Notes under the pieces: generated by a model
What the model was told of the DNA's origin: nothing
The model's input: the letters and a program-made list of their open reading frames with translations, nothing else
Databases searched by the model: none
Translations under genes and position numbers: made by a program
Assembly: GCA_041594355.1 (NCBI GenBank)
Contig: JBFHMM010000001.1
Coordinates: forward strand, 5,872-69,871
Reading direction: 5' to 3'
Source: Paracoccaceae bacterium
Lineage (GTDB): Bacteria; Pseudomonadota; Alphaproteobacteria; Rhodobacterales; Rhodobacteraceae
DNA length: 64,000 nucleotides
Part shown: one piece after another, positions 1-64,000 of the stretch
Position numbering within the stretch: the stretch's first letter is position 1
Layout of the letters: the number at the start of each line of letters is the position of its first letter

Positions 1-1732
1 GGCGACCAAGAATTTCCAGCTGCCCCCGGTGGGACGCAACACGCTGCCGGGGCGGCTGAAGGCGACGGCCGGTATCGGCTGGGGCCGGCTGGGCAGCTAC
101 AACCCGCTGGGCACCACCGGCTACCGGCCCCCCTACAATCCCAACGCCACGGGGGGCGAACCGGCCTATGACCAGTGGTTCCGCGGCGATTTCGCGCTCT
201 TTGGCGGGCTGGAGTACCAGCCCAACGACCGGCTGTCGCTAAAGCTGGAATATTCCTCGGACGATTACGTGTCCGAGACCCAGACCACCTCTGTCTTTGT
301 CAAGAAGACACCCTTCAACTTCGGTGTCGAATACCAGTGGACCCCGCGCACCCGGATCGGGGCCTACTACATGTATGGCTCGGAACTGGGCATTTCGGCG
401 CAGATCCAGCTGAACCCGAAATACCCGACCCGCCCGCTGACGCTGGCGCCGGCGCCGCGGGCCGTGGCCGCGCGCCCGTCGCGCAACAGCAATCCGGCGG
501 TCTGGGACGAAAGCTGGGCCACCTCGCGCAGCTGGGCGTTGGGTCTGGCCGAGCGGCTGGCGCCGATCCTCGAAGAGGACGGGCTGATCCTGGAATCGCT
601 CGACGTCACGGCCAATACGGCCGAATTGCGGTTCCGCAACCTGCAGTACCGGTCGTTTGCCAATGCGGTGGGCCGGGCGGCGCGGGCGCTGGCGCAGGTG
701 ATGCCGGCCTCGGTGGAGACCTTCCGGCTGGTGCCGGTGGAATCGAACATGGCGCTGTCGACGACGATCATCCGCCGCTCGGATCTCGAGGCGCTGGAAT
801 TCGATGGCCAGAGCACGCGGGCGCTGCTGGCGGTGACCGGCTTTGCCGATGCCGGCGCGCGGTCTGAGACGGCGGTGGTGGCGCCGGGGCTCTACCCCGA
901 TTTCGCCTGGGCGCTGACCCCCTACTTCGATCCGGCCTATTTCGATCCCTCGCAGCCAATCCGCATGGATGTTGGCGTCGATCTCGGCGCCACCTGGCGA
1001 CCGGCGCCGGGCTGGGTGTTTGCGGGCAAGATCCGCCAGCGGATCGCCGGCAATGTCAAGGACGGCCGGTCGTCGAATTCGGTGCTGCCGCATGTGCGCA
1101 CCGATCAGGTGAAATACGCCCAGTATGACACGACGCTGAACAACCTGTTCGGCGCCTACTACTGGAAGCCGCGCGAGGATCTCTATGCCCGGGTAACGGC
1201 CGGGTACCTTGAGGCCATGTACGGCGGGATTTCCACCGAGGTGTTGTGGAAACCGGTGGGCAGTCCGCTGGCGCTGGGGCTTGAGGCCAACTATGTCGTG
1301 CAGCGCGACTTTGACCAGCGCCTGGGCTTCCAGAGTTACAGTGTCTTCACCGGCCATGCCTCGGCCTATTACGATTTCGGCGCCGGTTTCCTCGCACGGG
1401 TCGACGCGGGCCGCTACCTGGCGGGCGATGTTGGCGCCACCTTCAGCCTGGACCGCTATTTCGACAACGGCTGGTCGGTGGGCGGCTTCTTTACCCTGAC
1501 CAACGTGTCGTCGGCGGATTTCGGCGAAGGGTCGTTCGACAAGGGGATCCGCTTCTCGATGCCGCTGACCTGGTTCCTGGGCCAGCCCAGCCGCAAGTCC
1601 ACCGGCACCACGATCCGCCCGGTGCAGCGCGACGGCGGCCAGATGGTGCATGTGCCGGGCCGGCTTTACGGCCAGGTCCGCGAAGCGCACAGCAAGGCGC
1701 TGAGCGATCAATGGGCGAGGGTCTGGGAATGA
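1..1732 (+). CDS. yjbH: YjbH/GfcD-family outer-membrane exopolysaccharide protein (5'-truncated by window edge)
   Basis: Frame is open from nt 2. YjbH-type motifs GYLEAMYGG, GRYLAGDVGATF, DFGEGSFDKG, RPVQRDGG. Followed by a yjbF-like gene. Confidence 0.9.
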   Translation, partial: ATKNFQLPPVGRNTLPGRLKATAGIGWGRLGSYNPLGTTGYRPPYNPNATGGEPAYDQWFRGDFALFGGLEYQPNDRLSLKLEYSSDDYVSETQTTSVFVKKTPFNFGVEYQWTPRTRIGAYYMYGSELGISAQIQLNPKYPTRPLTLAPAPRAVAARPSRNSNPAVWDESWATSRSWALGLAERLAPILEEDGLILESLDVTANTAELRFRNLQYRSFANAVGRAARALAQVMPASVETFRLVPVESNMALSTTIIRRSDLEALEFDGQSTRALLAVTGFADAGARSETAVVAPGLYPDFAWALTPYFDPAYFDPSQPIRMDVGVDLGATWRPAPGWVFAGKIRQRIAGNVKDGRSSNSVLPHVRTDQVKYAQYDTTLNNLFGAYYWKPREDLYARVTAGYLEAMYGGISTEVLWKPVGSPLALGLEANYVVQRDFDQRLGFQSYSVFTGHASAYYDFGAGFLARVDAGRYLAGDVGATFSLDRYFDNGWSVGGFFTLTNVSSADFGEGSFDKGIRFSMPLTWFLGQPSRKSTGTTIRPVQRDGGQMVHVPGRLYGQVREAHSKALSDQWARVWE

Positions 1733-2448
1733 CGCGGAAAGACGTGGTGGCGCACCCGATGACGCATTGGGCCAGAGCCTGCGCGGCCCTTCTGGCCAGC
1801 GCGCTTCTGGCGGGTTGTGGCGGCGGCAACCAGGTGGAGCCGCTGGAACTGCAGGTGATCAGGGCGGGGCAAGCGGCGATTGCCAAGCGCACCGCCGGCG
1901 CACCGCCGCCGCGCCCGGCGCTGACCCGCGCGGCGCTGAACACCGTCGAGGTTTCGGCGCTGGAGGTCACGCTGGAGCGTGAGGATGTGCTGGCTTACCT
2001 GCTGATTGACGATACGCGGCGCGATTCCACGCCGGGCAAGATCACCGTCTGGCGGTCCGAGGACAATCTGAACGTGGTCACCCGCAACGGCATCGTCATC
2101 GCCACTCGGGGCCTGGGCAATGACATCATATCCAGCAGCGTCCAGGTCAGCGGCGACAGCCCCGGCCCGGCGCGCAGCGGCGATCATGTGCAGATGGTCC
2201 GGGCGCTGGACAACAAGGCGGTACCGATCCCCCTGGCCTGCGATCTGGTCGATATGGGTGCTGAAACCATCGTGATCGTCGAACGCAAACACCCCACCCG
2301 GCACCTGCAGCAGCGTTGCGAAGGGGCCGGCGGCACGGTGGTTAACGACTATTGGGTTGATTCGGCACGCGGAATCGTCTGGCAGTCGCGGCAATGGGCC
2401 GGCCCCGGCATCGGCTATATGCGCCTGCGCCGCCTGACCACCGGGTAA
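1729..2448 (+). CDS. yjbF: YjbF/GfcB-family lipoprotein
   Basis: ATGA overlap with the yjbH stop (alternative start 1759). Lipobox LAGC; motifs IATRGLGND and NDYWVD...WQSRQW. Confidence 0.85.
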   Translation: MTRKDVVAHPMTHWARACAALLASALLAGCGGGNQVEPLELQVIRAGQAAIAKRTAGAPPPRPALTRAALNTVEVSALEVTLEREDVLAYLLIDDTRRDSTPGKITVWRSEDNLNVVTRNGIVIATRGLGNDIISSSVQVSGDSPGPARSGDHVQMVRALDNKAVPIPLACDLVDMGAETIVIVERKHPTRHLQQRCEGAGGTVVNDYWVDSARGIVWQSRQWAGPGIGYMRLRRLTTG

Positions 2449-2682
2449 CGCCCGAAAATGGCCCGTATCGCATTTTGCACAGCGGTTCCGGGCCGGTGTC
2501 GATTGTGGTTCGCCCCTGTGTTGTACCTGTGTTGTACCGCTTCGGGGCTGAGGAATTGGGCAATTGCCCTCAGCGCAGCAAAAAAGTGCTGGTTCACCCG
2601 TCTTGCAACTGCAGCATACGTTGAAAAGAGCGCCGATCTGCGCTAGAACCTACCCAAGTTCAGCCAAAAGGGGTTTTGGATT

Positions 2683-3060
2683 ATGAAAAAGATGTTTGCT
2701 ATCGCCGCTGCTGGCTTGTTTGCCCTCAGCGGGACCGCCTTCGCCCAGACATTCGAGGACGCCAGCCCGGAAGCGCTGGCCGAGGCCGAGGAAAAAGGCG
2801 CCTGTGGCGTCGGCTATGACCCGGTCAAGGCCGAGTACCTGGCCGATGGTCGCCTGGCCGTTCTGTGCCCGGCCGGATCGGGTGCTGCGGCAGCCGCTGC
2901 CGGCGGTGCGATCGCGGCGCAGCCGGCGGTTTTGGCCGGAACCGCGCTGGGTGCCGGCGGTGCAGCCGCCCTGGCGGGTTTGGTCATCGTGGTTGCCCTG
3001 ACCGGTGGCGACGACACCTCGACCACCACCACCACCACCACCACGGGCGGCGGCAACTAA
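2683..3060 (+). CDS. Small exported Ala/Gly-rich protein with poly-Thr tail, YjbE/GfcA-like
   Basis: Signal peptide (AFA-Q), C-terminal hydrophobic segment, then TGGDDTSTTTTTTTTGGGN. Lies next to yjbH/yjbF. Confidence 0.65.
   Translation: MKKMFAIAAAGLFALSGTAFAQTFEDASPEALAEAEEKGACGVGYDPVKAEYLADGRLAVLCPAGSGAAAAAAGGAIAAQPAVLAGTALGAGGAAALAGLVIVVALTGGDDTSTTTTTTTTGGGN
3022..3044 (+). repeat. (ACC)n coding microsatellite encoding the poly-Thr tail
   Basis: accaccaccaccaccaccaccac is visible directly. Confidence 0.9.
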
Positions 3061-3119
3061 AGCCGAAGGCTTAACCTCGCTTACGCGCAGATGATCCGCA
3101 AGCGGCTGGTGTGAAATTC

Positions 3120-3150
3120 AAGGCAGGTCCCTGACGGGGCCTGCCTTTTG
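3120..3150 (+). terminator. Rho-independent terminator between convergent genes
   Basis: Stem AAGGCAGGTCC...GGGCCTGCCTT followed by T residues, between the + strand yjbE-like gene and a - strand glycosyltransferase. Confidence 0.75.
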
Positions 3151-3194
3151 CGTTGTCCCGATGTCTTTAGGGGGCTGTCCCCGGAGGCTCGGGC

Positions 3195-6100
3195 TCAGCT
3201 GACCGGGGAATAGAGATCGATACTTTCGAAGGCCGCCCGCATCAACTCGCGCCCGGTCTCGAAGGAGAAGCTCTGGCGGACATAGGTGCGGGCGTTGTCC
3301 GAGATCGCCTGCCACAGCGCATCGTCGCCCTGCAGACGGGTGATGGCATCTCGCCATTCGACGGGGGTGGTGGCGATCATGCAGTCGTGGCCATGGCGCA
3401 GCCCGACCCCTTCGGCGGCGGTGGGCGTCAGCACGCAGGGCACCCCATGGGCCAGCGCCGCCAGCACCTTGCCCTTGATCCCGGCCCCCGATAGCAGCGG
3501 CGCGACAAAGATCCGGTGCTTGTCATAGGCGTCGGAAATCTCGCGGATGTAGCCCTGCGGGTGAATGCGGGGGCTTTTGAGCGCGCGGATATCGTCGCCC
3601 ATGCCTGACCCGTAGACAAAGAACTGCAGGTCCGGCTGCGAGGTTTCCAGCAGCGGCATCACCTGGCGGGCGAACCACAACACGCCCTCGGCGTTGGGCG
3701 CATGCAGGTAATTGCCCAGAAAGGACAGCCCGCTGCGGTTTTCCAGCCCGGGCGCGGTATCGGGCATATCCACCACCCAGGGGCATTTGGCCACCCGCAC
3801 CTGGCCGTCGGTGTGCGACTGGATCACCGAATGTTCGACCTCGTTGTAGCTGAGCACGACGTCGGATTTGCGCATCACCTCCAGCTCCAGCGTGCGGGTC
3901 TCGCGCGCCGCCGCGATCTTGGCGGCGTCATTGGCCGCGATCCCGGCGCGCAGTTCGCGCAGGAAATGCAGGTCGGCGTTGTTGAACAGGATCCGGGTTC
4001 TTGGCGCCAGCTGGCGCAGCCGGTCGATGACGTCGCGGGCGACGTAGAACCGGGTGATATAGAAGGCGTCGAAATCGCTGACATGCCGGGATAGGTATTC
4101 ATCCACCGACAGGAAGAACGGCGCGTGGATCATCTCGACCCCCATTTTCTCCAGCGCCTCGGTATAGCTGCCCATATGGGCCAGGTTGCGGGCCAGGAAG
4201 GTGACCTTGTAGCCCAGGCTCTGCACCAGCCGGATCTCCTGCACGGCGGCATGGCTGCCGGCGTCGCGGTCGGGCCGGGGTGTGGCATAGTCGATGAAAA
4301 GCACCCGTCCGACGATGCCGCGGTCCTTTTCCAGGTCCGGTTTCACCCCTTCGGCGCCAAACCGCGAATAGGCGGCGGCCCAGCGGCGCTTGAACTTGGG
4401 CCGGTTGATCTCCTGGTAGCGCTTGAAGCCTGCGGCGGTATCGGTGCCGCTGGTCAGGCCTTCGTAGTGGTAGACCACCGAGGAGGGGATGAACCAGGTG
4501 GTATAGCCGGCCTCGCGCACCTTGAAGGCCAGGTCGGTATCCTCGAAATACATCGGCTCCAGGTACTGTGACAGCCCGCCGACCTCTTCCCAGATGGCCC
4601 GGGTGGTCATCAGCGCCGCGCCACAGAGATAGTCGGTCTGCCGGGCATAGCAAAATCGCGGATCCCAGGGGTTTTCGCCGTGGCCGTAGTTCCACGGGTT
4701 GCCGGTGCTCCAGATGATGCCGCCCGCATCCTGCAGCCGGCCGTCGGGATAGAGCAGTTTCGAGCCCACCAGCCCGACCTTGTCAAAGCGCGCGAAGCCG
4801 TCGACCAGCGCATCCAGCCAGCCATTGGTGACCTCGACGTCATTGTTCAGCAGGGCGACATAGGTGCCGCGCGCCTTGGCGGCGCCGGCGTTGCAGGCAC
4901 GGATGAACCGCTGCGCCTGGGTATTGCGGACCACGGTGATGCCCGACACGATCTCTTCGATCCGGGCGGTCTCGTCGGTAGAGCCGTCATCGACCAGGAT
5001 CACCTCGAAGGTGACATGATTGTGGGCCAGCAGCAGGCTGGCCAGCGCCAGATAGGTAACCTCCACCTTGTTGTGGGCCGGGATCACCACCGAGACATCG
5101 GGGGCCTCGACCGGCGGAAAGGCCAGCGGAGCCAGCCGGACGTTGTCGTGACCGCCTTCGACCACCTCCAGCGCGCGGGCGACCTGGGCCTGCATCTCGG
5201 GACTGGCGCCGGCGGCCATATGGGCGCGCAGGGCGGCGTAGCGGTGCGCGGCCTGCGGCATCAGCGGCCCCGGAAACGGCGCCCGGCTTTCGTTCTGCAG
5301 CACGTCCAGCGGTGTCAGCATCCGCGGCATCAGCACATAGGTGCTGAGCAGCCGCTGGGTGCCGCTTTCGTCCAGCACCGCCAGATTGTGGTAATGGCCG
5401 GTTTGCATCTCGCGCGGCATCCGCACCCAGACCGGGTCCGGACCCAGCTGCTGACTGAACGCAAATTTGCCGTCCAGCATGATCCGGTACAGGCCGGGTC
5501 GCGTGGCTTTCATCTGCAGGCTGTGGCCGTGGTCTTCGGTGATGGTGACCGACAGGTCGGCACCATCCAGCAGCAGGTGTTCATCTTCGCCCAAGTACAG
5601 CATCAGCGGTTGCCCCGGCGCGGTCATCGCCGGCAGCTCCGCCTCCAGCCAGACCGCTCCCGGTCCGGGCTCCGCGCCTTTCAGCTGCAGCCCCTCGCCC
5701 GGTGACGGGCCGGGCCGGTCGGCGCGGCCGGCAAGGGTGTCGCTGCGGGGGGCCGGGCGGGCCACATGCGGATCGGCGGTAAAGAGAAAGGGCGACAGCT
5801 GGCTGTCACCGCCCTTGTAGCTGTCGAACTGCACGGTCATGTGCAGCTCCGTGACCTCTTCCATCGGCGGCAGCTGCTGCTCCACGGCCAGGTAATCGGC
5901 CTCGTCCTGGCCGCCGATGCGGGTGTCATCGAACAGCAGCGTATAGGTGCCGGCCAGCCGGTCGCCCTTTGTCTTGTCACCGGCCGTCCGCAGCCGCCGG
6001 ATCTCGAGCCGTCCGGCGGCACGATGCGAGGCCAGCCAGGCGCGGAAACTCAGCGGCGGATCCTGCGGGTTCTGCGCCGGCAGCGGGATCGGCGCAGCCA

Positions 6101-6446
6101 GCGCCACCCGGCAGGGGGCGGCGGGATCGAGGAATTTTATCTGCACGGTCTTGCGCCCCGGCAGCCCCCATTGCGGGATCCCGTTGACCGACACCTCGCA
6201 GGGCAGCGGCTCTGCCCCCTCGGGCCGCGGTGCCAGCAGCGGGGCGGCGAATGCGGGGCGGAATTCGCCCTGCGCCTGCGGTTCGGCCGGGCCGGTAGGC
6301 TGCATCCGCACCAAGGCGCCGCCAATTCCCAGCGCTGGTCCCCGCTCTGCCAGCTCCGGAGCCATTTGCGCCTGTACACGGCCATCTGCGATCACGATCC
6401 GGGCAACGCCCTGGGGCAGCGAAACGGTGGGGTGGTCGGGCTTCAT
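3195..6446 (-). CDS. Large bifunctional glycosyltransferase (uncharacterised N-terminal region + GT2 + GT4-like domain)
   Basis: GT2 motifs VSVVIPAHN, VDDGS, LLNND, YFEDTD. GT-B motifs PDRDAGS, FLGNYLHAPN, GAGIKGKV. Start placed at ATG 6446 after a purine-rich RBS. Confidence 0.88.
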   Translation of the reverse strand: MKPDHPTVSLPQGVARIVIADGRVQAQMAPELAERGPALGIGGALVRMQPTGPAEPQAQGEFRPAFAAPLLAPRPEGAEPLPCEVSVNGIPQWGLPGRKTVQIKFLDPAAPCRVALAAPIPLPAQNPQDPPLSFRAWLASHRAAGRLEIRRLRTAGDKTKGDRLAGTYTLLFDDTRIGGQDEADYLAVEQQLPPMEEVTELHMTVQFDSYKGGDSQLSPFLFTADPHVARPAPRSDTLAGRADRPGPSPGEGLQLKGAEPGPGAVWLEAELPAMTAPGQPLMLYLGEDEHLLLDGADLSVTITEDHGHSLQMKATRPGLYRIMLDGKFAFSQQLGPDPVWVRMPREMQTGHYHNLAVLDESGTQRLLSTYVLMPRMLTPLDVLQNESRAPFPGPLMPQAAHRYAALRAHMAAGASPEMQAQVARALEVVEGGHDNVRLAPLAFPPVEAPDVSVVIPAHNKVEVTYLALASLLLAHNHVTFEVILVDDGSTDETARIEEIVSGITVVRNTQAQRFIRACNAGAAKARGTYVALLNNDVEVTNGWLDALVDGFARFDKVGLVGSKLLYPDGRLQDAGGIIWSTGNPWNYGHGENPWDPRFCYARQTDYLCGAALMTTRAIWEEVGGLSQYLEPMYFEDTDLAFKVREAGYTTWFIPSSVVYHYEGLTSGTDTAAGFKRYQEINRPKFKRRWAAAYSRFGAEGVKPDLEKDRGIVGRVLFIDYATPRPDRDAGSHAAVQEIRLVQSLGYKVTFLARNLAHMGSYTEALEKMGVEMIHAPFFLSVDEYLSRHVSDFDAFYITRFYVARDVIDRLRQLAPRTRILFNNADLHFLRELRAGIAANDAAKIAAARETRTLELEVMRKSDVVLSYNEVEHSVIQSHTDGQVRVAKCPWVVDMPDTAPGLENRSGLSFLGNYLHAPNAEGVLWFARQVMPLLETSQPDLQFFVYGSGMGDDIRALKSPRIHPQGYIREISDAYDKHRIFVAPLLSGAGIKGKVLAALAHGVPCVLTPTAAEGVGLRHGHDCMIATTPVEWRDAITRLQGDDALWQAISDNARTYVRQSFSFETGRELMRAAFESIDLYSPVS

Positions 6447-6862
6447 CGGGTCTCTTTCACTGACATTCGGGGTGAATCCGGCAACGGATTTCACCTGCGT
6501 CTTTGAACATGTTTTGGCGTTGCGCGAAAGCCAATGGCACAGGCACCGTCCAGAAAACGCCGATCATGTCGCATCCTTGCGCTCTTTGCCTGGATTTCCC
6601 AGCGCCCAGCCCGCAAAAGCGGCCCGGGGACGCCCCTGCCCTGCCCTGTCCTGTCCCCGCTGCACCCATGGCTGCCCCATTTCAGGGCAGCGACACGGGC
6701 AGTAACACCGGCGGTGGCGGGATTTCTTGCCGCAACCCATTCCCACGCCGTCGACAATATGCTGTAAGGAAGCGGAAATTCCGGGCCGGCACGGGCTGTG
6801 CGCGGGTCCGGAACGATTGCAGATCTGGTTTTTAGAAAGATCTTGAAGAAGGTGATATTGAT

Positions 6863-8311
6863 ATGGCCGTTGTCTATCCGGTGATTTTGTGTGGTGGCGT
6901 CGGGACCCGGCTCTGGCCGTTGTCGCGCAAAAGCTATCCCAAGCAGTTCGTGCCGCTGATTGGTGACAAGACCCTGTTCCAGGCCTGCGCCGAACGGATG
7001 ACCGGGGCCGGCGACGGGTTTGAATTTGCCGCCCCCGCGATCCTGACCAATTCGGACTTCCGCTTTATCGTCGCCGAACAGCTGCAGGAGGCGGGTATCG
7101 ACCCCGGCCCGGTGATGATCGAACCGCAGGGCCGCAACACCGCCCCCGCGGTATTGGCCGCAGCCCTGCATCTGGCCGCGCAGGATCCCGATGCGGTCTT
7201 GCTGGTGGCGCCCTCGGACCACGTGGTGCCCAACGCCGAGGCGTTCCGCGCGGCGGTGGCCGAGGCGGTGCGGACGGCGCAGGACCGGAGCGACCTGGTC
7301 ACCTTTGGCATCACCCCCGACCATCCGGAAACCGGCTATGGCTATCTGCAACTGTCGGTGCGGCCCGACGGGTCCGGCTCTGCCGTACCGCTGACCCGCT
7401 TTGTCGAGAAGCCCGACCTTGAAACCGCCCAGGCGATGTTGGCCGATGGCAGCTACCTGTGGAATTCGGGGATTTTCCTGTTCACCGCGCGCGACATCGT
7501 CGCGGCCTTTGAGAAATTCGCCCCCGAGCTGATCGCGCCGGTCAGGGAGGCGGTGGAGCAGGCCGAGACCGACCTGGGCTTTCTGCGGCTCGAGCCCGAG
7601 GCCTGGGGCCGCGCCGACGACATCTCGATCGACTATGCGGTGATGGAACGTGCCGACAACCTGTCGGTGGTGCCCTATTCCGACGGCTGGTCGGACCTGG
7701 GCAGCTGGACGGCGGTGCATGAACTCAGCGGCCCCGACGGCGATGGCGTCGCCATGTCCGGCCCGGTCACCGCGATCGACTGCCGCAACGTGCTGCTGCG
7801 CTCGGAATCGCCGGATCAGGAACTGGTCGGCATGGGCGTCGAGGACCTGATCGTGGTGGCGATGTCCGACGCGGTTCTGGTCGCCGACATGAGCCGGGCG
7901 CAGGACGTGAAAAAGGCGGTCACCGCGCTGAAGGCGAAATCGGCCAAGCAGGCCGAGGCGCTGCCGGTCGATTACCGCCCCTGGGGCCATTTCGAAACGC
8001 TGATCCTGGGCGAGCGGTTCCAGGTCAAGCGTATCGTGGTCAAGCCTGGCGCCTCGCTGAGCCTGCAAAGCCACCACCACCGGTCGGAACACTGGATCGT
8101 GGTCGAGGGCACCGCCAAGGTCACCGTCGGCGACGAGGTCAGCCTGATGACCGAGAACCAGTCGGTCTATATCCCGCTGGGGTCGGTGCACCGGCTGGAG
8201 AATCCCGGCAAGATCGAAATGGTGCTGATCGAGGTGCAGACCGGCAGCTATCTGGGCGAAGACGATATCACCCGCTACGAGGATATCTATGCACGCGGCC
8301 AGAAAGACTAG
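6863..8311 (+). CDS. manC: Mannose-1-phosphate guanylyltransferase / mannose-6-phosphate isomerase
   Basis: GGVGTRLWPLSRKSYPKQF, EPQGRNTAPA, FVEKPD, WSDLGSW; C-terminal cupin SLQSHHHRSEHW. Confidence 0.96.
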   Translation: MAVVYPVILCGGVGTRLWPLSRKSYPKQFVPLIGDKTLFQACAERMTGAGDGFEFAAPAILTNSDFRFIVAEQLQEAGIDPGPVMIEPQGRNTAPAVLAAALHLAAQDPDAVLLVAPSDHVVPNAEAFRAAVAEAVRTAQDRSDLVTFGITPDHPETGYGYLQLSVRPDGSGSAVPLTRFVEKPDLETAQAMLADGSYLWNSGIFLFTARDIVAAFEKFAPELIAPVREAVEQAETDLGFLRLEPEAWGRADDISIDYAVMERADNLSVVPYSDGWSDLGSWTAVHELSGPDGDGVAMSGPVTAIDCRNVLLRSESPDQELVGMGVEDLIVVAMSDAVLVADMSRAQDVKKAVTALKAKSAKQAEALPVDYRPWGHFETLILGERFQVKRIVVKPGASLSLQSHHHRSEHWIVVEGTAKVTVGDEVSLMTENQSVYIPLGSVHRLENPGKIEMVLIEVQTGSYLGEDDITRYEDIYARGQKD

Positions 8312-8429
8312 GCCGACGGCCCGCGCCAGTGTCCTGTGCCCCGGCGCAAAACCCGGATGCGCAGTCACCATCGCCGCGACCTCGTCCAGCGCGGAACCGT
8401 CGTTCAGCTGCCACAGGCGCAGGCCACTG

Positions 8430-10392
8430 GTGCGGGCCTCCCTGGCGTATGGCGGTCCCGGTCCGGCGGCGGCCCTGGCGGCATACGAGCGGCACCATCC
8501 CGCGGCGGCTGATCTGCCCCAGTTACGGGCGGAAGTGGCACGGGCGCGGGGCGCTCCTGTGGCACCCGAAGCGATACCGGAGCCGACCGCCGCCATGGAC
8601 ACCAAGGCCTTGTTGCAGATGGCCCGGCAGGCGGTTGCTGCAAACCGTACCGATCTTTCCGAGACCCTGCTGCGCAGCTTCTCGGGATGCCCGAAAGCGA
8701 CCAGAAACGGTTTGCTCTCGGGCTGGTGCAGGCGCATCTGCAGCAGGGTAACGCCACCGTGGCGAATTTTCGCGCCGCGCTGGACCTGAACCCGGTGATG
8801 GAGGCCGCGCACCTGCGGCTAATCGAAACGCTGAAGGCCCAGGGGGCGGGCAAGGAGGCGTTGCGCGCGGCGGACGCCGGTCTGCAGGCACTTCCGAAGA
8901 GCTGGTTGTTGCGCCACAAGCGGCTGGCGGTGCTGTCCGAACTGGACCCGATCCTGCCGTCGCCGGAGGAGTTCGAGGCGCTGGTTTCGGATGCGCCGGA
9001 GCGGGTTGGCGGCCACCGTCTGAGGTTGAACTGGCTGAAACGGACAGGGCGCTACGCCGAGGCGGCTGCTGCGGTTGCCGATTTCGCGCGGTACTGCCCG
9101 GACGATTTCAATGCGCCGGCCGAACGGGCGTACCTGGAACTGGAGAGTGGTCAGCCGGGGCAGGCCCTGCGTCTGTTCCGCGAAGCGGGCGCGCCGGAAA
9201 GTGACGATGTGGCGCAACGGATTCTGGAAACGGCACCGTGTGCGGAGGTTGCGCAGGTGCGCGTGGCGCTGGTGCAGCTGCTTGGGCAAACCGGGCAGAT
9301 GGCGGCGGCGCGGAACTGTGACGCCCCGTCTCGGTGCTGGACCGGTCTCGGCACCATCTGGCCATCGCCCTGCTGGCGCGGGAGGACTTTGATCTGGAGG
9401 CGGCCGAGGCGGGCTGCACCGCCGCACTGGCCGAGGATCCGGGGCTGGAGGCTGCTTATACGCAGCGCGCCTATACCGGCTGATTGGCCTGCGATCCGGC
9501 GGGCGCCATGCAGGACCGTCAGGCCGCGTTCCGGCTGCGGCATGCGCCGCTGCGGCGCTGGTCCGACATCATCGGGCACCTGTGCAACGAAATGCTGCTG
9601 CAGCCGGAGGTGGTCAGTGTCGCAGCCGCTGCGGATGGGCTGGATGGCCTGGCCGCATTGGTGCGCGCCCACGGGGATCTGACTTGTGTCAGCATGGCGC
9701 TGCTGATCGCGCTGCGCAGGTCCGGACGCCGGGGCCTGCCCGCGGAACTGTCGTCGGAGGCTCGGACCGATCATGTCCCCGCGCGGATATTCCAGTATTG
9801 GGAGAGCGAGATCAGCCCGGACTTGCGGGGGGCGATGGAGGATCTGCAGGCGCGCAACCCTTGGGCGGTCTACCGCCGGTTCGACCGGGCCTCTGCGGGT
9901 GAATACCTGGCCGGGATGGGGCGCCCCGAAGTCGCGCGCGCCTTCCGCCTGTGCCGGCACGCGGCGCAACGCGCGGATCTGTTCCGGCTGGCGGTGATGT
10001 GGGCCGAAGGCGGCATCTACCTGGATGCGGACAATCGCTGCGGCGGCAACCTTGCCGGCCTGCTGCCGCCGGGGGCGCGGTTGGTGCTCTACCAGGAACA
10101 CCTGGGCAGCATCGCCAATAATTTCATCGCGGCCGCGCCGGGATGCGGGCTGCTGGAGCGGACGATGCAGCAGATCGCGGAGGCCCTGATCGCGGGAGCG
10201 GGCGAGTATATCTGGCTGTTGTCGGGACCCGGTGCGCTGACCCGTGCCCTGGCACGACGGATTGCGGAGACACCCGATATCGCTCTGCCGCAAGACTGCC
10301 ACGTGCTGCTCCACTCCACCCTGCTGGGCCGTGTGGCCCCACAATGCCCTTTTGCCTACAAGATCGGCCCGGGCAGCTGGGCGCGTGGGTGA
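8430..10392 (+). pseudogene. Disrupted TPR-repeat + GT32 (OCH1-like DxD) glycosyltransferase
   Basis: One protein-like sequence is split over three frames: frameshifts near 8675 and 9310, in-frame TGA at 9319 and 9481. C-terminal part has IFQYW, QRADLFRL, EGGIYLDAD, NNFIAA, SGPG. Start uncertain; sequencing error not excluded. Confidence 0.7.
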
Positions 10393-10631
10393 TGGTCCGC
10401 GGTAGGATCTCCGGTTGTATGCGACAATACGTCTGCCCAAGAAATTCTCACCCCAGTGGGGCAATATGTCTGGCCGGCAGGACTTTCCGATCATTTGGGT
10501 TGCAGGGCAATCTGCTCTATGGCAGAGCATCCGAGGGTGGCCAGAACATCGAATGATGGAGCGCCGCAGGCACCCAGGTTCGCCGCCCGAGACCTGCGTC
10601 TTTTGACGAAAGCAAGCATAGGATTAAAACC

Positions 10632-10802
10632 ATGAGCGACGATCTCGTATACGCCATTTTCAAGGAAATTGCCGTTTTGGAAGGCAAACGCACCCCGGAC
10701 GGTGAGTGGACGATTGAAGATGCAAACGAGGTGACGCGGTTGCTGACCCGCGCCTTTGCAGCAGTGCGACGGGCATCGACCCCCAGGGATGCCGACGCAT
10801 AA
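10632..10802 (+). CDS. 56-aa microprotein, unrecognised family (copy 1)
   Basis: MSDDLVYAIFKEIAVLEGKRTPDGEWTIEDANEVTRLLTRAFAAVRRASTPRDADA. AGGA RBS upstream. Homologous to 27029..27199 and to the C-terminus of 10889..11755. Confidence 0.85.
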   Translation: MSDDLVYAIFKEIAVLEGKRTPDGEWTIEDANEVTRLLTRAFAAVRRASTPRDADA

Positions 10803-10888
10803 GTCTCGTTCATCCAGATAGCCGAGCCTGGCAGTGTTTTTACATGCCAGGCTCTTTTGCCGTTCAATAACAGGCGCCGGTGGATGCG

Positions 10889-11755
10889 ATGTTGGTCAGT
10901 CATCAATACAAGTTCATTTTTTTGAAACCGGGTAAAACCGCGGGAACTTCGGTCGAAGTTTTCCTGGAGCCATTGTGTGCGGCGCCGGGGCACGTGTCGG
11001 CGCATGTCACGCCAACCATGGAAAGCCGCTTCGGTATTATTGGTGAGCGCGCGTCGGATCCGGATAGGAGCGGATTCTATAATCACATCCTGCCCTTCGA
11101 GTTGAAGCCCAAACTGGGAGACGAGGTTTGGAACAGCTATACGAAAGTTGCTACGGTCCGAAACCCATTTGACCGGGTCGTCTCGGCCTTTCACCACTTC
11201 AAGCTGGCGCTGGAAAAAAACGGAGCCCTGAGCCGAGACGAGGTCATCCGGAAATTCCGGGAGTGGATCGCGGAGTACAACATCAAGTCTCTCCAGATAT
11301 CGTCTTATGCGCAAATCGACGGGGAGCCATGTTTGGACTTCTTGATCAGATACGAAACCCTTGAGGACGACGTCCGCAGCCTTCTTAAGCGCCTCGGTGT
11401 CCTGCGTTCGTCTTTGGGGGATGTGCCCCGGCTCAAGACGGAATTTCGCAAGGGTGGCATTCCGCTGACCGACTACTTCGATGAAGAGACCAGGCAACGT
11501 GTTGTGGATAGCATGGTCAAGGACTTCGAACTTCTGGGTTACAGTGACCAGGTCGAAGATGCTGAGGCGGCCCGCTGCCGCCCTCAGGTGCCCAGTAGAA
11601 CGGATCTGGAACTGTCGGTGTTTACCGAATTGGCCGTTGCGACGGGGAGCAGAACGGTTGGCGGGGTTTGGACATCTGAAGATCTTGGGGCGCTCCAGAC
11701 CTTGCTTACAAGATCATTCCGGATGGTGAGGCGGGAGAAGGACAGAAACTTCTGA
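10889..11755 (+). CDS. Sulfotransferase (family 2-like) with C-terminal microprotein-like domain
   Basis: 5'-PSB FLKPGKTAGTS, 3'-PB VRNPFDRVVSAF, IRYETL, DFELLGY, then an extra ~60-aa tail. Confidence 0.85.
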   Translation: MLVSHQYKFIFLKPGKTAGTSVEVFLEPLCAAPGHVSAHVTPTMESRFGIIGERASDPDRSGFYNHILPFELKPKLGDEVWNSYTKVATVRNPFDRVVSAFHHFKLALEKNGALSRDEVIRKFREWIAEYNIKSLQISSYAQIDGEPCLDFLIRYETLEDDVRSLLKRLGVLRSSLGDVPRLKTEFRKGGIPLTDYFDEETRQRVVDSMVKDFELLGYSDQVEDAEAARCRPQVPSRTDLELSVFTELAVATGSRTVGGVWTSEDLGALQTLLTRSFRMVRREKDRNF

Positions 11756-11823
11756 CCAAGTTCACATCCGGCGGCAACCTGATTGAATGGTCCGGATGTT
11801 CAGCAACATTTTGAGAGGTCAAC

Positions 11824-12621
11824 ATGACAGTTGTTATTGCCCACGGTCAACCGAAGTCCGGCAGTACGTTTCTTTACATGACGGCGATGGAAATTGCGCA
11901 GAACGTGAACAGCGAGGAATTCTATACCTACAAGAACCGTGTGCTTGGTGAAGATTTTCCGACATTCGTAGATGAAATTACGGCGGATTTCGTGCTGGAT
12001 CTGGATAACAGAATCCCGAGGCACCAGATGTTCATCATCAAGACCCATGGCGAGCTGAGCGAGGATCTTGCCGCGATCATCGCCCGGGGCCAGGTCAAGG
12101 CTTTCACCTCGTTTCGGGATCTGAGGGATACGGCGCTGTCGACCCTGGACGTCGCGGTCAAAGACCGAGAAATCGGCGATGCGAGATACTTCGCGAAATA
12201 CAACGAGATCGAGCAATTGCGAAACGCGATCCCCTGGCAGTGGAACGCCGTGTCGCCCTGGGTCCGGTGCCCGGGCGTGTTTGCAAACCCCTACTACATG
12301 ACGGCGCTGTCCCAATCGACTTGTGTCGGGCTTTTGGCGCGTTACCTTGGCGCGGGTTACATGTCCAATACGCTTGCCGCTGAAATGGACGCGAAGCGTA
12401 CCAGCCTGCCTGAGTACAACAAGGGTGTGTTGGACCGGTTTGTCAGCGAGTTGAGCCCCAACGCGATTCAATTCGCCAACGAAACCTGGGCTGCTGAAAT
12501 TGCAGAATACAATGCTCTTCTCGAAACCAAGATGGCGGAACTGGGTCATGCCATGGCCTGCCATTATTACATGCGTATGCGCGATGCAAAGATTACCGAA
12601 CGCCTTGCCGAGGCTGCCTAG
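11824..12621 (+). CDS. Sulfotransferase-fold (P-loop) protein
   Basis: GQPKSGSTFL, IIKTH, FRDLRDTALS. Confidence 0.7.
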   Translation: MTVVIAHGQPKSGSTFLYMTAMEIAQNVNSEEFYTYKNRVLGEDFPTFVDEITADFVLDLDNRIPRHQMFIIKTHGELSEDLAAIIARGQVKAFTSFRDLRDTALSTLDVAVKDREIGDARYFAKYNEIEQLRNAIPWQWNAVSPWVRCPGVFANPYYMTALSQSTCVGLLARYLGAGYMSNTLAAEMDAKRTSLPEYNKGVLDRFVSELSPNAIQFANETWAAEIAEYNALLETKMAELGHAMACHYYMRMRDAKITERLAEAA

Positions 12622-12741
12622 TTTCGCGGCAAGATGACGGGTGACGCGTAAGTTTGGAAGGCTGAAGGCAAGGCCGTCTGCCCCGTGCATCCGATGTGAT
12701 GCTAGATTGTGTGAGGTGCCTTTGCTCTTGGAGTTGCCGAA

Positions 12742-15534
12742 ATGTTTTTGGATTTGAAGCTAGGCGAACAGTTCGAAAATCTAGACATACCAGATTCCGT
12801 ACGGGATCTCGCGGCGAGCGGTGAACCGTTCAGGACGCGCTTTGCAAAGATCGGGGACCTGTCCCTGTCGGTAGGGGAGCAGGAAAAGATCCGCAAGACT
12901 GCCGTCCAATTGACCGATCAGGCGAACTTGAGGCTTGCCGTCGTGCTGTGGGGCATGCTGCATCACCTGACGCCGACGAATGTCAATTATCTGCGCCGCA
13001 TTGTGCAATGCATCGTGGGGGTCTCCAATCCCGGTGTCTTCGCCGACTGCCTGTCCGACGGATGTCTGACCGAGGAGATTTGGAAGGACTGCGGCAACAG
13101 CCTGAACCATGCGATTCGGGTCAGCCTGGAGACGGAGGCGGACGACCGGCACGCGCTGCTCAAGACCCTGCTGCTGAGCAAGGCCGACAACACGCAGATC
13201 GCGCTCAACATGCTCAAACCTCTGCCGTCCAGGATGGTCGATGACTTCATGGAGGTCTGCCTGCGGGACGAGACCGTGCTGGAGGACCGGAAACAGATCC
13301 GGATCCTGTGCCGGCTAACCGAGCGGGCGGGCCATCCGAAGGCGGCGGCCCGCGCTTTCCCGCTCACCATCGGCGACAAGCAGAAGATGACGTTTCACCA
13401 GGCGCTGCTTGGCGGGCGGATCGCCGCGCAGACCGGCGACATCGAGAAGCTGGAGCATTTCAAGGTTCTTTGCCGCGCCGCTGCCCGGGAGACCCCGGAC
13501 CAAGCCCGCGAGTCGGCGATCTATCACCTGCTGTTCTTCGATTCGAGCGATGACAAGGCCATCGATACTGCGGTCGAGGTGATCAGCGACACGCTGGATC
13601 GCAAGGATCTGAACATGTCGCTGTTCTGGATTTACCTGGAAACCATCCTGAAGAAGAAAAAGGGTGGCGTATTGCTGGACAGGATCGCGCTGCGGGTGAG
13701 CGATGCGGCCATGGCCGAAAAGATCGCCATCCTTGCGGATGTCGTCAACGGCAAGGCGACGACGGAACGGGTTCTGAAAAGTTGCGTGGACGGGTTGTGG
13801 GATGATCCCAACACCGCCGGCCGGCTGATCTCGCGGATGGTCGGGCAGATCGACAACGAGGCAGAGTTGATCAGGGCGCTGGATATCCTGGGCAGCCTGG
13901 ATCCCACGTCGATGAAGATTCTCCGTTCCCATAGCCAGCAGTGGCGCGAAGGCGGCAAATACGAGCTGGCTGCGCATGGCTGGCGCGCGCTGGTGCGGGT
14001 CAATCCGCGCGACGACTGGGGCCGGGTCAACGCGATCTACTGTTTCCAGGTGCAGGGCGCGCTGGAGGCCGCGCGGGCGCTGACCGATGACTGGAACCTG
14101 GAGGCCTGCAGCGAGATCGTTCTGATTCACGCGGCGGCGTCGTTTGCCCGGGTAGGGCTTTCGGAGAAGGCGCGGGAGCTGTTCCTGCAGGCCGACGCGG
14201 CCTTGCGCGACGGGGTCGACTCGCTTCCCGAGGTGCACCGCCAGGCCCTTGCGCGGGGGCTGATCCTCTATGGTGAACTGGAGCGCGCCACGGCCTATGT
14301 TCCACCGCGTAAAAATCGGGGTGCACACCGCCCGGATCCCTCGCCGATCGTTCTGCTGGACCCCGGGCACACCGACAGCTCGGGTCACCACGCCAATTAC
14401 AACATCTTCTTTTCCGATTTCGTGCTGGAACATGACGGCGTGCGGCCGGAGATCCTGATCGGGCAGAAAACCCCGGGCACGGCGCTGGAAGGGCACGACG
14501 TGTTCCCTGCGGTGGTCTTCGAGCCCTATGTCTACAATGACTACAGTCTGGGCGCCGCCGAAATCGCCGGATTGAACGCGTCCTTCCGGCAGGAACTGAC
14601 CACGCTGTTCCAGGATCATGTGCCGGACACGCTGATCATGCATTCGATGCGGGCGATCATGCTCAGGGGTTTCGTGCAATGGCTCGAAGATCTAGGCGAC
14701 CGGCGTCCGCGCAGGCTGGCAATCGGCCTGATCGAGGCGGATCACCTGGCCGATGCGGAGTTGTCCGAAGTCTATTCCCAAGCTCTCAGCGACCCGCTGT
14801 CCAACCTCGGGCAGATGCATGTTGAGACGTTGATCCTGTTTGCCGAAACCACCTTTGCGGTGGATTGGCTGCAACAGCACGCGCCCGGGATCACGGTACA
14901 CAAGTTCCCCTATCTGGCGGCGGGCCGCGCGGCGCAGGCGGCCACCGGGTTCGATACGCTGCGTGCCGCGACCCCGGTCTTTGGCATCCTGGGGGCCACC
15001 CGCAAGGAGCGCGGGTTCAACCCGATCTTCCAGGCGATCCTGCAGGAAGGCGCCGCCGCGCCGCATTGGCATTTCCAGGTCGACGACCGGGCGGTGGGGC
15101 GGTTCGGCGACGATACCGCCGACCTGCTCGGGCAGATCGAGACCCGGATCGAGGCCGGGGAGCTTGACCAGGTCGACATCCTCAAGGGCTTCCTGTCGGA
15201 CGAGGAATATTACGGCGCCTTCGGGCGGCTGAACTGCCTGGTGTTGCCCTATTCGGGGCGCTATGCGGTGTCTGGATCCGGGGTGCTTTACGAGGCGGTC
15301 TACAGCCGCAAGTATCTGATCATTTCCGAAGGTTCGACGCTGGCGATCGAACTGGCGGAAATCGGCTATCCACACCGCACTGTCGACGTCGACGATCCCG
15401 AGACGATCCGGCGGGCGGTGGCAGAGACCGCGGCGGCCTGGCCTGCCATCGTGGATGAGCTGGAGACCTATTTCGCGGGCGCGCCGAAACTGCCGCTGGA
15501 AGGGTTCCGCGGGCTTTATACCGGTGCCGGGTAA
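12742..15534 (+). CDS. Helical/TPR-like N-terminus + GT-B (GT4-like) glycosyltransferase
   Basis: C-terminal LLDPGHTDSSGHHANY, GATRKERGF, LPYSGRYAVSGSGVLYEA. TPR-like helices around residues 390-520. Confidence 0.7.
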   Translation: MFLDLKLGEQFENLDIPDSVRDLAASGEPFRTRFAKIGDLSLSVGEQEKIRKTAVQLTDQANLRLAVVLWGMLHHLTPTNVNYLRRIVQCIVGVSNPGVFADCLSDGCLTEEIWKDCGNSLNHAIRVSLETEADDRHALLKTLLLSKADNTQIALNMLKPLPSRMVDDFMEVCLRDETVLEDRKQIRILCRLTERAGHPKAAARAFPLTIGDKQKMTFHQALLGGRIAAQTGDIEKLEHFKVLCRAAARETPDQARESAIYHLLFFDSSDDKAIDTAVEVISDTLDRKDLNMSLFWIYLETILKKKKGGVLLDRIALRVSDAAMAEKIAILADVVNGKATTERVLKSCVDGLWDDPNTAGRLISRMVGQIDNEAELIRALDILGSLDPTSMKILRSHSQQWREGGKYELAAHGWRALVRVNPRDDWGRVNAIYCFQVQGALEAARALTDDWNLEACSEIVLIHAAASFARVGLSEKARELFLQADAALRDGVDSLPEVHRQALARGLILYGELERATAYVPPRKNRGAHRPDPSPIVLLDPGHTDSSGHHANYNIFFSDFVLEHDGVRPEILIGQKTPGTALEGHDVFPAVVFEPYVYNDYSLGAAEIAGLNASFRQELTTLFQDHVPDTLIMHSMRAIMLRGFVQWLEDLGDRRPRRLAIGLIEADHLADAELSEVYSQALSDPLSNLGQMHVETLILFAETTFAVDWLQQHAPGITVHKFPYLAAGRAAQAATGFDTLRAATPVFGILGATRKERGFNPIFQAILQEGAAAPHWHFQVDDRAVGRFGDDTADLLGQIETRIEAGELDQVDILKGFLSDEEYYGAFGRLNCLVLPYSGRYAVSGSGVLYEAVYSRKYLIISEGSTLAIELAEIGYPHRTVDVDDPETIRRAVAETAAAWPAIVDELETYFAGAPKLPLEGFRGLYTGAG

Positions 15535-15568
15535 GGGCACTCCCGGGGTGCAAGAGCGGAGCCGGGTG

Positions 15569-16270
15569 CTACCGGGTTGGCTTGACCCGGGGATCGTCGA
15601 GATATTTCAGCGGCATGAAGAAGATATCGCACTGCAGCAGCCCCGTCCCGGGATCTTCGGGATTGACCAGAACGTCTGCTGTCGGCCGTCCGAAGGCCAA
15701 CCCGGAAATCGAGTGCACGAAGAAGCCGTGCGCGTGCATGAAGCTGGCCAGATCCAGGAACTTGCGGCGGTTCATCTCGAGCACCACCACATCGCAGGAT
15801 TTCAGGGTCTCGACCGCGCCTTCCAGCACCAGTGACTCGGCTCCATCGACGTCGACTTTCAGGAAGAAGGGTCCCTTCAGTCCGCGTTCGGCAAGGAAGG
15901 TATCCAGCTTTATTGTTTTGACGACAGATACCGAGCCAGGCGATTTCGCGGAGTCGGAGATCATTCGCCCGTGTGACGGCAACTCTATGTCGGTTGTCTT
16001 GTGTTCGGCAACGAATTCGGTTTCCCCGTCTTCATTGCTGCAGGCACATTCGACAAGTTCATAGTCAAGTTCGGCATAGTTGTTGCGGATTGTCTCGTAC
16101 CATTCGGACATCGGTTCGAACAGGAACTGCCTGGACTTTGGAAACTGGCTTTTCAGAAAAGGCGTTTCTGCACGAATGCCCACATCCAGGATGGTGTTGA
16201 ATGTCAGCCCCGCCTGTCTGAGCTGCCAGACAACCTGGCCGGGGTTTGTGCTTTTTGAAATCCTTGACAT
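15569..16270 (-). CDS. FkbM-family methyltransferase
   Basis: ILDVG, FEP, KLDTF, FLKVDVDGAESLVLEGA, QCDIFF. GAGGAG RBS before ATG 16270. Confidence 0.88.
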   Translation of the reverse strand: MSRISKSTNPGQVVWQLRQAGLTFNTILDVGIRAETPFLKSQFPKSRQFLFEPMSEWYETIRNNYAELDYELVECACSNEDGETEFVAEHKTTDIELPSHGRMISDSAKSPGSVSVVKTIKLDTFLAERGLKGPFFLKVDVDGAESLVLEGAVETLKSCDVVVLEMNRRKFLDLASFMHAHGFFVHSISGLAFGRPTADVLVNPEDPGTGLLQCDIFFMPLKYLDDPRVKPTR

Positions 16271-16640
16271 GAAATCCACTCCTCAAATGATTTTGCCACG
16301 ACCCGGTCAATATTGTGTGGTCGGTGTTACCCTACCACGAAAGAGGCGTGACCTCGCCATCGCCAAGGGGTGTCGGCGGTTCATCGCGTGTTCCGTGAAG
16401 GCGGATGGTTGTTTTTGCGGCATCCCGAAAATTTCCCCGAACGGGTGACAACAAGTCCCTTGCCACCTTTTGTCCTGTCGGCATACACCAGGTTCCGGAT
16501 AGATGACGCGCACCGGTCAACGCCCTCATTGTGGGCAGACCGCCGGGGCATCAGACCAAGATGTGTGGGAAAGGGCTGAAAGTCGTTTCCTGCAATTTGT
16601 ATAATTTAGGGTGCCTGGCACTCGTTAGACGGAAGAACTC

Positions 16641-17705
16641 ATGAAAAAAGCACTTATTTCCGGCGTCACTGGTCAAGACGGCGCTTATCTTGCCGAATTG
16701 CTGCTGGCCAAGGGATACGAAGTTCATGGCATCAAGCGCCGGTCCTCATCGTTCAACTCGGCCCGGATCGACCACCTGTACCAGGACCCGCATGAGACCG
16801 GCACGGTGTTCAAGCTGCACTACGGCGATTTGACGGACTCCACCAACCTGATCCGCCTGATCCAGGAAGTGCAGCCCGACGAGATTTACAACCTGGCCGC
16901 CCAGTCCCACGTGCAGGTCAGCTTCGAGACCCCCGAATACACCGCCAACGCCGATGGTATCGGTACCCTGCGGATGCTGGAGGCGATCCGCATCCTGGGC
17001 ATGGAGAAGACCACCCGGTTCTACCAGGCCTCGACCTCGGAGCTCTATGGTCTGGTGCAGGCGGTGCCGCAGTCGGAGACCACGCCCTTCTACCCGCGCT
17101 CGCCCTATGCGGCGGCGAAGCTCTATGCCTACTGGATCACGGTGAACTACCGCGAGGCCTATGGCATGCATGCCTCTAACGGCATCCTGTTCAACCACGA
17201 AAGCCCGCTGCGCGGCGAGACCTTCGTGACCCGCAAGATCACCCGCGCGGTGGCGGCGATTTCGCTGGGCCTGCAGGACCGGATCTACCTCGGCAACCTC
17301 GACGCACAGCGCGACTGGGGCCACGCCCGCGACTATGTCGAGGGCATGTGGCGCATCCTGCAGCAGGACGAGGCGGACGATTACGTGCTGGCGACCGGCG
17401 AAACCCATACCGTGCGTAGTTTTGTCGAGGCCGCCTTTGCCGAGGTCGATATCAAGGTCGAATGGAAGGGCGAAGGCGTCGACGAGATCGGCTACGAGGC
17501 GGGTACCGACCGGGTGCTGGTGTCGATCGATCCGCGCTACTTCCGCCCCACCGAGGTGGACCTGCTGATCGGCGATCCGACCAAGGCGAAGGAAAAGCTC
17601 GGCTGGACCCATACCGCCAGCCTGGCCGAGATGGTGGCCGAGATGGTTCGCTCCGACATCGACGTCGTGCAGCGTGAAAAGGATCGCAAAGACCGGCATG
17701 GCTGA
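16641..17705 (+). CDS. gmd: GDP-mannose 4,6-dehydratase
   Basis: [59 protein letters not shown]. Confidence 0.98.
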
Positions 17706-18540
17706 GCAGGGCGTTTCAGGCGCGGCGGCGCACGGGGCGGAAGATCTACAGACGATCCGGACCGTGCACCATTTTGCCGCGTCTGGCGGGACCATCATGT
17801 CCCGGGCCCTGGCCGCGCAGCCCGATACCGTGCTGCTGAGCGAGATCACTCCGGTGGTGGGTGCTTATGGCTTCAACCGTTTCGATCCCGTGCAGCAGTT
17901 CCTTGCGGGGCCGCTGCGCGACGATCCGGAACGGTTTCTGGACCCCGACAGAACGCCCTATGACCTGAGCCTCGAGGTCTTTGCCGACCGCCTGCACTGG
18001 CTTTTGGCGCAGACCTCGGAGGCCGGTTGCCGGCTGGTGTTGCGCGATCATGCCCACAGCGACTTTATCGCGCTGAACCGCGGTCGCAGCGGGTTGCGCG
18101 ATGTGATCCGGCGGGCCCAGATCCCGGTGCGCTCGATCGTGACGCTGCGCCATCCGATGGACAGCTACTATCCTGCCAAAAAACGGGGTTGGACCAAGAT
18201 GCTGAGCGGGGGGTTCGACGAATACTGCCAGCGTCTGACCGGCATGCTGGAGATTTTCGACGCGCCGGTATTCCTATACGAGGATTTCTGCCTGCGGCCG
18301 CGCGAGGTGACCGAACAGATGTGCGCGGCACTGAACCTGCCGTTTGATCCCGGTTTCCAGGCCCGGCTGAAAGATATCGGTCTGACCGGGAACTCTGGGC
18401 GCAAGGCGGACGAGATTGCGCCGCGCCCGCGGCTGCACATTCCCAGAGGATTGATCAAGGAAGCCAGGGAAAGCGAATCCTACCAGGCGCTGGAAGCCCG
18501 TTTCTGGCCCGGCGATACACTTCTAGAACAAAAAAAATGA
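17698..18540 (+). CDS. Sulfotransferase-fold protein
   Basis: [15 protein letters not shown] (variant PSB), [17 protein letters not shown]. Start overlaps the gmd end. Confidence 0.72.
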
Positions 18541-18603
18541 CGATGCAGGCCCGCCCGGCCGGAGCGGGAACAGACCGGGTGCCTGCAAAATGGAGAAAAC
18601 GAC

Positions 18604-19542
18604 ATGACATACGATCTGAATGGAAAGCGCGTCTGGGTGGCCGGTCACCGCGGCATGGTGGGCGGCGCGGTGGTGCGACGGCTGGGTGATGAACCCTGCG
18701 AGGTGATCACCGCCGGGCGCGACGTGGTCGACCTGGTCAGCCAGCAGGCGGTGGCCGACTGGATGGCGGCGGAAAAACCCGATGCGGTGGTGCTGTGCGC
18801 GGCGCGGGTCGGCGGCATCCATGCCAACAACTCCTACCCGGTGGATTTCCTCTATGACAACCTGATGATCGAGGCCAATATCATCCATGCCGCCCATGCG
18901 GTCGGCGTGGAAAAGCTGTTGTTCCTTGGATCCTCCTGCATCTACCCGAAATTCGCCGAACAGCCGATCACCGAGGATGCGCTGCTGACCGGGGCGCTGG
19001 AGCCCACCAACGAATGGTATGCGATCGCCAAGATCGCCGGTATCAAGCTGTGCCAGGCCTATCGCAAGCAATACGGTGCCGATTTCATCTCGGCCCAGCC
19101 CACTAACCTCTATGGGCCGGGCGACAATTACGATCTGCAGTCCAGCCACGTGCTGCCGGCGCTTTTGCGCAAGTTCCACGAGGCGAAGGAAGCCGGCGCA
19201 CCCTCGGTCGAGCTTTGGGGATCGGGTACGCCGCTCAGGGAATTCCTGCACGTGGACGATCTGGCCGATGCGCTGGTCTTTCTGTTAAAGGAATATTCGG
19301 ACGAGATTCCGCTGAACGTCGGTTCCGGGGTCGAGGTCACCATCCGCGAACTGGCCGAAACCATCGCCGAGGTGGTCGGCTACGAGGCCGAGTTGACCTT
19401 TGACGCGACCAAGCCCGACGGCACCCCACGCAAGCTGATGGACAGCGGCCGTTTGCACGCCCTGGGCTGGAACAACGCGCGCTCTCTCAAGGAGGGCGTG
19501 GCACATGCCTATGCAGCCTATCTGGAAACGCTGCAGGGCTGA
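18604..19542 (+). CDS. fcl: GDP-L-fucose synthase
   Basis: [52 protein letters not shown]. Confidence 0.97.
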
Positions 19543-19651
19543 GCCCGAACCGCGTGGATCGGCGGCGCCCGGGCGGGGCGGTTGTCAGTCTCGCGCCGGA
19601 CGACCGAAATTGGCACGGATAGTGGTGCACCATTTTAAGGACGCGGCAGCC

Positions 19652-22600
19652 ATGGACACCCTCATCTTATTTCCGGCCGAGGACGCCTTTGCGCTGACCG
19701 CCGTTGATCTTTTGGCGGCGCTGCCCGGCCAACCGGTGACGCTGGCCGCGGTGCAGACCCCGGCCAAACAGCTGGCGGGAGGGCTGGCAGAGCGGGTCGA
19801 GCGGGTATTCACCCTGCCCGATTGGCCGTTCGGCCCGCAGAAGGGAATTCAGCCGCCCGACCCCGGCAGCCCCGACCATGCCCGGATCGCCCGGTTCCTG
19901 CGCCAGGGTTTTGACCGGGTGCTGGTGTTCGACTGGTCGCTGGCGCCGCTGGCGGCGCTGATGCCGCCGGGGATGGGCCGGTTCCTGGTTCTCGACGACT
20001 GGACCCAGCAGGAGGAGCTGGTGCTGTCGCCGGATCTGAAGACGAACCGGACCGGACCGCGGCTGCACGAGGCCGAGGAGATCGTTGCCGATTTCGACGC
20101 CATCCTGTGTACCGAACAGGCGGTGTTCTCGATGATCGGGACGCTGTTTCCGGACAAGGCGCTGGCGGCGCCGGTGCCGATCCCGGGTTATCCGGCGGAT
20201 CTGGGCGAGCAGTGGCCGCTGCGTTTTCGCGCGCCCAACAGCCGCTACGACCCCTATACCCAGGACGGGCTCAACGCTTTTCTGCGGCGCCAAGGTGCGC
20301 GGCAGCATCGCGGTCAGCCCTTCGTGTCGCTGGAACTGCCGCCGGATTATGCCTTTGTCAGGGACAATGCCGCCCCGACGCCCGAGCCGGTCCTCGTCGA
20401 TGTCAGCGGCCCGCAGGCCCCCCTGCTGGAGGTCTCGGTGCAGCTGCACAGGCCGGAACTGCGCACCCGCAACGCGATGCGGGGCGGCAACCTGATGTTC
20501 CTGCTTGAGGCGCGCGCGTCCGGCAGCCCCGAAGACGACTATGTGATCGCTCCGGGCGGCGCGCGGGCCGCGCTGCTTGAACTGCTCTCGGACCAGACGG
20601 CCTGGCGGGCATTCTGGTCGCAAGGGGTGCGTCAGTTCAGGGAGATTCAGGACCACAACCAGCAGGTCTGGGTCAGGTTCATCGAGGGTCGGGAAACCGC
20701 GGGCGGTAGTTTTCTATATGGCACGCTGGGGGTGAAACAGGGCATCGAATCCGGCGCCGCACCGGGTGGCGGCGATCTGGCGATCGTGCGCGCCCATGCG
20801 GCGGCGCCGCTGGATCCGGGCCCCGGGCTGGCGCTGGTCCAGACCCTGTTGCTGCAGGGACTACCGGAAAGGGCGCTGGCCTATCTGGGCGTGCTGATGC
20901 GGGCGGGCGCCATCGCCGGCCAGCCGGTTCGGGCGTCCCGGGCGCTGCTGGACCTGATGCAGCGGCAATCGGTTTTCGACCAGCCGCGCAGCCGGGCCGT
21001 GACGGACAAGCTGCACCGTGATCTGCAGGAGGCTGGCACGGACGAGAGTGGCGGGCTCTACCTCACCTTCCAGCTGCCCGAAGCCGTTGCCGCGCCGCCG
21101 GCTGCCGGTGGCCGGGGGGCGCCGGTTTTCGAATTGGGGCTGCACCGTGACGATCAGGGCGCGCGGCGCTTCTCGGGGACCTTCTCAATGGTCTACGCGC
21201 GTCAGACTTTCGCCGGCGACCCCGCGCTGGTGGCGATGATCTCGGGCCGGCTGGACGACCCCGACACCGAACTGGCAGCGGCGCAGATCGAAATCGACGG
21301 TCAGCCCGTCACCGGGGAAATCACCCAGCGTATGGACGGCAGTTTTTTCCTGCCGGTCCCGGTGACCTTGCAGGGGGAAAGCGCCGGGCGCGACCTGTTT
21401 TCGGTTTCGGTCTCGCTTTCGGCTCTGCGCGGCGCTGCGGTGGCCGGCCGGATCGATCAGATCGACGTGATCCGCCGGGCCGAGCTATTCGAAGACGGGC
21501 GCATCGCGGCCAATGCCCGATTGCTGGCGCTGCTGCCGACCCAGGACAGCTGGAATTTTGCCGGGGGCTATCACATCGAACGCTCCGACACCGGGGCGCC
21601 GGTGCGCTGGATCCAGGCCAGGGCCACCCCCGAGCTGGTCTGGGCCGCCACCCCGCCCGAGCAGCGGCCCCGTGGGGCGGTCTGTGCCGTGGTGGTCGTC
21701 CAGACCGCGCGCGGTGGCCCACCCCCCGACGAGCTGTACCTGGAAACCCCGAACGGCCCGCTCAGGGCGGTGCCGGTTCCCGGCGGCGGCGATGGGGCGC
21801 GCAGCTATGTCTTTGACATCACCGATTTGTTCATCGACCGGATCCGGCTACCCCGGCTTGAACTGGTTTCGCCGGTTCCGGCGGAAACCGTAGGCGAGGA
21901 TCAGCGCCTGCTCAGCCTGCTGCTGCGGTCGATGTCGATCGTGGAACTGCCGCTGTCGCTGCTGGACAATCAGCCGGCGGTGCTGACCCCGGGGGCGGGG
22001 CTGCGAACCGGCGTCGGCGATCCCGCCGCGCCGCCGATGCTGGGCAAGGCGTTGCGGCTGGCGCTGACGGTGCCGCACTTGCTGTCGCCGTCGCGGCTGG
22101 TTGAAATCCGCGGCAAGGGCGATGATCGGATTTACGGGCTTGAAGCCCGGCTGAACCGGCTGCCGCTGGAACCGGTCGGGATCAGCCATGAAGCGGGGCG
22201 ATTCATCTGGCGGGGACGTCTGATCAGCGACCGCCCGGTTCTGGCCTTTGCCTCCTGGCTGCAGATGCAGTTGGCGGCAGAGCAGCCCGAAGGGGCGGCG
22301 CCGATGGAGATCACCCAGGTGCGTTTTATCCTGCCGCCCGACAATCAGCCGGGGTTCGAACTGATGGATGGCGGCCATTTCCCCGGTACGGCGGGATATT
22401 ATCACAGCGGCCCGGCGATGCGCGGGGTCTGGGCCGGTCCCGGTGGCCGGCTGCTGGTCGATGTGCCGGCGGGGGCCGATGCGCTGTGGCTGGCCGGCGA
22501 TGCCGCGATCGGCCGGTCGCAGATCGAGGCGATGACGCTGAGTTGTGACGGCGCGGAACTGGAGTGCCGGACCGGCACCGCCGCCGACGGCCGCTGGCGC

Positions 22601-22735
22601 GTAACGGGCCGTCTTGAACCGGCCGCCGAGGCGCGGATCGCGCTTGTCGAAATCGGCAGCCGGACCCCGGTGCAGGGGCCGGTCGGCCTGGTGCGCCGGG
22701 CCGGCTGTGTCCTGCCCTCGGGCAGCGGAGAATGA
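19652..22735 (+). CDS. Large hypothetical protein (~1027 aa), possibly degenerate GT-B N-terminus plus beta-sandwich domains
   Basis: Long ORF with coding-like codon use, coupled (ATGA) to the downstream GT. GGYHIE...RW and DQRLLSL motifs resemble non-catalytic domains of polysaccharide-locus proteins. Confidence 0.6.
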   Translation: MDTLILFPAEDAFALTAVDLLAALPGQPVTLAAVQTPAKQLAGGLAERVERVFTLPDWPFGPQKGIQPPDPGSPDHARIARFLRQGFDRVLVFDWSLAPLAALMPPGMGRFLVLDDWTQQEELVLSPDLKTNRTGPRLHEAEEIVADFDAILCTEQAVFSMIGTLFPDKALAAPVPIPGYPADLGEQWPLRFRAPNSRYDPYTQDGLNAFLRRQGARQHRGQPFVSLELPPDYAFVRDNAAPTPEPVLVDVSGPQAPLLEVSVQLHRPELRTRNAMRGGNLMFLLEARASGSPEDDYVIAPGGARAALLELLSDQTAWRAFWSQGVRQFREIQDHNQQVWVRFIEGRETAGGSFLYGTLGVKQGIESGAAPGGGDLAIVRAHAAAPLDPGPGLALVQTLLLQGLPERALAYLGVLMRAGAIAGQPVRASRALLDLMQRQSVFDQPRSRAVTDKLHRDLQEAGTDESGGLYLTFQLPEAVAAPPAAGGRGAPVFELGLHRDDQGARRFSGTFSMVYARQTFAGDPALVAMISGRLDDPDTELAAAQIEIDGQPVTGEITQRMDGSFFLPVPVTLQGESAGRDLFSVSVSLSALRGAAVAGRIDQIDVIRRAELFEDGRIAANARLLALLPTQDSWNFAGGYHIERSDTGAPVRWIQARATPELVWAATPPEQRPRGAVCAVVVVQTARGGPPPDELYLETPNGPLRAVPVPGGGDGARSYVFDITDLFIDRIRLPRLELVSPVPAETVGEDQRLLSLLLRSMSIVELPLSLLDNQPAVLTPGAGLRTGVGDPAAPPMLGKALRLALTVPHLLSPSRLVEIRGKGDDRIYGLEARLNRLPLEPVGISHEAGRFIWRGRLISDRPVLAFASWLQMQLAAEQPEGAAPMEITQVRFILPPDNQPGFELMDGGHFPGTAGYYHSGPAMRGVWAGPGGRLLVDVPAGADALWLAGDAAIGRSQIEAMTLSCDGAELECRTGTAADGRWRVTGRLEPAAEARIALVEIGSRTPVQGPVGLVRRAGCVLPSGSGE

Positions 22736-25566
22736 CCCAGATGTCCAAGATCTTTTTTATCGCTCCCAGGGTCGACAGCGACATCACGCTGGAAACCGCC
22801 TGGCTGGACCCGCTGGCCGAAGCCGCCGAAACCCTCGGGCTGGACCCGGTTCTGGTGGTCGGACAGAACCTGAAGCGGCGCAGCACCGCTGCCGGTCGCC
22901 CTGTCTGGGGGGTGCTGGACAGCAGCCCCCAGAGCGAACGGCAGCGCACCCTGGTCAATGCCCGGCTGCTGGCGCTGCACCGGTTCGATGTGCTGGCCGA
23001 CCGGCTGGCCTTCGTATGCGATTCCCGCCGACCGGGACCGCAGGACACGCTCTGCCTGCTCGACGCCTCGGTGCCGGACCTGGAATCGGTCTGGCAATTC
23101 CTGATGACCACGCCGCCCGAAACCCTGCCGCATGTGCATGTGCACCTGTCGCGGCTCTATGATCCCGACCTGGTGCTGGAGGCTGCCGGGTTGAACGATC
23201 TGGCAGACCGGATCGCGTTGCTGCGTGCCCGCTTTGAGGCGCGCGGGCTGTTGCAGGCGGGGCGGCTGACGTTGAGCGCGGGACACCCCGCGCTGGCCCG
23301 GCGGCTGAGCGATCTGGGGCTTGAGACCGCCAGCGCGCCGCTGCAGGGCTCCGGACGCCCCGGCGGGCGCAGCACGGCGCTGCTGGTCAAATCCTTTGAG
23401 CCCGATCTGGCCGAGACGCTGGACCTGTACAACGCCACTGTCTTTCTCAGCGATGCGCTGGTCCCGGCGGCGCAGGCCGATCTGGCGGCCGACGGCATGG
23501 ATGCGGAACGGGCGATCAGCTTTGCGCCGCTCAGCGATGCCACGCGCCAGCTGGCGCGCTTTGGCTCTGTCATCACCGAGACCGATCTGCTGGATCTGGT
23601 GCTGTCCTGTCCCGGACCGGTCGGGGGGGCGGTGCTGCGGCTGATCGGAACGGCCGATCCCGTCACGCCTTCCGCTCCGATGAACGGCGCGGACTTCATC
23701 GCCATGCTGCGGGACCTGCAGGCAAAGGCCGGCACCCCGGAGCCCAAGCCGGTGGTGCTGCATGTGGCCAACAACTGGTGGGGCCAGGGATCGAGCCACG
23801 TGTTCGAGGCGCAGCTGCGCTATCTGGCCGAGCGCGGCTATGCGGTGCTTGCGGTGCATTTCGACATCGACGACTCGGGGTTCTTCTTTCCTGAAGGGGT
23901 GGCCGACACGCTGACCAAGCTGCCGCAGGACGGTGCCCTGCACCGTTGGCGGCTGGGTCGCGATCCGGCACTGTCGGCGCAGGAAAAGGGGCTGGGGCTG
24001 AACCCGCCCTACCGGGCCGACATGCTGTCGGTGGAAGGGGAATCGCGGATCGCCCGCAACGTTGCGGTGCCGCCCGCCCTGCGCGCCGCGCTCAAGGCGT
24101 TGCGCCCGGCCTGGGCCCTGGTCAACTACAGCCAGAACCATCCGCTGATCGCGGCGCTGGATCTCGAAGAGGTGCCGGTGATCACGGAAACCCACGACCT
24201 GCGTACGGTGCAGCACGCGATCTATGGCGAGACCACACTGGACCAGATCGACTATGATCTGGAACTGGACAACGCCGGCCATTTCGACGGGCTGGTGTTC
24301 ATCAACGCCCATGAGGAAAAGCTGACCCGCGACCGGCTGCCGGATCTCAAGGGCATCAGCGCCTTTCCCTTCATGCTGGGCAATGCCGCGATCGAACCCC
24401 GGCCCCTGCATGAAACTGCCGTGACCCCGGTGCTGCGCGCGCTCAGCCGCAGCCGCCGACCCTGCCTGTCGCTGGCAGCCCGGCTGGCCGGGCAGGATGG
24501 CAGTTCGGATGCGGGGCCGAAGCGCCCGGTCATCCTGTTCGTGGGCAGCCGTCACAAGGCCAATGTGACCTCGCTGGACTGGTACTTTGCCAATGTCCAC
24601 CTGCCGTTCCGGATCTTTGAACAGGCCGATCTGGTGGTGGCGGGCAATATCGCCGACGATTACCCCGACAGCGCCATTCCCGGGGTCACCTTCCTGGGGC
24701 GGGTCGATGACCTGCTGGCGCTCTATGACAGCGCGGACATCGTGTTGCTGCCGATCCGCGAGGGCACCGGGCTGCCGATCAAGGTGATCGACACGCTGAT
24801 GGCGCAGAAACCCTTTGTCTGCACCTCGAACGCGATCCGCGCGATCACCGAGATGGACGGCCGCTGGCCGACGTTCGACGACCCGGCCGGATTTGCGGGC
24901 GAGCTGCTGAAACTCGCCGGCGATCCCGCCTATCTGGCAGCGGCCGAGGCGCGGCTGAAGGAGATCAGTGACCCCGAGGAGTCGTGGCGCGACTACGCCG
25001 CCCGCTGGGACCGGCTGGTCACCGAGGTCGTGGGCCAGGCGCCGCCGCAGGACGATGACCATGTGACCCCGGTTCTGATGCCACAGGTACCGCAGGCGCT
25101 GCCGCTGCCCCGGACCCGGCTGGTGGCCGGGCAACGGCTGTCGGTGCGCCATGGCGGCTTGTTGTGGGAACACGAGGGGCTGGCCACGGATGACGATTCC
25201 GAACAGTTCCATTTTGGCCAGCCGCTGGGCCGGCTGGCGTTGCATTTCGCCCTGGCCAGGGACGCCACCGCCAGCGCCGGCGGGCGGGCGCGATCGCTGC
25301 GTCTCGACGGGGTGATCAACAGCGACCAGAATCCCGACACCGTGCTGAACTTTTTCGTCAACGGCCAGCCTGCCGGCCGAATGTCGACCAACCGGCAGTA
25401 TCAAAAGCCGTTCTGCCTGTTTGCCGAACCGATTTGCCGTGATGGCGCCGCCCTGGTGGTGATCGAGGTGTTCCTGACCAATCAGGACGGGGTGCCGATC
25501 GTGCCCGCCACAACCAAGCGCTGGGTCGCCCTGGACCAGCTGACATTGACCCCGGCGGCGCGCTGA
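22732..25566 (+). CDS. Multidomain GT4-family glycosyltransferase
   Basis: GQGSSHVF, ETHD, LFVGSRHKAN, LGRVDDL, GTGLPIKVIDTL. Confidence 0.82.
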   Translation: MTQMSKIFFIAPRVDSDITLETAWLDPLAEAAETLGLDPVLVVGQNLKRRSTAAGRPVWGVLDSSPQSERQRTLVNARLLALHRFDVLADRLAFVCDSRRPGPQDTLCLLDASVPDLESVWQFLMTTPPETLPHVHVHLSRLYDPDLVLEAAGLNDLADRIALLRARFEARGLLQAGRLTLSAGHPALARRLSDLGLETASAPLQGSGRPGGRSTALLVKSFEPDLAETLDLYNATVFLSDALVPAAQADLAADGMDAERAISFAPLSDATRQLARFGSVITETDLLDLVLSCPGPVGGAVLRLIGTADPVTPSAPMNGADFIAMLRDLQAKAGTPEPKPVVLHVANNWWGQGSSHVFEAQLRYLAERGYAVLAVHFDIDDSGFFFPEGVADTLTKLPQDGALHRWRLGRDPALSAQEKGLGLNPPYRADMLSVEGESRIARNVAVPPALRAALKALRPAWALVNYSQNHPLIAALDLEEVPVITETHDLRTVQHAIYGETTLDQIDYDLELDNAGHFDGLVFINAHEEKLTRDRLPDLKGISAFPFMLGNAAIEPRPLHETAVTPVLRALSRSRRPCLSLAARLAGQDGSSDAGPKRPVILFVGSRHKANVTSLDWYFANVHLPFRIFEQADLVVAGNIADDYPDSAIPGVTFLGRVDDLLALYDSADIVLLPIREGTGLPIKVIDTLMAQKPFVCTSNAIRAITEMDGRWPTFDDPAGFAGELLKLAGDPAYLAAAEARLKEISDPEESWRDYAARWDRLVTEVVGQAPPQDDDHVTPVLMPQVPQALPLPRTRLVAGQRLSVRHGGLLWEHEGLATDDDSEQFHFGQPLGRLALHFALARDATASAGGRARSLRLDGVINSDQNPDTVLNFFVNGQPAGRMSTNRQYQKPFCLFAEPICRDGAALVVIEVFLTNQDGVPIVPATTKRWVALDQLTLTPAAR

Positions 25567-25625
25567 CCCGCGCCACGCCAGACCTGCGGCCCCTGCCGCA
25601 GACACCGAAGAACCGGAGACCCCCG

Positions 25626-26918
25626 ATGGGAAAACGCCTTTTGATCATCGACCCGGCCTTCTCGGAAGGCGAAGGCCACCATCTGGCGGCCAATGTGCTG
25701 CTGACCCGCACCGCGCATGAGGCCGGGTTCGACAGCGTGTGCATCCTGTGCCGCAACAGCTGCCCGCTGCCCACCATCGCCGATGGTCTGGGCGAAACCG
25801 TACCCACCTTTGACAGCACACCTTATGCCGCCTTCCGGGTCGGCGACCTGCCCCGGCTGGCGGCGCTGAACCACAAGGCGCAGGAGGATTTCGACGTCAT
25901 CCCCGCGGATATGGTTCGCGATGGCGATGAACTGCTGGTGCATACGGTCAACGAGGTCCAGTTCACGGCGTTGACTCGCTGGTTGGCGCAGATGCTGGAA
26001 ACCCGTGACGTCCGGGTGCGGCTGGCGCTGATGTTCCCTGTCGGGCTGGAGTTTTCCGAGGACGGCGTCACCGGGGTGCGCGATCCGGCGGCGGCGATGA
26101 TCTTCCGCCACGGCGCGGCGCGGCTGGCCCCCTTCGGCGACCGGGTACGCTGGCTGGGCATCGGCCGCTCGATCGCGCGGGAATTCAACCTGCTGACCGG
26201 CAACGCGGTGGGATATGGCCCGGCGCTGGTCCCCGGCATTGGTGCCCCGCTGGCAGCGAAACCCGACAGCGCGGTGCCCAATATCGTGCTCTATATGGGC
26301 GATGCGAAATTCGACAAGGGCTTTCACCACCTGCCGGCGATCATCACGCGGCTGCGCAACAGCCCCCGCGACTTTCGCGCCACGGTGCAGGTATCGGGCG
26401 GGGTGATCGGACATTTCACAGAGATGCGCCAGGCGCTCGAGAGCGCCGCCCAGGGCGATCCCCGTTTCATCATCCACAATGGCCGGCTGAGCGATGCCGA
26501 TTACGAACGGGCCTGGCAACAGGGCCATATCGCGCTTCTGGGCTATGATCCGGGGGTCTACAAATACAAATCCTCGGGCCTGTGCTGGGAGGCGATGAAC
26601 TACGCGGTGCCGGCGGTGGTGCTGAAGGACACGTTCCACCACCGTGAAGTCACCGGATACGGGTTCGACCCCATCGTGGTGAACGATTACTGGCCCGAAC
26701 AGCTGTTTGCCGGACTGGAACGGGGTCTGGCGGCGCTGCCGCAGATGGCGCCAGCCTGGCAGGCGGCGCGCGCCGGGTTTGTCGATCAGAACCAGCCCGC
26801 CCAATATTTCGCCGAGGATCTGCCCGGCCTGCCGGGCGGCGGTCAGGCCGCCGATCTGCGCGCCCATATTCAAGGTTGGCAGCGGCGCTGTTTCGACGCG
26901 TTTTTTGGTGGGGGGTAA
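25626..26918 (+). CDS. GT-B (GT4-like) glycosyltransferase
   Basis: IIDPAFSEGEGHH, GDAKFDKGF, YKYKSSGLCWEA. Paralogous to the C-terminus of 12742..15534. Confidence 0.7.
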   Translation: MGKRLLIIDPAFSEGEGHHLAANVLLTRTAHEAGFDSVCILCRNSCPLPTIADGLGETVPTFDSTPYAAFRVGDLPRLAALNHKAQEDFDVIPADMVRDGDELLVHTVNEVQFTALTRWLAQMLETRDVRVRLALMFPVGLEFSEDGVTGVRDPAAAMIFRHGAARLAPFGDRVRWLGIGRSIAREFNLLTGNAVGYGPALVPGIGAPLAAKPDSAVPNIVLYMGDAKFDKGFHHLPAIITRLRNSPRDFRATVQVSGGVIGHFTEMRQALESAAQGDPRFIIHNGRLSDADYERAWQQGHIALLGYDPGVYKYKSSGLCWEAMNYAVPAVVLKDTFHHREVTGYGFDPIVVNDYWPEQLFAGLERGLAALPQMAPAWQAARAGFVDQNQPAQYFAEDLPGLPGGGQAADLRAHIQGWQRRCFDAFFGGG

Positions 26919-27028
26919 GGCCGCGGGCGGGATAACCTTGCGGCAGGGGCCGCTATTGGCTAGCGATAACTATGCCGGGGCGCGTTGCCCCGGCAGGTAA
27001 ATGACAAGAACAAGACAAGGGATGGTTC

Positions 27029-27199
27029 ATGTCTGACGAATTGGTACTGGGAATTTTCAAGGAACTCGCCGTGATGGAAGGCAGCCGCAAGCCCGACGGA
27101 AGCTGGGCTGTCAATGATCAGGAGGCGTTCAAACGGCTATTGCGCCGGGCCGGCCGGCTGGCCCAGTCGGCAAAGGGCGGTGACGAAACCGAGGCCTGA
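27029..27199 (+). CDS. 56-aa microprotein, unrecognised family (copy 2)
   Basis: MSDELVLGIFKELAVMEGSRKPDGSWAVNDQEAFKRLLRRAGRLAQSAKGGDETEA. AAGGGA RBS. 26/56 identical to copy 1 by ungapped hand alignment. Confidence 0.85.
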   Translation: MSDELVLGIFKELAVMEGSRKPDGSWAVNDQEAFKRLLRRAGRLAQSAKGGDETEA

Positions 27200-27311
27200 C
27201 ACCCGCGATCGGTGCGTGCGTGCCCATGGCTGACGTGCCAACGCTTCACTATACGCTCCAACGGCTCCCCGCGAAGGTCCCGAGCCTGTCGCGCAGACCG
27301 GAAGGTTTTCG

Positions 27312-28358
27312 TTGAAGTCCGTTTTTCTTCACATCGGTCCGCACAAGAGCGGCACCTCGACAATGCAGAAATTCCTCGCCGAACGGCAGGATGATCTGGC
27401 GGCGCGGTTCTCGCTCAGGTTCTGCCGCACCGGGCGCAGCTGGCCCCGGCAAAACATCAACCTGGCCTGGCAGTTCCAGAACCCCAGGTTCTTTGAGCCC
27501 GACAGGGGGTCCTGGGCCGATGTCGCGGCCGAGATCGCCGCCGGGCCCGAAACGACGGCGGTGCTGTTCAGCGAATTGTTCTCGCGGTTCGGCGAGGATT
27601 CGATCGCCCAGGTTGCCGAGGCGTTGCGTGGTTTCGACACCCGGATCCTGTTTTACGGCCGCGCCCCGGCGGACTGGCTGGAAAGCTCCTATGCCCAGTC
27701 GTTCCGCAACCTGACCCCGCGCGACAACGCGGGGTGCTATCTCGATTTTGTTCGTGATCCGGGCGCGCGGCGACCGGTTGCCCGGATCCTGCCGGTGTTG
27801 GACAAATGGGCCTCCGCTTTTGGCGAGGATGCGATCATCCTGCGGTCATTCGAGGCCGCCCGCACCACCCCCGACGGCGGCTTGATGGCCGATTTCGCCG
27901 CCCAGCTGGGGCTGCGGGGGATCGATTTCAGCGATCTGCCGCAGCAGCGCAACCCGCGCATCGGGATCAAGACCATGGGCCTGTTCCATAACTTTTCGCG
28001 GCTGCTCTTGAAGACAGGCGTGCCGCTGGACCGCAAACCCCGGGACGCCCTGCGCAATGCGATCAACCGATATGGCCGCAAGCAGGGCTGGAACGAGGAA
28101 AGCGCCCGGTTCAACACCACCGAGACCCGGGCCATCATCGCCGAGCGTTACGAACCGCAGGTCCGCGCGGCGTTTCGCAAATATGCCGGGCAGGAGATCA
28201 CCCTTGCCGACGGCCCGCTGCAGCCCGACAGCATCGCACGGCAAATGCCTGCGGATCAGGTCGGCAGGGAAGACATCGACGGCTGCTTCCGCTTCATCGA
28301 GGAAATCTGCACGCCGGAAATGGTTGCCGCGTTCCAGCCCCTGCGCGACGCACTATGA
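27312..28358 (+). CDS. Sulfotransferase-fold protein (LHIG-K-SG/TG family)
   Basis: FLHIGPHKSGTSTMQ, FSE, YGRAPADWLESSYAQ. Confidence 0.78.
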   Translation: MKSVFLHIGPHKSGTSTMQKFLAERQDDLAARFSLRFCRTGRSWPRQNINLAWQFQNPRFFEPDRGSWADVAAEIAAGPETTAVLFSELFSRFGEDSIAQVAEALRGFDTRILFYGRAPADWLESSYAQSFRNLTPRDNAGCYLDFVRDPGARRPVARILPVLDKWASAFGEDAIILRSFEAARTTPDGGLMADFAAQLGLRGIDFSDLPQQRNPRIGIKTMGLFHNFSRLLLKTGVPLDRKPRDALRNAINRYGRKQGWNEESARFNTTETRAIIAERYEPQVRAAFRKYAGQEITLADGPLQPDSIARQMPADQVGREDIDGCFRFIEEICTPEMVAAFQPLRDAL

Positions 28359-28368
28359 CGCGCTCCGC

Positions 28369-29331
28369 TCAGGCCGCCCCAAGTTCGGCGGCCATCTCGG
28401 CTGCCTGGGCGCGGATCTCGGGCGTCAGCAGCGCCTCGTAATCGACATCGGCAAAGGGTGGTTCACCGTCCAGGCGCAGACCGACGCCATAGGTTTCCGC
28501 CACATAGGCCAGATCGCGGTCCATCTCCGCCTCGATCAGGGCGCGGGCGGCCAGCGGCAGGCAGAACCGCTCGCCGCCGAACTGCGCGGCAAAGGCCTTG
28601 ACCCGGCTGTTCTTCAGCCCCAGCCCCGGCCAGGTCCGGTGCATGTAATCGGTCACCACCGTCGCAAGCATCGAAAGGCTGGTGTTGGCCTGCACCTGCT
28701 TGAAGTCGGGATCCTCGGCGATTTCGGGTTTTCCGGTGGTCAGCTCCAGGAAATCGCGGACGATGTCGCCCCCGTTCAGGGCGGGGCGGGAACTGTCACG
28801 GACGATGACATTGTCGCGGCCGAACACCTTTTCATACCGCGGCAATACCTTGTGATACTGCACAAAGCGGGGCGCTTCGCAGCAGTCGGCCAGGCTGCGC
28901 TTGCCGTTCTTGATCTGGGTCTGGGCAAAGCTGGGGGCAAAGGACAGCGGATGGCGACAATAGATCACCAGTTTCACTTGCCGGCAGCCGCCCAGCAGAT
29001 CCTCGCGCAGGCGCACCAGCTCATCCGGTTTCAGCGAAGACACCGATTCCGAGGAGAAGGCGATGTTGCCGCCGTCCCCGGGATGCTCGGCGAAATAGGT
29101 GTTCAGCGCCCCCTCGATGCGCGGCGCGGTCATCAGGCTGCGCGGGGCATCCACATAGGGCCGCCCGACAAAGGCGATGTGGTTGCCCCCCGTCCGGTCC
29201 AGCGCCTCGGGGTAGGTCAACCCGCCCTGTTCCGCGACCAGGTCGCGGTTGACCGCCAGCGTGTTCTGGATCGAGGTCGATCCGGTCTTGGCGTGACCGC
29301 AATGAAGAAAACAGGTGTCATACATGGGCAT
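28369..29331 (-). CDS. Sulfotransferase-fold protein (LHIG-K-SG/TG family)
   Basis: LHCGHAKTGSTSIQ, SSE, YCRHPLSF, GDIVRDF, NTSLS. Confidence 0.78.
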   Translation of the reverse strand: MPMYDTCFLHCGHAKTGSTSIQNTLAVNRDLVAEQGGLTYPEALDRTGGNHIAFVGRPYVDAPRSLMTAPRIEGALNTYFAEHPGDGGNIAFSSESVSSLKPDELVRLREDLLGGCRQVKLVIYCRHPLSFAPSFAQTQIKNGKRSLADCCEAPRFVQYHKVLPRYEKVFGRDNVIVRDSSRPALNGGDIVRDFLELTTGKPEIAEDPDFKQVQANTSLSMLATVVTDYMHRTWPGLGLKNSRVKAFAAQFGGERFCLPLAARALIEAEMDRDLAYVAETYGVGLRLDGEPPFADVDYEALLTPEIRAQAAEMAAELGAA

Positions 29332-29364
29332 CGAACTTTCGCAGGGGAGGCCGGCAGCGGAAGA

Positions 29365-30372
29365 TTAAGCGGAAGGTCCGGAATCTCTGCGCTTTTTCTT
29401 AGCCTGGATGGCAACGTTGGCCAGATCGTCGAACAACAGGGCAAGGGAGCGGATCGTTTCGGGCCGGAAATAGGTTTCGGGGGCCGGAGGCGGGATGCTG
29501 GTGTCGATATCGGCGAACCGGAGACCATGAGCGGTTTCCAGGTAGTCGCGCACGGTTTTGGTCTTTTCCACAATCCGGGCGAGGGTTTCGCCGGGAAAGA
29601 CGTACTTCGGCCCCTCGACCTGCGGCAGCTTGCGCTGCAGCAGCCGGTTGCGTGAAAACTTGGGTGCAAATTCACTCAGCGCATCAGCCAGCAGCAGCCC
29701 GGCGCCGGACAGGGAATCGTTCTGCCGGATAGAGGGGATCTGCTCTACCAGGTCCCCCAGCCCGGCCCGGGATAGGAAATCGCCGACAATATCGGGCTTG
29801 CCGGGCAGATCGCCGGTATAGGCGCAAACGCTGACCGCATCATGACCAAAAACCCCGCTCCAGCGGTCAATCAGGCTCTTGTAGTGGCTGGTGGGCGGAT
29901 CGGCGAGGCAGTCGGCCAGCCGGGCGGCGCCGTTCTTGACCTGCTCCTGAATCATGCTCAGCGCCTGCTGCACCGGATCACGGACATAGACCAGAACCCG
30001 CAGGGCGGCGAAGCGTGCCTCGAGCCAGCGTTTCAGCGCCGCGATCTCATCGGCGTCCAGCAGTACCGAATGTTCGGCGCTCAGGATCACCAGCCGGGGG
30101 GCCGATGCGGCAATCTCGGCCTCCAGCTCGGCCAGCGTCGCGGTATTGTGTGCCACCGTGGCAGCGCCGCTGCGTCCGGCCATGCGATTGTAATCGAAAC
30201 TGTCGGGATCGGTCATGAAGGCCGAGACCAGAAACCGGTGATTGCGCTCCAGCGCCGGATACAGAACCCCCGCCTCGGCGAGAATGCCGCTGCCCTGTTT
30301 CAGGCTGACCTGGATCGAGGTCGACCCCGTCTTGGGCACACCGATATGCAACAGGCAGTCAGGTTTCATCAC
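29365..30372 (-). CDS. Sulfotransferase-fold protein (LHIG-K-SG/TG family)
   Basis: LHIGVPKTGSTSIQ, SAE, YVRDP, DIVGDF, NDSLS. Confidence 0.8.
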   Translation of the reverse strand: MMKPDCLLHIGVPKTGSTSIQVSLKQGSGILAEAGVLYPALERNHRFLVSAFMTDPDSFDYNRMAGRSGAATVAHNTATLAELEAEIAASAPRLVILSAEHSVLLDADEIAALKRWLEARFAALRVLVYVRDPVQQALSMIQEQVKNGAARLADCLADPPTSHYKSLIDRWSGVFGHDAVSVCAYTGDLPGKPDIVGDFLSRAGLGDLVEQIPSIRQNDSLSGAGLLLADALSEFAPKFSRNRLLQRKLPQVEGPKYVFPGETLARIVEKTKTVRDYLETAHGLRFADIDTSIPPPAPETYFRPETIRSLALLFDDLANVAIQAKKKRRDSGPSA

Positions 30373-30415
30373 TAGCCGTTCCTGTTATCCGCGCGCCGGT
30401 CCAGATCGGGATCAG

Positions 30416-31186
30416 TCAACCCTGCTGCAGATCCCAGCCGGCATCGCTTTCGGTGATCCAGTCCAGCCGGTTGATCCGTTTGAGGAACTCGCGCACGTCG
30501 TCCTTGTTATCGAAGCGCGACAGGATATGCGACGTATTGTTCCGCCGCAGGCTGGTTTGCAGCGGCCCGGGCTGTGCGACACCCAGATAGGGGAACAGCC
30601 GCCGCACCAGACCTTCGTTCAGCAGGTCGCCATATTCGAGATATTCGAAATGCTGCCCGGCGGCGTTCAGCGCTTCGACCACGCGTCCATAGAACCCGAT
30701 GTGACGGTTATAGAGGTTCCAGAACTGCTTTTCCTCGAATTCGACGGTCTCGTTCCAGGTCGGCTTGGCGCTGGTTTCCGCAACCGAGCTGCGCTTGCCG
30801 TCCTCGGTCGGAGCCGACCACAGCTCCTTTTTCTGCGAGATCAGCCGCGAGGAGTAGATCGACAGGAAATTGCGCCGGTTCAGCACGATCTTTTTCCAGT
30901 CGTCGCGCCGGATCAGCTCCTGCAGCAGATCCTCGTTGTGCCCGTCAAAGATCTTGAACCCGACCGCTTCGGCCCTGGCGTTGGTTTCTCCGACGATCTT
31001 GTCGAGAAACGCCGACGGGTTGGTGTTGCGCTCGGCGATTTCCGCGCTGCGGTCGATGCCGTCGATATTCAGTTCGTTCTGGTTGTACAGCTCGTAGTGG
31101 CATTTGACCGCCGGTGACGAGTTCAGAAGCTGGACCAGAAGGGTTGAACCGGTGCGCGGCGCGCCGATCAGAACAAATTTTTTCAT
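30416..31186 (-). CDS. Sulfotransferase (Stf0-like)
   Basis: IGAPRTGSTLL, CHYELYN, GFKIF, LNRRNFL...SS, LEYGDL. Confidence 0.8.
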   Translation of the reverse strand: MKKFVLIGAPRTGSTLLVQLLNSSPAVKCHYELYNQNELNIDGIDRSAEIAERNTNPSAFLDKIVGETNARAEAVGFKIFDGHNEDLLQELIRRDDWKKIVLNRRNFLSIYSSRLISQKKELWSAPTEDGKRSSVAETSAKPTWNETVEFEEKQFWNLYNRHIGFYGRVVEALNAAGQHFEYLEYGDLLNEGLVRRLFPYLGVAQPGPLQTSLRRNNTSHILSRFDNKDDVREFLKRINRLDWITESDAGWDLQQG

Positions 31187-31491
31187 GGTGCGGCCTCTCC
31201 CAGATCCGTTTTTTTGTCGGGTTACTCACCGGGCCCCCGGTGGAATACGCAGGCCCGGATCCGTATCAAACTCAGTATTTTTTGTAGGTTCGAGCCGCAA
31301 CGGGAAAGCCGCGCTTTTTTGGCGCATGTTGCCCGTTTTATACTTTCCGGAAGGAAATGACGCTTCGATGACGGGTTTTCCCGGCGACGGCGGGGCTTTT
31401 GACCGCTGGCTGCCGGACGCCGGATTTGCCAAACTGCCCGAACCGCCGTGAACCGCCCCGGACCGGGTCGCGCGGCAGAGGAGACTTGTGC

Positions 31492-32166
31492 ATGGACTTC
31501 GACATCGCCGATCTGGTGAGTGGCCCGACCCCGTTCGAGAACTGTGTGGTGCATTGCAGCGAGGCGGTTCTGAAACGGCTGCGGTTCGCGGTGCACGGCC
31601 GTGCCGATCTGCCCCGGCGCAATTACCGGGTCTCGATCCCCGATCCGGACTTTCGCGGCAAGGTCTCCATCCTGATGGGCCCCGGCGGCGGCGAAATCGA
31701 ACTGGCCGGGCGTGGCCCGATGGTGGCCGATTTCCGCATGTGGCGCGACGCCACCGTGCGGATCGGCGACAAGACCACGATCAACGGCGCCCGCATCGTT
31801 GCCGACAATGCCGACATCGTCATCGGGCGCGACAACCTGTGGTCGGACGAGATCATCGTGCAATCCAACGATCAGCACGGGATCGTCGATCTGAAGACCG
31901 GGCAGTTGAAGAACACCCACCGCCGCCGCACGCGGATCGGCGATCACGTCTGGGTCGGGCGGCGCACGGTGCTGATGCCGGACCTGACGGTGGGCGACGG
32001 CGCGGTAGTGGCGGCCGGCGCCATCGTCACGCGAGAGGTGCCGCCGCGCTGTATCGCGGGCGGCAACCCGGCGCGGGTGATCTCCAAAGACACCTCGTGG
32101 TCGCGCCAGCCGGGTGGGCCCACCCCGGCCGAAACCGACTATTATGGCGAGGACTGGCCGGGCTGA
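31492..32166 (+). CDS. Left-handed beta-helix (hexapeptide) O-acyltransferase
   Basis: [52 protein letters not shown]. Confidence 0.88.
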   Translation: MDFDIADLVSGPTPFENCVVHCSEAVLKRLRFAVHGRADLPRRNYRVSIPDPDFRGKVSILMGPGGGEIELAGRGPMVADFRMWRDATVRIGDKTTINGARIVADNADIVIGRDNLWSDEIIVQSNDQHGIVDLKTGQLKNTHRRRTRIGDHVWVGRRTVLMPDLTVGDGAVVAAGAIVTREVPPRCIAGGNPARVISKDTSWSRQPGGPTPAETDYYGEDWPG

Positions 32167-32930
32167 GCCCCCGGCGGCGCGGCCCCGGTGCCGCCCTCTG
32201 ACAGCGCGCGTTCCAGGCTGACGTTGCGCAAATGGTCCAGTTCAGCGGCATCGAACACCGGCGGTATCTCGACCGGCGGGCCGCTGGTCTCGTTGCGGCG
32301 GGTGCGCTTGTCCTTGACCAGCCGGGCCCGGGACGCGTCCAGCCCGAGAAAACCGAGCACCCGCCCGGTGGCCTCCGGCCCCGTCACCAACTCCTCGAAA
32401 TCCAGATCCAAGACCCGGCGCACCCCGTGGCCGCGCAGCATCGCATGGATCCCCGCGACCATGGCCATCTGCACCCGGGCATCGGCGATGACCTCCTCGG
32501 GGCTGACACGGGAAAACCGCTTTGGCCGCCAGAGCTCCTTTTCCACCCGCAGCAGGCATTCCGACCGGAACCGCCGCACCAGGTCGCGGCGCCACAGGAC
32601 CACCACCGCCGGATCGTCCGCCAACACCCGGTTCAGCAAATAGGCGTTCTGTTCCAGGTAGAAATGCGAATAGAGCGCCTTGAACCCCTGGCACGGAACA
32701 TCCGGCTGCGCCAGCATCAGCCGCAGGAACCCGTCGGGATCGTCCTGGCGCATCTGGGGGGTCAGACCGGGGATCTGGCTCAGCTTGCCGACCTTGTTGG
32801 ACAGGCCCAGAATCCGGTTCTTGCCGAGGATCTCGCCGTGGCACAGCACCCCGGTCTGGACATTGATCGCCAGCCGCAGCGCGGTGCTGCCCGACCGGGC
32901 AGGCGAGACGATCAGGAAATGACGTGTCAT
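32142..32930 (-). CDS. Sulfotransferase (Stf0-like)
   Basis: SPARSGSTAL, CHGEI, GFKAL, LWRRDL...S, FEELV. Confidence 0.75.
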   Translation of the reverse strand: MTRHFLIVSPARSGSTALRLAINVQTGVLCHGEILGKNRILGLSNKVGKLSQIPGLTPQMRQDDPDGFLRLMLAQPDVPCQGFKALYSHFYLEQNAYLLNRVLADDPAVVVLWRRDLVRRFRSECLLRVEKELWRPKRFSRVSPEEVIADARVQMAMVAGIHAMLRGHGVRRVLDLDFEELVTGPEATGRVLGFLGLDASRARLVKDKRTRRNETSGPPVEIPPVFDAAELDHLRNVSLERALSEGGTGAAPPGAQPGQSSP

Positions 32931-33916
32931 TGCAACGGCTCCTTGCGTGGGGCGGGGGCCAGGCTGAGCCAGGGCGCGGCGCGCGCCATGACCCTGGCCA
33001 GACGTGGCGGCAGGGCCTGACCGGCGGCGGCCCCGATCCTCTCCAGATCGGCCTGCAGCCTGTCCATCTCCGGCAGCACCGGGTTGCCGGCCCAGAATTT
33101 CAGCGCCGGCAGCGGCCCCAGCAGACGGACCAGCGACGCATTATAGGCGCTGCGCGCGCGCAGCCGCGCGGCGTCTTCGTCGGCGATGTAAAAGGCACGG
33201 CGGAAGGCAGCATGGGTGCCGGCCAGATCGCGCAGGGCCGCGTAATCCAGCGCCGGCAGCTCCAGCTTGTTGGCGGCCAGCTTGTAGACCAGCAGGTTGC
33301 CCCCGATCGAAGGGTTCATGTCGCCCTGCGGGATCGCGCCGGGGGCAATGTCCAGCCGGGTGCAGACATCGGCGATGATGTCGCCGTCCTTCAGCCGCGA
33401 CCGGTCGTACCAGCACAGCTCCAGATCGCCAATCGCGCGCCAGCGCGCGGCAAAGGGGGCCAGGTCGCCCAGGCCCTGCACGAATTTGCGGAACGGCACG
33501 AACCGGGGCTGGTTCTGGATCATCTGCCGATACCCCGAAACCGCGTAATCCAGATGTTCGCGCAGATAGCACAGCACCCGGATGCGGCCCACATCAAGCG
33601 CATCGGCGAAATCCCGCAGCCGGGTCAGGTCGGTCAGGTTCTGGAAGGCCTCGCTGGACAGCAGGATCCGGGTGTGATGCGGCTCTAATTCGCCACGAAT
33701 GGCGGCGGCGATATCCGCCAGCCCCGCCCCGTCGGACTGGCCGGAATGGCACTGCGCGGCAATGGCGTGATGCGCGATGCGGTTGGGGCAGCCCGCCCGC
33801 GGATACAATACCCCCTGCCCGCTCAGGTGGTCGCGCGCGCCACCCAGGAAATGCTGCAACGAACTGGTGCCGGATTTATGACGCCCGATGTGCAGGATCA
33901 GTTCGGGGGCGCTCAT
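32927..33916 (-). CDS. Sulfotransferase-fold protein (LHIG-K-SG/TG family)
   Basis: LHIGRHKSGTSSLQ, LYP, LSSEAF, YLREH, GDIIAD, NPSIG. Confidence 0.78.
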   Translation of the reverse strand: MSAPELILHIGRHKSGTSSLQHFLGGARDHLSGQGVLYPRAGCPNRIAHHAIAAQCHSGQSDGAGLADIAAAIRGELEPHHTRILLSSEAFQNLTDLTRLRDFADALDVGRIRVLCYLREHLDYAVSGYRQMIQNQPRFVPFRKFVQGLGDLAPFAARWRAIGDLELCWYDRSRLKDGDIIADVCTRLDIAPGAIPQGDMNPSIGGNLLVYKLAANKLELPALDYAALRDLAGTHAAFRRAFYIADEDAARLRARSAYNASLVRLLGPLPALKFWAGNPVLPEMDRLQADLERIGAAAGQALPPRLARVMARAAPWLSLAPAPRKEPLQ

Positions 33917-34620
33917 GACAGCTCCGCGACCCTGTCTCTTGCCGCCTGCAGCACCGTGCGGTCATCGGTGTTGGCCGCCTCCAGCAGCCTGCGCACGCGG
34001 GGGCCGATCGGCGGCGGCACCCGCCTGGTCGAGGTATTGGCCCGTACCGAGCGGGGGGTGAAATCGGGGTAGCTGTGGGCCAGCGCCGCCGCGAGGCGGC
34101 GCAGCGTGCCGTCGAAGTCCTCGACCAGACCGACCACGCTCAGCAGGTCGAGCGCCCGCAGCGCCCGCTGCAGTTCCGGCTCCGGTCCGGGCAACAGGCT
34201 GGCCAGCCTGTGGGTCTGGAAGTTGCGGCACTGGCGGTCTCCGGGGCGCGCCAGCCGCGTGGTGACATAGCCGCGCAGATCGTGCTGCTTGGCCAGTTCC
34301 GCGCCCCATGTATCCGCCTGCTGGCGGCGTTCGAACCGATAGGCGGAGCGCACCCGCTCGACCGGATCGCGCAACAGCATCACGGTGACCAGATCGACGC
34401 CCTCAATCCGCGGCACCGGCCCCAGCGCGGTATGGGTGGAAAACGCCACCGCCCGCGGGTTGGCGCGGATCCAGCCGGCCACCGCCGCGCTGTTGTCGGG
34501 CGGGCTGGTGGGAAATTCGGCCGTGACCCAGCGGTCGCCGAAGTTCTGCTTCAGAACCTGATCCAGCGAGGTGCCCGCATTCTTGAACAGGTGGTAATGC
34601 AGGATGACGGTACGGTTCAT
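33913..34620 (-). CDS. Sulfotransferase (family 2-like)
   Basis: HYHLFKNAGTS, LRDPVERVRSAYRF, NFQT, GLVEDF. Confidence 0.8.
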   Translation of the reverse strand: MNRTVILHYHLFKNAGTSLDQVLKQNFGDRWVTAEFPTSPPDNSAAVAGWIRANPRAVAFSTHTALGPVPRIEGVDLVTVMLLRDPVERVRSAYRFERRQQADTWGAELAKQHDLRGYVTTRLARPGDRQCRNFQTHRLASLLPGPEPELQRALRALDLLSVVGLVEDFDGTLRRLAAALAHSYPDFTPRSVRANTSTRRVPPPIGPRVRRLLEAANTDDRTVLQAARDRVAELS

Positions 34621-34665
34621 AAAGTCGCAAAGCCTGATCGTGGACAGCGGGGACGGTGGAAAGGA

Positions 34666-35757
34666 TCAGGCGTTGGTGATGCTTTCCTCGTCGCACAGCA
34701 CCTCGAGTTTCTTGGAAACCGCACGCAGATGCGCATCGGGCTTGTGCTGTTTCTTGACCTTCTTGGGCTTGGGCTGCGCTCCCATGTCGACCCCGGCGAA
34801 ATGCTTGAAGAACAGCCGCATCACGTGGTTCACCCCCTTGGGGGTCACCACCCGGCGGTCGGGCGCGTAATACTTGCCGCGCAGATGCGGGCTGATGATC
34901 ACCTCGTAGCTGGGGAAATAACAGCAATCGTCCAGCGTGTTCCTGGCCTTTTCGGCCGCCACCCGCAGCACCGACTTGGTCCAGACGGTCGAGGCATAGA
35001 TATGGCGGTCCTCGAAGGTGGCGTTCACCGACACCGGCGACACCGTCAGGATGAATTTCACATCCGGATTCTTCGAGCGGATGAACGTCAGCGCGTCGAT
35101 CAGATCCTGCGCGGTCTCGGCCTCGTCGAAATTCTTGAACTCGACGACCGAGGGATCATAGATGCCGCCCGCCACGCCGGGCGCCAGCGGAAAGACGGCG
35201 CCGTCGCGGTTATCGACCCAGGCCTCGGTCATGCCGAGGGTGAAGATGAAATAATCCATCTCCTCGACCATGTGACGCACGGCGGCCAGATGCTGGTCCT
35301 GGTCGGCGGCCAGCTCCTCGGGGCTGGCATAGCCGCCGGGCTGCATCTGTGGGCGGAACGGATCGACATAGGTGCCCTCATCGGGGCCCGGCCAGCAGGT
35401 GGTCAGCGGTTCGAATTCACCATAGGCGCGCAGCAGCAGCTGTTTCAGCTGGCGGCAGGTATAGACATTGCCATAACGCGCCGAGAACAGCCCGTAGTGA
35501 TGCGCCTCGGCCACCTTGGGCGGGATCAGCGGGTGCGGCTTTTCGGCGATATAGTGGTTGAACCCCGACCCGGTCAGGAATTTCGCCACGGTCTGGGCAA
35601 AACAGCTGCCGGCGGTAACCACCTTGTCCTCGCGGGTCAGGTGAAAGGGCACATCGGTGACCGGATCGAACAGTTCGGGATATTCAAGCCCGGCCTCGTT
35701 TTTCCAGAACCGGCAATCGGGCAGCCCCGCGTAGGGGTGGCGTGGTGTCTCGGTCAT
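34666..35757 (-). CDS. GSCFA-domain protein
   Basis: Literal TAGSCFAQ motif, FSARYGNVYT, FTLGMTEAW, LTVSPV, YFPSYE. Confidence 0.92.
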   Translation of the reverse strand: MTETPRHPYAGLPDCRFWKNEAGLEYPELFDPVTDVPFHLTREDKVVTAGSCFAQTVAKFLTGSGFNHYIAEKPHPLIPPKVAEAHHYGLFSARYGNVYTCRQLKQLLLRAYGEFEPLTTCWPGPDEGTYVDPFRPQMQPGGYASPEELAADQDQHLAAVRHMVEEMDYFIFTLGMTEAWVDNRDGAVFPLAPGVAGGIYDPSVVEFKNFDEAETAQDLIDALTFIRSKNPDVKFILTVSPVSVNATFEDRHIYASTVWTKSVLRVAAEKARNTLDDCCYFPSYEVIISPHLRGKYYAPDRRVVTPKGVNHVMRLFFKHFAGVDMGAQPKPKKVKKQHKPDAHLRAVSKKLEVLCDEESITNA

Positions 35758-36467
35758 GCGGTTTCCCTTTCGAAAATCCGGTCCAGCATCAGCCGGCCAT
35801 AGGCAGCGTTCCCATGCGAGGGATCGTTGTTGTAAAACCCGCCCTTCAGAAATCCGTCTTCGGTCAGCGCCCCGGGGGCGGCGGGCAGGAATTCGGCCCC
35901 CAGCGCCTCGGCCTGTTCCCGGGTCAGTTCAACCTGAAGGTCATACAGCGTCTTGCGCAGCGTGACAGGCCCGATGCCGCTGTGCAACTTGTCCTTGAAG
36001 ATACCGAGGTTGCCCAGCACATGATCGCCGTCGGCGATCGGCGGCGGCGAGCTGAGATGGATGAAGCGGGCGTTGGGGAAATCGGCGTGCAGCTGCGCGG
36101 TCATCTGGTCGTGTTTGTGCATCATCGCCTTCATCGCGTCGCGCATCACCGCACGCGGGATCAACTGGCGCGGCGCGGCATCGTCAGCCCCCGGCGCAAG
36201 GCCCAGCTCGGCGCTGCCCACCGCGATCGGCTCGGGGTGATCCAGCAGGCCCAGCTGATTGTGTTCATTGCCGCCGATACAGATACAGACCACATCCGGG
36301 TCCCGGGTCTTGAACCGGCCGGTCTTGATCTTGGCGGTCTGGCGCGACCACAGGTCCTTGTTCTGCTTTAGGTTGACGATCTCGACCTGCGCGGCCTCGT
36401 CTTCACGCAGCGCCGCTTTCAGGCATTGGATATGGCTCATGCCGACCATCAGATATTTGCGGGACAT
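35754..36467 (-). CDS. SGNH/GDSL-like hypothetical protein
   Basis: VGMSH (block I-like), IGGNEH (block III-like), DPSHGN (block V-like). Coupled to the GSCFA gene. Confidence 0.6.
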   Translation of the reverse strand: MSRKYLMVGMSHIQCLKAALREDEAAQVEIVNLKQNKDLWSRQTAKIKTGRFKTRDPDVVCICIGGNEHNQLGLLDHPEPIAVGSAELGLAPGADDAAPRQLIPRAVMRDAMKAMMHKHDQMTAQLHADFPNARFIHLSSPPPIADGDHVLGNLGIFKDKLHSGIGPVTLRKTLYDLQVELTREQAEALGAEFLPAAPGALTEDGFLKGGFYNNDPSHGNAAYGRLMLDRIFERETA

Positions 36468-36578
36468 GATCCCTCCCCAGGCGGATAAACAGTATTGGGC
36501 ACACCCGAAATCTCCGGCCGCAGGCCCTTTGGTCAGACTATGCCATTGCTGGCGGGCGGGGAACAAGACACGGCGGCG

Positions 36579-39500
36579 TTATTCGGTCTCCCGGCGCACC
36601 CGGTAGTGTATTCCGGCGGCAATCGGCCCATCGATCCGGGTCGGCGGGCCGGTGCGCCAGGCGATTTCAAGGCTGTCGATGCTGGCCGCCTGCCCCAGCC
36701 CGAAATGCACCCGCGGCGCGTCAAAGGACATGAATCCGCCGCCCGACTGCACCTCGCGGGTCTGGGTCCGGCCACCCGCGTAGGTGATCGTCAGCCGCGC
36801 GCCGATGCCATCGCGGTTGCCGGCCATATCCTCCAGCGAGACGGTGATCGATTTGGCCGTAGTGCCGTTGGCGGCCGTGTTCACGAAAGCCGCCAGCGGG
36901 CCGTTGACCGTATGGGTCACCAGATCCAGGTCGCCGTCGTTGTCGATGTCGAACGCGGTGGCGGCGGCGGTCATCAGGTAATCCTCGAGCCCGAAGGGAC
37001 CCGACATTTCCACAAAGCCGCCCTGGCCGTCGTTGTGGAAGAACAGGTTCGACGGGCTGACCTCGTTGGGGACCCAGGTGCCGTTGACCACATAAACGTC
37101 GAGCCAGCCGTCGTTGTCGAAATCGGCGATCTTCGTGTCCCAGCTCCAGCCACCGATCTCGAGCCCGCGTGGCCCGGCGGTGTCCGTGAAAGGCGCGGCG
37201 GGGTCATCGCGTTCCAGCAAGACGTTCGATCGCAGGACCTGCGGAATCGCGGCCTGCGATTCCGCCCCCGTGATCGCGCGGGGCGGCGCGAAATGGATAT
37301 CGCAATAGGCGCGCGGAATCACCTGATCGGCGGCGATCAGCTTGCACAGGGCCGGATCGCGGCGCTGGATCGCCAGATCCTTGACCAGCATCGCCTTGCA
37401 TTCCGCACCGTATCGTCCGCTCAGATCGGCACAGCGCCCGGCATAGGTCGGGTCGAAATTATTGCCCGCCTTGTACCAGCGCTTGATCGCCATGTTGGTT
37501 TCACAGGCCGCCTTGTCACCGGCATCGGCGATGGTGTCGCAATAGCGCTCCAGCGGCTGCATCTTCAGCGTCTCCGACACCCCCGAAGACCGCCCCGCGA
37601 TCTGGGCCAGATAGACCTCGGGCACCCCGTCGTTGAACAGGTCCGCGGATTTCACCGCCATCGTGGTGGTGGTCGTATGCGGGATCAGCCCGTCGCCATG
37701 GGTGATGGCCCGAAGATTGCCCTGCCCGTCTCCGACATAGAAATAATCCGGGATCTCAAAATCATTGCCGATCACCATGTCGGCGGCGCCGTCCAGATCC
37801 AGATCGCTGAACAGCACCGACAGGGTCTCGCCCGGGATGCCCGGCAGATCGGCAAAGACCGACCCGTCCAGCGGCGTGCCCTTGCTCAACAGCAGCCGGT
37901 TGCGCGATTCCTCTCCCGGCACCCGCCGGTACCAGCCCGCCGCCCAATTGCCGAGCGCGGCGTCGAGGAACCCGTCGCCGTTCACATCATCAAAGGCCAG
38001 CGCCAGGCTGAGCACGGCATTGTCCCTGTTGGGCACCGGCTGTGGGGTCGGGTCCAACACGCCCTCGCGGTTCCACAGCACGTAATTACCCTGCAGGTAG
38101 CTGGCCAGGAACAGATCCGGCCAGCCGTCGCGGTTCAGATCGTTGAGCGCGGCGTTGAACACGGGCAGGCCCGTCAACGGCTCTGATACGGGCGGATCGG
38201 CTGCAAACCGGCCCCGGCCATCGTTGCGATAGACATACAGCCCGCGCTCGGTCGAGGCGACGACCAGATCCAGATCACCGTCGCGGTCGATGTCGCCGGA
38301 GCTCAGGCTGCGACCCTCCCAGAACGGCGGCCACATGTCACGCATGGTGAATTCAAGCGGCTTGTCGATCCCCAGTGCGCGCGCCTCGCGGCGCCGGAAC
38401 GGGGTGTCGCCCTCTCCCGAGGGCGGCGCGTGGGGCTGTGCGGTCAGGGTGATCCGGTCCGCATCATCGCTGCGGATCATCGGGCCTTCGATCGTCGTGG
38501 CGTGGGCGGGGCGGAACAGCACCTGCTCGACGCTCAGCAGCAACTCCAGCGCGCGGTCGCTTTGCCAGTGGTGGTAGCGCTGCGCGCCCAGACCGGCGAT
38601 CACCCCCAGGCCGGCCACCGCCAGCGCCAGCAGCAGCGCGGCGCGCAGCGCGATGGTCTGCGCCACGATAAAGAAGGAATAGACACTGAACGACCCCAGC
38701 GTAAACACCAGCGCCATGACAAATCCCGGCTCCAGCCCGGCGGTCATCAGCGCACCGGCGGCCACCACGTCAAAGGCGATCGGCACCGGCAGGAACACCC
38801 CCACCGCGGCCACCACCAGCAGCGCCAGCAGGCCGAACGTCAGCCCCAGCACCGCATCGCCCGGCAGCAGTGTCGCCACCAGAGACCCCAGAAACCCCGC
38901 CAGCAGCATCAGCGGCACGGTCATCCGCACGATGTACCACAGGTTGGCCAGAAACAGCCGCCCCGTCGCCAGCATCGCCGTTCCGATGCTTTCGCCGCCT
39001 TCGTCCCTCTGCAGTTCAGCCGCGCTCCACGGCGTCGGCGCCTGCTGATCAGGCGCGGCCACCAGCGCCTCGCCCGGCAGGGTCCGGCAGATCAGCGGCA
39101 CCAGCACCAGGATCAGCAGCAGGCTGAGCGCCACCTTGGTCACCGCCATATAGACCGGCAGCAGGCTGAACAGCATGGTCAGCACCACCACGTTCAGCGT
39201 CGGCGAGGCCATCATCGCCGACAGCGTGGTCTCGGCCCTGAGCCCGCCGGAAAACATGCCGCGCGCAATCGGCGCGGCGCAGTTCACGCAGACTCCCAAT
39301 GGCGCGCCCAGCACCAGCCCCAGCGCCGAATTGGCAAACCGCCCCGAAAAACTGCGCCGCCGCAGAAACGGCACCGCGGTCAGAAAGGCGGCGGCGAAAA
39401 GCACGCCGAACGTCATGCCCTTCTTGTTGGTATTGACCCAGTTCAGGGTCGAATAGAACACCCGTTCCGCCAGCGACATGTCGGCGGTCAGCGCGATCTT

Positions 39501-39674
39501 GGCCTCGAAGCTCAGCGAATCCTCCAGCTGGATGGCCCCCGACATCATCGCCTTTTCATCCAGCGCGGGATAGCGCGAGCTGGTCCAGAACACATAGGCC
39601 AGCCCGGCCACGATCAGCAGCGCCAGCAGAAAGCGTTTTTCAAAATGCGGCTGGATGAATGACTGTTTCTGCAT
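36579..39674 (-). CDS. Permease (ArsP/DUF318-like) fused to FG-GAP beta-propeller and ASPIC/UnbV domain (CRTAC1-like)
   Basis: About 9 hydrophobic segments with GAPLGVCVNCAAP and ASPTLN. Seven DxD/NxDG-type motifs. C-terminal GNRDGIGARL...SGGGFMS...VHFGLG. Confidence 0.85.
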   Translation of the reverse strand: MQKQSFIQPHFEKRFLLALLIVAGLAYVFWTSSRYPALDEKAMMSGAIQLEDSLSFEAKIALTADMSLAERVFYSTLNWVNTNKKGMTFGVLFAAAFLTAVPFLRRRSFSGRFANSALGLVLGAPLGVCVNCAAPIARGMFSGGLRAETTLSAMMASPTLNVVVLTMLFSLLPVYMAVTKVALSLLLILVLVPLICRTLPGEALVAAPDQQAPTPWSAAELQRDEGGESIGTAMLATGRLFLANLWYIVRMTVPLMLLAGFLGSLVATLLPGDAVLGLTFGLLALLVVAAVGVFLPVPIAFDVVAAGALMTAGLEPGFVMALVFTLGSFSVYSFFIVAQTIALRAALLLALAVAGLGVIAGLGAQRYHHWQSDRALELLLSVEQVLFRPAHATTIEGPMIRSDDADRITLTAQPHAPPSGEGDTPFRRREARALGIDKPLEFTMRDMWPPFWEGRSLSSGDIDRDGDLDLVVASTERGLYVYRNDGRGRFAADPPVSEPLTGLPVFNAALNDLNRDGWPDLFLASYLQGNYVLWNREGVLDPTPQPVPNRDNAVLSLALAFDDVNGDGFLDAALGNWAAGWYRRVPGEESRNRLLLSKGTPLDGSVFADLPGIPGETLSVLFSDLDLDGAADMVIGNDFEIPDYFYVGDGQGNLRAITHGDGLIPHTTTTTMAVKSADLFNDGVPEVYLAQIAGRSSGVSETLKMQPLERYCDTIADAGDKAACETNMAIKRWYKAGNNFDPTYAGRCADLSGRYGAECKAMLVKDLAIQRRDPALCKLIAADQVIPRAYCDIHFAPPRAITGAESQAAIPQVLRSNVLLERDDPAAPFTDTAGPRGLEIGGWSWDTKIADFDNDGWLDVYVVNGTWVPNEVSPSNLFFHNDGQGGFVEMSGPFGLEDYLMTAAATAFDIDNDGDLDLVTHTVNGPLAAFVNTAANGTTAKSITVSLEDMAGNRDGIGARLTITYAGGRTQTREVQSGGGFMSFDAPRVHFGLGQAASIDSLEIAWRTGPPTRIDGPIAAGIHYRVRRETE

Positions 39675-39697
39675 GGGCGGTGTCCCCTGTAGGCAGG

Positions 39698-40351
39698 TCA
39701 ACTGTTCCACTTGATACCAGTGACTGCAAGCGTTGGCGCAAAGGCCTCGTAGATGCGTTGCCGCTGCGCCGTCGTCACCTGGTCCTTGCGGATCAGCGGG
39801 GTTTTGGAAAACTCGGACTTGGCCCGTGTGTGCAGCTGGAACTCCGCGATGCCGCGCCTGTCCAGGATCCGGGGCAGCGCCCATTTCAGCCGGTCATAGC
39901 GCAGCACCCGGTTGACCATCAGCACCCGGCGTCCGTTTTCCATCCGGCTGTACTTGTAGTGGTCGACGGGAAAATTCCCGGCCTCGCAATAGCTCTCCCA
40001 GCTGGCGTCATAGGCACCATCGGGATTGTGCAGCGCGGAATTGCGCAGCATGTGAAAATGGCTGATGCATTTCTCGACCGGTTCGCGTTCGACGCAGAAC
40101 CGGAACATCGCGCCAAAGCGCTCTGCGCCCAGCAGATCCGCGATCTCCTGCGCGGGCATATGGTTGTAATAGATCGTCTTGCCGCCCGCGTCGGCAAAGT
40201 TGCGTGCCCGGTGCCCCGGTACCGGCGGCAGGATCGGGGTGACGATGGCCTCCTCCTCGAGACGCCCCGACAGGTCCACCTCGATGCTGGTGCCCGCGGT
40301 CTTGGTCGTCTTGATGAAGATGAAATTATGCCTGAAGGACACAATCGCCAT
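39698..40351 (-). CDS. Sulfotransferase (family 2-like)
   Basis: IVSFRHNFIFIKTTKTAGTSIEV, YNH, EREPVEKCISHF, LRYDRL. Paralog of 10889..11755. Confidence 0.82.
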   Translation of the reverse strand: MAIVSFRHNFIFIKTTKTAGTSIEVDLSGRLEEEAIVTPILPPVPGHRARNFADAGGKTIYYNHMPAQEIADLLGAERFGAMFRFCVEREPVEKCISHFHMLRNSALHNPDGAYDASWESYCEAGNFPVDHYKYSRMENGRRVLMVNRVLRYDRLKWALPRILDRRGIAEFQLHTRAKSEFSKTPLIRKDQVTTAQRQRIYEAFAPTLAVTGIKWNS

Positions 40352-40426
40352 AACTGGACTTCCCTGCCCGAAGGCGCATCCGCCGCCTGCCCGTCACCTA
40401 TCTGTCAACCGGGCCAGCGCAACAGG

Positions 40427-40455
40427 AAAAAGGCCCCGGAACCCCGGGGCCTTTC
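40427..40455 (-). terminator. Rho-independent terminator downstream of the fibre gene
   Basis: Minus strand reads GAAAGGCCCCGG-loop-CCGGGGCCTTTTT, about 23 nt after the stop at 40478. Confidence 0.85.
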
Positions 40456-40477
40456 GATTGCTGGCGGATCGCGTCGA

Positions 40478-41629
40478 TCAGCCTTTTTCGATCTCGGCTT
40501 CCAGAACCTTGATGCGGTCGTTCAGCTGCTCAATGTAGATATGCGCGTGTTCCAGTTCGTTGAGCATGCGCAGCATCTTCTCGTTGACATTGATCGCGAG
40601 CGACGGGCCGGTCGGTCCAACCGCCGGCAGGTGCTTGTCGGCCCACATCTTCTCGGCGTGTTCCTCGATCGAGGGCACGGTGTAGACCTCGGGGTCGAAC
40701 ACCGCGTCACAGGGATCGGCCACGGTACAGGCGCCGCCGCCACCGGTGGTGATCAGGCTGCCGGTGATGGTCAGGTTGCCTGCCGGGGTCAGCAGGAATT
40801 CGGGCGCGCTGGTTCCCGCAGAGAGGCGGAGCGAATCGTTGTTGGTGATGGTCCAGATCTGGTTGTTGGTCTGGGCGGTGTTGATCATCGCGATCCGCAC
40901 CGGGCCGCTGTCCTGAACGATCACGTCGTCACCGGCATTCGGCGCGTCCTGATTCGTGCCGCCGACGCGGATGTGCAGCGGCGCGTTAGGGGCATCAGTT
41001 CCAAACCCAATGTTATTGTTGGCGGCGACAAACAGCGCGTTGTCGTCCGCACCCGGCTTGATCTTGAACGGCAGTTCGCTGCCGTTGGTGACGTCGCGGA
41101 CAAAGAAGTTGGTTTCGTTCGCGGCGATGTCAAAGGTCTGGGCGGTAAAGCCGGCCGAGCCGTTCTGTTCCAGCCGCAGGGTCGGGCTGTCGCCATCGGC
41201 GACATGCAGCTCGACAACCGGACTGGCGGTACCGATCCCGATATTGCCGCTGGAATTGATCCGCAGCGCGTTGGCGCCGGCGCCGGCATCGACGCGGAAC
41301 GGCTGGTTCCCGGCATCCGCATCCTCGATCGCCAGGTATTCGGAACCGCCGTTGGTGCTGTCGTTGGCGACGATACGCCAGTCCCGGGTCGGGAAGCTGC
41401 TGGAGCTCGAGGTGTCCTGGAAATGGATCCGCAGGTTGTTTTCCTTCAGCCGCAGCGTGTCCGAGCCAAAGCTTTCGCTGGAGGTACAGTCGAACCCGGT
41501 ACAGGTGCTGCCCTGCACGATCAGGTCGGTGGCAAAGACCTGCGCGGCGCTGGCGCCCTGGGCGGCAAAGCCGGTCAGCGCGGTGGTCAAACCCAGCATG
41601 GCCAGGCGGGTGTGGGTTTTTCTCATCAT
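40478..41629 (-). CDS. Secreted beta-rich fibre/adhesin-like protein with C-terminal chaperone-like coiled-coil
   Basis: Sec signal (ASA-AQ). Internal repeats ending GNIGIGTASP/NNIGFGTDAP. C-terminal DAVF..Y..PSIEE...HLP...LNELE...YIEQL. The longer ORF-track N-terminus overlaps the upstream gene. Confidence 0.75.
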   Translation of the reverse strand: MMRKTHTRLAMLGLTTALTGFAAQGASAAQVFATDLIVQGSTCTGFDCTSSESFGSDTLRLKENNLRIHFQDTSSSSSFPTRDWRIVANDSTNGGSEYLAIEDADAGNQPFRVDAGAGANALRINSSGNIGIGTASPVVELHVADGDSPTLRLEQNGSAGFTAQTFDIAANETNFFVRDVTNGSELPFKIKPGADDNALFVAANNNIGFGTDAPNAPLHIRVGGTNQDAPNAGDDVIVQDSGPVRIAMINTAQTNNQIWTITNNDSLRLSAGTSAPEFLLTPAGNLTITGSLITTGGGGACTVADPCDAVFDPEVYTVPSIEEHAEKMWADKHLPAVGPTGPSLAINVNEKMLRMLNELEHAHIYIEQLNDRIKVLEAEIEKG

Positions 41630-41661
41630 GATATACTCTTTCCCTGTCGTGTTCCGTGAGG

Positions 41662-42123
41662 TCATTGATCGCCGTCTTCGTTCAGCGTTTCTGGCGTGAC
41701 GATCACGCCGCGCGACACCTGAAAGGAGCCGGTCTTGTAAAAGGGTTTGAAGGCCGATCCCGAAGCATCGCTGCCCCGGCCATTGTCGATCTGGTTGACG
41801 ACCTCGGCCTTCTCGCTGGTCGCCGCCGTCAGCTCGTAGGTATAGACGCCGTCCAGAATGCCCTGTCCGGACAACTGGAACACCGGTGTGCCGGCCCCGG
41901 CCTGAACATTGGTGATCTCGCCATTGGGCATCCGGATGCGCAGCTCCGCATTGCTCAGATCGCCCCAGTTCTCGAACCAGAAGGCGTTGGTGTTGTGCTG
42001 GGGCACCGGTTCTGCCGCCGTCACCGGGGCCGCGCCCCCCAGAACAAGAGCCAAGGCAAGCGACGCGATCATGATCGGGCCAGCAATCAAAGCCCCCATC
42101 CCGCACCGAAAACCTTCAAACAT
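41662..42123 (-). CDS. Small secreted protein, partner of the fibre gene
   Basis: Signal peptide (VTA-AE); beta-rich mature domain with DGVYTYELTAA and GSFQVSRG. Ends 32 nt before the fibre start. Start is 42123 or 42099. Confidence 0.7.
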   Translation of the reverse strand: MFEGFRCGMGALIAGPIMIASLALALVLGGAAPVTAAEPVPQHNTNAFWFENWGDLSNAELRIRMPNGEITNVQAGAGTPVFQLSGQGILDGVYTYELTAATSEKAEVVNQIDNGRGSDASGSAFKPFYKTGSFQVSRGVIVTPETLNEDGDQ

Positions 42124-42189
42124 TCGAATGTAACTCCCTGAAGCGAATGCATCTCTCGTAAAATCGCGGCACGCCCGCGCAGAGGCGGC

Positions 42190-42326
42190 CACTTGGTCGG
42201 CACTATACAGATTTCATTTCAAAAATCATGTTATTTTGGCAACTTTACGGCAGTGATGTTGCCCCGAACCGACAAGATCCGCCAATTGTTTGCCGTTACG
42301 GCAACAATAGACACTTTCCGGCGCGT
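42190..42326 (-). promoter_or_regulatory. AT-rich putative promoter region for the partner/fibre genes
   Basis: Markedly AT-rich intergenic stretch (atttcatttcaaaaatcatgttattttgg) in a GC-rich context. No specific box assigned. Confidence 0.4.
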
Positions 42327-43523
42327 TCAGCGCTCGATTGCCGCCCATTTCGCCTCGGCCCGGGTCTGGGCCTCGGCCAGCTGGCCGGGCGTCAGCCGGG
42401 GCCGCAGCAACTCTGCCGCCACCCGTGCCTCGGGATCGCCTGCCGACACCGCGAGGCTCAGCCACATGTAGCCCAGCACGTAATCCTGCGGCACGCCCTC
42501 GCCCTTGACGTACATCAGCCCCAGGTTGGTCATGGCGCCGCGCAGCCCCTTTCGAGCCGCGCGGGTGAACCAGATGGCCGCGTCCCGCGCGCCACCTTCC
42601 CGCAGCGCCAGACCGCCGGCCAGGTACTGCGCCAGCGGGTCGCCGGCGCGGGCCGCCCGCAGGGTATCGGCGCGCCAGCCCGGATCGTCGGCGGCGGGCC
42701 GGCTCAGCCGGGGATCAAAGCCATAGCTCAGCGCGGCGGCACTGTCGGGGCGCACCAACCCGGCGGCCTGCCGGTACAGCGCGGCGGCGCGGGCATCGTC
42801 CTGCGCCACGCCAAAACCGTTTTCATAAAGCACGCCCAGGTTGCGCACCGCCTCGGCCAGCCCGGACTGGGCCGCCTGTTCGAACAGGTTGGCGGCGGCG
42901 GCGTAATCCTGCGGCACCCCGTCGCCGCGCACATAGAGCAGCCCCAGGTTGTTCAGCGCCCTTGGATGACCCGTGGCGCCCGCCCTCTCGTACAGCGCCC
43001 GCGCCGCTGCATAATCCTGCGCCACGCCGGTGCCTTCCTGATACAGCACCCCCAGGCTGACCGCCGCCTCCACGTGACCCGCCTCGGCCGCGCGTTGATA
43101 CAGCGCCGCCGCAGCCGCCGGGTCGGGCGCGCCCGCCACCGGGGTGTCCAGCGCCCGCGCCAGGTTGAACAGGTAGTCCGGAACACCGCTTTGCGCCGCC
43201 TGCCGCAGCCAGTGCAGCGCCTGCACCTGGTCCGTCTCCGCGCTGTCTCCGGTCAGCCGGCGAACGTGATACAGCCCCAGCAGGTTCTGCGCCGCCGCCT
43301 GCCCCTGCTCGGCGGCCCGCAGCAGCCAGGGGCGGGCAGCGGCAAAGTTCTGTGGCACCCCCTGCCCCTGATCGAAACGCAGCGCCAGCTGGTACTGGGC
43401 CTCGGCGTCATCGGCCTCGGCCCGAGCACGCAGGGCCCCGAGATCGCCGTCCTGCGCCGAAACCGATGCCCCCGCCAGCAGCGCCACCAGCAGGACCGGG
43501 CCCATGAGCTGCCTCAGGGTCAT
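42327..43523 (-). CDS. Exported Sel1-repeat protein
   Basis: Signal peptide; repeated A..NLG..Y..G.GV.QD...A..Y..AA; terminal YMWLSLA. Confidence 0.92.
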   Translation of the reverse strand: MTLRQLMGPVLLVALLAGASVSAQDGDLGALRARAEADDAEAQYQLALRFDQGQGVPQNFAAARPWLLRAAEQGQAAAQNLLGLYHVRRLTGDSAETDQVQALHWLRQAAQSGVPDYLFNLARALDTPVAGAPDPAAAAALYQRAAEAGHVEAAVSLGVLYQEGTGVAQDYAAARALYERAGATGHPRALNNLGLLYVRGDGVPQDYAAAANLFEQAAQSGLAEAVRNLGVLYENGFGVAQDDARAAALYRQAAGLVRPDSAAALSYGFDPRLSRPAADDPGWRADTLRAARAGDPLAQYLAGGLALREGGARDAAIWFTRAARKGLRGAMTNLGLMYVKGEGVPQDYVLGYMWLSLAVSAGDPEARVAAELLRPRLTPGQLAEAQTRAEAKWAAIER

Positions 43524-45127
43524 TCCGATGCCGTCCCGGCCTGCGCCGAACCGGTCTCGAAATAGGTCCGCGCGCCGGCCTGCGCCTGCGCCACCTGTTC
43601 CGCTGTCATCAACTGCGAGATCACCTCGCGCATCTCAGCGGCATTGCTCAGCCCGTGGGTGGCGGCGACATTGAACCAGACATGCGCCTGAACGTAATCC
43701 TGTTCGACCGGCCCGCCTTCGGCGTAAAGCTGTCCCATCCGGAACTGGGCAAAGCTGTCGCCAGCCTGCGCGGCCTGCTGCAGCAACGCTACCGCCTGCG
43801 CGCCGCGCGCACCGTCATCAAGCGTCAGATAGAGATCGCCCAGCCGGCCCTGCGCCTGTGTGATCCCCGCCGCCGCCTGCGTCTCCAGCCAGCTCAACGC
43901 CTCGGCATCCCCGGCCTGCGCCGCCGCGTCAACCCAGGGCGCGGCCTCCTGCGGGGCGATCAGATCGTCGATCCGGCCCTGTGCCGCCAGCAGTCCCAGC
44001 CGCGCAGCGGCCACTTCGGCCACGTCCGGCCCCATGTCCAGGGCGCGGCGGTACTCCCGCACCGCCTGCCGCAGGTTCTGCGGCGTGCCGCGGCCTTCTT
44101 CCTGAAACGCCGCGACCACCAGCACCGCGCGTGGCAGGTTGCGGTCGGCAGCCCGCTGGTACCAGTCGAACGCGGTGGCATCATCGGCCGGCACCCCGGT
44201 GCCCGTGGCATAGGCGAAGCCGAGGTTGGTCATCGCCCCGGCATCGCCCGCCGCCGCCGCCGCCGTCAGCCAGCGCAGCGCCTCCTCGCCGTTCTGCGCC
44301 ACCCCGTCGCCGTGCAGGTATTTGGTACCCAGCATCCGCTGCGCCAGCGGATGGCCCGCCTCCGCGGCACGGCGGAACCAGGCCTGGGCCTGGGCCGGGT
44401 TCCTGGTCGTGCCATTGCCCGCATCCAGATTCAGCCCCAGGGAATACTGCGCCGCCGCCACCCCGGCCGCCGCGGCGCTCTCCATCCATTTCAGCGCCCG
44501 GGGGCCGTCCTCGTCGGTGCCCAGACCCTGGGCATAGGCCTGGCTGAGTGCGTATTGCGCCTCGCCATGCTGCTGTTTGGCGGCGGCCAGGAACCAGGTA
44601 AAGGCGGTTTCCTCGCTGCGCGGCACACCGCGGCCCAAACGATAGGCGACCCCCAGCAGGAACTGCGCCTCGGCGTCGCCCTGACTGGCGGCGCGCTGCA
44701 ACAGGTTGGCGGCGCGGGCCTGATCCTCGCCCACCCCTTCGCCGGCCATGTACATCCGCGCCAGCAGGGTGGCGGCAGCGACATGATCCTCCTCCACCGC
44801 CTCGGCCAGCCAGCGCACCGCCTGCCCCGGATCGCGGGGACCGCCGCGGCCTTCCTGCAGGATCCGGCCATAACGATACTTGGCATTCGGCGTGCCGCCC
44901 GGCGCCAGCTGCGCCAGCCCCTCGCGGGCGGTCACGTAATCGCCGGACCGGTAGGCCGCGACGATATCGGCCATTTCGGGCAGCCGCACCTGCGGCGCAT
45001 CGGCGGCATCCTGATCGACAGGAGTAGCAGTGTCAGAGGGCGCATCCGACGTCTGCGCAGGAATGGGCGCGGCGGTCAGACACAGGACCGCTGCGGCGGC
45101 AAGAGCAGCGGAAAATCGCAGGGACAT
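43520..45127 (-). CDS. Exported Sel1-repeat protein
   Basis: Signal peptide; many AQ..LG..Y..G.G...A..W..AA repeats; terminal HVWFNVAA. Confidence 0.92.
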   Translation of the reverse strand: MSLRFSAALAAAAVLCLTAAPIPAQTSDAPSDTATPVDQDAADAPQVRLPEMADIVAAYRSGDYVTAREGLAQLAPGGTPNAKYRYGRILQEGRGGPRDPGQAVRWLAEAVEEDHVAAATLLARMYMAGEGVGEDQARAANLLQRAASQGDAEAQFLLGVAYRLGRGVPRSEETAFTWFLAAAKQQHGEAQYALSQAYAQGLGTDEDGPRALKWMESAAAAGVAAAQYSLGLNLDAGNGTTRNPAQAQAWFRRAAEAGHPLAQRMLGTKYLHGDGVAQNGEEALRWLTAAAAAGDAGAMTNLGFAYATGTGVPADDATAFDWYQRAADRNLPRAVLVVAAFQEEGRGTPQNLRQAVREYRRALDMGPDVAEVAAARLGLLAAQGRIDDLIAPQEAAPWVDAAAQAGDAEALSWLETQAAAGITQAQGRLGDLYLTLDDGARGAQAVALLQQAAQAGDSFAQFRMGQLYAEGGPVEQDYVQAHVWFNVAATHGLSNAAEMREVISQLMTAEQVAQAQAGARTYFETGSAQAGTASE

Positions 45128-45206
45128 GAAGGGAAACTCAATCTTTTCAAGGTCAGGATGGATAGATCTAGCCACAGGCTAACGCAATGCAGGCGCTCTG
45201 GCGAGA

Positions 45207-45968
45207 TCAGATTGCCGTCAGCCCCGCCGCCGTCCACAGCCAAACCAGCGCCGCCGCCGCCGCCAGCGCCGCGCCAAAGGGCTGGCGGGCATCGCCCGCC
45301 GGCCCCTGTCCGGACCGGACCGCCGCCACCAGCACCGCCAACACCCCCAGAAGCGCCCCCGCCAGCACCACATGCGGCAACAGTCCCGGCCCGCAAAAGG
45401 CTCCGATCCCCGCCATCAGCTTGACGTCGCCCAGCCCCAGCCCCTCGCGCCCGCGCAACCGGGCATACCCCCGGCGGATTACCCAGAAACTACCGGCCCC
45501 CAGCACCGCGCCAAGACCGGCCATCGCGGCATGACCGGCCAGCCCCGCCCGCACCAGCGCCGCCAGCGCCAACGCCAGGGTCAGCACATCGGGCAGCCGC
45601 ATCCAGATCAGATCGCTGACCGCCAGCGCCAGCAGCAGCCACAACACCAGCGCCGTGAGCCAGACATGGGCCGCGCCGCCGCCGGCCAGCAGCGCCAGAA
45701 CCGCCAGCCCCGGCGCGGCAATCTCGAGATACAGATGCCAGGCCGGGATCGCCGCGCCACAGCCGCGGCACCGTCCGCGCGCCATGACAAAGGACAGCAC
45801 CGGCAGCAGGTCGCGCGGGCGCAATGCCCTGCCGCAGGCGCGGCAGGCCGAGCGCGCCCGCACCACGTCTTCGCCGCGCGGCAGCCGGTCGATCAGGACC
45901 CCCAGGAACGACCCCGTCGCCGGGCTGACCAACAGCAGGAAAACTGTAAAGAAATCGAGCTTGGGCAC
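45207..45968 (-). CDS. gspO: Prepilin peptidase (A24)
   Basis: GSFLGVLIDRLP, RSACRAC, GRCRGC, SD..WMRLPD, EGLGLGDVKL, PFG. GTG start inferred. Confidence 0.9.
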   Translation of the reverse strand: MPKLDFFTVFLLLVSPATGSFLGVLIDRLPRGEDVVRARSACRACGRALRPRDLLPVLSFVMARGRCRGCGAAIPAWHLYLEIAAPGLAVLALLAGGGAAHVWLTALVLWLLLALAVSDLIWMRLPDVLTLALALAALVRAGLAGHAAMAGLGAVLGAGSFWVIRRGYARLRGREGLGLGDVKLMAGIGAFCGPGLLPHVVLAGALLGVLAVLVAAVRSGQGPAGDARQPFGAALAAAAALVWLWTAAGLTAI

Positions 45969-46072
45969 GGGATGACGCGGCCTTTCGGATGAGGGGAAGC
46001 CAAGGCCCCGGCGCAGCTTGTCACCACATGGGGCAGTCCCTATTGTGCGCCCAAGTGATAGGCGTGGAACGG

Positions 46073-46540
46073 ATGACAATGCAACCGGATGCGACACGAC
46101 CGGCGGGTGGGTCCGCTTCTGCCGATGACGGATTCTCCCTGCTCGAACTGATGGTGGTCGTGGTGATCCTGTCGGTGCTGGCGCTGGCCATCGTGCCACG
46201 GGTGATCGACCGCCCCGACCAGGCGCGCGCCGCGCGGGCGACCTCGGACATCGCCGCGATCTCCAGCGCCATCGGCCTTTATAAGCTGGACAATTTCACC
46301 TACCCCAGCACCGCGCAGGGGCTGGCCGCGCTGACCACGCCGCCCTCGGTCGAACCGCTGGCGCCGAACTGGGCCTCAGGCGGCTATATCGCGCGGCTGC
46401 CCAAGGATCCCTGGGGGCGCGACTACCAGTATCTGCAGCCCGGGGTGCACGGCGCCTTCGACGTGTTCTCTTATGGTGCCGACGGTCAGCCCGGCGGCAG
46501 CGGGGCGAATGCGGACATCGGGTCATGGCAGGTCAACTGA
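46073..46540 (+). CDS. gspG: T2SS major pseudopilin
   Basis: GFSLLELMVV, YKLDN..YP..QGL.AL, LPKDPWG, SYGADG..GG.G.NADI. Confidence 0.96.
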   Translation: MTMQPDATRPAGGSASADDGFSLLELMVVVVILSVLALAIVPRVIDRPDQARAARATSDIAAISSAIGLYKLDNFTYPSTAQGLAALTTPPSVEPLAPNWASGGYIARLPKDPWGRDYQYLQPGVHGAFDVFSYGADGQPGGSGANADIGSWQVN

Positions 46541-47037
46541 TCCGCGCGCCAGCCGCCCGAAACGCGCCGGATGCCGGCTTTACCCTGATCGAGCTTCTGG
46601 TGGTGATCACCATCCTGTCGGTGCTGTCCGTGGGCGGCGCCATGCTGGCCACCAGCCGTGGCGGCAAAACCGCTGCCGACGCCAGCGATCTGGCCGCGTT
46701 TCGCGCCGCCCACACCCGGCTGCGCAGCCTTGCGGTGCATGGCCAGAGCCTGCGGGGCATGTATGTCACCCCGCAGGGCCGCCGCCTTGCCGAGCGCCGC
46801 GCGGGCCGGTGGCGCCCCACCGGACCCGAGCTGCGCTGGCGGAACCCGATGCGGTTCGACCCGGCCCGGCGCGCCGGCTTTGCCGACCCCGGCCTGCCCG
46901 AGGGTCCGGGCGCGCCGCAAATCCTCTATTACCCCGACGGGCGCAGCACCGCTTTCGAGGCGCGCTTCGGCACTGGGCGCGACCAAATCCGCTGCCGCAG
47001 CGACGGCTGGACCGACCTGCGCTGTGCCCCGCTATGA
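46525..47037 (+). CDS. gspH: T2SS minor pseudopilin H
   Basis: N-methylation site AGFTLIELLVV; position after gspG; YYPDG.S motif. Confidence 0.8.
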   Translation: MAGQLIRAPAARNAPDAGFTLIELLVVITILSVLSVGGAMLATSRGGKTAADASDLAAFRAAHTRLRSLAVHGQSLRGMYVTPQGRRLAERRAGRWRPTGPELRWRNPMRFDPARRAGFADPGLPEGPGAPQILYYPDGRSTAFEARFGTGRDQIRCRSDGWTDLRCAPL

Positions 47038-47408
47038 GACTGCGCTTTCGCACCCCGCCCGGCCTGACGCTGGTAGAGCTGCTGGTGGCGGTGCTGGTGC
47101 TGTCCATCGCAGTGGTCGGCACCTTTCGCACGCTGGATGTCTCGGGCCGCCAGATCGGTGGCGAATCCGAACGCCTGCTGGCCCGGCTGGTGGCCGCCAA
47201 CCGGGCCGAGGAACTGCGCCTGACCCGTGTCGCTGAACCCACCCCGATGCCCGGGCAGGTTCGGCAGGGGCCCTATGACTTCGACGTGGAGACCGGGCTG
47301 GAAACCACCGTCGGCGGGCTGGGCCAGGCCACCATCACCGTGCGCGGCCCCGGCGGCAGCGGCGCGGTGCTGGTCACCTATCTGCCTGCCCCCGCTGGCG
47401 GAGGGTAA
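47034..47408 (+). CDS. gspI: T2SS minor pseudopilin I
   Basis: GLTLVELLVAV, A..VA.NRAEE. ATGA coupling to gspH. Confidence 0.82.
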   Translation: MRLRFRTPPGLTLVELLVAVLVLSIAVVGTFRTLDVSGRQIGGESERLLARLVAANRAEELRLTRVAEPTPMPGQVRQGPYDFDVETGLETTVGGLGQATITVRGPGGSGAVLVTYLPAPAGGG

Positions 47409-47412
47409 GCGG

Positions 47413-48021
47413 ATGCGGCGCGGCCACCACCCCGATGCGGGCCTGACCCTAATCGAGCTGATCGTCGCCATGGCGCTCTTCGCGCTGGTCGCCGCCATGG
47501 GGCTGCAGGTGCTGAACGGCATGCTGCGCGCCCGCGACCGGCTGGTCGCCCGCTCCGATGACACCGGCGCGCTCAGCCTGACGCTGGCGCTGCTACGCCA
47601 GGATCTGCAGGCCACAGTGCCGCTGGGGTTTTCCGCCCCCGGCGTCCCGCCAGCGCCGCCGCTGACCACCACCCCCGGCCCCCGGCTGGCGCTATCGCTG
47701 GCCGGGCAATCCGGCCCCGGCATTCCCGAACACGCCGGGTTCCACCGGGCGATCTGGCGCTACGACCGCACGACCCAGCAACTGACCCGGCAGATCTGGC
47801 CCAGCCTCAGCCCCGCCACCGCATCGCAGCTGCAGCCCGCCACCCCCGTCCTGACCGGCGTGCAGGGGCTGGAGATCCGCCTGTTCCGCCCCGATCAGGG
47901 CTGGCTCGACTGGCGCGACCTGCCGGTGGATGTGATCCGCACCGACCTGCCCGCCGCCATCGAGGTCACGCTGGACACTGTCGCTTTCGGCCGGGTGCGG
48001 CTGGTAGAGACCCTATGGTAA
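47413..48021 (+). CDS. gspJ: T2SS minor pseudopilin J
   Basis: AGLTLIELIVAMALF, LRQDL, LPAAIEVTL...GRV. Confidence 0.88.
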   Translation: MRRGHHPDAGLTLIELIVAMALFALVAAMGLQVLNGMLRARDRLVARSDDTGALSLTLALLRQDLQATVPLGFSAPGVPPAPPLTTTPGPRLALSLAGQSGPGIPEHAGFHRAIWRYDRTTQQLTRQIWPSLSPATASQLQPATPVLTGVQGLEIRLFRPDQGWLDWRDLPVDVIRTDLPAAIEVTLDTVAFGRVRLVETLW

Positions 48022-48953
48022 GGCCCGCGGCCTCCGAGCGCGGCTTCGTGCTGGTCAACGCGCTGCTGATCGTGGCCGCGATGGCGGCGGCGGCGGCCTT
48101 GCTGCTGGGCCGGTCACAGGCGGCGCGTGTCCGGCTGGACCTGGCGCAGGAGGCGATGCAGGTACAGCTCTATCTCGACGGCGCCGAGGCGCTGGCGCTG
48201 ACGGTGCTGAACCGCGACCTGCGCGGCCCGGCGCTGGATCACCCGGAGGAATCCTGGGCCCGGCCCCATGACGTCACCGTTGACCGCGGCCGCGTGGCGC
48301 TGCGGCTGAGCGACTTGCAGGGGCGGTTCAACCTCAACACCCTGCGCAGCGCCACCGATCTGGCGGCGTTGAACCGATTCCTGCGGCTGGCCGACAGGAT
48401 CGCCCTGTCCGAACAGCAGGCCCGCGCCATCGCCGCCCATATCGCCGGGCCGCCGCCCGAACTGCTGGGCCGTTATGCCCGGCTGCCGGTGCCGATGTAC
48501 CCCACCGGCGGCGGCATCGCCGCGATCGGCGAACTGCGCCATGTGCCGGGGTTGGGGGGCGCGGCCTTTGACCGGCTGCAACAGGTGGCCGCCGTGCTGC
48601 CCGGCGGCGCACCGCTGAACATCAACACCGCCCCCGAACCGGTGCTGGCCGCCTGGTTGCCCGAACTGGGGGCCACGGCCCGGACCAAGCTGCTGGCGCA
48701 ACGCCGCGATGCCCCGTTCGAGACGCCAGAGGCCTTTCTCGACGCGCTCGAACGCCTGGTCCCCATCGACCGCGAGGCCCCGCATCTGCAGCCCCAGGGC
48801 TTCACCGTTGAATCCGACTGGTTCCTGGTGGAAAGTGCCGCCAGTCTGGCCACCTCCCGTCAGGCGCGGCACAGCGTGATCCGGCGCGGCGGTGCGCGGC
48901 GGCTGGCGCGGGTGGAGTACCGGCAGGCAACACAGGAGAAAGCAGAACCGTGA
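48015..48953 (+). CDS. gspK: T2SS minor pseudopilin K
   Basis: RGFVLVNAL, DH..E.W, DLQGRFNLN, ELRHVPG, NINTA. Confidence 0.92.
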   Translation: MVRPAASERGFVLVNALLIVAAMAAAAALLLGRSQAARVRLDLAQEAMQVQLYLDGAEALALTVLNRDLRGPALDHPEESWARPHDVTVDRGRVALRLSDLQGRFNLNTLRSATDLAALNRFLRLADRIALSEQQARAIAAHIAGPPPELLGRYARLPVPMYPTGGGIAAIGELRHVPGLGGAAFDRLQQVAAVLPGGAPLNINTAPEPVLAAWLPELGATARTKLLAQRRDAPFETPEAFLDALERLVPIDREAPHLQPQGFTVESDWFLVESAASLATSRQARHSVIRRGGARRLARVEYRQATQEKAEP

Positions 48954-50161
48954 GCGCCCGGCGTGCAAGAAACCGCAGCGAGGCGGAACCCGGGACCGCC
49001 TTTGCCCGGATCGGCGCTGGCCCGGCCGCAAATCCGGCCCCCGGTCAGGTGGTGCTGGTGCCCGGCGCACATGTGCCGGTGATCGCGCTGGATCTGCCCG
49101 CCGGCGTGCGCGGGGTTCAACGCGAGCGCATTGCCACCCGTGCCCTACGCGACCTGACCGGGCTGGACCCGGCCCGGATCGACATACGGCCCCTCCCCGG
49201 CCCCCGGCCGCAGGCCTGGAGCCGGGTGCTGGTGACCGATCCGGCCCGGCTGGCCGATTGGCGCGCCCGCAGTGCGGGCGCCCGCGCGCTGCTGCCCGAT
49301 TACCTGTCGCTGCCCGCCGCCGAGGGGCTCTGGACCCTGCAGCACCGGGCACCGGAAACCGACGACGCAGATGGCGAAATCCTCGCCCGGCTGGGCACCG
49401 ACGATGGCTTTACCATCGAAACCACCGCCGCCCGGCTGATGCTGGCCGCCGCGCTGCGCGAGGCGCCGCCGCGCGCGGTGCTGTGGATCGGCACACCGCT
49501 TCCGGATCTGGCGGCGCTGTTCGAGGCCGCCGAGCTGCCACAGGTCGACCGGGCCGAGGACGCCACCCGGCACGGGCTGGCCCCGCCATCGGTGCTGGGC
49601 CACGGCGAGGAAAGCTGTGATCTGCGGCAGGATCCCGGACAGGAACGCGACCACCTGCGGCGGCGGCTGCTGCCGTGGCGCTGGTCGGCGCTGGCGGCGA
49701 CGGCGGCGCTGGCTGTCTGGTGCGCGGCGCTGGCGCTGGAAACCCGCCAGCTGCGCGAGCGCACCGCCACCGTCACCGCGCAAACGCTGGAGATGACCCG
49801 GAAGTATTTTATCCCCGCCGGTCCGATCCTGGATATCCGCGCCCAGATCGGCGCCGAAATGGCCAGCCGACAGGCCCGGCTGGGTGTGGCCCGCGACCAG
49901 CGCTCAGGCCTGGACCTGATGAACCGCGCCGCAACCCTGATCGACCGGGCCGAGGCCACCGGCGTCGATGATCTGTCCTATACCGCCGACGGCGGGCTGG
50001 TGGCGCGGCTGCGGGTGCCCGATTACGCCGCCCAGGACCGGCTGGCCGAGACCCTGTCAGCGGGCGGGCTGGCGGTCGAGGTGATCGAATCGGGGCTCAG
50101 CGAGGATGGGGCCGAGGTTCGCGTCGAGATCGCCCTGGCCCTGGCGGAGGACGGCCAATGA
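48950..50161 (+). CDS. gspL: T2SS inner-membrane platform protein L
   Basis: Position K-L-M; LVPG, LLPDYLSLP, DLRQ motif before a single TM segment. Confidence 0.78.
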   Translation: MSARRARNRSEAEPGTAFARIGAGPAANPAPGQVVLVPGAHVPVIALDLPAGVRGVQRERIATRALRDLTGLDPARIDIRPLPGPRPQAWSRVLVTDPARLADWRARSAGARALLPDYLSLPAAEGLWTLQHRAPETDDADGEILARLGTDDGFTIETTAARLMLAAALREAPPRAVLWIGTPLPDLAALFEAAELPQVDRAEDATRHGLAPPSVLGHGEESCDLRQDPGQERDHLRRRLLPWRWSALAATAALAVWCAALALETRQLRERTATVTAQTLEMTRKYFIPAGPILDIRAQIGAEMASRQARLGVARDQRSGLDLMNRAATLIDRAEATGVDDLSYTADGGLVARLRVPDYAAQDRLAETLSAGGLAVEVIESGLSEDGAEVRVEIALALAEDGQ

Positions 50162-50652
50162 CCGACCGGTTGATCTTTGCCCTGCTGGGCCTGACGGGCC
50201 GGGAACGGCTGCTGCTGGCACTGCTGTGCCTGGTGGCGTTGCCGCTGGCGCTGTGGCTGGGCATGGTCGAGCCGCTGCAAGCCCGCCGTGACGCCGCCCG
50301 CAGCGATCTGGCGGCGGCCCGGATCCTGCAGCATTGGGTCAGTGTCCAAGCGGCGGACAGCGCCCGGATCGGCTCCGGCACCACCCCCGCAGAAACCCCG
50401 CCCATCGGCGTTTCCGGCCTTGAACAGAGCCTGATTTCCGCCGGGCTGCGCGATCACGTCAGCGATCTCAGCCGCCGCTCGGGCGACCGGATCGAGCTGC
50501 GTTTCGATGCCGTGCCGTTCTCGGATCTGGGTATCTGGATCAATCGCACCGCCCGCGGCTGGGGGTACGAGATGACCGCCTTTCGCATCCAGCAGGGACC
50601 GGAACCCGGTCTGGCCGAAGCGCGCTTCAGCCTCGCGCCCCGCCAGCCCTGA
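50158..50652 (+). CDS. gspM: T2SS protein M
   Basis: LTGRERLLL + TM + EPL; VPFSDL..W. Confidence 0.85.
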   Translation: MTDRLIFALLGLTGRERLLLALLCLVALPLALWLGMVEPLQARRDAARSDLAAARILQHWVSVQAADSARIGSGTTPAETPPIGVSGLEQSLISAGLRDHVSDLSRRSGDRIELRFDAVPFSDLGIWINRTARGWGYEMTAFRIQQGPEPGLAEARFSLAPRQP

Positions 50653-50670
50653 ACGTGGTCCCGGAGGCCC

Positions 50671-51186
50671 CTAGCCCTGCCCGGACAACTGCGCGTCCAG
50701 CTGCGACTTACGGGCCTTGATGGTGCCGATCTGGTCCAGCTCGGGATGGGTTTTCAAAACCTCGCCCAGAGCTGACTGGGCCGATTTCAGATAGGCCGCG
50801 CCACCCGCCCCGCCGCCGGCCATGCCCAGTTCGTGCTCGGCAGTGCCCTGAACCGCCAGCGCGGCGCTGCGGAAGGTGCCCTTCTGGCTGGTCGCCAGCC
50901 CGCGCGCCTGTTCGGCGGCCTGGGCATACTGGCCATTGCGCAGCAGCGCATGGGCATAGTCCAACCGGAACCGCGCCTCATAGCCGCCCGCCCCGTCCAG
51001 CAGCTGCGCGTAACCGCGCACCGCCTTGTCGTACTTGCCATCCTCCAGCGCCTCGCGGGCGGACAGGTATTGCCGGCGCATGGCGCTGTTGTCGCCGCTG
51101 GTCTCTGTGCAGGCGGTCAGCAGGACGCTGGCGCCAATGCACAGAACACCGGCCGCGACCGGGATCCGAATTCCATGTGTTTTCAT
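50671..51186 (-). CDS. TPR-like lipoprotein inside the T2SS cluster
   Basis: Lipobox LTAC; helical repeats (YLSAREALEDGKYDKA, YAHALLRNGQYAQA). Confidence 0.75.
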   Translation of the reverse strand: MKTHGIRIPVAAGVLCIGASVLLTACTETSGDNSAMRRQYLSAREALEDGKYDKAVRGYAQLLDGAGGYEARFRLDYAHALLRNGQYAQAAEQARGLATSQKGTFRSAALAVQGTAEHELGMAGGGAGGAAYLKSAQSALGEVLKTHPELDQIGTIKARKSQLDAQLSGQG

Positions 51187-51279
51187 GACCTGCTCTTTTG
51201 GTTTTTTCTTTATGTTTATATGAATTGGCCGATCCGGTCTACGCAGCTGATCGCGGTCGCGCCGCATACGGGGAAAACT
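51187..51279. promoter_or_regulatory. AT-rich divergent promoter region (lipoprotein / gspC-D-E-F)
   Basis: tttggttttttctttatgtttatatgaattgg lies between divergent genes. Confidence 0.45.
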
Positions 51280-51744
51280 ATGGCAGTTCGGTTACTCGCA
51301 TTTCTCTGCGCCCTGGCGGCGCTGGCCGGGCTGGCGCTGGCGGCGCGCGACCTGAACCGGGTGCTGCGCGCGCCCGCGCCCGACACCGTTGCCGCGCAGC
51401 CCGGCGGCGCACAGCCGCAGCCCCCAACCCCCGCGCCGCCCGTCCCGCCGGCGCAGGCCTGGCCGCCGTTGTTCGGCACGCTGGTGGTGCCTGAACCGCA
51501 GCCACCGACGCCGCCGCAACCCCCCGCCCCACCGGCGCCGCCGCTGTCCAGCCTGGGTTTCACGCTGAAAGGCACGGCCACGCTGAACGGCGAAACCTGG
51601 GCGATCCTGGCACACCCCACCGGCGAACGGATCCTGCGGGTGGGCGACTTGCTGGCCGAGGGGCTGCAGGTCGTGGCGATCGACGACAGCGGGCTCTGGG
51701 TTGGTAGAAACGGTGGCCGCGAAGTGCTGGAATTCTCGCAATAG
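51280..51744 (+). CDS. GspC-like T2SS protein (TM, Pro-rich linker, HR-like domain, no PDZ)
   Basis: N-terminal TM, PLFG, Pro-rich linker, LKGT...WAIL...RVGD.L.EG..V..I. Upstream of the secretin. Confidence 0.7.
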   Translation: MAVRLLAFLCALAALAGLALAARDLNRVLRAPAPDTVAAQPGGAQPQPPTPAPPVPPAQAWPPLFGTLVVPEPQPPTPPQPPAPPAPPLSSLGFTLKGTATLNGETWAILAHPTGERILRVGDLLAEGLQVVAIDDSGLWVGRNGGREVLEFSQ

Positions 51745-51928
51745 AGCCATATTCCGCCGCAGCGGCGGCACGCAGGCCACAACCCCGCACCCCGCGCATG
51801 CCGGGGCATCATAGCCGTATGCTTTTGCCCGCAACTGGGCTAAACTGCGCTCATAATCAGAGCGGAACGACCCGTGAACCGGGCGGAACAAGACCAAAAG
51901 AAACAAGAAGACAGGCGGATCCACATAG

Positions 51929-53899
51929 ATGACTTGGCTGGCAAGGCTGCACGCCACCCTGATGACGGGTAGGGCGGCAACGGTTCCGGTGCTGATCCTA
52001 ATGGCCCTACTGGCCATCGCTCCCGCCGGGCCGGCGCGGGCCCAGGTCGAACTGGACCTGCGCGATGCCGACCTGCGCAGTTTCGTCACCATCGTCGCCG
52101 ACGCCACCGGGCGCGGCTTTGTGCTGGACCCGCAGGTGCGCGGCACGGTCACCGTGCTGGCCCCCGACGGGCTGCCGTCCGATGCGCTCTACGAAGTCTT
52201 CCTGAACGTGCTGGAGCTGAACCGGCTGACCGTGGTCGAAGGCCGCGGCGCCGACCGTATCGTGCCGCTGTCCTCGGCCCGCGAACTGTCCGGGGCCAGC
52301 GGCACCGTAGAGCTGGATGGCGGCTTCGAGACCCGGGTGATCGAAGTGCGCAACGCGCCGCTGCAGGAGGTGGTCGAGGTGATCCGCCCGCTGTTGCCTT
52401 CCGAGGCCGTGCTGACCGCGATCCCCCGCGCCCGCCTGCTGGTGCTGTCGGACCGGGGCGAGAATTTCCGCCGTATCGAGGCTCTGATCCGGCGGCTGGA
52501 CCAGCCCCGCGCGCAGTTAGTCACCATGGTGCCGCTCTATAACGCGCGCGCCGATGACGTCTATCAGGTGGTGCAGTCGCTCAACATCATCCCCCCGGAC
52601 GCCTCGGTCACCGTCGATCGCCGGTCGAACGCGCTGGTGGTGGCAGGTTCGGCCAGCCTGGCCGACCAGATCCGGGTGCTGGTCGAACGGCTCGATACCC
52701 GCGATGTCGGCATCGCATCGGCGGTGGAGACGTTGAAATACGCCGACGCCACCGCGCTGGCCGACGTGATCCTGCGCAGCTTTACCGGCCAGCAGCAGGT
52801 TTCCGGCAGCGAGGAAACCATCTCTATCGTGCCCGATCTGGCCACCAATTCGCTGTTGATCACCGCGCCCGCCGACAAGATCCAGAACATCCTCGCGATG
52901 ACCCGCCACCTGGACCGCCGCCCGAAACAGGTGCTGGTCGAGGCGGTGGTCTTCGAGATGTCGGTCGAAGGGTTCTCCGATCTCACCGTGCAGTTCGGCG
53001 CCGTGGTCAACAACGCCATCATCGGCGGGGTCGAATTCGACCTGGCCGGCCGCCCCACCCTGACCAGCCTGCTGACGGCGGCGGCCAACGGCGAGCCGAT
53101 CTCGCCCGGGACTGGCGGCACCATCGGCGGCGGCACCCAGAACGGCGATGACGCCATCGCGGGCTTTCTGTCGGCCGTGGCCACAACCAATTCCACCCGT
53201 CTGCTGGCAACCCCTTCGATCATGACCCTGAACAACCAGGAAGCCGAGATCGTCGTCGCCCAGAACGTGCCCTTTGTCACCGGATCCTATTCCACCGTCG
53301 GCGACACCAACAATCCCGAGAACCCGTTCCAGACCATCGAGCGCGAAAATGTGGGTCTGACATTGCGCGTCACGCCGCAGGTGACCGGCGACGACACCGT
53401 GCGCATGACCCTGGAACAAGAGGTGTCGCGGCTGACCAACAACACCGCCGCCTCGGGCGGCGAGATCACCCAGCGCCGCGCCCTGACCTCGACCGTTCTG
53501 GTGCGTGACGGCAATGTGGTGATGCTGGGCGGGCTGCTCGAGGATACCTCGGTCTCGCAATCCCAGCGGGTGCCGACGATTTCGGAAATCCCGGTGGTCG
53601 GCGCGCTGTTTCGCGGCAAGAACGCCCGCGAAGACCAGCGCATCCTGCTGGTGATGCTGCGCCCCCGCGTGGTCAGCAACGACGCCGAGGCCAAGCGGCT
53701 GGCGGATCAGGCCGCCCGCGACGCCCGCCGCGCCACCCGCGCGCTGCAGCCCGACAACCGTGATCAATTTCCCAAAACACCCAGCGGGCTGTTCCCCTAT
53801 GCTGATGGCGATCTGAACCTGCCGTTTGATTCGGGCTTTATCGACGATGTCGCACAAAGCAGAACCCTCCCGCCGCTCCCGCCCCGGCTTGACTTCTGA
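51929..53899 (+). CDS. gspD: T2SS secretin
   Basis: DADLRSFV..VA..TG..FVLDPQVRGTVTV, QVLVEAVVFE, LATPSIMTLNNQEA, VGLTLRVTPQ, IPVVGALF. Confidence 0.96.
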   Translation: MTWLARLHATLMTGRAATVPVLILMALLAIAPAGPARAQVELDLRDADLRSFVTIVADATGRGFVLDPQVRGTVTVLAPDGLPSDALYEVFLNVLELNRLTVVEGRGADRIVPLSSARELSGASGTVELDGGFETRVIEVRNAPLQEVVEVIRPLLPSEAVLTAIPRARLLVLSDRGENFRRIEALIRRLDQPRAQLVTMVPLYNARADDVYQVVQSLNIIPPDASVTVDRRSNALVVAGSASLADQIRVLVERLDTRDVGIASAVETLKYADATALADVILRSFTGQQQVSGSEETISIVPDLATNSLLITAPADKIQNILAMTRHLDRRPKQVLVEAVVFEMSVEGFSDLTVQFGAVVNNAIIGGVEFDLAGRPTLTSLLTAAANGEPISPGTGGTIGGGTQNGDDAIAGFLSAVATTNSTRLLATPSIMTLNNQEAEIVVAQNVPFVTGSYSTVGDTNNPENPFQTIERENVGLTLRVTPQVTGDDTVRMTLEQEVSRLTNNTAASGGEITQRRALTSTVLVRDGNVVMLGGLLEDTSVSQSQRVPTISEIPVVGALFRGKNAREDQRILLVMLRPRVVSNDAEAKRLADQAARDARRATRALQPDNRDQFPKTPSGLFPYADGDLNLPFDSGFIDDVAQSRTLPPLPPRLDF

Positions 53900-55361
53900 A
53901 CCGCTCCCCGGCGGCGAGGCCCCCCGCCTGCCCTTTGCCTTTGCCCGCGACCAGCAGGTGCTGCTCGACGGTCCCCGGCTGATTGCCGGGCCCGCCGCCA
54001 CGGCCCTGGGCCTGCGCGAGGCGCGCCGCAGGGCCGGGCAGCCGCTGCAGCTGATCGAAGAACCGCAGGACCTGTTCGACCTGGCCCTGACCCGGCTCTA
54101 TCAAAGCGATCCGACGGATCAGACCGCCCCCGAGCTGACCTTCGATCTGGAAGACAGCGCCAGCACGACAGGCCACCGCGACCTGCTGGACGAGGTCGAG
54201 GACGCCCCGGTGATCGAGATGGTCAACCAGCTGCTGCGCCGGGCGGTTCAGGCCGGCGCCTCGGACCTGCATGTGGAACCGCATGAAACCGGGCTGCGGG
54301 TCCGGATGCGCCGCGACGGGTTCCTGCAGACGGTGATGGACCGTCACGACGTCCCCGTGCGCCGCATCCTGTCACGGCTCAAGGTGATGGCAGGGCTGGA
54401 TATCGCCGAAACCCGGCTGCCGCAGGACGGGCGCATTCCGCTGCGCATGGGCGGGCGGCAGATCGACACGCGGGTGTCCACCATGCCAGGCAGCTACGGC
54501 GAACGCATCGTGCTGCGGATCCTCGACCGCTCCACCGGGCTGGTGCCGCTGGACCAGCTGGGCCTGAAGCCGGAACAGATCGACATGCTGGAACGGCTCT
54601 CGGCGCTGCCCAACGGCATCATCCTGGCCACCGGGCCAACCGGCTCGGGCAAGACCACGACGCTTTATTCGCTGCTGAAACTGTCGGACCTGCACCAGCG
54701 CAACATCGTCACCGTCGAGGACCCGATCGAATATGACCTGCCGCAGGCCTCGCAGACCCAGATCAACGCCGAAATCGGCATGACCTTTGCCGCCGGGCTG
54801 CGCGCCACCCTGCGCCAGGACCCCGATGTGATTCTGGTGGGCGAGGTCCGAGACGCGGAAACCGCCACCACCGCCGCGCAGGCGGCGCTGACCGGGCACC
54901 TGGTGTTCTCCTCGCTGCACGCCAATGGGTCGGTGGGGGCGATCACCCGGTTGCGCGACCTGGGCCTGGACGATTTCCTGATCGCCTCGACCCTGCGGGC
55001 GGTGATCGCCCAGCGGCTGCTGCGCCGGCTCTGCCCCGATTGCAAGACATCGCACCCCCCCACCCCGGCGGAACAGGCGCATTTCGCCCGGCTGGGCGTG
55101 CCCGCCCCGGCACAGGTCCACGCCCCCGAAGGCTGCGACGCCTGCAGCGGCACCGGCTACCGCAGCCGGGTCGGCATCTTTGAAATGATCGAGGTCGACG
55201 AGACCCTGCGCAGCGCCGTCGATCGCGGGGCCTCCGAGGCCGAACTGAAGGGGCTGGCGCTGTCCCAGTCCGACACGCTGATGGGTCAGGGACTGGCCCA
55301 GGTAGCCAATGGCGCCACCAGCCTGGCCGAAACCCTGCGCGTGGTCGGGGACAGCGTGTGA
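53847..55361 (+). CDS. gspE: T2SS ATPase
   Basis: ASDLHVEP, PQDGRI, Walker A GPTGSGKTT, TVEDPIE, LRQDPDVILVGEVRD, Zn motif CPDC...CDAC. Start approximate. Confidence 0.96.
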   Translation: MSHKAEPSRRSRPGLTSEPLPGGEAPRLPFAFARDQQVLLDGPRLIAGPAATALGLREARRRAGQPLQLIEEPQDLFDLALTRLYQSDPTDQTAPELTFDLEDSASTTGHRDLLDEVEDAPVIEMVNQLLRRAVQAGASDLHVEPHETGLRVRMRRDGFLQTVMDRHDVPVRRILSRLKVMAGLDIAETRLPQDGRIPLRMGGRQIDTRVSTMPGSYGERIVLRILDRSTGLVPLDQLGLKPEQIDMLERLSALPNGIILATGPTGSGKTTTLYSLLKLSDLHQRNIVTVEDPIEYDLPQASQTQINAEIGMTFAAGLRATLRQDPDVILVGEVRDAETATTAAQAALTGHLVFSSLHANGSVGAITRLRDLGLDDFLIASTLRAVIAQRLLRRLCPDCKTSHPPTPAEQAHFARLGVPAPAQVHAPEGCDACSGTGYRSRVGIFEMIEVDETLRSAVDRGASEAELKGLALSQSDTLMGQGLAQVANGATSLAETLRVVGDSV

Positions 55362-56578
55362 AAGCTTTTGCCTATACCGCCTTCACCGCCGAGGGGCGGC
55401 GCAAATCCGGCAGCCTGATTGCCGAAAGCGAGGCCGACGCCACCCGCCAGCTCAAATCCCGGGGCCTGTTTGTCTCCGATCTGCGCGCGCGCAGCAGTCG
55501 GCGGACATCGGGACGCGGCAAAGGGTTTTCCCGCCGCCACCGGCTGAACGCCGATCTGCAGGCGGTGTTCACCCGCCAGATGGCGGTTCTGCTCGGCGCC
55601 GGGCTGACCAGCGAATACGCGCTCGAAGCGGTGCGCTCCGCAGGCAGCAGCCCGGCGATGGAAGGGCTGGCCACCACCGCCAAGGCGGCGCTGCTGGACG
55701 GCCAGCCGCTGTCCGAAGCGCTGGAGGGCAGCGGCGCGGGCTTCGCTCCCTATTACATCGCGTCGATCCGGGCGGCCGAGAATTCCGGTGACGTCGGCGA
55801 GGTCTTTGCCCGGCTCGCCGATCATCTCGAAACCACGGGCATCGACCGCGCACAGGTCTCGACCGCGCTGATGTACCCGATGTTCGTGGCCGGCGTGTCG
55901 GTGCTGGTCTGCATCATCCTGATGACCACCGTGGCCCCGGAAATCGTGTTGATGTTCGAAGGCTCCGGTCGCCCGATGCCGCCCCTGACGGTGGCCATGC
56001 TCACGGTCAGCGACTGGATGTCGGCCAACTGGGTGCAGCTGCTCGGCGCTCTGACAGCAGCCTTGGTGACCTATCTGCTGGCCATGCGCGTGCAGACATT
56101 CCGCGACCGACGCGACGGGCTGCTGCTGCGGCTGCCCCTGGTGGGCAGCCTGATGCGGCAATCGGCAGCGGTGCAGTATCTGCGCACGCTTGCGCTGGTG
56201 CTGACCAGCCGCCACGCTGTGGTGGGCGCGGTCGACAGCGCTGCGGGCGTCCTGACCGTGACCCGGTTCCGGCGCGAAGCCGCCGCGGTATCGGACGTGG
56301 TGCAGGCCGGCGCACGGCTGTCCGACGCGGTCGCCGAACTCACGATCATCCCCCCCGTAGTGCGCCAGCTGATGAGCGTCGGCGAACAATCGGCCAACCT
56401 GGCCCGCATGACCGAACGCAGCGCCATACTGGTGGAAAACAACCTGCGCAATGAACGCAAACGCATCGCCGCATTGTTAGAGCCGGTTCTGATGATGGTC
56501 GTGGGCGGTGGTGTTCTGGTGATCGTGCTGTCGGTGCTGCTGCCGATCTTTGATCTGCAGTTCATCGTGACAGGCTGA
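55358..56578 (+). CDS. gspF: T2SS inner-membrane protein F
   Basis: F.Y.A, FTRQMAVLL.AG, AE.SG, LMYP, GEQS, LLEP...LLPIF. Confidence 0.94.
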   Translation: MKAFAYTAFTAEGRRKSGSLIAESEADATRQLKSRGLFVSDLRARSSRRTSGRGKGFSRRHRLNADLQAVFTRQMAVLLGAGLTSEYALEAVRSAGSSPAMEGLATTAKAALLDGQPLSEALEGSGAGFAPYYIASIRAAENSGDVGEVFARLADHLETTGIDRAQVSTALMYPMFVAGVSVLVCIILMTTVAPEIVLMFEGSGRPMPPLTVAMLTVSDWMSANWVQLLGALTAALVTYLLAMRVQTFRDRRDGLLLRLPLVGSLMRQSAAVQYLRTLALVLTSRHAVVGAVDSAAGVLTVTRFRREAAAVSDVVQAGARLSDAVAELTIIPPVVRQLMSVGEQSANLARMTERSAILVENNLRNERKRIAALLEPVLMMVVGGGVLVIVLSVLLPIFDLQFIVTG

Positions 56579-56583
56579 GATAA

Positions 56584-56735
56584 AGGGGGCTCTGCCCCCG
56601 CCGCCAGAGGCGGCTCCCCCGGGATATTTCCAAACAGAAGAAGCCAGAGGTATGCTGCTTCTTCTGTTCCAAAATATCTCAGGGAGTTTGAGGGACAGCG
56701 TCCCTCATCAAAAATGGAATGCGCCGAAGGCGCGC
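56584..56735. repeat. Composite palindromic (REP/REPIN-like) extragenic element
   Basis: Hairpins GGGGGC-TCT-GCCCCC and GCCGCC-AGA-GGCGGC; imperfect 24-bp inverted arms at 56621-56644 and 56657-56680; TGAGGGAC-AGC-GTCCCTCA; GCGCC-GAA-GGCGC. Lies between convergent genes. Confidence 0.75.
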
Positions 56736-56750
56736 AGTATGGAAACGGTG

Positions 56751-57533
56751 TCAGACCTTCAGGCCCAAAGCCTCGATCAGGTCTGTATCGGCGGTCACAA
56801 AGTCCTCCAGCCGTCGCGCGGCGGCGTCACTGCCCAGACGGTCGAGCAGCTTTGGCCAACGTGCCTCGTCCGGCTCGATCATGCCCTGATTGACATAGGT
56901 CTCGGTGACCGAAATCTCGGCGCCGTAGCGGTCCGCGATGTCCCGTTCCAGCGCGCCCAGGTCCAGGGTCGAATAGATCCTGTCGAACAGCGGCAGGTTC
57001 TTTTGCGCCGCCGCGACCTTTTCCGCACTGCTCAGCGCCTGCATCTGCTGGTAGCCCCGCATTTTGCGGGTGGCGAAATAGCTGCAGTAGAAATTATCGT
57101 AGTGGTCGTGGATGAACCGCTGGAACCCGGGGTTGCCGCCAAAAAAGTAATCCTCGGCCGAACAGCGCAGCAACCGTTTCTTGCCCGCGTGTTGCGGCAG
57201 GTCCAGATCCTCTTCGCTGAGCGCCTGCGCCTCTTTCATCAGGAAAAAGTAGAACGAGGCGATCCGTTCGCAAGGGTCGCGCAGAACAGAGAACACAAAG
57301 CGGCTTTCGGGCAGGGTTTCCAGCTCGGACCAGTCCAGATGTCCGGAATAGAGACTGTATCCCGGCGGCATCTGCGGCGCGTCGCCTGGGACCTGGGTAT
57401 GCACCCGGATCGGGCTGACCTGCGTCTCCCCCACCACCTGGACCAGGGCATTGTGAATGGTCTGTCCCGCGGTCTTGGGGATATGCAGGAATACGATCGG
57501 CGCAGTGGCGTCGGCAGGGGTCGTCAGGTTCAC
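56751..57533 (-). CDS. Sulfotransferase (family 2-like)
   Basis: [29 protein letters not shown]. Confidence 0.85.
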
Positions 57534-58267
57534 TTCGCCAAAACCTCTTCGCGCAGATCGAACACATCAGGTTCAAACACCGGTTCACCCTTCATTTCCT
57601 GCACACCGGAGAGGAAGATCTGCGGCCTGGCCGGATCCAGGTGTTGTAGTTGCCAGGGGGCGAACCGCCACCAGCGGACCCGCAGCATCGCGGAAATCAA
57701 AGTCGGTGCGATGCGCCATTTCTTGATGACCGCCGGGTTACCGGCCACCACCGCATAGGGCGGCACGTCTTTGGACACCACGGCATTGGCCGCCACCACG
57801 GCGCCGTCGCCGATGGTCACACCGGCCGCGATATAGGCCCCGTGGCCGATCCAGACGTCATTGCCGATGGTGGTGATCCGGGCACGTGTCGCCGGACCCG
57901 TGTGGTCGAACTTGTAGCTGTGATAGTCGTCGGCGCCGGTAAAGCCGCTGCCCAGATCGAACAACCGGTCCCCGAGATAGAAGGCCGGCGAGGTCGAGAC
58001 CCAGTCCATCGGGTGGTTTTGCCGCCCGATCTGGACCTCTTCTCCGAACGAACAATAGCGGCCGATCCGGGCGCCGAAACAATGGCCCGACACCTGGTAG
58101 GAAAACGCGCCCAACTCGATGGAATGTTCGTATTGGGTCCATTTGAGCGACCCCGGCGCCTCGAGCACCGTGTGCCGGGGCAGGGTCACGGTCTTGGCGC
58201 TCCCACGTGGCAAAATCTCGATTCCGGCTTTCCTTAACCGCTCATAAGAGACGTCTAACCTGTTCAT
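57530..58267 (-). CDS. CatB/XAT-related O-acetyltransferase (hexapeptide repeat)
   Basis: [40 protein letters not shown]. Polysaccharide context. Confidence 0.88.
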
Positions 58268-60801
58268 TGTCCCGCCTGCCCGTCTTTTGCTGCCTGTTCA
58301 TCGTCCTGTGCCAGCCTTTTGAGCACATTCCGTGCAAGGTTTCCATCCGCCGAGAACGGGATCAGGCGGCCATTCTCCGCATTTTCGACCGCATCTCCCT
58401 GGGCGCCGATATCGAAGGCATAGACCGGCAAACCGGTCGCCAGCGCCTCGTGGGTGGTATAGGAAAAGGTTTCCGGCCAGACCGAGGGCACCAGCCAGTC
58501 GGTGATCCCATAGCGCGCCACCAGACCCGGCAGGTCCTGCAGCCGGTAGTTGCCATGCACCGGCACCGAGGCCGGCGGCATATAGGCCGGATCGACGTTG
58601 CCGATCAGCACCAGCTTGGTCCCCGGGTCCGGTTGCTGTTCCAGCATCCGCCCCAGTTCGGCCACCACGGCGGCGCCCTTCTGGTACCCGATGTTGCCCA
58701 GCACCGCGACCACGCGGGCCGCACCGGCGGGCCGCGCAATCTTCGGCACCTTGACCAGAAGTTCATGCGGGCGCAGCACGATCTGCGGCTCCAGCCCCGG
58801 GAACACCGCCAGCATCTGCGCGCGGCTGTCTTCGCTGAACACCACCACCTCGTCGGCCGTGCCCAGCAGCGCACCCCATTCCACCCGCCAGCCAGCCAGC
58901 GAAACCAGCGCGCCCTCGGGGCGCATCACCGTATGCGCCTTGTCGGCGCGATTGTCGGACACCGGACCGCGATAGGCACCGTCATCGTCCAGCAGCGTAT
59001 AAGACGGCGACAGCATGAAGAAATCATGCACCAGAACCTCGATCCGGTCCTGTGACCCACGTTTCAGCCGCAGCAGATGCTTGGGCAGCGACACCGGGTC
59101 GGGATCGCCCACGCCGCAGGAATAGACGATGCGGCGGCGCGCCAGCGGCGCCAGCAGTTTTTCGACAAAGGCAAAGTCATCGGTGGTGCCGGCGACGCTG
59201 CCCTGTTCGGAAATCACCTCGACCTGCCAGCGGGCGTTGCCGCCGCCCACCCGCAGCACGATCGCGGGCCTGCCGGTCGCCTCCAGGTCGCGTTCGATCC
59301 GGTCAGCCAGGTAATGTTCGGCCCCGCCGCCCAGCGAATGCGCCAGATAGATCGGGATCTCCGCTTCGGGGCTGCGGCTGGCCGCCCAGGCCACCGCCAG
59401 CGCCACCCGTGCAGTGACCAGCGGATCGATGGCAACGAACTGCTGAACCTCGGCGTCGTAATCGGGATAGCGCTGCGCGATGCGCTCGTTGTTCTGCGCC
59501 ACCAGCTTCAGCTTTTCCTCGCTGCCGAAACTTTCGCCGCCGCGATGTTCGACAAACAGCCCCGGAAGGCCCAGATGCCGCCCGCCCAGGGCGCGCGCCT
59601 TCTGGCACCAGTCGACCTCTTCGCCGTATCCGCGGCCAAAAATCGGGTCTAACCGGGGGATCTTGCGCAGGTAATCAATGTTCAGCGCCATGCAGAATCC
59701 GACCCCCGTGGGGCAGACCGACAGGGTTGCCTCGGGATGGAACCGCTTTGCCACCGCGTCAATGGCATCACATTGACCAAGCTGCAGCGGCATCCGCTGG
59801 CAGATCGCGGGCACCGAGAAGATCTCGGCATCGTTCGACATCGGCGTCACGGTGGCGACATCGGCATGAACCCGCATCGGACGCAGCAGCCGGCTGGCCC
59901 AGCCCGGTGGCACAAAGGCGTCCGAATTCAGCAAGACCACGTGGTTGCCGATCTCGAGGCTGCGCGCCAGCGCGCTGTTGACCGACCCGATAAAGCCCTT
60001 GTTGCTCTGGTTCAGAATCAGTTCGATCCGGCCCGGCGTCTGCGCCTCCTGCGCGGCGACCCATTGGGTCAGCCAGGGCCGCACCTCCGGATCGGACGAA
60101 CAGTCCTCGACCACGATCATGCGCCACGGCAGATCGGTGTTGTCCAGCACCCGCTGCAGCACGCGCGGCAGCAGGTCGAAGGCGTTGTAGACCGGCAGAA
60201 CGATCGTGATCGGCTCCGGATCGGGCCAGGCGATGACATCGCCTTCGGCGGCAAACAGCTGGGTCTCCATCGGCCCGGCCTCGGGCACCGTCTGCAGCCC
60301 CAGCGCGGATTTCACCGCCGCGCGCGCCGCCGGGTCGCCCCGCGCCATGGCGCGGACGATCTGCGGCCCCAGGCGCAGCAGGGTCCACAGAAACCGCGTT
60401 GCCAGCCGGCGGCGGTTGCGGCGCAGCATCGGCACCGGGATCGGCGCCACGTCATGTCGGCGGGTGACGCCACCGACATCGGTGCTCAGCGAAAATCGTC
60501 CGTCGCCGTAGTTCTGGCTGATCTCGAACCCGACCCGTGGCGGCACGCCCACGGCGGCAGCGACATCCTGACGCGGGATCGCCGGGCGCGTGACCGCCTG
60601 GCCTTCGGCCCCTGTCAGAAGGATGCGATCGGCGGTGGACCAGCCGATAAAGGTGACCCGGCTGCCCGCCAGCACCACCCGGTCGACATAGCCCTGCCCG
60701 CCATTGCCGGAGGCGCTGTCGGACAGATCAAACCCGGGGGCTTCGATATAGCGGTGCGTACGGGCATAGCGCTGGAACAGGCCTCGAAGACGATTGATCA
60801 C
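58264..60801 (-). CDS. Bifunctional GT2 + GT4-like glycosyltransferase
   Basis: [25 protein letters not shown]; [24 protein letters not shown]. Confidence 0.88.
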
Positions 60802-61016
60802 GCGGTCCGCGCTCCTTGGAAATTCTTTTGCCTCAACCCGCAGGCTGACGTCTTAAATTCGCAGTAAATCCGCAGAGGCGAAAGAGCGCAAGACGCCCAT
60901 CCGCCGGTTCCGCCCCGCGCTCTACACAGATCGGTCCGGGAAGTCTATCGCTCCGGCCGTGAAATGGATCTCAAACCGGCCGGATCCTGCCGCCGGGCCT
61001 GAATTGGCGCCCCTTT

Positions 61017-61631
61017 TCAGCGGTTGCGGCGGAACAGGTTGCCGATGGTCTGGAAAACAAGATCAAAATCATAGCACATATTGGCATGGCGCTGATAAAT
61101 CAGGTCCAGCCGCGCCTTGGCCGGGATGCAGACGCGGGTATAGACCTCGTCGGTTTCCTCGCGCGTGGCGCAGCGCTCAAGCAGCGCCGCCTCGTGTTTG
61201 TGATAGGTGATCGAAGCCAGCCCGGTGACACCGGGGCGCGATTTCAGCACCTCGCCATAGATCCCGGGAAACCGCTCGACGTATTCACGCAGGGGCGGGC
61301 GCGGACCGACAAAGCTCAGATCCCCCTTGAGGATGTTCCACAGCTGCGGGAATTCATCCAGCCGCTTTGACCGCAGCCAGGCCCCTGTGGGCGTGATCCG
61401 CGCCGCCTTGTCACCGCCCGAGACACCGGCGTCTTCCTCGACCACGGTCATGGTGCGCAGCTTCCACAGGGCAAACGGCTGATCCACGCCCTTCATCCGC
61501 TCGGCCACGTAGAACACCGGCCGGCCCTCCCGGATCAGAAGCCAGACCAGCAGTCCCAGAAGGACCGGCCCCAGGAGCACCACCAGAAGGGCTGCGAAAA
61601 ACAGGTCAAAGAGGCGTTTGTGCCAGGTCAT
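61017..61631 (-). CDS. Priming sugar (phosphoglycosyl) transferase, bacterial sugar transferase family
   Basis: KRLFD, KLRTM, RITPTG..LR..RLDEFPQLWNILKGDLSFVGPRP, PGVTG. Confidence 0.93.
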   Translation of the reverse strand: MTWHKRLFDLFFAALLVVLLGPVLLGLLVWLLIREGRPVFYVAERMKGVDQPFALWKLRTMTVVEEDAGVSGGDKAARITPTGAWLRSKRLDEFPQLWNILKGDLSFVGPRPPLREYVERFPGIYGEVLKSRPGVTGLASITYHKHEAALLERCATREETDEVYTRVCIPAKARLDLIYQRHANMCYDFDLVFQTIGNLFRRNR

Positions 61632-61637
61632 ATGGGC

Positions 61638-62498
61638 CTAATCCCCGCTCGGTTTCGTCTCTAATGCACGCCATTGGGCCACCATCGTTCCAGCCCGGCT
61701 GTCGCCCGCGGTGAACTCAGTGACCGTTTCCAGCCGCTTTGTCGACAGCGCGACGCGTGCAATGGCGGTTTCTGGCGCAGGCTGCGGGGTCCAATCCAGT
61801 CCGGCAGCATCCAGCAGCGCGGCCATTTCCACCACGCCGGGGGCGGCGATATTCAGCACCGGCGGCAGGCGCTCCGCGCGGGCCAGATCGCCCAGCACCC
61901 GCGCCAGCGTGGCCGGGCCGATATAGCTGCGCTCCGGGCTGCGCCCGTCGGCGAACCGGTCCAGCCGGAACCCCGGCCGCCAGCCGCCCAGAATGGCATC
62001 CACCCCGGCGATATTGCCGATCCTGAGCGATGTCACCGGCACATCCAGCTCAGCGCCCAGTGCGGCGGCCTCCCGTTCCATCTCCAGCTTGGCGCGGCCA
62101 TAGTCCGACAGCGGGTTGGCGGGCCCGTCCTCCTCCAGCGTCTCGGCGCCAGGGTTGCCGTAAACCGCCGCCGACGAGCTGAGCAGAACGGAGGCCCCCG
62201 CCGCCGCCCCGGCCCGTACCGCCGCCAGAGCCAGGCGGGCATTGTCGCCCATATCCGCCCCCCTCGCGGCCGCAGCCGGAGTGACCCCGGCCAGACACAG
62301 GATTCGGTCGCAGCCCCGCGCCGACCGCGCCAGCCCGGCCGCGTCGCCCAGCAGGTCAACCCCGATCCAGCCGGGATCGTCATCTGTCCGCCCGCCCGTG
62401 CGACTTTGCCACAGGGCCAGCCCAAAAGGGCGGCATTTGCGCAGGATCATGCCGACCCGACCTGTTGCGCCAAGGACCAAAACGCGCGGAATGTGCAT
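61638..62498 (-). CDS. NAD-dependent epimerase/dehydratase
   Basis: VLGATGRVG, SSAAVYG, YGRAK (YxxxK), LRIGNIAG. Confidence 0.88.
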   Translation of the reverse strand: MHIPRVLVLGATGRVGMILRKCRPFGLALWQSRTGGRTDDDPGWIGVDLLGDAAGLARSARGCDRILCLAGVTPAAAARGADMGDNARLALAAVRAGAAAGASVLLSSSAAVYGNPGAETLEEDGPANPLSDYGRAKLEMEREAAALGAELDVPVTSLRIGNIAGVDAILGGWRPGFRLDRFADGRSPERSYIGPATLARVLGDLARAERLPPVLNIAAPGVVEMAALLDAAGLDWTPQPAPETAIARVALSTKRLETVTEFTAGDSRAGTMVAQWRALETKPSGD

Positions 62499-62591
62499 GG
62501 TTTCTGTTGTTCCTGTTGACCGTTCCCCGCCTGCCAGTATCTTGCAGCCGGAATAATGCAACGTCTTTACTGCAGTCAGGCGACCCGGCCC

Positions 62592-63707
62592 ATGCGCAAC
62601 CTTGCCACTTTTCTCTCTATTCTCGGCCTCTGTCTGATGCCCGCCGCCTGCGGCCGGCTGCCATCCGGCGGCCCGGTGGCCGAAGAGGTGACCAAGCAAA
62701 AGACCAACGAGGTCGCCGATTTCGCCGTCTACCCGGTGACCCGCGCCTTTCTGCCCACGGTACAGCAATGGCCACACACCGGCACCGAGGAACGACTCGG
62801 CTGGATCGGCGCCAGCCAGGGTGCACGCACCCAGATCATCCAGCCCGGCGACATACTGAACATCCAGATCTGGGACAGTTCAGAAAACTCGTTGCTGACC
62901 GCGCTTGAAGACCGCGTTGCCGAACTCGGTGAAATCCGTGTGGCCGCCAATGGTACCATCTTCGTCCCCTATATCGGCGATGTCAGCGTGATCGGCCTGA
63001 CCCCCGATCTGGCCCGCAAGGAAATTCAGACCGAACTGGAGGCCATCGTACCGTCGGCGCAGGTGCAGCTGAACCTGACCGAGGGACGCAACAACTCGGT
63101 CGATCTTGTCTCCGGCGTGCTGCAGCCCGGCACCTACCCGATGCCCGACCGTAACTATTCCGTGATGGGTCTGATCTCCGCCGGCGGCGGCATCAGTTCA
63201 AATCTCAACAACCCGCAGATCCGGCTTATGCGCGGGAGCAACATCTATGGCACCTCGATCGAACAGCTGCTGAACAACCCGCGGCTGGATACGCTGCTGC
63301 GGGCCGGCGACCGGGTCTTTGTCGAAGAGGACGAGCGCTATTTCCTGTCCTTCGGCGCCTCCGGCACCGAGGCCCTGCACATCTTCTCCAAGGACGTGAT
63401 GACCGCGATGGACGCGGTGTCGGTCATGGGCGGGATCAACGATGCCAAGGCCGACCCCGAAGGGCTGCTGATCCTGCGCGAATACCCCAGTTCCGCCACC
63501 CGTCCCGGCGTGCGTGGGCCCCGGCAAAGCCGGGTGGTGTTTACCGTCGACCTGACCTCGACCGACGGGCTGTTCTCGGCGCGCAAGTTCCCGATCCAGT
63601 CGGGCGATCTGCTGGTGGCCACCGAGTCCCCGGTCAACGATGCGCTGACCATCTCCAACATCATCGGTAACTTCTTCGGCGTCTTCAACGCCACCGGCGC
63701 GATTTAA
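62592..63707 (+). CDS. wza: Polysaccharide export outer-membrane lipoprotein (OPX/Wza family)
   Basis: Lipobox PAAC followed by LPSGGP; IQPGD.L.IQIWD; G.IFVPYIG; SLBB-like segments. Confidence 0.9.
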   Translation: MRNLATFLSILGLCLMPAACGRLPSGGPVAEEVTKQKTNEVADFAVYPVTRAFLPTVQQWPHTGTEERLGWIGASQGARTQIIQPGDILNIQIWDSSENSLLTALEDRVAELGEIRVAANGTIFVPYIGDVSVIGLTPDLARKEIQTELEAIVPSAQVQLNLTEGRNNSVDLVSGVLQPGTYPMPDRNYSVMGLISAGGGISSNLNNPQIRLMRGSNIYGTSIEQLLNNPRLDTLLRAGDRVFVEEDERYFLSFGASGTEALHIFSKDVMTAMDAVSVMGGINDAKADPEGLLILREYPSSATRPGVRGPRQSRVVFTVDLTSTDGLFSARKFPIQSGDLLVATESPVNDALTISNIIGNFFGVFNATGAI

Positions 63708-63811
63708 AGCGCCCGGCCTTAAACTTGAGACACGAACACCCTGCCACGCCTTCGGCGCTCTCGGGATATTCGTGTCACGATATGATTCCGGTAAAAGGCC
63801 GGACGCTGTAA

Positions 63812-63879
63812 GTCAGGGTATCGCCGCAGGCGATGCCCGTAACCCGTCAGGGTATCGCCGCAGGCGATGCCCCTAACCC
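63812..63879. repeat. Tandem 34-bp direct repeat, each unit containing a hairpin (REP-like)
   Basis: GTCAGGGTATCGCCGCAGGCGATGCCC(G/C)TAACCC twice; stem GGGTATCGCC-GCA-GGCGATGCCC. Confidence 0.85.
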
Positions 63880-64000
63880 CGGCAATTGCCCGGGGAGCCA
63901 CGGGACGCCGGCACCCCCACCCGCCATACCCGCTAGCCGCCTCTTGCACAGGACCGGGCGCGCCCGTAGCCTGACCCCGCCCGGCCGCTTTTCCGCGCCG

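Follow-up and report, generated by a model that had tools for sequence, protein, structure and literature searches.

A small protein encoded beside sulfotransferase-type genes, and fused to one lineage of them, is probably a helper of bacterial glycan sulfation

The window, by which we mean the whole stretch of 64,000 nucleotides that was analysed, is a large surface-polysaccharide locus of a bacterium of the Paracoccaceae, with genes for YjbH/YjbF, ManC, a GDP-mannose dehydratase, an epimerase, several glycosyltransferases, two Sulfotransfer_3 proteins and GSCFA. The source assembly is a MAG of 3.7 Mb, 82% complete. We find that an open reading frame on the forward strand at 10632..10802, with an ATG start and a Shine-Dalgarno-like AGGA (10620..10623, +, read from the sequence) 8 nt upstream of it, encodes a microprotein of 56 aa with a predicted folded core (residues 1-49) and a variable tail (residues 50-56). 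We refer to it as copy 1. A tblastn search of the window with its product returned two further copies. Copy 2 (27029..27199, +) is a free open reading frame of 56 aa and a paralog of copy 1, aligning over 27029..27196 without gaps at 26/56 identical residues (E 2.7e-13), and copy 3 (11603..11734, +; 22/44 identical, E 3.7e-10) is fused to the C-terminus of a Sulfotransfer_2 enzyme. After these two the best remaining match in the window has an E-value of 0.33, and three copies are all that the whole MAG contains. The sequence-only reading of this DNA had reported both the 56-aa frame with its ribosome-binding site and the ungapped second copy, and on these points our analysis agrees with it.

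The ortholog of copy 1 in Seohaeicola saemankumensis, 92% identical, is the 54-aa LCL97_21715, which carries the NCBI annotation "hypothetical protein". The microprotein had been described as unannotated; this is correct in that the family is uncharacterised, but the gene itself was already on record in that species. Copy 1 furthermore has four metagenomic protein orthologs with 67-77% identity, and its locus is unchanged in independent metagenomes (contigs from four DNA runs), while the orthologs of copy 2 are 96-98% identical. Selection on the protein, argued earlier from the many synonymous codon differences between the two free copies, is borne out by the numbers: pS is 0.65 versus a pN of 0.36 between copies 1 and 2, and dN/dS (Nei-Gojobori) against the S. 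saemankumensis orthologs is 0.13 for copy 1 and 0.07 for copy 2, with a range of 0.05-0.16 among the ortholog pairs whose dS is unsaturated. Between orders the synonymous sites are saturated and protein identity is still 65-80%. The 56-aa open reading frame is a real gene under purifying selection, because it has orthologs with low dN/dS, a family that is recovered by profile search, conserved residues and a fold predicted by AlphaFold2, the last three of which are described below.

An exhaustive profile (HMM) search of 1.84 billion representative proteins gave 39 matches at E<1e-3, 18 of them at E<1e-10, and about 36 credible microprotein clusters, nearly all 54-94 aa in length and with the domain at the N-terminus. 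Three large repeat proteins (P0008, P0032 and P0037, of which P0032 is acidic and built of DGEYSGEWSVED repeats) were discarded as artefacts of composition, as only the hairpin segment matched, many times over. Five residues are invariant in an alignment of 43 microprotein sequences (E12, A14, R20, G24 and W26) and four more are near-invariant (F10, G18, L38 and A41). This set, which holds across the whole family, is narrower than the conserved pattern that had been drawn from the three window copies. AlphaFold2 models copy 1 as a helix (residues 3-16), a beta-hairpin (17-30) and a second helix (31-49), with a mean pLDDT of 91.4 and a disordered tail, in agreement with the helix-hairpin-helix arrangement that had been suggested from the consensus. 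On the strength of this model we propose that the microprotein would fold on its own as a domain of some 47 residues, with a conserved G-x-R-x-x-D-G-x-W hairpin held between the helices, and carry a short variable tail.

The sequence-only reading had recognised no family, and this stands after the searches. The microprotein matched no Pfam family at E<=0.01 and no NCBIfam model at E<=1, its matches to PHROGs were partial (E 0.03-0.6) and to families of unknown function, and a profile search of PDB sequences returned designed helical repeats only. Structure comparison was equally unspecific: the best Foldseek match of the model in the PDB has an E-value of 0.94, the best hit of a wide VIA-align search has a Z of 5.7, which is generic for helical hairpins, and an Atlas shape search gave TM scores of 0.59-0.67 to unrelated families that are likewise generic helical hairpins. 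The family is also rare. It was found in one of 60 relatives, the genome from the same genus, and there was no credible match in 400 evenly sampled Alphaproteobacteria genomes; the lone weak match among these, a partial one (G342, E 8.4e-4), was not counted in the family.

Copy 3 is the C-terminal part of the protein encoded at 10889..11755 (+), in which a linker joins the enzyme to the microprotein domain. The open reading frame opens with GTG at 10880, and the ATG at 10889 matches the database protein P0009. By its sequence the protein belongs to the Sulfotransfer_2 family (PF03567), which matches residues 4-222 with an E-value of 4.5e-13 and 50.3 bits against a cut-off of 22, and it carries both PAPS-binding motifs: the 5'-phosphosulfate loop reads KPGKTAGTS and lies near the N-terminus, and the 3'-phosphate motif (R-x-P-x-D-x-x-x-S) reads RNPFDRVVS and is found at residue 94. 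P0009 is 288 aa long and is matched by the microprotein profile at residues 239-288 (E 2.4e-18), so that, compared with ordinary Sulfotransfer_2 proteins, the window enzyme has about 50 extra C-terminal residues that are homologous to the free microproteins. A paralog elsewhere in the window (39698..40351) aligns to residues 5-220 of the fused enzyme only and lacks this tail, which indicates that the Sulfotransfer_2 catalytic domain is complete without it. The C-terminal fusion occurs in two Sulfotransfer_2 clusters that form one lineage, and in P0011 the junction keeps ...RRRKR-M-SEDLIY, which suggests a fusion with a microprotein gene that formerly lay downstream. A search for longer, fused forms found none, which is weak evidence, and the two Sulfotransfer_2 clusters remain the only fusions known.

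Downstream of the fused gene lies a gene for a 265-aa sulfotransferase-like protein (11824..12621, +), which in the copy-1 clade is conserved downstream of the microprotein, with synteny in L007, L008, L010-L013 and L016. It has no match in Pfam or among PDB sequences; 8 homologs share PKSGST, KTH and FRDxRDxxxS as invariant motifs, and its nearest Atlas clusters are Sulfotransfer_1/3 (PF00685/PF13469; score 0.98). The third member of this microprotein, sulfotransferase and large-protein triad is a 930-aa protein of no known family (12742..15534, +), homologs of which, 924-1058 aa in length, follow the sulfotransferase-like gene in L007, L008 and L010-L013. It has no Pfam or NCBIfam match, and its C-terminal half has no relatives among PDB sequences. 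Copy 2 is preceded by a gene for a 430-aa protein (25626..26918, +; no Pfam, NCBIfam or PDB sequence match) whose sequence shows a weak similarity to the 930-aa protein in the C-terminal half of the latter, residues 5-158 of the former aligning to residues 536-689 of the latter with a BLASTP E-value of 3e-5. The domain that the two have in common begins ...DPxxxxxxGHH and has no family or PDB match. As each free microprotein copy is accompanied by one such protein, the module may include it as a third part.

Copy 2 is followed by a gene for a 348-aa protein (27312..28358, +) that we assign to the sulfotransferase fold from Foldseek comparison, motifs (HIGPHKSGTS and RAPADWLES) and the Atlas clusters, which are automatically named "sulfotransferase family"; it has no Pfam match. 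Its AlphaFold2 model is mediocre, with a pLDDT of only 65, and its top Foldseek matches are sulfotransferases at TM 0.36-0.49, namely an NDST1 domain (E 6.8e-5) followed by 3rnl, 3-OST-3 and TPST2. Three paralogs are found in the window, at 28369..29331, 29365..30372 and 32927..33916. The 348-aa and 265-aa proteins were rejected as paralogs of each other (BLASTP E 2.7). The window thus holds two sulfotransferase-like families that have clear PAPS-loop motifs and no Pfam or NCBIfam model, one with HIGxxK[ST]G[ST]S and four window paralogs, the other with HGQPKSGSTF and represented by the 265-aa protein.

The link to sulfotransferases that had been proposed from the two free copies and the fused one was followed up by a check of gene neighbours in and outside the window, and it is well supported: a sulfotransferase-type gene lies near the microprotein gene in 15 of 16 informative contexts, spread over several orders and at least five sulfotransferase subfamilies, in addition to which one Sulfotransfer_2 lineage carries the domain as a fusion. 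The distance is at most three genes in 14 contexts and 3.4 kb, across IS fragments, in L029/L030. In this count the two window copies and L010-L013 were each taken as one lineage and the P0024 contigs were left out; the 16 contexts are not all independent, being shared among related genomes. An alignment-based search for related loci, which used a narrower alignment, gave 7 loci. In L007 (a metagenome contig), L008 (S. saemankumensis), L010-L012 (Rhodospirillales) and L013 (Kiloniellales) the microprotein gene is followed by one for a sulfotransferase-like protein of about 265 aa and then by one for a protein of 924-1058 aa. L015/L016 have the gene order of the window, with a free 60-aa member, a 315-aa Sulfotransfer_2 protein with the fused domain, a 264-aa protein and a large protein. 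In L017 the microprotein gene comes after ManC and has a Sulfotransfer_4 gene (E 1.2e-8) downstream of it. Sulfotransfer_2 genes flank it on both sides in L018/L019, one of them adjacent and convergent, and in L028 Sulfotransfer_2-type genes are two genes off on either side. L020 has a Sulfotransfer_2 gene and a gene for a 220-aa sulfotransferase-like protein upstream, L021 has a 219-aa homolog of the latter together with a Sulfotransfer_3-like gene (266 aa), and L023 has an adjacent, convergent Sulfotransfer_3/1 gene. A 279-aa sulfotransferase-like gene lies two genes upstream in L009 (Sulfitobacter), and the gene found beyond the IS debris of L029/L030 is a 319-aa homolog of the 348-aa family. 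In L010 (4015-7356), and likewise in L011 and L013, the microprotein gene is also preceded by genes for a B12-binding radical SAM protein (541 aa) and for a conserved 535-aa protein of no known family, which hints at further glycan tailoring chemistry in these Rhodospirillales and Kiloniellales clusters.

In L022 the microprotein gene and a convergent Sulfotransfer_2 gene make up an island of two, surrounded by housekeeping genes (engA, recA, dksA and genes of an ABC transporter). As this pair lies outside any polysaccharide cluster, the link between microprotein and sulfotransferase is independent of such a cluster. L026/L027 have the microprotein gene at the same syntenic site and no sulfotransferase beside it, with four Sulfotransfer_2 genes elsewhere in the genome, and L022 (6001-6960) and L026 (6001-6571) make up a natural presence/absence pair for the Sulfotransfer_2 gene beside the microprotein. 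Sulfotransfer_2 genes were found in 12 of 150 other sampled Alphaproteobacteria (25 matches) and in none of 14 control genomes. These observations bear on the idea that the microprotein, although a real gene, is functionally unrelated to sulfation and merely travels with variable polysaccharide islands. Many of the loci are indeed mosaic with IS elements nearby, and a cassette in the window has itself been exchanged by recombination. However, the pair in L022 is not part of any such island, the domain has been fused to a sulfotransferase, and the adjacency recurs across orders despite the low background of sulfotransferase genes, and we therefore find a mere passenger scarcely credible.

The pair in L022 also brings to mind a different kind of system. 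RaxX and RaxST of Xanthomonas are a sulfated peptide and its tyrosyl sulfotransferase, of which RaxX is secreted, is sulfated on tyrosine, is largely unstructured as a precursor, and has both a leader and an exporter of its own. In both cases a small open reading frame of about 60 aa adjoins a sulfotransferase gene, and the microprotein could by analogy itself be sulfated or glycosylated, its N-terminal part acting as a recognition leader and its variable tail as the modified core. A conserved core followed by a variable C-terminal tail, rich in Ala, Ser, Lys, Glu, Asp and Pro, would fit such a substrate or carrier. Against it, none of the conserved columns is Ser, Thr or Tyr. Tyr7 is found in only 18 of 43 sequences, P0043 lacks Tyr altogether, and no hydroxyl-rich column corresponding to the acidic-Tyr sulfation site of RaxX/PSY-type peptides is seen in the 43 sequences. 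Neither a signal peptide nor a double-glycine leader was found, there being no conserved GG motif in the family, and no peptidase-type exporter gene is adjacent in the loci that were read, nor is a peptidase-type ABC exporter linked among the Pfam-labelled neighbours. The core is predicted to fold with confidence, unlike typical leader peptides, the fused copy of the window has almost no tail, and the neighbours belong to carbohydrate-type sulfotransferase families. We consider it highly improbable that the microprotein is the substrate.

The surroundings of copy 1 differ between close relatives. Window and S. saemankumensis share about 96% DNA identity as far as position 10783 and then from 12878 onwards; in the stretch between, S. 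saemankumensis lacks the fused Sulfotransfer_2 gene, and its 265-aa gene is no more than 68% identical. The G+C content of 10784-12877 is low, 0.54-0.56 versus 0.66. Low G+C and replacement between nearly identical flanks indicate that this segment is an exchanged cassette, the left breakpoint of which falls in the last codons of the copy 1 gene, and it looks like a recombined sulfation-specificity cassette. As the fused Sulfotransfer_2 gene is part of what was swapped, the conserved partners of the copy-1 clade are the genes for the 265-aa and about 930-aa proteins. This qualifies the earlier statement that both free copies sit directly upstream of a co-oriented sulfotransferase-fold gene, which is true for both within the window, but the enzyme gene adjacent to copy 1 is absent in the sister species. 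A second difference lies further upstream, where S. saemankumensis has about 347 extra bases at window position 9205-9215. In the window a TPR open reading frame (8687..9682) and a DXD glycosyltransferase open reading frame (9484..10392) overlap in different frames, and the difference may be a deletion, a frameshift or a MAG assembly error within one gene that is longer in the relative.

Directly 3' of copy 1 a terminator- or stabiliser-like stem-loop (10824-10854) is followed by UUUU (10824..10858, +). The predicted RNA fold of 10803-10879 has an energy of -27.7 kcal/mol (z -3.8, with 0/200 shuffles as good), and hairpins of other sequence are found at the same position after the stop codon in L008 (about 8173-8199) and L007 (about 6189-6216), that is, in three Rhodobacterales loci in all. 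A scan for consensus promoters and terminators gave nothing relevant and did not list the stem-loop at 10824..10858. We suggest that the hairpin may be a terminator, an attenuator or an mRNA stabiliser that sets the ratio of microprotein to enzyme. A small stand-alone gene, often the first of its block and followed by a strong stem-loop in Rhodobacterales, is also what one might expect of a regulator, and the microprotein could then be a nucleic-acid-binding protein, an anti-regulator or the like that controls the expression or activity of sulfation genes; that it keeps its chromosomal site whether or not a sulfotransferase gene adjoins it (L022 and L026) would agree with this. On the other hand, the core is about neutral, with a mean net charge of -0.3, the order of helix, hairpin and helix matches no known DNA-binding family, and a covalent fusion to the C-terminus of an enzyme would be unusual for a transcription factor, all of which makes a regulator very unlikely. 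More generally, the neutral core, the lack of a conserved hydroxyl residue and the near absence of Cys argue against a DNA-binding, acceptor or sulfur-relay role.

Taken as a whole, the microprotein, which many marine bacteria have next to or fused to sugar-sulfating enzymes, is probably a helper of bacterial glycan sulfation. The sequence-only reading had inferred a docking, oligomerisation or regulatory subunit of glycan sulfation, which our results support in part. For its mode of action we favor a trans-acting accessory subunit of sulfotransferases, a proposal that is made by analogy and to which we give slightly less than an even chance. The microprotein would work together with cytoplasmic carbohydrate sulfotransferases, binding the enzyme in trans where it is free-standing and acting in cis where a flexible linker tethers it to the C-terminus of a Sulfotransfer_2 protein, and its role would be to stabilise the enzyme, activate it or hold it in position while a sulfated surface polysaccharide is being made. 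Both the binding to the enzyme and the effect on its activity are what we infer here. A complex prediction for copy 1 and the 265-aa protein gave a score of 0.00 and, having no controls, speaks neither for nor against binding.

The analogy is with the MbtH-like proteins (PF03621), which are partners of the adenylation domains of NRPSs, are about 55-70 aa long with invariant Trp, are encoded beside the enzyme they serve in biosynthetic clusters, are occasionally fused to it and are not needed by every enzyme. Small size, an invariant Trp, a position beside one enzyme family, occasional fusion and a requirement that is not universal are all shared with the microprotein. The likeness is one of logic only, as there is no relationship in sequence or fold and the partners here are sulfotransferases and not adenylation domains. 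The MbtH signature moreover has three conserved Trp, whereas the microprotein family has one invariant Trp (W26) and no match to PF03621. The protein family itself has not been described before; biosynthetic enzymes with a small partner protein or a fused accessory domain are a familiar theme. That the microprotein is not generally required is indicated by the window itself, where about twelve sulfotransferase-fold genes are found with three microprotein copies, and by the fact that most genomes with sulfotransferases lack the family. In several loci (L018/L019, L022 and L023) the sulfotransferase gene is convergent, so that microprotein and enzyme are not co-transcribed there.

The limited requirement and the convergent genes count against a subunit, and so do three further observations. 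The microprotein gene persists without an adjacent sulfotransferase in L026/L027, fusion is limited to a single lineage, and the partners span at least five sulfotransferase subfamilies. Such a range of partners does not sit easily with a single conserved surface for docking, and what the partners share may instead be a ligand. These subfamilies have their donor chemistry in common, not their surface features, and the conserved Arg/Trp hairpin could accordingly bind a molecule that every sulfation reaction shares, such as the sulfated glycan product, the acceptor, or PAPS/PAP, and not the enzyme, as a miniature carbohydrate- or nucleotide-binding module that is either free or enzyme-tethered. 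The invariant R20, G24 and W26 cluster in the hairpin, sites that bind sugars, sulfate or nucleotides typically combine Arg with Trp, and the flexible linker of the fusions would suit an appended binding module. About 47 residues in two helices are, however, very small for a specific ligand pocket, and neither Foldseek, VIA-align nor the Atlas shape search revealed a structural likeness to known binding modules. We hold a ligand-binding adaptor of this kind to be unlikely, and continue to prefer the accessory subunit.

The sulfated polysaccharides of bacteria are of interest to ecology and biotechnology, but the sulfotransferases behind them are difficult to express and to assign. If the microprotein is a partner of these enzymes, it could explain failed reconstitutions, mark sulfation loci in genomes and define a new protein family. 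A cultured strain, Seohaeicola saemankumensis DP4N-5, has both free copies, so that the hypothesis is open to direct test. A bolder proposal, which we find rather doubtful, is that the family constitutes a dedicated protein cofactor of bacterial carbohydrate sulfotransferases that some of them need for activity or substrate channelling, a class without a described counterpart. If this were true, exchange of the small domain along with sulfotransferase cassettes would help to diversify the sulfation patterns of the surface glycans of marine bacteria.

Follow-up and report, generated by a model that had tools for sequence, protein, structure and literature searches.

A microprotein-family domain at the C-terminus of a predicted Sulfotransfer_2 enzyme and its free counterparts in a small gene module

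The sulfotransferase and its C-terminal tail

We analysed a window of 64,000 nucleotides from a Paracoccaceae bacterium (assembly GCA_041594355.1, contig JBFHMM010000001.1, positions 5,872 to 69,871), in which a sulfotransferase gene continues beyond its catalytic domain into a segment resembling a free-standing microprotein. The features discussed are listed with the evidence for each.

10632..10802, + strand: free microprotein copy 1, 56 aa (tblastn, HMM, AlphaFold2)
about 10745..12878, no strand: cassette exchanged relative to congener G557 (DNA comparison, GC)
10824..10854, + strand: stable RNA hairpin with UUUUG directly after it, in the gap that separates microprotein 1 from the sulfotransferase (folding energy)
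10889..11545, + strand: Sulfotransfer_2 catalytic domain (Pfam, invariant residues, match to P0006, weak fold matches)
11546..11602, + strand: linker from the catalytic domain to the tail (alignment; pLDDT 77-79)
11603..11755, + strand: fused microprotein-like domain (aligned over 11603..11734), a short C-terminal end and the stop codon
11824..12621, + strand: ST2, a 265-aa P-loop protein (motifs G-Q-P-K-S-G-S-T and F-R-D-x-R-D)
12742..15534, + strand: 'big', a 930-aa protein, the constant third member of the module
27029..27199, + strand: free microprotein copy 2 (tblastn, HMM)
39698..40351, - strand: distant tail-less sulfotransferase paralog, 217 aa (sequence comparison, tree)

The sulfotransferase ORF (10880/10889..11755, + strand) begins at GTG 10880 or ATG 10889 and ends with a stop codon at 11753-11755. 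ATG 10889 is the more likely start because the homologues and the 288-aa database entry P0006, which is 100% identical to the window sulfotransferase, begin there. Residues 4-222 matched the Pfam family Sulfotransfer_2 (PF03567) with an E value of 4.5e-13 and 50.3 bits, passing the gathering threshold of 22. Both the K-T-A-G-T-S loop for the PAPS 5'-phosphosulfate and the R-N-P-x-D-R-x-x-S motif for the 3'-phosphate are intact. Residues K19, T20-S24, E26, H69, R94, P96 and S102, invariant or nearly so in 61 homologues, are kept in the window enzyme. The loop, the motif and the conserved His hold the PAPS-binding residues of this superfamily. The AlphaFold2 model of the full-length protein reached a pLDDT of 91 and a pTM of 0.81, and its best PDB matches, though weak, were PAPS sulfotransferases. 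Judged by these features, the ORF is an intact Sulfotransfer_2 enzyme with a predicted role in PAPS-dependent glycan sulfation, and its catalytic part is an ordinary member of that family.

The departure from the family lies in what follows. The nearest tail-less homologues end at about 217-246 residues, whereas the window enzyme goes on through a linker of about 20 residues into the tail; to our knowledge, no described Sulfotransfer_2 member carries such a C-terminal helical-hairpin domain. Among the fused homologues the linker is about 13-60 residues long and variable in sequence. The paralog at 39698..40351, which shares 25% identity with the sulfotransferase over 220 residues (E 3e-15), stops where the catalytic domain ends and has no tail, as the initial annotation had observed.

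That annotation had also read the segment beyond the catalytic end and linker as a second version of microprotein copy 1, and the reading held. Within the window, tblastn aligned free copy 1 (10632..10799) with 11603..11734 at 22 of 44 positions without gaps (E 3.7e-10). The Smith-Waterman score of the tail against copy 1 was 105, compared with 22.9 +/- 4.5 for shuffled tails (maximum 52), and none of 20,000 shuffles reached it. An HMM built from 33 free family members, all from outside this genome, matched the tail at E 1.8e-14 over profile positions 4-50 among 1079 six-frame stretches, where the free copies at 10632 and 27029 were its only other matches. The whole genome, searched as a 3.7-Mb MAG that is 82%-complete, contains three copies of the domain, two free and one fused; free copy 2 stands about 110 nt upstream of a P-loop sulfotransferase-like ORF at 27312..28358. 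When 1.8 billion representative proteins were searched with a family profile, the window ORF (P0006) came back at E 1.1e-18. All eight near-invariant positions of the family (F10, E12, A14, G18, R20, G24, W26 and L38 in free-copy numbering) are present in the tail, whose reading frame is open and has no indel.

Structure prediction with AlphaFold2 gave free copy 1 a helix at residues 3-16, a beta bridge at 20/26 and a second helix at 31-49 (pLDDT 91.4). In the full-length model the tail has helices at 240-254 and 269-290 with a bridge at 258/264 (pLDDT 77-88), and the G-x-R-x-x-x-G-x-W motif is carried by the short beta-bridged turn between the two helices. The models thus give the tail and the free copy one predicted fold, helix / beta-turn / helix, and by alignment and model together the tail is a true member of the microprotein family that is predicted to be folded. 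At the start of the domain, where Met would be expected, the window tail has ACG and no start codon, and therefore the tail is made solely as a fusion here.

The profile search found 39 matches to the microprotein family, most of them free proteins of 54-94 aa, and a survey of their domain architectures left this sulfotransferase as the only genuine fusion partner. The long repeat proteins P0127, P0153 and P0161 were rejected as fusions, as they gave short, repeated and partial matches only; alignments were inspected for P0127, and the other two were judged from their profile-search matches. P0127 (3716 aa, metagenomic) contains at least 13 copies of H-G-x-R-Q-x-D-G-S-W about 111 residues apart and aligns to the family over the 13-residue G-x-R-x-x-D-G-x-W turn motif only, repeated many times, which we judged to be a short-motif resemblance to the microprotein turn and not homology. 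For the longer matches P0128, P0134, P0140, P0146, P0155 and P0156, an internal Met at the family start suggests that the start codon was called too far upstream. In the taxonomic family to which the window belongs, 5 of 400 species have a match, and a sample of 400 other alphaproteobacterial species had none. For either free copy, scans of Pfam (E <= 0.01) and NCBIfam gave nothing. Foldseek against the PDB returned no match to the microprotein model at E <= 0.001, and the fold searches yielded generic helical hairpins only, the best VIA-align Z of 5.7 lying within the background range. A search of the ESM Atlas by shape brought up unrelated families only, and the Atlas feature search gave no usable match. 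The family is thus rare, undescribed and without a fold or sequence relative of known function.

Free copies often stand at the head of an operon, and the C-terminal ends in the family are variable and disordered. These traits would suit a role in regulation, in the binding of a ligand or glycan, or as a substrate modified, for example, on a Ser/Thr/Pro-rich variable end. We consider such a role most improbable: the domain, net acidic in charge, matches no DNA-binding family or fold, the alignment has no conserved Ser, Thr or Tyr position, and fusion to the C-terminus of an enzyme would be unusual for a transcription factor or precursor peptide.

Fused and free forms in related genomes

The tail occurs in six further sulfotransferase clusters (P0008-P0012 and P0015), which include the isolate Aquibium sp. 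ELW1220. An assembly or frameshift artefact was ruled out, as the architecture is found in this isolate genome and in several independent metagenomes. A maximum-likelihood tree built from the catalytic domains put every fused form in a single 10-row clade (support 95/93), which also includes three tail-less proteins, P0007 (Oceanicaulis), P0013 and P0014 (Devosia). The gene clusters of the tail-less orthologues of Oceanicaulis and Devosia each hold one free 56-aa member of the microprotein family, and whole-genome scans found a single domain per genome, fused in Aquibium and free in Oceanicaulis and Devosia. Being fused in some genomes and separate but clustered with the orthologous partner in others, the domain and the enzyme follow a textbook Rosetta-stone pattern, as the initial annotation had proposed. 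The window differs from the usual case in having both states in one operon, an arrangement shared with L033, with the fused copy evolving faster. In one part of the tree, subclade B, forms with a fused tail, with a decayed tail and with none occur together.

Comparison of gene orders placed the domain within a larger unit. Congener G557, whose microprotein is listed under Seohaeicola saemankumensis, and genome G773 have microprotein, ST2 and 'big' in this order and lack a Sulfotransfer_2 gene; Aquibium and L031 have enzyme-with-tail, ST2, 'big'; and the window has free copy, enzyme-with-tail, ST2, 'big'. The tail of Aquibium and L031 therefore sits exactly where the free gene would. We surveyed 80 species-genome loci with Sulfotransfer_2 relatives of 30-56% identity, and matches to the microprotein domain and to ST2 at E 1e-34 or better were confined to the three closest; 'big' was present in two of these three, the Aquibium locus as fetched ending before it. 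A weak ST2-like match was seen in the Thiocapsa locus, one of the 80. This co-occurrence, together with the gene orders, argues for a tight module whose core is the microprotein, ST2 and 'big', with the Sulfotransfer_2 enzyme as an optional fourth member. Since the tail copy corresponds to a separate gene of the same four-gene module in related bacteria, we infer that domain and enzyme work together. The tie to sulfotransferase function drawn in the initial annotation thus stands as far as the Rosetta-stone pattern goes, but the most constant companions of the domain are the ST2 and ~900-aa genes and not Sulfotransfer_2 enzymes as such.

ST2 had no Pfam or NCBIfam match, its PDB sequence search was empty, and its hhalign alignment with Sulfotransfer_2 had a probability of 2.6%; its P-loop motifs make it a candidate sulfotransferase at the motif level only. 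No Pfam or NCBIfam match was found for the 930-aa protein 'big', and its homologues have a faint C-terminal GT-B (Glyco_trans_1_4) signal.

Distant members of the microprotein family adjoin gmd/fcl, manC, WcbI, glycosyltransferases and other sulfotransferase families, not ST2 or 'big'. Therefore, a single fixed partner would not fit the whole family. In L015 (G478) and L017 (G502) the distant members lie directly upstream of gmd (GDP-mannose 4,6-dehydratase), and in L015 also of fcl, and have no sulfotransferase as neighbour; the G478 cluster that holds the microprotein has a Sulfotransfer_3 gene about 8 kb further along.

Divergence, origin and exchange of the fusion

The two copies in the operon differ markedly in rate. 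Free copy 1 is 57-70% identical to the tails of class A (P0009-P0012 and P0015) and to the free copies of Oceanicaulis and Devosia, as against 37-48% identity between the window tail and any other family member. The window tail scored 49 bits with the family profile versus 69-92 for the others, the lowest among intact copies, and it has changed at the family-conserved positions V6 to E, L16 to A, K19 to S and D23 to G. Within class A the tails are 72-80% identical and the catalytic domains 47-64%, which counts in favour of selection on class A tails, better conserved than the enzymes that carry them; the window shows the reverse. By these comparisons, the window tail is the fastest-evolving intact member of the family, downstream of a slow-evolving free copy. 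Such a tail would be either specialising or partly redundant, and the fused copy in the window may no longer be doing its ancestral job.

Taken further, the same divergence could mean that the window tail is a redundant remnant in the course of being lost, a stage between the fused state of class A and the split state. In its favour, besides the mixed forms of subclade B, P0008, a sister and the only other protein with an upstream free copy, has an 8-residue tail deletion that removes the G..W turn (8 bits with the profile), so that its tail appears decayed, and P0013 has a stop right after a linker homologous to that of the window. We regard this remnant reading of the window tail as quite unlikely, given that its eight near-invariant residues, its open frame free of indels and its predicted family fold at pLDDT 77-88 all persist. 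The simplest history would be that the fusion is old, that a free copy appeared in one subclade, and that the fused copy then relaxed, decayed or was lost; the window tail suggests an intact, fast-evolving intermediate on this path from fusion to fission.

The coexistence of both forms had led the initial annotation to propose that free microproteins pair with the fused copy and so scaffold or titrate the enzyme. Pairing of two hairpins into a four-helix bundle would suit the presence of both copies in one operon, here and in L033, and hydrophobic faces beyond the need of a single helix-helix contact. As a general mode it fails, since most genomes have one form only: Aquibium has just the fused copy and several genomes just a free copy, and two of the latter, the congener and G773, also lack such an enzyme. 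In operons with both forms, the fused copy has diverged (window) or decayed (P0008) and shows no tight co-evolution with its neighbour. Pairing in this genome seems improbable to us.

As to how the fusion arose, class A tails begin M-S/T-D-D-L, as the free gene does, after a linker very variable in length and composition. Two fused class A genes, L031:4068-5063 and L018:8001-8969, retain the microprotein's own ATG, which in L031 is preceded, at a distance of 7 nt, by a Shine-Dalgarno-like GAGAGGGA. The Met start, this sequence and the positional equivalence of tail and free gene make it probable that the fusion arose when the enzyme gene lost the stop codon that had separated it from a microprotein gene further downstream. 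A more speculative extension is that class A may also make the small protein alone by internal initiation.

An origin of this kind raises the possibility that the fusion is simply tolerated, joined by stop-codon loss and with no functional tie to the enzyme, the microprotein serving ST2 and/or 'big'; class A may then still make it separately from the internal ATG. In keeping with this, the tail stands exactly where the free gene would be with respect to ST2 and 'big', the core module occurs without the enzyme, class A retains the internal Met and the Shine-Dalgarno-like sequence, and other Sulfotransfer_2 relatives have no such domain. We nevertheless hold it to be unlikely. The fusion persists over enzymes only 42-64% identical, with class A tails exceeding the catalytic domains in conservation; the window tail, having no start codon, is made solely as a fusion; and a free copy is kept in the clusters of tail-less orthologues.

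The fused gene appears to have reached its present site by exchange. DNA of the window and of congener G557 is about 96% identical up to about 10745 and again from 12878, with no similarity over the enzyme gene and 68% identity over ST2 in between. The congener has no fused sulfotransferase at this site, and its ST2 is 64% identical. The GC content of the segment is 53-56%, compared with about 65% in the flanks, and the breakpoints fall in the 3' third of microprotein 1 on the left and within the start of 'big' on the right. The DNA comparison and low GC therefore indicate that a cassette with the enzyme-with-tail and its ST2 allele was brought in by exchange, and one of the crossovers apparently fell inside the microprotein gene.

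The hairpin at 10824..10854 falls within this cassette. The segment 10800-10880 around it has an MFE of -28 kcal/mol (z -3.35), and 0 of 200 shuffles were equally good. A pattern scan did not pick the hairpin up. It is possibly a partial terminator or attenuator and, as a partial terminator, may allow the small gene to be expressed at a higher level than the enzymes.

A possible docking role for the domain

The reading that we prefer, with about even confidence, is that the domain would be a non-catalytic docking or assembly subunit of a glycan-modification module, here tethered to the enzyme. The constant members of the module would be the microprotein, ST2 and 'big', the ~900-aa glycosyltransferase-like protein, and enzymes of a single Sulfotransfer_2 clade would be an optional addition. 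Helix 1, hydrophobic on nearly all faces, would probably have its surface covered by a partner or by other copies of the domain, and fusion through a flexible linker at the enzyme C-terminus would tie the optional Sulfotransfer_2 enzyme to the ST2/'big' core. Large hydrophobic residues are conserved at 8 of 12 positions of helix 1 and at several positions of helix 2. This is more than a two-helix hairpin can bury by itself, which argues for an obligate interaction, either with a partner or among several copies. Physical docking and the identity of the docking partner are both things we infer. In a run without controls, modelling residues 1-230 (the catalytic domain) in complex with the tail gave no verdict (score 0.00); it speaks neither for nor against binding.

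A stronger version, possible but doubtful, would make the hairpin an obligate assembly or activator subunit of a hitherto unrecognised bacterial glycan-sulfation complex, composed of the microprotein, ST2 and the ~900-aa protein with or without a Sulfotransfer_2 enzyme. Lineages would switch between fused and free forms, class A would perhaps make both out of a single gene through internal initiation, and the window would be in passage from fusion to fission.

MbtH-like proteins (PF03621) are small non-catalytic partners of the adenylation domains of NRPSs, mostly free-standing and occasionally fused to an enzyme. They resemble the microprotein in being about 50-70 aa long, non-catalytic, encoded in biosynthetic clusters and either free or fused. 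They differ in fold, which is a beta-sheet-plus-helix, as opposed to the predicted helical hairpin of the microprotein, and in partner, an adenylation domain in one case and candidate sulfotransferase-type enzymes in the other. Neither free copy matched this or any other Pfam family at E <= 0.01. MbtH-like proteins are thus the nearest known analogy, and the microprotein is no member of that family. If the obligate-subunit reading were true, it would extend an MbtH-like principle to sulfotransferases.

Bacterial sulfated polysaccharides are poorly understood and of biotechnological interest. Should the domain prove indispensable as a subunit, it would have to be supplied when sulfated glycans are produced heterologously. 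No direct genetic evidence other than this fusion ties the orphan microprotein family to an enzyme, and the fusion also names candidate partners in the Sulfotransfer_2 enzyme, ST2 and the ~900-aa protein. The culturable Aquibium sp. ELW1220 has the fused copy as its sole copy. What is new here is the evolutionary anatomy of the fusion, the definition of the module, the cassette exchange and the rate asymmetry, and the genomes together form a clean natural series for microprotein fusion and fission: some have just the fused form, some the fused and the free, some a decayed tail beside a free copy, and some a tail-less enzyme with a free copy.

Some further genes in these neighbourhoods deserve mention. 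In Oceanicaulis (L029, 714-3586), PAPS-supply genes adjoin the orthologous module, namely a CysN/C-like GTPase with APS kinase and a CysD-like PAPS_reduct protein, and their position supports a sulfation role. In the window, four adjacent ORFs downstream of free copy 2 (27312-28358 on the + strand; 28369-29331, 29365-30372 and 30416-31186 on the - strand) each have a sulfotransferase-like P-loop at the start (H/P-K-S/T-G-S/T-S/T). ORF 27312-28358, the sole one of the four scanned, had no Pfam or NCBIfam match. All four are 96-98% conserved in the congener.

Follow-up and report, generated by a model that had tools for sequence, protein, structure and literature searches.

The 64,000-nucleotide stretch of DNA analyzed here, hereafter the window, is likely (probability about 0.7) the core of a large surface-polysaccharide island whose product is one or more heteropolysaccharides of fucose and/or mannose, heavily sulfated in the cytoplasm. 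The host is a Seohaeicola-like member of the Rhodobacteraceae, of the marine roseobacter type, represented by a fragmented assembly (3.7 Mb in 296 contigs, 82% complete) of whose bases the window makes up 1.7%. A sulfotransferase fold was assigned to all 12 ORFs for which a preliminary description had proposed one, and each of these ORFs is open where it had been placed (Table 1). The longest reading shifts two starts upstream of the ATG, to 10880 (not 10889) and 17674 (not 17698). ORFs are named below by their first coordinate.

Table 1. Genes of the window, with strand and the evidence for each assignment
Feature	Coordinates	Strand	Evidence
YjbH- and YjbF-like exopolysaccharide/group-4-capsule proteins	29..2448	+	PF06082 2.3e-166; PF11102 3.1e-28
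1099-aa soluble glycosyltransferase, GT2 + GT1/GT4	3195..6494	-	PF00535 2.5e-23; PF13692 1.3e-18
ManC, mannose-1-phosphate guanylyltransferase/mannose-6-phosphate isomerase	6863..8311	+	TIGR01479; Pfam NTP_transferase + MannoseP_isomer
DXD-motif glycosyltransferase (Gly_transf_sug)	9484..10392	+	PF04488 5.8e-8
Sulfotransferase, Sulfotransfer_2 type	10880..11755	+	ATG 10889; PF03567 E=4.5e-13, 50.3 bits (cut-off 22); loop PGKTAGTS at residue 19; R94-x7-S
Sulfotransferase, family foreign to Pfam and NCBIfam (alignment A2)	11824..12621	+	Model and Foldseek
930-aa protein, probably GT4-type glycosyltransferase (lead only)	12742..15534	+	ESM Atlas
FkbM-family methyltransferase	15569..16279	-	PF05050 5.8e-17; TIGR01444 66 bits (cut-off 37.7)
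Gmd	16641..17705	+	TIGR01472 607 bits (cut-off 415)
Atypical sulfotransferase-fold protein between gmd and fcl	17674..18540	+	ATG 17698; profile A3; model
Fcl, GDP-L-fucose synthase	18604..19542	+	NF047922 527 bits (cut-off 500)
1076-aa protein, no family match	19505..22735	+	Atlas 0.82, 'glycosyltransferase family' cluster (weak lead)
944-aa protein, GT1/GT4 domain at residues 598-730	22732..25566	+	PF13692 2.2e-15
Sulfotransferase, family B paralog	27312..28358	+	A1 member; loop PHKSGTST; R117-x7-S
Sulfotransferase, family B paralog	28369..29331	-	A1 member; loop HAKTGSTS; R126-x7-S
Sulfotransferase, family B paralog, A1 query	29365..30372	-	A1 profile
Sulfotransferase, Sulfotransfer_3 type	30416..31186	-	PF13469 E=4.2e-7, 30.9 bits (cut-off 27); loop APRTGSTL; R-x7-S at 104/105
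Hexapeptide-repeat O-acetyltransferase, within sulfotransferase array	31399..32166	+	Pfam Hexapep 2.8e-9
Sulfotransferase, Sulfotransfer_3 type	32142..32930	-	PF13469 E=3.7e-6, 27.8 bits (cut-off 27); loop PARSGSTA; R115-x7-S
Sulfotransferase, family B paralog	32927..33916	-	A1 member; loop RHKSGTSS; R119-x7-S
Sulfotransferase, distant Sulfotransfer_2 type	33913..34620	-	Homologs reach PF03567; loop FKNAGTS; R84-x7-S
GSCFA-family protein, same minus-strand run as sulfotransferases	34666..35757	-	PF08885 1.9e-42
Weak GDSL-like protein, same minus-strand run	35754..36566	-	PF13472 only E=0.008
Membrane permease fused to FG-GAP/ASPIC-UnbV repeats	36579..39884	-	FG-GAP_3, UnbV_ASPIC, ArsP_1
Sulfotransferase, 10880 paralog	39698..40351	-	blastp to 10880 5e-14 over 220 columns; loop TKTAGTS; R89-x7-S
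Type II secretion (T2SS) genes	45207..56578		Prepilin peptidase, gspG, I, J, K, L, M, C, D, E, F (Pfam T2SS families)
Sulfotransferase, Sulfotransfer_2 type	56751..57533	-	PF03567 E=6.2e-8, 33.5 bits (cut-off 22); loop IPKTAGQT; R85-x7-S
Hexapeptide-repeat acetyltransferase adjoining 56751	57530..58267	-	Pfam Hexapep 8.5e-13; NCBIfam below cut-off
845-aa glycosyltransferase, GT2 + GT1/GT4	58264..60801	-	PF00535 6.3e-17; PF00534 3e-9
Small priming polyprenyl-phosphate sugar-phosphate transferase	61017..61631	-	PF02397 5.2e-46
Outer-membrane polysaccharide export protein (Wza/OPX type)	62556..63707	+	Poly_export 3.8e-16; SLBB_2

Classification by HMM, proposed in the preliminary description as a check, places four of the 12 above Pfam cut-offs by themselves (10880 and 56751 in PF03567; 30416 and 32142 in PF13469) in a scan of 58 window ORFs. 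The remaining eight were identified via homolog profiles, profile matches to PDB sequences, or AlphaFold models searched with Foldseek. At least three subfamilies had been suggested, and blastp separates five sequence groups. Within family B, 27312 matches 32927 (3e-10) and 29365 (3.5e-8), while 28369 matches 29365 at 8.7e-23. The query 29365 has 13 homologs, one of them carrying PF13469; across the 16 sequences of alignment A1, K14, E100, and R131 do not vary and S139 hardly varies, and the A1 profile, which covers all four paralogs, matches PDB entry 3rnl, 'Sulfotransferase', at 2e-11. ORF 33913 itself falls under the PF03567 cut-off (E=0.014, 16 bits against 22), has 1183 cluster representatives at E<=1e-3, and is linked to that family by 8 of 10 stand-alone homologs scanned, which reach the cut-off. 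No Pfam match of its own was found for 39698. The C-terminal tail of its paralog 10880 (residues 242-285) repeats a neighboring 56-aa ORF at 10632-10802 (50% identical).

How well is the PAPS-binding site preserved? The loop pattern [KR][STN]A?G[STQ][ST] matches 12 places in the 50 likely window genes (20,517 residues); one falls inside gspF, and the other 11 belong to 11 of the 12 candidates, always at residues 11-20. Both PAPS-binding motifs, the K/R loop and a strand followed by R-x7-S, are present in 11 ORFs, so the PAPS loops earlier assigned to all 12 hold with the exception of 17674, whose loop is degenerate. Combining a hydrophobic strand before the loop, the loop itself, and R-x7-S 55-150 residues downstream selects only 24 of the 13,309 stop-to-stop ORFs of at least 120 aa in the whole assembly, 11 of which are in the window, an enrichment far above chance. 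In families A1 and A2 the motif residues are invariant or nearly so among homologs 21-64% identical to the window protein.

The exception deserves separate treatment. The loop of 17674, HHFAASGGT, has no Lys/Arg, the residue that is presumably present in solved sulfotransferases, and R-x7-S, with its 3'-phosphate-binding serine, is also absent; the protein may therefore be inactive or work differently. Its relatives nevertheless identify the fold: of 92 homologs, 47 have a precomputed PF13469 assignment and 4 are named sulfotransferase, profile A3 matches the CurM sulfotransferase at 3e-7, and the top Foldseek matches of the model (pLDDT 85.5) are 3rnl, TPST2, tick TPST, the olefin-synthase sulfotransferase, and the CurM sulfotransferase. 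The gmd-17674-fcl order is not conserved, gmd/fcl lying within 1.5 kb in only one of 10 other loci of this family.

As the preliminary description had it, none of the 12 shows an obvious signal peptide: a crude Kyte-Doolittle scan found no hydrophobic segment in any of them, and they are therefore predicted to be soluble and cytoplasmic. Seven are packed into 7.3 kb (27312-34620). Among these, 33913, 32927, and 32142 are joined by 4-base stop/start overlaps, 32927 overlapping each neighbor and its stop the start of 32142, which argues for co-expression.

What would these enzymes act on? The manC, gmd, and fcl genes recognized earlier all exceed NCBIfam equivalog cut-offs (for ManC, 583 bits against 373), and the FkbM methyltransferase and two acetyltransferases described with them are present by Pfam and NCBIfam; 31399 resembles sugar O-acetyltransferases of NCBIfam only weakly, with every match below cut-off. 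At least six glycosyltransferase proteins occur in the locus, with several GT2 and GT4 domains among them. The 1099-aa protein 3195 has no hydrophobic segments, and its N-terminal ~460 aa have no Pfam match. Neither 12742 nor 19505 matches Pfam or NCBIfam; the ESM Atlas gives 12742 a feature score of 0.95 (209 of 256 features in common), its top clusters all being Glycos_transf_1. The priming transferase has one N-terminal hydrophobic segment and matches TIGR03025 at 2.2e-48, yet below cut-off, and the 36579 permease has about nine such segments. A CapD-type dehydratase is located upstream. Taken with the GDP-mannose supply and the glycosyltransferases, it points to a complex heteropolysaccharide or several polymers rather than a fucan. 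The preliminary description had envisaged a densely decorated, possibly fucan-like sulfated polymer. At the level of genes, the first part is supported by the sulfotransferases, their PAPS motifs, the glycan context, and PAPS capacity; 'fucan-like' is backed by GDP-fucose supply only, no fucosyltransferase having been identified in the locus, and the gene set suggests a heteropolymer. The glycan locus is split in two by the T2SS genes, which need not belong to the sulfation system; they share the gap between 39698 and 56751 with two Sel1-repeat genes and other ORFs.

PAPS itself would come from outside the window, where none of 58 ORFs matches the ATP-sulfurylase, APS-kinase, or PAPS_reduct families, in agreement with the earlier finding. 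The search for cysC/cysDN elsewhere in the genome that had been recommended located an ATP-sulfurylase/APS-kinase fusion on contig C19, with PUA_2, ATP-sulfurylase, and APS_kinase domains in one chain and an intact GSGKST loop. Since CysH carries cysteine motifs of the APS-reductase type (CC...CxxC), sulfate assimilation would seemingly proceed via that reductase, and PAPS is probably made mainly for the sulfotransferases.

The locus is collinear with that of the isolate genome Seohaeicola saemankumensis DP4N-5 at 95-97% nucleotide identity, which shows that the island is real; 10 of the 12 sulfotransferase ORFs lie inside stretches matching at this level. By synteny, the island appears to run on upstream across contigs C26 and C156, which hold six sulfotransferase-like ORFs, an ABC-2 permease, an ABC ATPase, and more glycosyltransferases. 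This brings the total to about 18 sulfotransferase-like genes (12 in the window and six upstream), the six and the ABC transporter being joined to the window only via the sister genome.

Could the island instead be a mosaic of two or more glycan pathways (O-chain, capsule, EPS), its sulfotransferases spread among them or carried in strain-variable cassettes, so that each polymer bears one to few sulfates per repeat and none is exceptional? We regard this combination as possible, though the less probable reading. About 11 kb of T2SS genes, together with the other ORFs of that gap, interrupts the locus, and each side, like the upstream part, could be devoted to a glycan of its own. Export parts are of differing kinds (YjbH/YjbF, Wza, and the upstream ABC-2), and the segment at 10-16 kb has a G+C of 0.57-0.59 versus about 0.65-0.69. 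In that segment, 10880 has no counterpart in DP4N-5 and 11824 is only 68% identical in DNA, between flanks at 95-96%, which gives the look of a swappable cassette. The published sulfated-glycan clusters compared here have 2-3 sulfotransferases (PMC8205485, PMC11641403). On the other hand, seven sulfotransferases in 7.3 kb, three of them translationally coupled, are hard to split over many polymers, and the window has a single priming transferase and a single OPX gene.

It is unlikely that most of the sulfotransferases act on acceptors other than polysaccharides (metabolites, lipids or glycolipids, secreted or T2SS proteins, tyrosine sulfation) and cluster here by coincidence. The idea draws on structure. 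ORF 11824 has no Pfam, NCBIfam, or PDB sequence match; down to rank 50, every PDB match listed for its AlphaFold2 model (pLDDT 91.6) is a sulfotransferase-fold protein that binds PAP(S), the best being small-molecule enzymes (cytosolic SULT, with SULT7A1 first at 1.8e-5, and glycopeptide-antibiotic sulfotransferases), and among the best matches of 17674 are sulfotransferases for tyrosylproteins and polyketides. The locus also contains the T2SS and a secreted-looking protein. However, structural neighbors at 11-18% identity say nothing firm on the acceptor, all 12 ORFs lie amid glycosyltransferase and sugar-nucleotide genes, and T2SS cargo folds in the periplasm while the 12 proteins have no export signals. 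Relatives of 33913 also occur fused to GT2 and GT1 domains (P0199), tying this family to glycan synthesis, and in 19 alphaproteobacterial loci other sulfotransferase types are often found next to relatives of 11824.

It is very improbable that much of the set of 12 consists of P-loop kinases, or of paralogs that have decayed or taken on regulatory roles, leaving a far smaller sulfation capacity: the atypical site of 17674, the guanylate and adenylate kinases among its lower Foldseek matches, and the eight ORFs below Pfam cut-offs by themselves speak for it, but 11 ORFs keep both motifs, GQPKSGST, K73-T-H75, and R98-x7-S106 of 11824 are invariant or nearly so across 15 homologs, every ORF is intact, with a GC3 typical of coding sequence (0.75-0.87), and most match the sister genome closely. 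The earlier suggestion that some members may be kinases finds no support even in the least certain, 11824 and 17674, which structurally best match sulfotransferases; the suggestion that some are inactive may fit 17674, whose cofactor site is possibly impaired.

How might a heavily sulfated heteropolysaccharide be built? On the cytoplasmic side of the inner membrane, the phosphoglycosyl transferase 61017 would prime a polyprenyl-phosphate carrier, and soluble, partly giant multi-domain glycosyltransferases would extend the chain from GDP-mannose (ManC), GDP-L-fucose (Gmd, Fcl), and other nucleotide sugars. Still in the cytoplasm, the 12 sulfotransferases of five families would pass sulfate from PAPS, supplied by the fusion protein encoded elsewhere in the genome, to particular hydroxyl or amino groups, with one methyltransferase and two acetyltransferases adding further decoration. 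Export would most likely proceed through the ABC-2 transporter of the syntenic upstream island and the Wza-type channel of the window.

Cytoplasmic, PAPS-dependent sulfation of surface glycans is familiar from the alphaproteobacteria: rhizobial NodH, LpsS, and KpsS sulfate lipo-oligosaccharide, LPS, and K-antigen in this way with a dedicated PAPS supply, as single enzymes placing one sulfate each. The locus may resemble them; the sole rhizobial trace here is that 30416 matches NoeE of NCBIfam at chance level (E=0.14). With solved sulfotransferases (Alicyclobacillus 3rnl, CurM, olefin-synthase, tyrosylprotein, Stf0, cytosolic SULTs) the window proteins have the fold and PAPS-binding elements in common, 11824 matching SULT7A1, SULT1C2, SULT1E1, and others at a TM of about 0.5; those enzymes are only 10-18% identical, and the window proteins need not share their acceptors (steroids, phenols, peptides, polyketides, trehalose). 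Fucoidan and the sulfated fucans of brown algae and echinoderms likewise combine GDP-L-fucose supply with multiple carbohydrate sulfotransferases. The analogy is functional only. Their synthesis takes place in the Golgi, whereas the pathway here would be bacterial, lipid-linked, and ABC-type, and GT2/GT4 domains with GDP-mannose suggest a heteropolymer where no fucosyltransferase was identified.

Two bacterial clusters invite comparison. The sulfated capsule of Vibrio sp. KMM 8419 involves three sulfotransferase genes over an 80-gene region with cysNDC inside the cluster, a co-location its authors call a hallmark (PMC11641403). This marine Gram-negative shares with our locus ABC-transporter-type assembly, sulfotransferases within a glycan locus, and the need for PAPS; in our case a separate contig carries the PAPS genes, and sulfotransferases are 4-6 times as numerous. 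The xss cluster for Synechan in Synechocystis sp. PCC 6803 comprises two sulfotransferases, eight glycosyltransferases, and Wzx/Wzy, for a polymer of Rha, Man, Gal, and Glc (Maeda et al. 2021; PMC8205485). There too, glycosyltransferases, sulfotransferases of differing subfamilies, and polymerization/export genes share one locus, and sulfation is set at cytoplasmic assembly. In place of two sulfotransferases there are 12 in the window and about 18 in the island; the locus lacks genes for Wzx and Wzy and has an ABC-2 transporter upstream; and GDP-fucose genes would set its composition apart, the likeness being one of gene content.

As a system the locus is of a familiar kind, marked by an extreme sulfotransferase count. 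Twelve sulfotransferases together with fucose-building genes make its product probably an unusually heavily sulfated polysaccharide, which would be a capsule, EPS, or O-chain of this marine bacterium.

How real is the concentration of PAPS-binding motifs in the window? Because its G+C content is high (0.57-0.73), likely genes were chosen by third-position G+C, and 58 ORFs were scanned with Pfam. The preliminary description had proposed twelve sulfotransferase-fold genes in at least three subfamilies. All twelve ORFs are open where it placed them, the longest readings of two starting at 10880 and 17674, with 10889 and 17698 as in-frame ATGs inside them, and all-against-all BLASTP resolves five groups (see the table). 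Across the 20,517 residues of the 50 likely genes, the loop pattern [KR][STN]A?G[STQ][ST] turns up at 12 sites; gspF has one of them, in its interior, and the other eleven fall at residues 11-20, one in each of 11 candidates out of the 12. A triple filter, which asks for the loop behind a hydrophobic strand and for R-x7-S at a distance of 55-150 residues downstream, was passed by 24 of the 13,309 ORFs of the 3.7-Mb assembly. Since 11 of these 24 fall inside the window, the concentration of PAPS-motif ORFs there is not a matter of chance.

Sulfotransferase groups and other glycan genes of the window (ORF starts or coordinates)
Position	Feature	Basis
10880, 39698 (56751 and 33913 weakly linked)	Sulfotransferase group i	All-against-all BLASTP
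27312, 28369, 29365, 32927	Sulfotransferase group ii, family B	All-against-all BLASTP
30416, 32142	Sulfotransferase group iii	All-against-all BLASTP
11824	Sulfotransferase group iv	All-against-all BLASTP
17674	Sulfotransferase group v	All-against-all BLASTP
29-2448	YjbH/YjbF	Pfam
3195-6494	Glycosyltransferase of 1099 aa, GT2 + GT1/GT4	Pfam
9484-10392	DXD-type glycosyltransferase	Pfam
12742-15534	Probable glycosyltransferase, lead only	Atlas, 0.95 to GT4 clusters
22732-25566	Glycosyltransferase, GT1/GT4 domain	Pfam
58264-60801	Glycosyltransferase, GT2 + GT1/GT4	Pfam
61017-61631	Small priming phosphoglycosyl transferase	Pfam
62556-63707	Wza-type exporter	Pfam

The preliminary description had proposed classifying each ORF by HMM. 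Pfam gathering cut-offs are passed by four of the twelve, 10880 (50.3 bits) and 56751 (33.5 bits) for Sulfotransfer_2 (PF03567, 22 bits) and 30416 (30.9 bits) and 32142 (27.8 bits) for Sulfotransfer_3 (PF13469, 27 bits). The other eight have sub-threshold Pfam matches at best at E<=10 and were assigned by other routes, and NCBIfam returns nothing meaningful for the twelve. ORFs 33913 (16 bits to PF03567) and 39698 (no match to it) were assigned through their relatives. The latter matches 10880 at 5e-14 across 220 columns in blastp, and the former has 1183 cluster representatives as relatives at E<=1e-3; of ten stand-alone relatives scanned, eight pass the Sulfotransfer_2 cut-off. Eight longer relatives were also scanned, and in such proteins the 33913-type domain is found fused to GT2 and GT1 domains (P0199), to a carbamoyltransferase (P0138), or to additional sulfotransferase-type domains, as many as three of them in a protein of 1165 aa (P0226). 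Just upstream of 10880, a 56-aa ORF (10632-10802) shares 50% identity over 44 residues with the C-terminal tail of 10880 (residues 242-285, window 11603-11755).

Family B is nearly invisible to Pfam. Searches with 29365 found 13 homologues, one of them with PF13469, and in the resulting alignment of homologues and the four paralogues (16 rows) H9, G11, K14, Q21, E100 and R131 are invariant and S139 is nearly so. PF13469 recognizes one of these 16 members (E=1.8e-5). By sequence alone 29365 has no relevant match in the PDB; the alignment profile matches the solved Alicyclobacillus 'Sulfotransferase' 3rnl at 2e-11. Searches with ORF 11824 returned 15 matches, namely the protein of the window itself and 14 homologues, all lacking Pfam domains. 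Conservation is complete or almost complete in GQPKSGST, K73-T-H75 and R98-x7-S106 (R98 invariant, S106 nearly). As the family profile found no relevant PDB match by sequence, 11824 was folded by AlphaFold2, giving a confident model (pLDDT 91.6, pTM 0.89). All Foldseek matches to this model among the 50 listed are PAP(S)-binding sulfotransferase-fold proteins at TM ~0.5, including SULT7A1 (1.8e-5), SULT1C2, LGS1, SULT1E1, Teg12/14, StaL and the related retinol dehydratase. ORF 17674, which reaches 15.9 bits to PF13469, below the cut-off, has 92 homologues; 47 of the 92 carry a precomputed PF13469 and four are named sulfotransferase by a source. Its family profile matches the CurM sulfotransferase at 3e-7 in the PDB, and its predicted model (pLDDT 85.5) is closest in Foldseek to 3rnl, TPST2, tick TPST, the olefin-synthase and CurM sulfotransferase domains and Stf0, with nucleotide kinases at lower ranks only.

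All twelve ORFs are sulfotransferase-fold proteins, on the basis of Pfam for four, blastp for 39698, the homologue scan for 33913, a PDB profile match for family B, a PDB profile match and model for 17674, and a model with Foldseek for 11824. The preliminary description had allowed that some of these P-loop proteins might be kinases; with the fold assigned throughout, PAPS motifs in place in 11 of 12 and sulfotransferases as top Foldseek matches of both 11824 and 17674, we reject that identity.

Can these proteins bind the sulfate donor? PAPS is held by an N-terminal 5'-phosphosulfate loop, a strand followed by K/R-[ST]-G-[ST]-[ST], and by a 3'-phosphate motif, a strand followed by R-x7-S, such as R130 and S138 of oestrogen sulfotransferase. 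The preliminary description would have been refuted if most of the ORFs lacked a PAPS-binding site; checked at the sequence level, 11 of 12 possess both the loop and the 3'-phosphate motif, 17674 being the exception to each. The loop in the 17674 family reads HHF[AS][AC][ST]GGT, with no Lys or Arg; R159 is present, but Pro stands at +8 where most relatives have Ser. Judged by these residues, 17674 may either lack activity or use another mode of donor binding, and the odds that it is active are roughly even. Conserved His or Glu residues in the alignments provide candidate catalytic bases: E100 in family B, H75 in the 11824 family, and E57, H126 and H128 in the 17674 family.

The sulfotransferases share the window with a glycan assembly set. 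The manC, gmd and fcl genes of the preliminary description are borne out by NCBIfam (583, 607 and 527 bits against equivalog cut-offs of 373, 415 and 500), and its FkbM methyltransferase and two acetyltransferases, of the hexapeptide type, are present as well; a GSCFA protein and a weak GDSL-like protein are further decoration genes. ORF 17674 is placed between gmd and fcl. This order was rejected as a general mark of a fucose-specific family, as gmd or fcl lies within 1.5 kb in one of ten other 17674-family loci, that one being the weakest match. Just outside the window, on its upstream side, is a gene for a CapD-type dehydratase. Sulfotransferases, glycosyltransferases, a priming enzyme and export genes lie together, the co-location by which a sulfated-polysaccharide locus such as that of synechan or of the Vibrio KMM 8419 CPS is recognized. 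Pfam found nothing in the halves of 12742 and 19505 or in the N-termini of 22732 and 3195, and no sulfotransferase domain came to light in these four large proteins when they were searched by HMM and phmmer with the full set of sulfotransferase queries. For 19505, the Atlas score of 0.82 is too weak to be of use.

The minus-strand genes 33913, 32927 and 32142 share four bases at each junction, which suggests coupled translation. Sharing a minus-strand run with sulfotransferases is 36579-39884 (-), which encodes 1101 aa comprising a permease (about nine hydrophobic segments, ArsP_1 / SO_0444-like) and FG-GAP and ASPIC/UnbV repeats, and which is the only multi-pass membrane protein of the window. 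As annotated, the gene begins inside 39698-40351, with which it shares 187 bases, so that its real start probably lies further downstream. ORFs 39698 and 56751 are separated by about 11 kb of type II secretion system (T2SS) genes, two Sel1-repeat genes and other ORFs; the T2SS set looks complete and lies with the two Sel1-repeat proteins, which have N-terminal hydrophobic segments, at 42327-56578, between the halves of the glycan locus. The intergenic region between gspF and sulfotransferase 56751 (56579-56751) holds a dispersed element of about 150 bases, for which blastn gives 13 additional matches, spread over 11 other contigs of the assembly, and over 25 in the sister genome, Seohaeicola saemankumensis DP4N-5. 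Its predicted fold has long hairpins (-79 kcal/mol for 173 nt), and it looks like a REP- or MITE-type repeat.

How far does the locus extend? Contig 16 of DP4N-5 runs collinear with the window, the two being 95-97% identical in nucleotide sequence. The exceptions are 10880 and its surroundings, which are absent from DP4N-5, and 11824, at 68% DNA identity between flanks of 95-96%. This divergent part coincides with a stretch of low G+C (0.57-0.59) at about 10-16 kb, and window positions of about 10000-16000 look like a strain-variable cassette inside the island. The sister also has some 790 extra bases (G001:C16:78927-79715) near window 39666-39698, at the end of sulfotransferase 39698. The sister contig continues upstream with genes for an ABC-2 permease and an ABC ATPase, GT2 and GT4 genes, an epimerase gene and additional sulfotransferases, of which one matches PF13469 at 1.7e-11 and another is fused to an alpha/beta hydrolase; measured from where window base 8001 aligns on that contig, the permease and ATPase are some 18-21 kb further upstream. 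Counterparts in the present assembly are found on contigs C26 (~1700-10600) and C156 (306-1979 and 4689-5309, with the permease and ATPase), which are joined to the window contig by synteny only and placed directly upstream of it. Searches with our own profiles and queries detect five sulfotransferase-like ORFs on C26, two of them overlapping on opposite strands as stop-to-stop frames with separate domains, and one on C156, bringing the island to about 18 sulfotransferase-like genes, against 17 in the sister genome.

Both genomes have serralysin-like metalloprotease and RTX-repeat proteins next to the island (upstream of the window at G000:C1:3-2318; sister L032:15714-19717). Beyond the island, sulfotransferase-like ORFs occur on C253, C148, C172, C122, C11, C55, C116, C32 and the start of C19, several with both PAPS motifs. 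In this assembly of 296 contigs, 82% complete, the genome probably encodes well over 20 sulfotransferase-like proteins.

A hydropathy scan, the one means by which signal peptides were judged, detects no clear membrane anchor in the sulfotransferases or large glycosyltransferases, two of these proteins having one internal hydrophobic stretch. The same scan finds no Wzx- or Wzy-like multi-pass protein in the window, and for both proteins the genome's best matches are found elsewhere, on C95 and C88. With its giant soluble glycosyltransferases, the ABC-2 transporter that synteny places upstream, and neither Wzx nor Wzy, the locus would fit an ABC-transporter-dependent pathway.

Where does the PAPS come from? 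As the preliminary description held, the Pfam scan finds no sulfate-activation gene in the window. The search for cysC and cysDN that it proposed for the rest of the genome located a single protein on C19 (7716-9770) with PUA_2, ATP-sulfurylase and APS-kinase domains. Its APS-kinase part keeps GSGKST, an intact Walker A loop, and LDGD, which we take to be functional motifs of this enzyme. Judging by these domains, the genome has the capacity to make PAPS, encoded outside the glycan locus. The sole PAPS_reduct-family gene of the genome adjoins sulfite reductase on C139 (8824-9957), and its CysH product contains CCTLRK...GCAPCT...ECGIH; CC...CxxC...ECGIH is presumably the iron-sulfur signature of APS reductases and not of PAPS reductases. 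With a CysH of this type, assimilation would bypass PAPS, and the APS kinase would mainly feed the sulfotransferases.

Is such a locus unique? At E<=1e-5, 121 of 150 other Rhodobacteraceae genus representatives have a family-B match, and the present genome is the richest with 13, with up to 14 candidates being scored in each genome. Four other loci, picked for their several family-B matches, have three to four family-B genes in 20 kb, and the queries used detect no further sulfotransferase type there. In one Rhodobacteraceae genome (G107, C1:3199753-3202848) three family-B domains are each listed with a 1102-aa open frame and may therefore share one frame, possibly as a triple fusion. The 11824 family is found through its profile at 19 alphaproteobacterial loci with one to six sulfotransferase-like ORFs each, the richest being a Caulobacteraceae MAG contig (L018) with six in 10.4 kb. 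The 17674 family is rare: at E<=1e-10, 8 of 400 other alphaproteobacteria have a member. Given these relatives of family B and 11824, multi-sulfotransferase glycan loci are not unique to this genome. Among the loci examined, and by counts from our own profiles that may miss other sulfotransferase types, the window locus is at the upper extreme in sulfotransferase number and diversity.

Poseidonocella belongs to the Rhodobacteraceae. The references of one paper (PMC7281560) include an entry on a sulfated O-polysaccharide from Poseidonocella pacifica. In the accessible portions of the published papers, sulfated polysaccharides are treated as rare outside cyanobacteria. The synechan cluster has two sulfotransferases and eight glycosyltransferases, and the accessible text of its authors describes two sulfotransferase genes in one EPS cluster as unseen in other bacterial clusters (PMC8205485). 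From similar excerpts, the CPS region of Vibrio KMM 8419 has three sulfotransferases with cysNDC in the cluster (PMC11641403), whereas the PAPS genes here lie outside the locus, on C19; Pontiella sulfatireligans F21 has three putative glycosaminoglycan sulfotransferases, one of them in a cluster (PMC7356697). As far as these excerpts go, the three cited loci (PMC8205485, PMC11641403, PMC7356697) contain two or three sulfotransferases, in contrast to 12 in 47 kb here and about 18 in the island, and the sulfotransferase counts in Supplementary file 3 (PMC8205485) and Table S4 (PMC7356697) may hold clusters larger than 2-3; among those papers, this would be the richest bacterial sulfation toolkit. 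A literature search of main texts, with most subscription journals outside its coverage, turned up neither this locus nor any account of roseobacter loci with multiple sulfotransferases.

What, then, is the product? With a probability of about 0.7, we predict from the gene content that at least one fucose/mannose-containing heteropolysaccharide is sulfated at multiple sites in the cytoplasm by PAPS-dependent enzymes and exported by an ABC/OPX route. The interpretation in the preliminary description is supported at the gene level, apart from its 'fucan-like' polymer; the many GT2/GT4 domains argue for a heteropolymer. Overlapping with our reading is its main rival, a tentative alternative in which the enzymes are divided among several glycans, so that no single polymer would be exceptionally sulfated. 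Unlikely, in our judgement, is the boldest version, in which all or most of the roughly 18 sulfotransferases act on one fucose-rich polymer, each at one specific position. Such a product would be hyper-sulfated, resembling fucoidan or glycosaminoglycans, and its charge density would be unprecedented among bacterial glycans. If this held, the Pfam-blind family B in 121/150 other genera would make roseobacters a widespread, overlooked marine source of sulfated polysaccharides, as well as a ready toolbox of regiospecific carbohydrate sulfotransferases.

Returning to the predicted sulfated heteropolysaccharide, the system is known in kind as a sulfated-polysaccharide locus, distinguished by five sulfotransferase families, a GDP-fucose pathway and PAPS synthesis apparently uncoupled from sulfate assimilation. 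What is remarkable is the enzyme count, the two unannotated sulfotransferase families invisible to Pfam and NCBIfam, and testability in a cultured strain: S. saemankumensis DP4N-5 has the same locus at 95-97% identity, which makes the prediction directly testable. The enzymes are candidate regiospecific carbohydrate sulfotransferases for heparin- or fucoidan-like materials. The presence of family B in most sampled Rhodobacteraceae genera hints that glycan sulfation by ocean bacteria is under-annotated, which would bear on marine carbon and sulfur cycling.

Follow-up and report, generated by a model that had tools for sequence, protein, structure and literature searches.

A conserved alphaproteobacterial locus that probably couples a distinct type II secretion lineage to a short phage-tail-fibre-like trimer

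Gene content of the locus

The block at positions 36579-56578 of the window (the whole 64,000-nucleotide stretch analysed, from an 82%-complete metagenome-assembled genome of a marine alphaproteobacterium) carries, by Pfam and NCBIfam profiles, a complete type II secretion system (T2SS) on a + arm and a divergent - arm:

36579-39674, - strand: fusion of an ArsP_1/DUF318-type permease with FG-GAP and UnbV_ASPIC domains (Pfam FG-GAP_3 1.3e-33, UnbV_ASPIC 2.9e-18, ArsP_1 1.9e-12)
39698-40351, - strand: sulfotransferase-like protein, 217 aa, cytoplasmic, with a K-T-A-G-T-S PAPS-loop-like motif
40427-40451, - strand: intrinsic terminator behind the fibre gene (GC stem of 8 bp, 4-nt loop, run of T)
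40478-41629, - strand: exported fibre, 383 aa (signal peptide, disulfide loop, beta-helix)
41662-42099, - strand: small exported protein, 145 aa, Ig/FN3-like beta-sandwich; alternative start 42123
42327-43523, - strand: periplasmic Sel1 protein, 398 aa (signal peptide, 6 repeats, Pfam Sel1 4.7e-46)
43520-45127/45175, - strand: periplasmic Sel1 protein, 535-551 aa (signal peptide, 8 repeats, Pfam Sel1 1.8e-66)
45207-45968, - strand: prepilin peptidase GspO, A24 (Pfam A24_N_bact 9.4e-23, Peptidase_A24 8.6e-17)
46073..50652, + strand: gspG-H-I-J-K-L-M (major pseudopilin, four minor pseudopilins, assembly platform L and M), as in the next seven lines
46073-46540, + strand: GspG (TIGR01710, 171.9 bits; cut-off 88.85)
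46525-47037, + strand: GspH, below the NCBIfam equivalog cut-off
47034-47408, + strand: GspI, below the equivalog cut-off
47413-48021, + strand: GspJ, below the equivalog cut-off
48015-48953, + strand: GspK (176.8 against a cut-off of 130)
48950-50161, + strand: GspL (Pfam/NCBIfam)
50158-50652, + strand: GspM (Pfam/NCBIfam)
50671-51186, - strand: TPR-like lipoprotein (lipobox L-L-T-A-C), between gspM and gspC
about 51220/51277-51744, + strand: GspC, short (TM and HR domain, no PDZ)
51929-53899, + strand: GspD secretin (TIGR02517, 416.8 against a cut-off of 351.35)
53826-55361, + strand: GspE ATPase, open frame, below the equivalog cut-off
55358-56578, + strand: GspF platform, below the equivalog cut-off

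All genes listed in a first-pass annotation of this DNA were recovered, in the order and on the strands given there; the lipoprotein gene at 50671-51186 had been overlooked. As GspE, F, H, I and J fall under their equivalog cut-offs, the T2SS is divergent. gspO and gspG are divergent across a 104-bp spacer; the likely start of the larger Sel1 protein is 45127, and that of the fusion is 39674, with an open frame extending to 39884. Hydropathy places about 10-12 transmembrane segments in the permease part of the fusion, an inner-membrane domain with a C-V-N-C motif. The terminator folds at -31.4 kcal/mol (z -4.27), and 0 of 200 shuffles were equally stable.

The glycan genes claimed for the flanks were identified as GT2 and GT1 glycosyltransferases, a GDP-mannose dehydratase accompanied by an epimerase, GSCFA, a hexapeptide acyltransferase and two Sulfotransfer_3 genes that reach the Pfam cut-off; and, as had also been claimed, no hydrolase or toxin cargo was found within 36579-56578. 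The sulfotransferase assignment of the 217-aa protein holds in part: the motif and a language-model look-up (93 of the 100 nearest clusters are Sulfotransfer_2, score 0.97) agree with it, but Pfam and NCBIfam gave no match. Orthologues (53-59%) occur in three related loci (L001, L020, L057), sulfotransferases dominate the 39698-40351 slot in related cassettes and recur within the cassette, and they also adjoin the fibre in Arenicella and Acidobacteria.

The fibre and its small partner

The beta-helix of the fibre consists of three segments, with capping loops, and is followed by a helical C-terminal domain that ends in a coiled coil. Its family, with more than 5866 homologues in at least 587 species, has a profile that matches the beta-helix of Bd2133 (PDB 8OND; E 5.9e-12), a mosaic adhesive trimer (MAT) fibre of the non-S74 class from Bdellovibrio bacteriovorus (Caulton et al. 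2024, PMC10769870). The fibre is predicted to form an intertwined homotrimer: the ipSAE was 0.92 (pLDDT 90), where the best control scored 0.00. Of 30 solved homo-pairs, 20 attain this mark, as does 1 of 23 single chains; contacts agreed by at least 93% between runs, and the prediction may partly mirror resemblance to the solved MAT trimers. The monomer model is poor (pLDDT 65). Homology to solved trimers and the homotrimer prediction together support the oligomeric fibre that had been claimed.

A profile built from 40 stand-alone homologues of the small protein matches, among longer fibre homologues, only the N-terminal extensions of P0117 (2.4e-10), P0108 (4.8e-8) and P0045 (6.6e-5). By these fusions, and by an alignment, the small protein is the detached N-terminal domain of longer fibres, and it thereby qualifies as the fibre partner named in the first-pass annotation. 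Its 1280 representatives are stand-alone nearly throughout, and its AF2 model has a pLDDT of 81.

Like MAT proteins, the window fibre is an exported bacterial, non-phage protein with a signal peptide, its beta-helix segments carry the capping-loop motif V-G-G/N-x-x-x-P-x-x-x-L, it is a predicted intertwined homotrimer, and in some genomes its paralogues combine a conserved N-terminal part with differing C-terminal parts. Unlike them, it is much shorter (383 aa, where the named MAT constructs extend up to residues 627-1151; PMC10769870); its tip is a conserved helical/coiled-coil domain rather than a lectin or TNF-like domain; it lacks the S-D-x-x-x-K S74 motif; its N-terminal domain is a separate gene; and its gene sits within a T2SS/Sel1/propeller cassette. 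MAT fibres have an N-terminal domain of about 130 aa. The MAT study left the surface anchor unidentified, and the word "secretion" is absent from its main text (PMC10769870).

Linkage and the secretin clade

Tblastn searches with the window proteins against 83 fibre loci found the gsp genes, gspO, the Sel1 pair, the small protein and the fibre together in 19 (about 20) Rhodobacterales loci, 17 of which also hold the permease-propeller fusion; carriers include Sulfitobacter sabulilitoris, Mameliella, Ruegeria marina, Antarctobacter, Roseovarius, Tateyamaria and Shimia. Over the fibre loci, orthologues of each Sel1 protein occur in 34 and of the fusion (57-71% identity) in 32. The FG-GAP/ASPIC propeller is the most widely kept fibre neighbour, present in 50 of 76 loci across phyla, and stand-alone propellers near the fibre in other phyla carry signal peptides.

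Among 401 genomes of the same order as the source, the fibre is found in 27 and a GspD above the cut-off in 81. The first-pass annotation had named component co-occurrence as the check on its proposal, and a lack of it as a refutation; the outcome is positive: 26 of the 27 fibre carriers have a GspD, on the same contig in 24 and within about 15 kb in about 20, counts that come from related and so non-independent genomes. The cassette is patchy, occurring in 18 of 139 genera of this sample. In a GspD tree made with a quick search version, all 25 of 25 fibre-linked GspDs lie in one clade (SH-aLRT 99) with no fibre-less member, groups that were defined by the same feature that was counted; the clade also takes in one GspD separated from its fibre by 112 kb. 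The clade is separate from two other T2SS classes (24-32% identical) and from fibre-less sisters (genus g17, G163, G051, G117), whose existence shows that the machine works without the fibre module.

The word "dedicated", used of this T2SS in the first-pass annotation, is too strong for the source genome, because no second T2SS was found elsewhere in this 82%-complete assembly, of the other 26 genomes in the sample that carry the fibre, 24 likewise have a window-type T2SS and no other, and the fibre family occurs without a linked T2SS in many phyla, including in a presumably single-membraned Acidimicrobiia. In Litorimonas the fibre module lies far from the only GspE. Given that it is the sole T2SS in these genomes, it may serve further substrates.

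Proposed export route and its alternatives

On balance, the locus is probably one copy of a conserved alphaproteobacterial cassette in which a distinct T2SS lineage is coupled to a short, trimeric, phage-tail-fibre-like fibre module. The small protein and the fibre would be transcribed as a separate unit, which has an AT-rich region upstream and ends in a strong terminator, and would enter the periplasm via Sec. In the periplasm the fibre would fold as an intertwined homotrimer of beta-helices that disulfides and the C-terminal coiled coil hold closed, and the small Ig-like protein would bind the N-terminal end of the fibre, serving as its detached base domain. Assembly or hand-over may be the task of the Sel1 pair and of the periplasmic FG-GAP/ASPIC propeller, anchored to the inner membrane by the permease domain; the T2SS would then export the folded trimer via the GspD secretin and so bring it to the cell surface, where it would probably serve as an adhesin or recognition fibre associated with sulfated glycan. 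The cassette thereby offers a testable route for such trimeric fibres to the bacterial surface.

The linkage could instead be co-inheritance, with a general-purpose T2SS and a fibre module that merely shares a mobile island or plasmid with it, the fibre reaching the surface by another route. The sole T2SS of the source and most carriers, the fibre-less sisters, the unlinked fibres of other phyla, the patchy distribution and the plasmid location of the cassette in several cultured roseobacters all fit this account. We nevertheless consider it unlikely, if the most serious competitor: linkage persists in L104 and the g17 type despite an inversion of gspC-F; both two-T2SS genomes (G119, G161) pair the fibre with a member of the same GspD clade; in Maricaulis the whole module (fibre, small protein, Sel1 pair, fusion) comes straight after a second, phylogenetically divergent T2SS, with the canonical GspE elsewhere, away from the module; and on plasmid pMME07001 of Roseovarius faecimaris gspO has an insertion of five fibre paralogues as its immediate neighbours, with a sixth between the Sel1 pair and the fusion. 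The multiplication of fibres, but not of propellers, beside gspO also speaks against another product being the cargo, namely the small Ig-like protein or a released propeller, with the fibre kept in the periplasm or outer membrane as an apparatus part or anchor. That the small protein is a separate exported polypeptide, and that the widely kept propeller is exported, would suit such a reading; in alphaproteobacteria, however, a polytopic permease tethers the propeller, a fact that weighs against release, and we regard the reading as improbable. It is scarcely credible that a prophage, tailocin or gene transfer agent left the fibre gene behind and that it lies next to the T2SS by accident. T4 gp34 and the Mu tail fibre match its fold weakly, and the PGAP label "tail fiber domain-containing protein" on some paralogues also hints at such an origin, but the protein carries a Sec signal peptide, neither the block nor related loci contained phage genes, and family members from several phyla share 45-69% identity and the same non-phage setting.

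We found no paper describing the cassette, which is conserved and apparently undescribed in the literature; its general kind, a T2SS with linked cargo, is already known. Klebsiella Pul with the pullulanase PulA, Pseudomonas aeruginosa Hxc with LapA and E. coli T2SS-beta with SslE/YghJ are cargo-linked T2SSs. As in these systems, a complete gsp cluster adjoins a candidate substrate gene, and in G119, G161 and Maricaulis it is a second T2SS beside a general one. PulA and the T2SS-dependent adhesin InvL are both named in PMC12802150. In contrast to Pul, Hxc and T2SS-beta, whose cargo is an enzyme or lipoprotein, the candidate cargo here is a phage-tail-fibre-like trimer; the Sel1 pair, Ig-like partner, permease-propeller fusion and sulfotransferases are additional conserved genes that have no known counterpart there; and neither a PDZ nor a coiled-coil domain is present in GspC. 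The Vibrio cholerae biofilm matrix proteins RbmA, RbmC and Bap1, encoded with the vps polysaccharide genes, depend on T2SS for secretion and leave via the general Eps system. The general idea of a T2SS delivering structural or adhesive proteins that associate with exopolysaccharide would be shared, the glycan link here being putative, but the fold of the window fibre is unrelated.

PilF, PilW and Tgl are TPR-lipoprotein pilotins of type IV pilus secretins; to our knowledge, the T2SS pilotins known so far (GspS/AspS) are not TPR proteins. The lipoprotein at 50671-51186 resembles the former as a small TPR-like lipoprotein adjoining gspC-gspD and is a candidate secretin pilotin; unlike them, it has no family match above cut-off (TPR_Slam and TPR_19 matches are sub-cut-off), and the role is putative. 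PGAP labels its Roseovarius orthologue a tetratricopeptide repeat protein, and it is 43% identical to L002:383-919 (E 2e-35). Besides 12 class-A cassettes, the sister T2SS of genus g17, which has no fibre, carries it; the gene is thus kept with the window-type T2SS lineage whether the fibre module is present or absent.

A divergent secretion machine and its opposing gene arm

The block at window positions 36579-56578 joins a T2SS on the plus strand to a minus-strand arm that encodes a fibre, a small exported protein, a pair of Sel1 proteins and a permease-propeller fusion (together, the fibre module). The genes and layout named in the first-pass annotation of this 20-kb block were recovered, but that annotation had overlooked a TPR-like lipoprotein gene at 50671-51186.

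Features of the block (window coordinates)
36579-39674, minus: fusion of 1031 aa with ArsP_1-type permease, FG-GAP repeats and UnbV_ASPIC domain
39698-40351, minus: sulfotransferase-like protein of 217 aa (loop motif and Atlas feature look-up)
40427-40451, minus: strong intrinsic terminator 3' of the fibre gene (hairpin -31.4 kcal/mol, z -4.3)
40478-41629, minus: fibre, 383 aa, exported, no Pfam family
41662-42099, minus: small exported protein, 145 aa
42327-43523, minus: Sel1 protein, 6 repeats, signal peptide (Pfam Sel1 154 bits, cut-off 30.7)
43520-45127/45175, minus: Sel1 protein, 8 repeats, signal peptide (Pfam Sel1 218.6 bits, cut-off 30.7)
45207-45968, minus: prepilin peptidase gene (A24 peptidase domains), 104-bp spacer from the plus arm
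46073-46540, plus: gspG (NCBIfam 171.9, cut-off 88.85)
running to 50652, plus: gspH, I, J, K, L and M (Pfam and NCBIfam)
50671-51186, minus: TPR-like lipoprotein gene, conserved, in the gap separating gspM from gspC, antisense to both
about 51220/51277-51744, plus: gspC, separated from gspM by a gap (Pfam and NCBIfam)
51929-53899, plus: gspD (TIGR02517 416.8 bits, cut-off 351.35)
53826-55361, plus: gspE, open frame (Pfam and NCBIfam)
55358-56578, plus: gspF (Pfam and NCBIfam)

The plus arm and the peptidase gene provide the parts that define a T2SS: a secretin with N0 and N1-N3 domains (Pfam Secretin, three copies of Secretin_N, and GspD N0); GspG with H, I, J, K and the peptidase; and C, F, L and M with GspE. 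GspD, G, K and L exceed their NCBIfam equivalog cut-offs (GspK 176.8 vs. 130; GspL 80.3 vs. 65), and Pfam recognizes platform and ATPase components (T2SSM 3e-20, T2SSF 3.8e-43, T2SSE 1.4e-126). As GspE (534.5 vs. 630.25), GspF (305 vs. 424) and the recognized GspH, I and J all score below the equivalog cut-offs, we regard the machine as complete but divergent. GspC is weak (T2SSC 26.3 vs. 27) and short, comprising a membrane helix and HR domain only. The GspG precursor (46073-46132, plus) has an unusually long leader, with ~20 residues ahead of its G-F-S-L-L-E cleavage motif.

The TPR-like lipoprotein and its Pseudoruegeria counterpart share 43% identity, and its gene is found in fibre-less sister T2SS clusters too; we therefore consider it a part of the machine. 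Because it accompanies the T2SS lineage with or without the fibre module, it is a candidate secretin pilotin, and perhaps serves the machine in that role.

On the minus arm, both Sel1 proteins consist of the tandem repeats that define the Sel1 family, and their signal peptides are ordinary. The fusion has the architecture of CRTAC1-like proteins, FG-GAP_3 in five stretches (115.9 bits) followed by UnbV_ASPIC (66 bits; both Pfam), and departs from them by its N-terminal ArsP_1 permease. A 666-aa open frame (39659-41659, plus) runs antisense to the fibre and sulfotransferase-like genes; it has no family match and most probably reflects the high GC content alone. Conservation of the cassette does not extend to the flanking open frames at 56652-57758 and 35754-36566, and the block limits therefore stand.

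Both flanks carry glycan genes: GT2/GT1 fusions, a GDP-mannose 4,6-dehydratase with an epimerase, two Sulfotransfer_3 genes, a GSCFA gene and a hexapeptide acyltransferase. The dehydratase has a second NAD-dependent epimerase/dehydratase gene close by (18604-19542; the whole span 16641-19542, plus, with one unassigned frame between), a pairing that suggests a GDP-fucose-type sugar in the flanking polysaccharide locus. Many open frames of 240-1076 aa without a Pfam family are found nearby. The GSCFA-family gene, just outside the block at 34666-35757 (minus), recurs beside the fibre module at 11217-12323 of locus L031 and about 13712-14616 of locus L059 (Ruegeria marina; a Maricaulaceae genome).

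The 217-aa product between fibre and fusion had been called a sulfotransferase in the first-pass annotation. Its loop motif and an Atlas feature look-up speak for this assignment, but no family model matches it: searches of Pfam, NCBIfam and PDB sequences returned nothing. The Atlas result (93 of 100 matches to Sulfotransfer_2, 0.97) is a lead only; pairwise BLAST against weak Sulfotransfer_2 neighbours was insignificant, with similarity confined to the K-x-A-G-S/T-S loop. A scan of all open frames in the corresponding slot of Rhodobacterales cassettes, which is empty in 8 loci and filled in 11, gave 34 frames. Their Pfam matches comprise six to Sulfotransfer_3, four to Sulfotransfer_2 and three to Sulfotransfer_1, as well as one each to GSCFA, GT1, methyltransferase and acyl-activating families. 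Sulfotransferases also lie directly 3' of the fibre gene in Arenicella and on one Acidobacteria contig. This recurrence suggests a partnership between protein and sulfated glycan that is little explored in bacteria.

A MAT-like fibre and its small partner

Our profile of 25 fibre-family members matched, among all solved chains, only the mosaic adhesive trimer (MAT) fibres of Bdellovibrio. It hit the β-helix of Bd2133 (PDB 8OND) in two places (E 5.9e-12) and gave weaker matches to three further MAT chains, the matches spanning the β-helix and capping loops. MAT fibres were first described in 2024 (PMC10769870), and Caulton et al. set out the defining features of the family, including the capping motif V-G-G/N-x-x-x-P-x-x-x-L (2024; PMC10769870). 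The fibre has the corresponding organization, a signal peptide followed by a β-helix with capping loops, and carries copies of the capping-loop motif at about residues 128-140 and 206-217.

Structure prediction gave a poor monomer (AF2 pLDDT 65, pTM 0.28), for which Foldseek found nothing in the PDB at E ≤ 0.001; its weak top rows (E > 0.001) were T4 gp34, the Mu fibre and Bd2133. When residues 52-383 were modelled as three chains, these were predicted to intertwine into a single body with about 1000 contacts between chains and a coiled coil at the C-terminal end. The homotrimer scored ipSAE 0.92 in all three runs (pLDDT 90) vs. 0.00 for the best of three controls, a value to which resemblance to solved MAT trimers may contribute; when the tool was calibrated, 20 of 30 solved homo-pairs and one of 23 single chains attained this mark.

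The self-cleaving S74 motif is absent, and we therefore file the fibre as non-S74: no Peptidase_S74 Pfam match appeared even at E 10, the fibre profile matched the S74 part of no solved chain, and an alignment of 25 homologues contained no conserved Ser/Lys pair (S-D-x-x-x-K) and had an invariant C-D-x-V-F at the junction. The protein is thus probably a short, non-S74, MAT-like fibre, as judged from comparison with solved chains that cover the C-terminal parts of MAT fibres; in MAT fibres a conserved β-rich N-terminal domain of about 130 aa comes straight after the signal peptide. Two homologues are labelled "Peptidase S74 domain-containing" in UniRef. Near the N-terminus (residues about 57-67) lies an invariant D-T-L/I-R-L/M-K-E-N-N, which we take to resemble the S-D-x-R-L-K-x-N-I start of S74 chaperone domains. 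A prophage origin of the fibre was considered and rejected, as the protein has a Sec signal peptide and no phage genes were seen in the block or in the related loci.

The small protein appears from sequence to be part of the fibre, the two being linked through gene fusion. Three longer fibre homologues, two of them from Acidobacteria-type contigs, have an N-terminal extension, and an HMM of 40 stand-alone small proteins run against 120 fibre homologues matched exactly those three extensions (E 2.4e-10, 4.8e-8 and 6.6e-5) over nearly the whole model. The family comprises 1280 representatives, nearly all stand-alone and of 130-190 aa. The predicted structure is good (pLDDT 81) and shows an Ig/FN3-like sandwich, with only weak FN3/Ig structure matches (E about 1e-2) and no match in a PDB sequence search. 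Two giant proteins (P0124, 5670 aa; P0220, 5101 aa) contain 14-15 partial copies of the small-protein domain, covering profile positions about 25-80, which suggests that giant adhesins contain repeat units related to this domain.

Distribution of the fibre module and its linked machine

The fibre family is very large and unnamed. Matches extend to more than 5866 clusters, as a rule with identities of 45-60%, and their range takes in Rhodobacterales, Maricaulis/Hyphomonadaceae, Rhizobiaceae, several gammaproteobacterial groups, Acidobacteriota, Saprospiraceae, Opitutales and one Acidimicrobiia MAG. Comparison of loci resolves three layers. Across phyla, the fibre occurs with a propeller, often together with sulfotransferases: of the 76 loci at least 8 kb long, 50 encode an exported FG-GAP/ASPIC propeller no more than about 5 kb from the fibre, loci beyond alphaproteobacteria included. 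Alphaproteobacteria add a separate small-protein gene, the Sel1 pair and the permease fusion; Rhodobacterales and Maricaulis add the T2SS. Neither Sel1 pair nor linked T2SS was found at fibre loci outside alphaproteobacteria.

Co-occurrence of the components across genomes, the check that the first-pass annotation had called for, was examined within Rhodobacterales through synteny, a sample of 401 genomes and a GspD tree, and the components do co-occur. Nineteen Rhodobacterales loci among 83 fibre loci carry gsp genes, gspO, the Sel1 pair, the small protein and the fibre, and 17 of these 19 have the fusion within the 10-kb flank. The order sample contains the fibre in 27 genomes (18 of 139 genera) and a GspD above cut-off in 81; GspD is present in 26 of the 27 fibre carriers, on the same contig as the fibre in 24 and within about 15 kb of it in about 20, counts that include related genomes and are thus not independent samples.

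The order has at least three T2SS classes. In the tree (a quick IQ-TREE search, with groups defined by the feature counted), all 25 fibre-linked GspDs fall in one clade (SH-aLRT 99) with no fibre-less member inside; the clade also takes in one GspD that is separated by 112 kb from the fibre on its plasmid. Fibre-less sisters (G163, genus g17, G117/G062 and G051) surround it inside a wider clade, and the other two classes are 24-32% identical. In each of two genomes with two T2SSs (G119 and G161) the fibre sits beside the clade member, and a genome with three T2SSs, none of the clade, has no fibre (G168). Downstream of gspO in the g17 sister system, a search for alternative cargo found housekeeping genes only.

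Maricaulis links the module to a different machine.

Gene order in Maricaulis parjimensis
first half: giant Ig-repeat protein, GspE with MshEN domain, GspF, GspG, pseudopilins
continued: secretin, GspK-like protein, permease-propeller fusion, two Sel1-type proteins, small protein, fibre

This arrangement ties the fibre module to T2SS-type machines of two lineages with differing gene orders. Each of three Maricaulis genomes has a canonical GspE elsewhere, besides the fibre-linked T2SS. The MshEN-type N-terminal domain binds c-di-GMP in MshE. The giant protein of M. parjimensis (3217 aa, 15 Big_12 Ig-like repeats; locus L152, G401:C12, 9178-18831, minus) is encoded directly upstream of this second T2SS.

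In cultured roseobacters the cassette is plasmid-borne. On the 76-kb plasmid pMME07001 of Roseovarius faecimaris (NZ_CP034347.1, locus L153) it wraps the origin and includes the full helper-gene set, with five fibre paralogues adjoining gspO and a sixth placed after the Sel1 pair and before the fusion. The six paralogues, at 542-8788 and about 69.3-70.2 kb, share conserved N-terminal parts and differ in their C-terminal parts, and a LuxR regulator lies among them; by analogy, this looks like the tip swapping described for MAT fibres. Four fibre copies each are present in three sampled genomes (G161, G282 and G140).

A proposed export route for the fibre

These observations suggest a pathway in which the small protein and the fibre, to judge from their signal peptides, would be exported through Sec; the fibre is predicted to trimerise in the periplasm, and the small protein, as the gene fusion implies, would dock on its N-terminal end. 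Genetic linkage points to the later steps: the Sel1 pair and the membrane-tethered propeller may help or hand over the fibre, the folded trimer would pass through GspD, and the fibre might then be displayed on the surface in association with sulfated glycan.

On this linkage, we consider it somewhat more likely than not that the block T2SS exports the fibre. The main competing explanation, that a general-purpose T2SS was simply co-inherited with the fibre module, gains from the fact that this is the sole T2SS in most carriers; however, the linkage persists through rearrangements, and the Maricaulis arrangement also argues against it. We judge co-inheritance unlikely. The fullest form of the export reading is tentative and, in our view, rather doubtful: an unrecognized surface organelle pathway in which a specialized T2SS lineage exports a folded, phage-tail-fibre-like trimer with a detachable base, the Sel1 pair and the tethered FG-GAP/ASPIC propeller are new substrate-specific T2SS accessory factors, and the embedded sulfotransferases make the fibre's sulfated ligand or decoration. 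If true, it would also account for the export of MAT-type fibres generally.

Other T2SS clusters are known whose substrate is encoded alongside or is dedicated to them, as are T2SSs that deliver surface adhesins; Hxc/LapA and SslE are examples. So are Pul/PulA and InvL (PMC12802150). The novelty lies in the combination: the candidate cargo linked to the machine is a MAT-like fibre, the GspD proteins form a clade of their own, and the conserved helper genes have no counterpart in studied T2SSs. We found no description of the cassette in the literature on T2SSs, MAT and tail fibres, Sel1, ASPIC and roseobacters; a paper on Phaeobacter phage MD18 was discarded as a precedent, its mentions of "type II secretion" referring to the Tad pilus.

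The cassette thus offers a concrete genetic hypothesis, a T2SS lineage with three kinds of helper gene, for how MAT-type fibres cross the outer membrane and attach. Export by the T2SS would, if true, widen the known range of T2SS substrates by one class and bring in new accessory components. Cultured roseobacters, some of them bearing plasmids, would allow the hypothesis to be tested, as would Maricaulis, whose two T2SSs provide a built-in control. Since the carriers are marine bacteria that live in association with surfaces (biofilm, algae, beach sand), the cassette could account in part for how they attach or recognize other cells. Among the data sets listed as covering window positions 40400-43600 none is RNA, and those of DNA are marine and beach-sand metagenomes.
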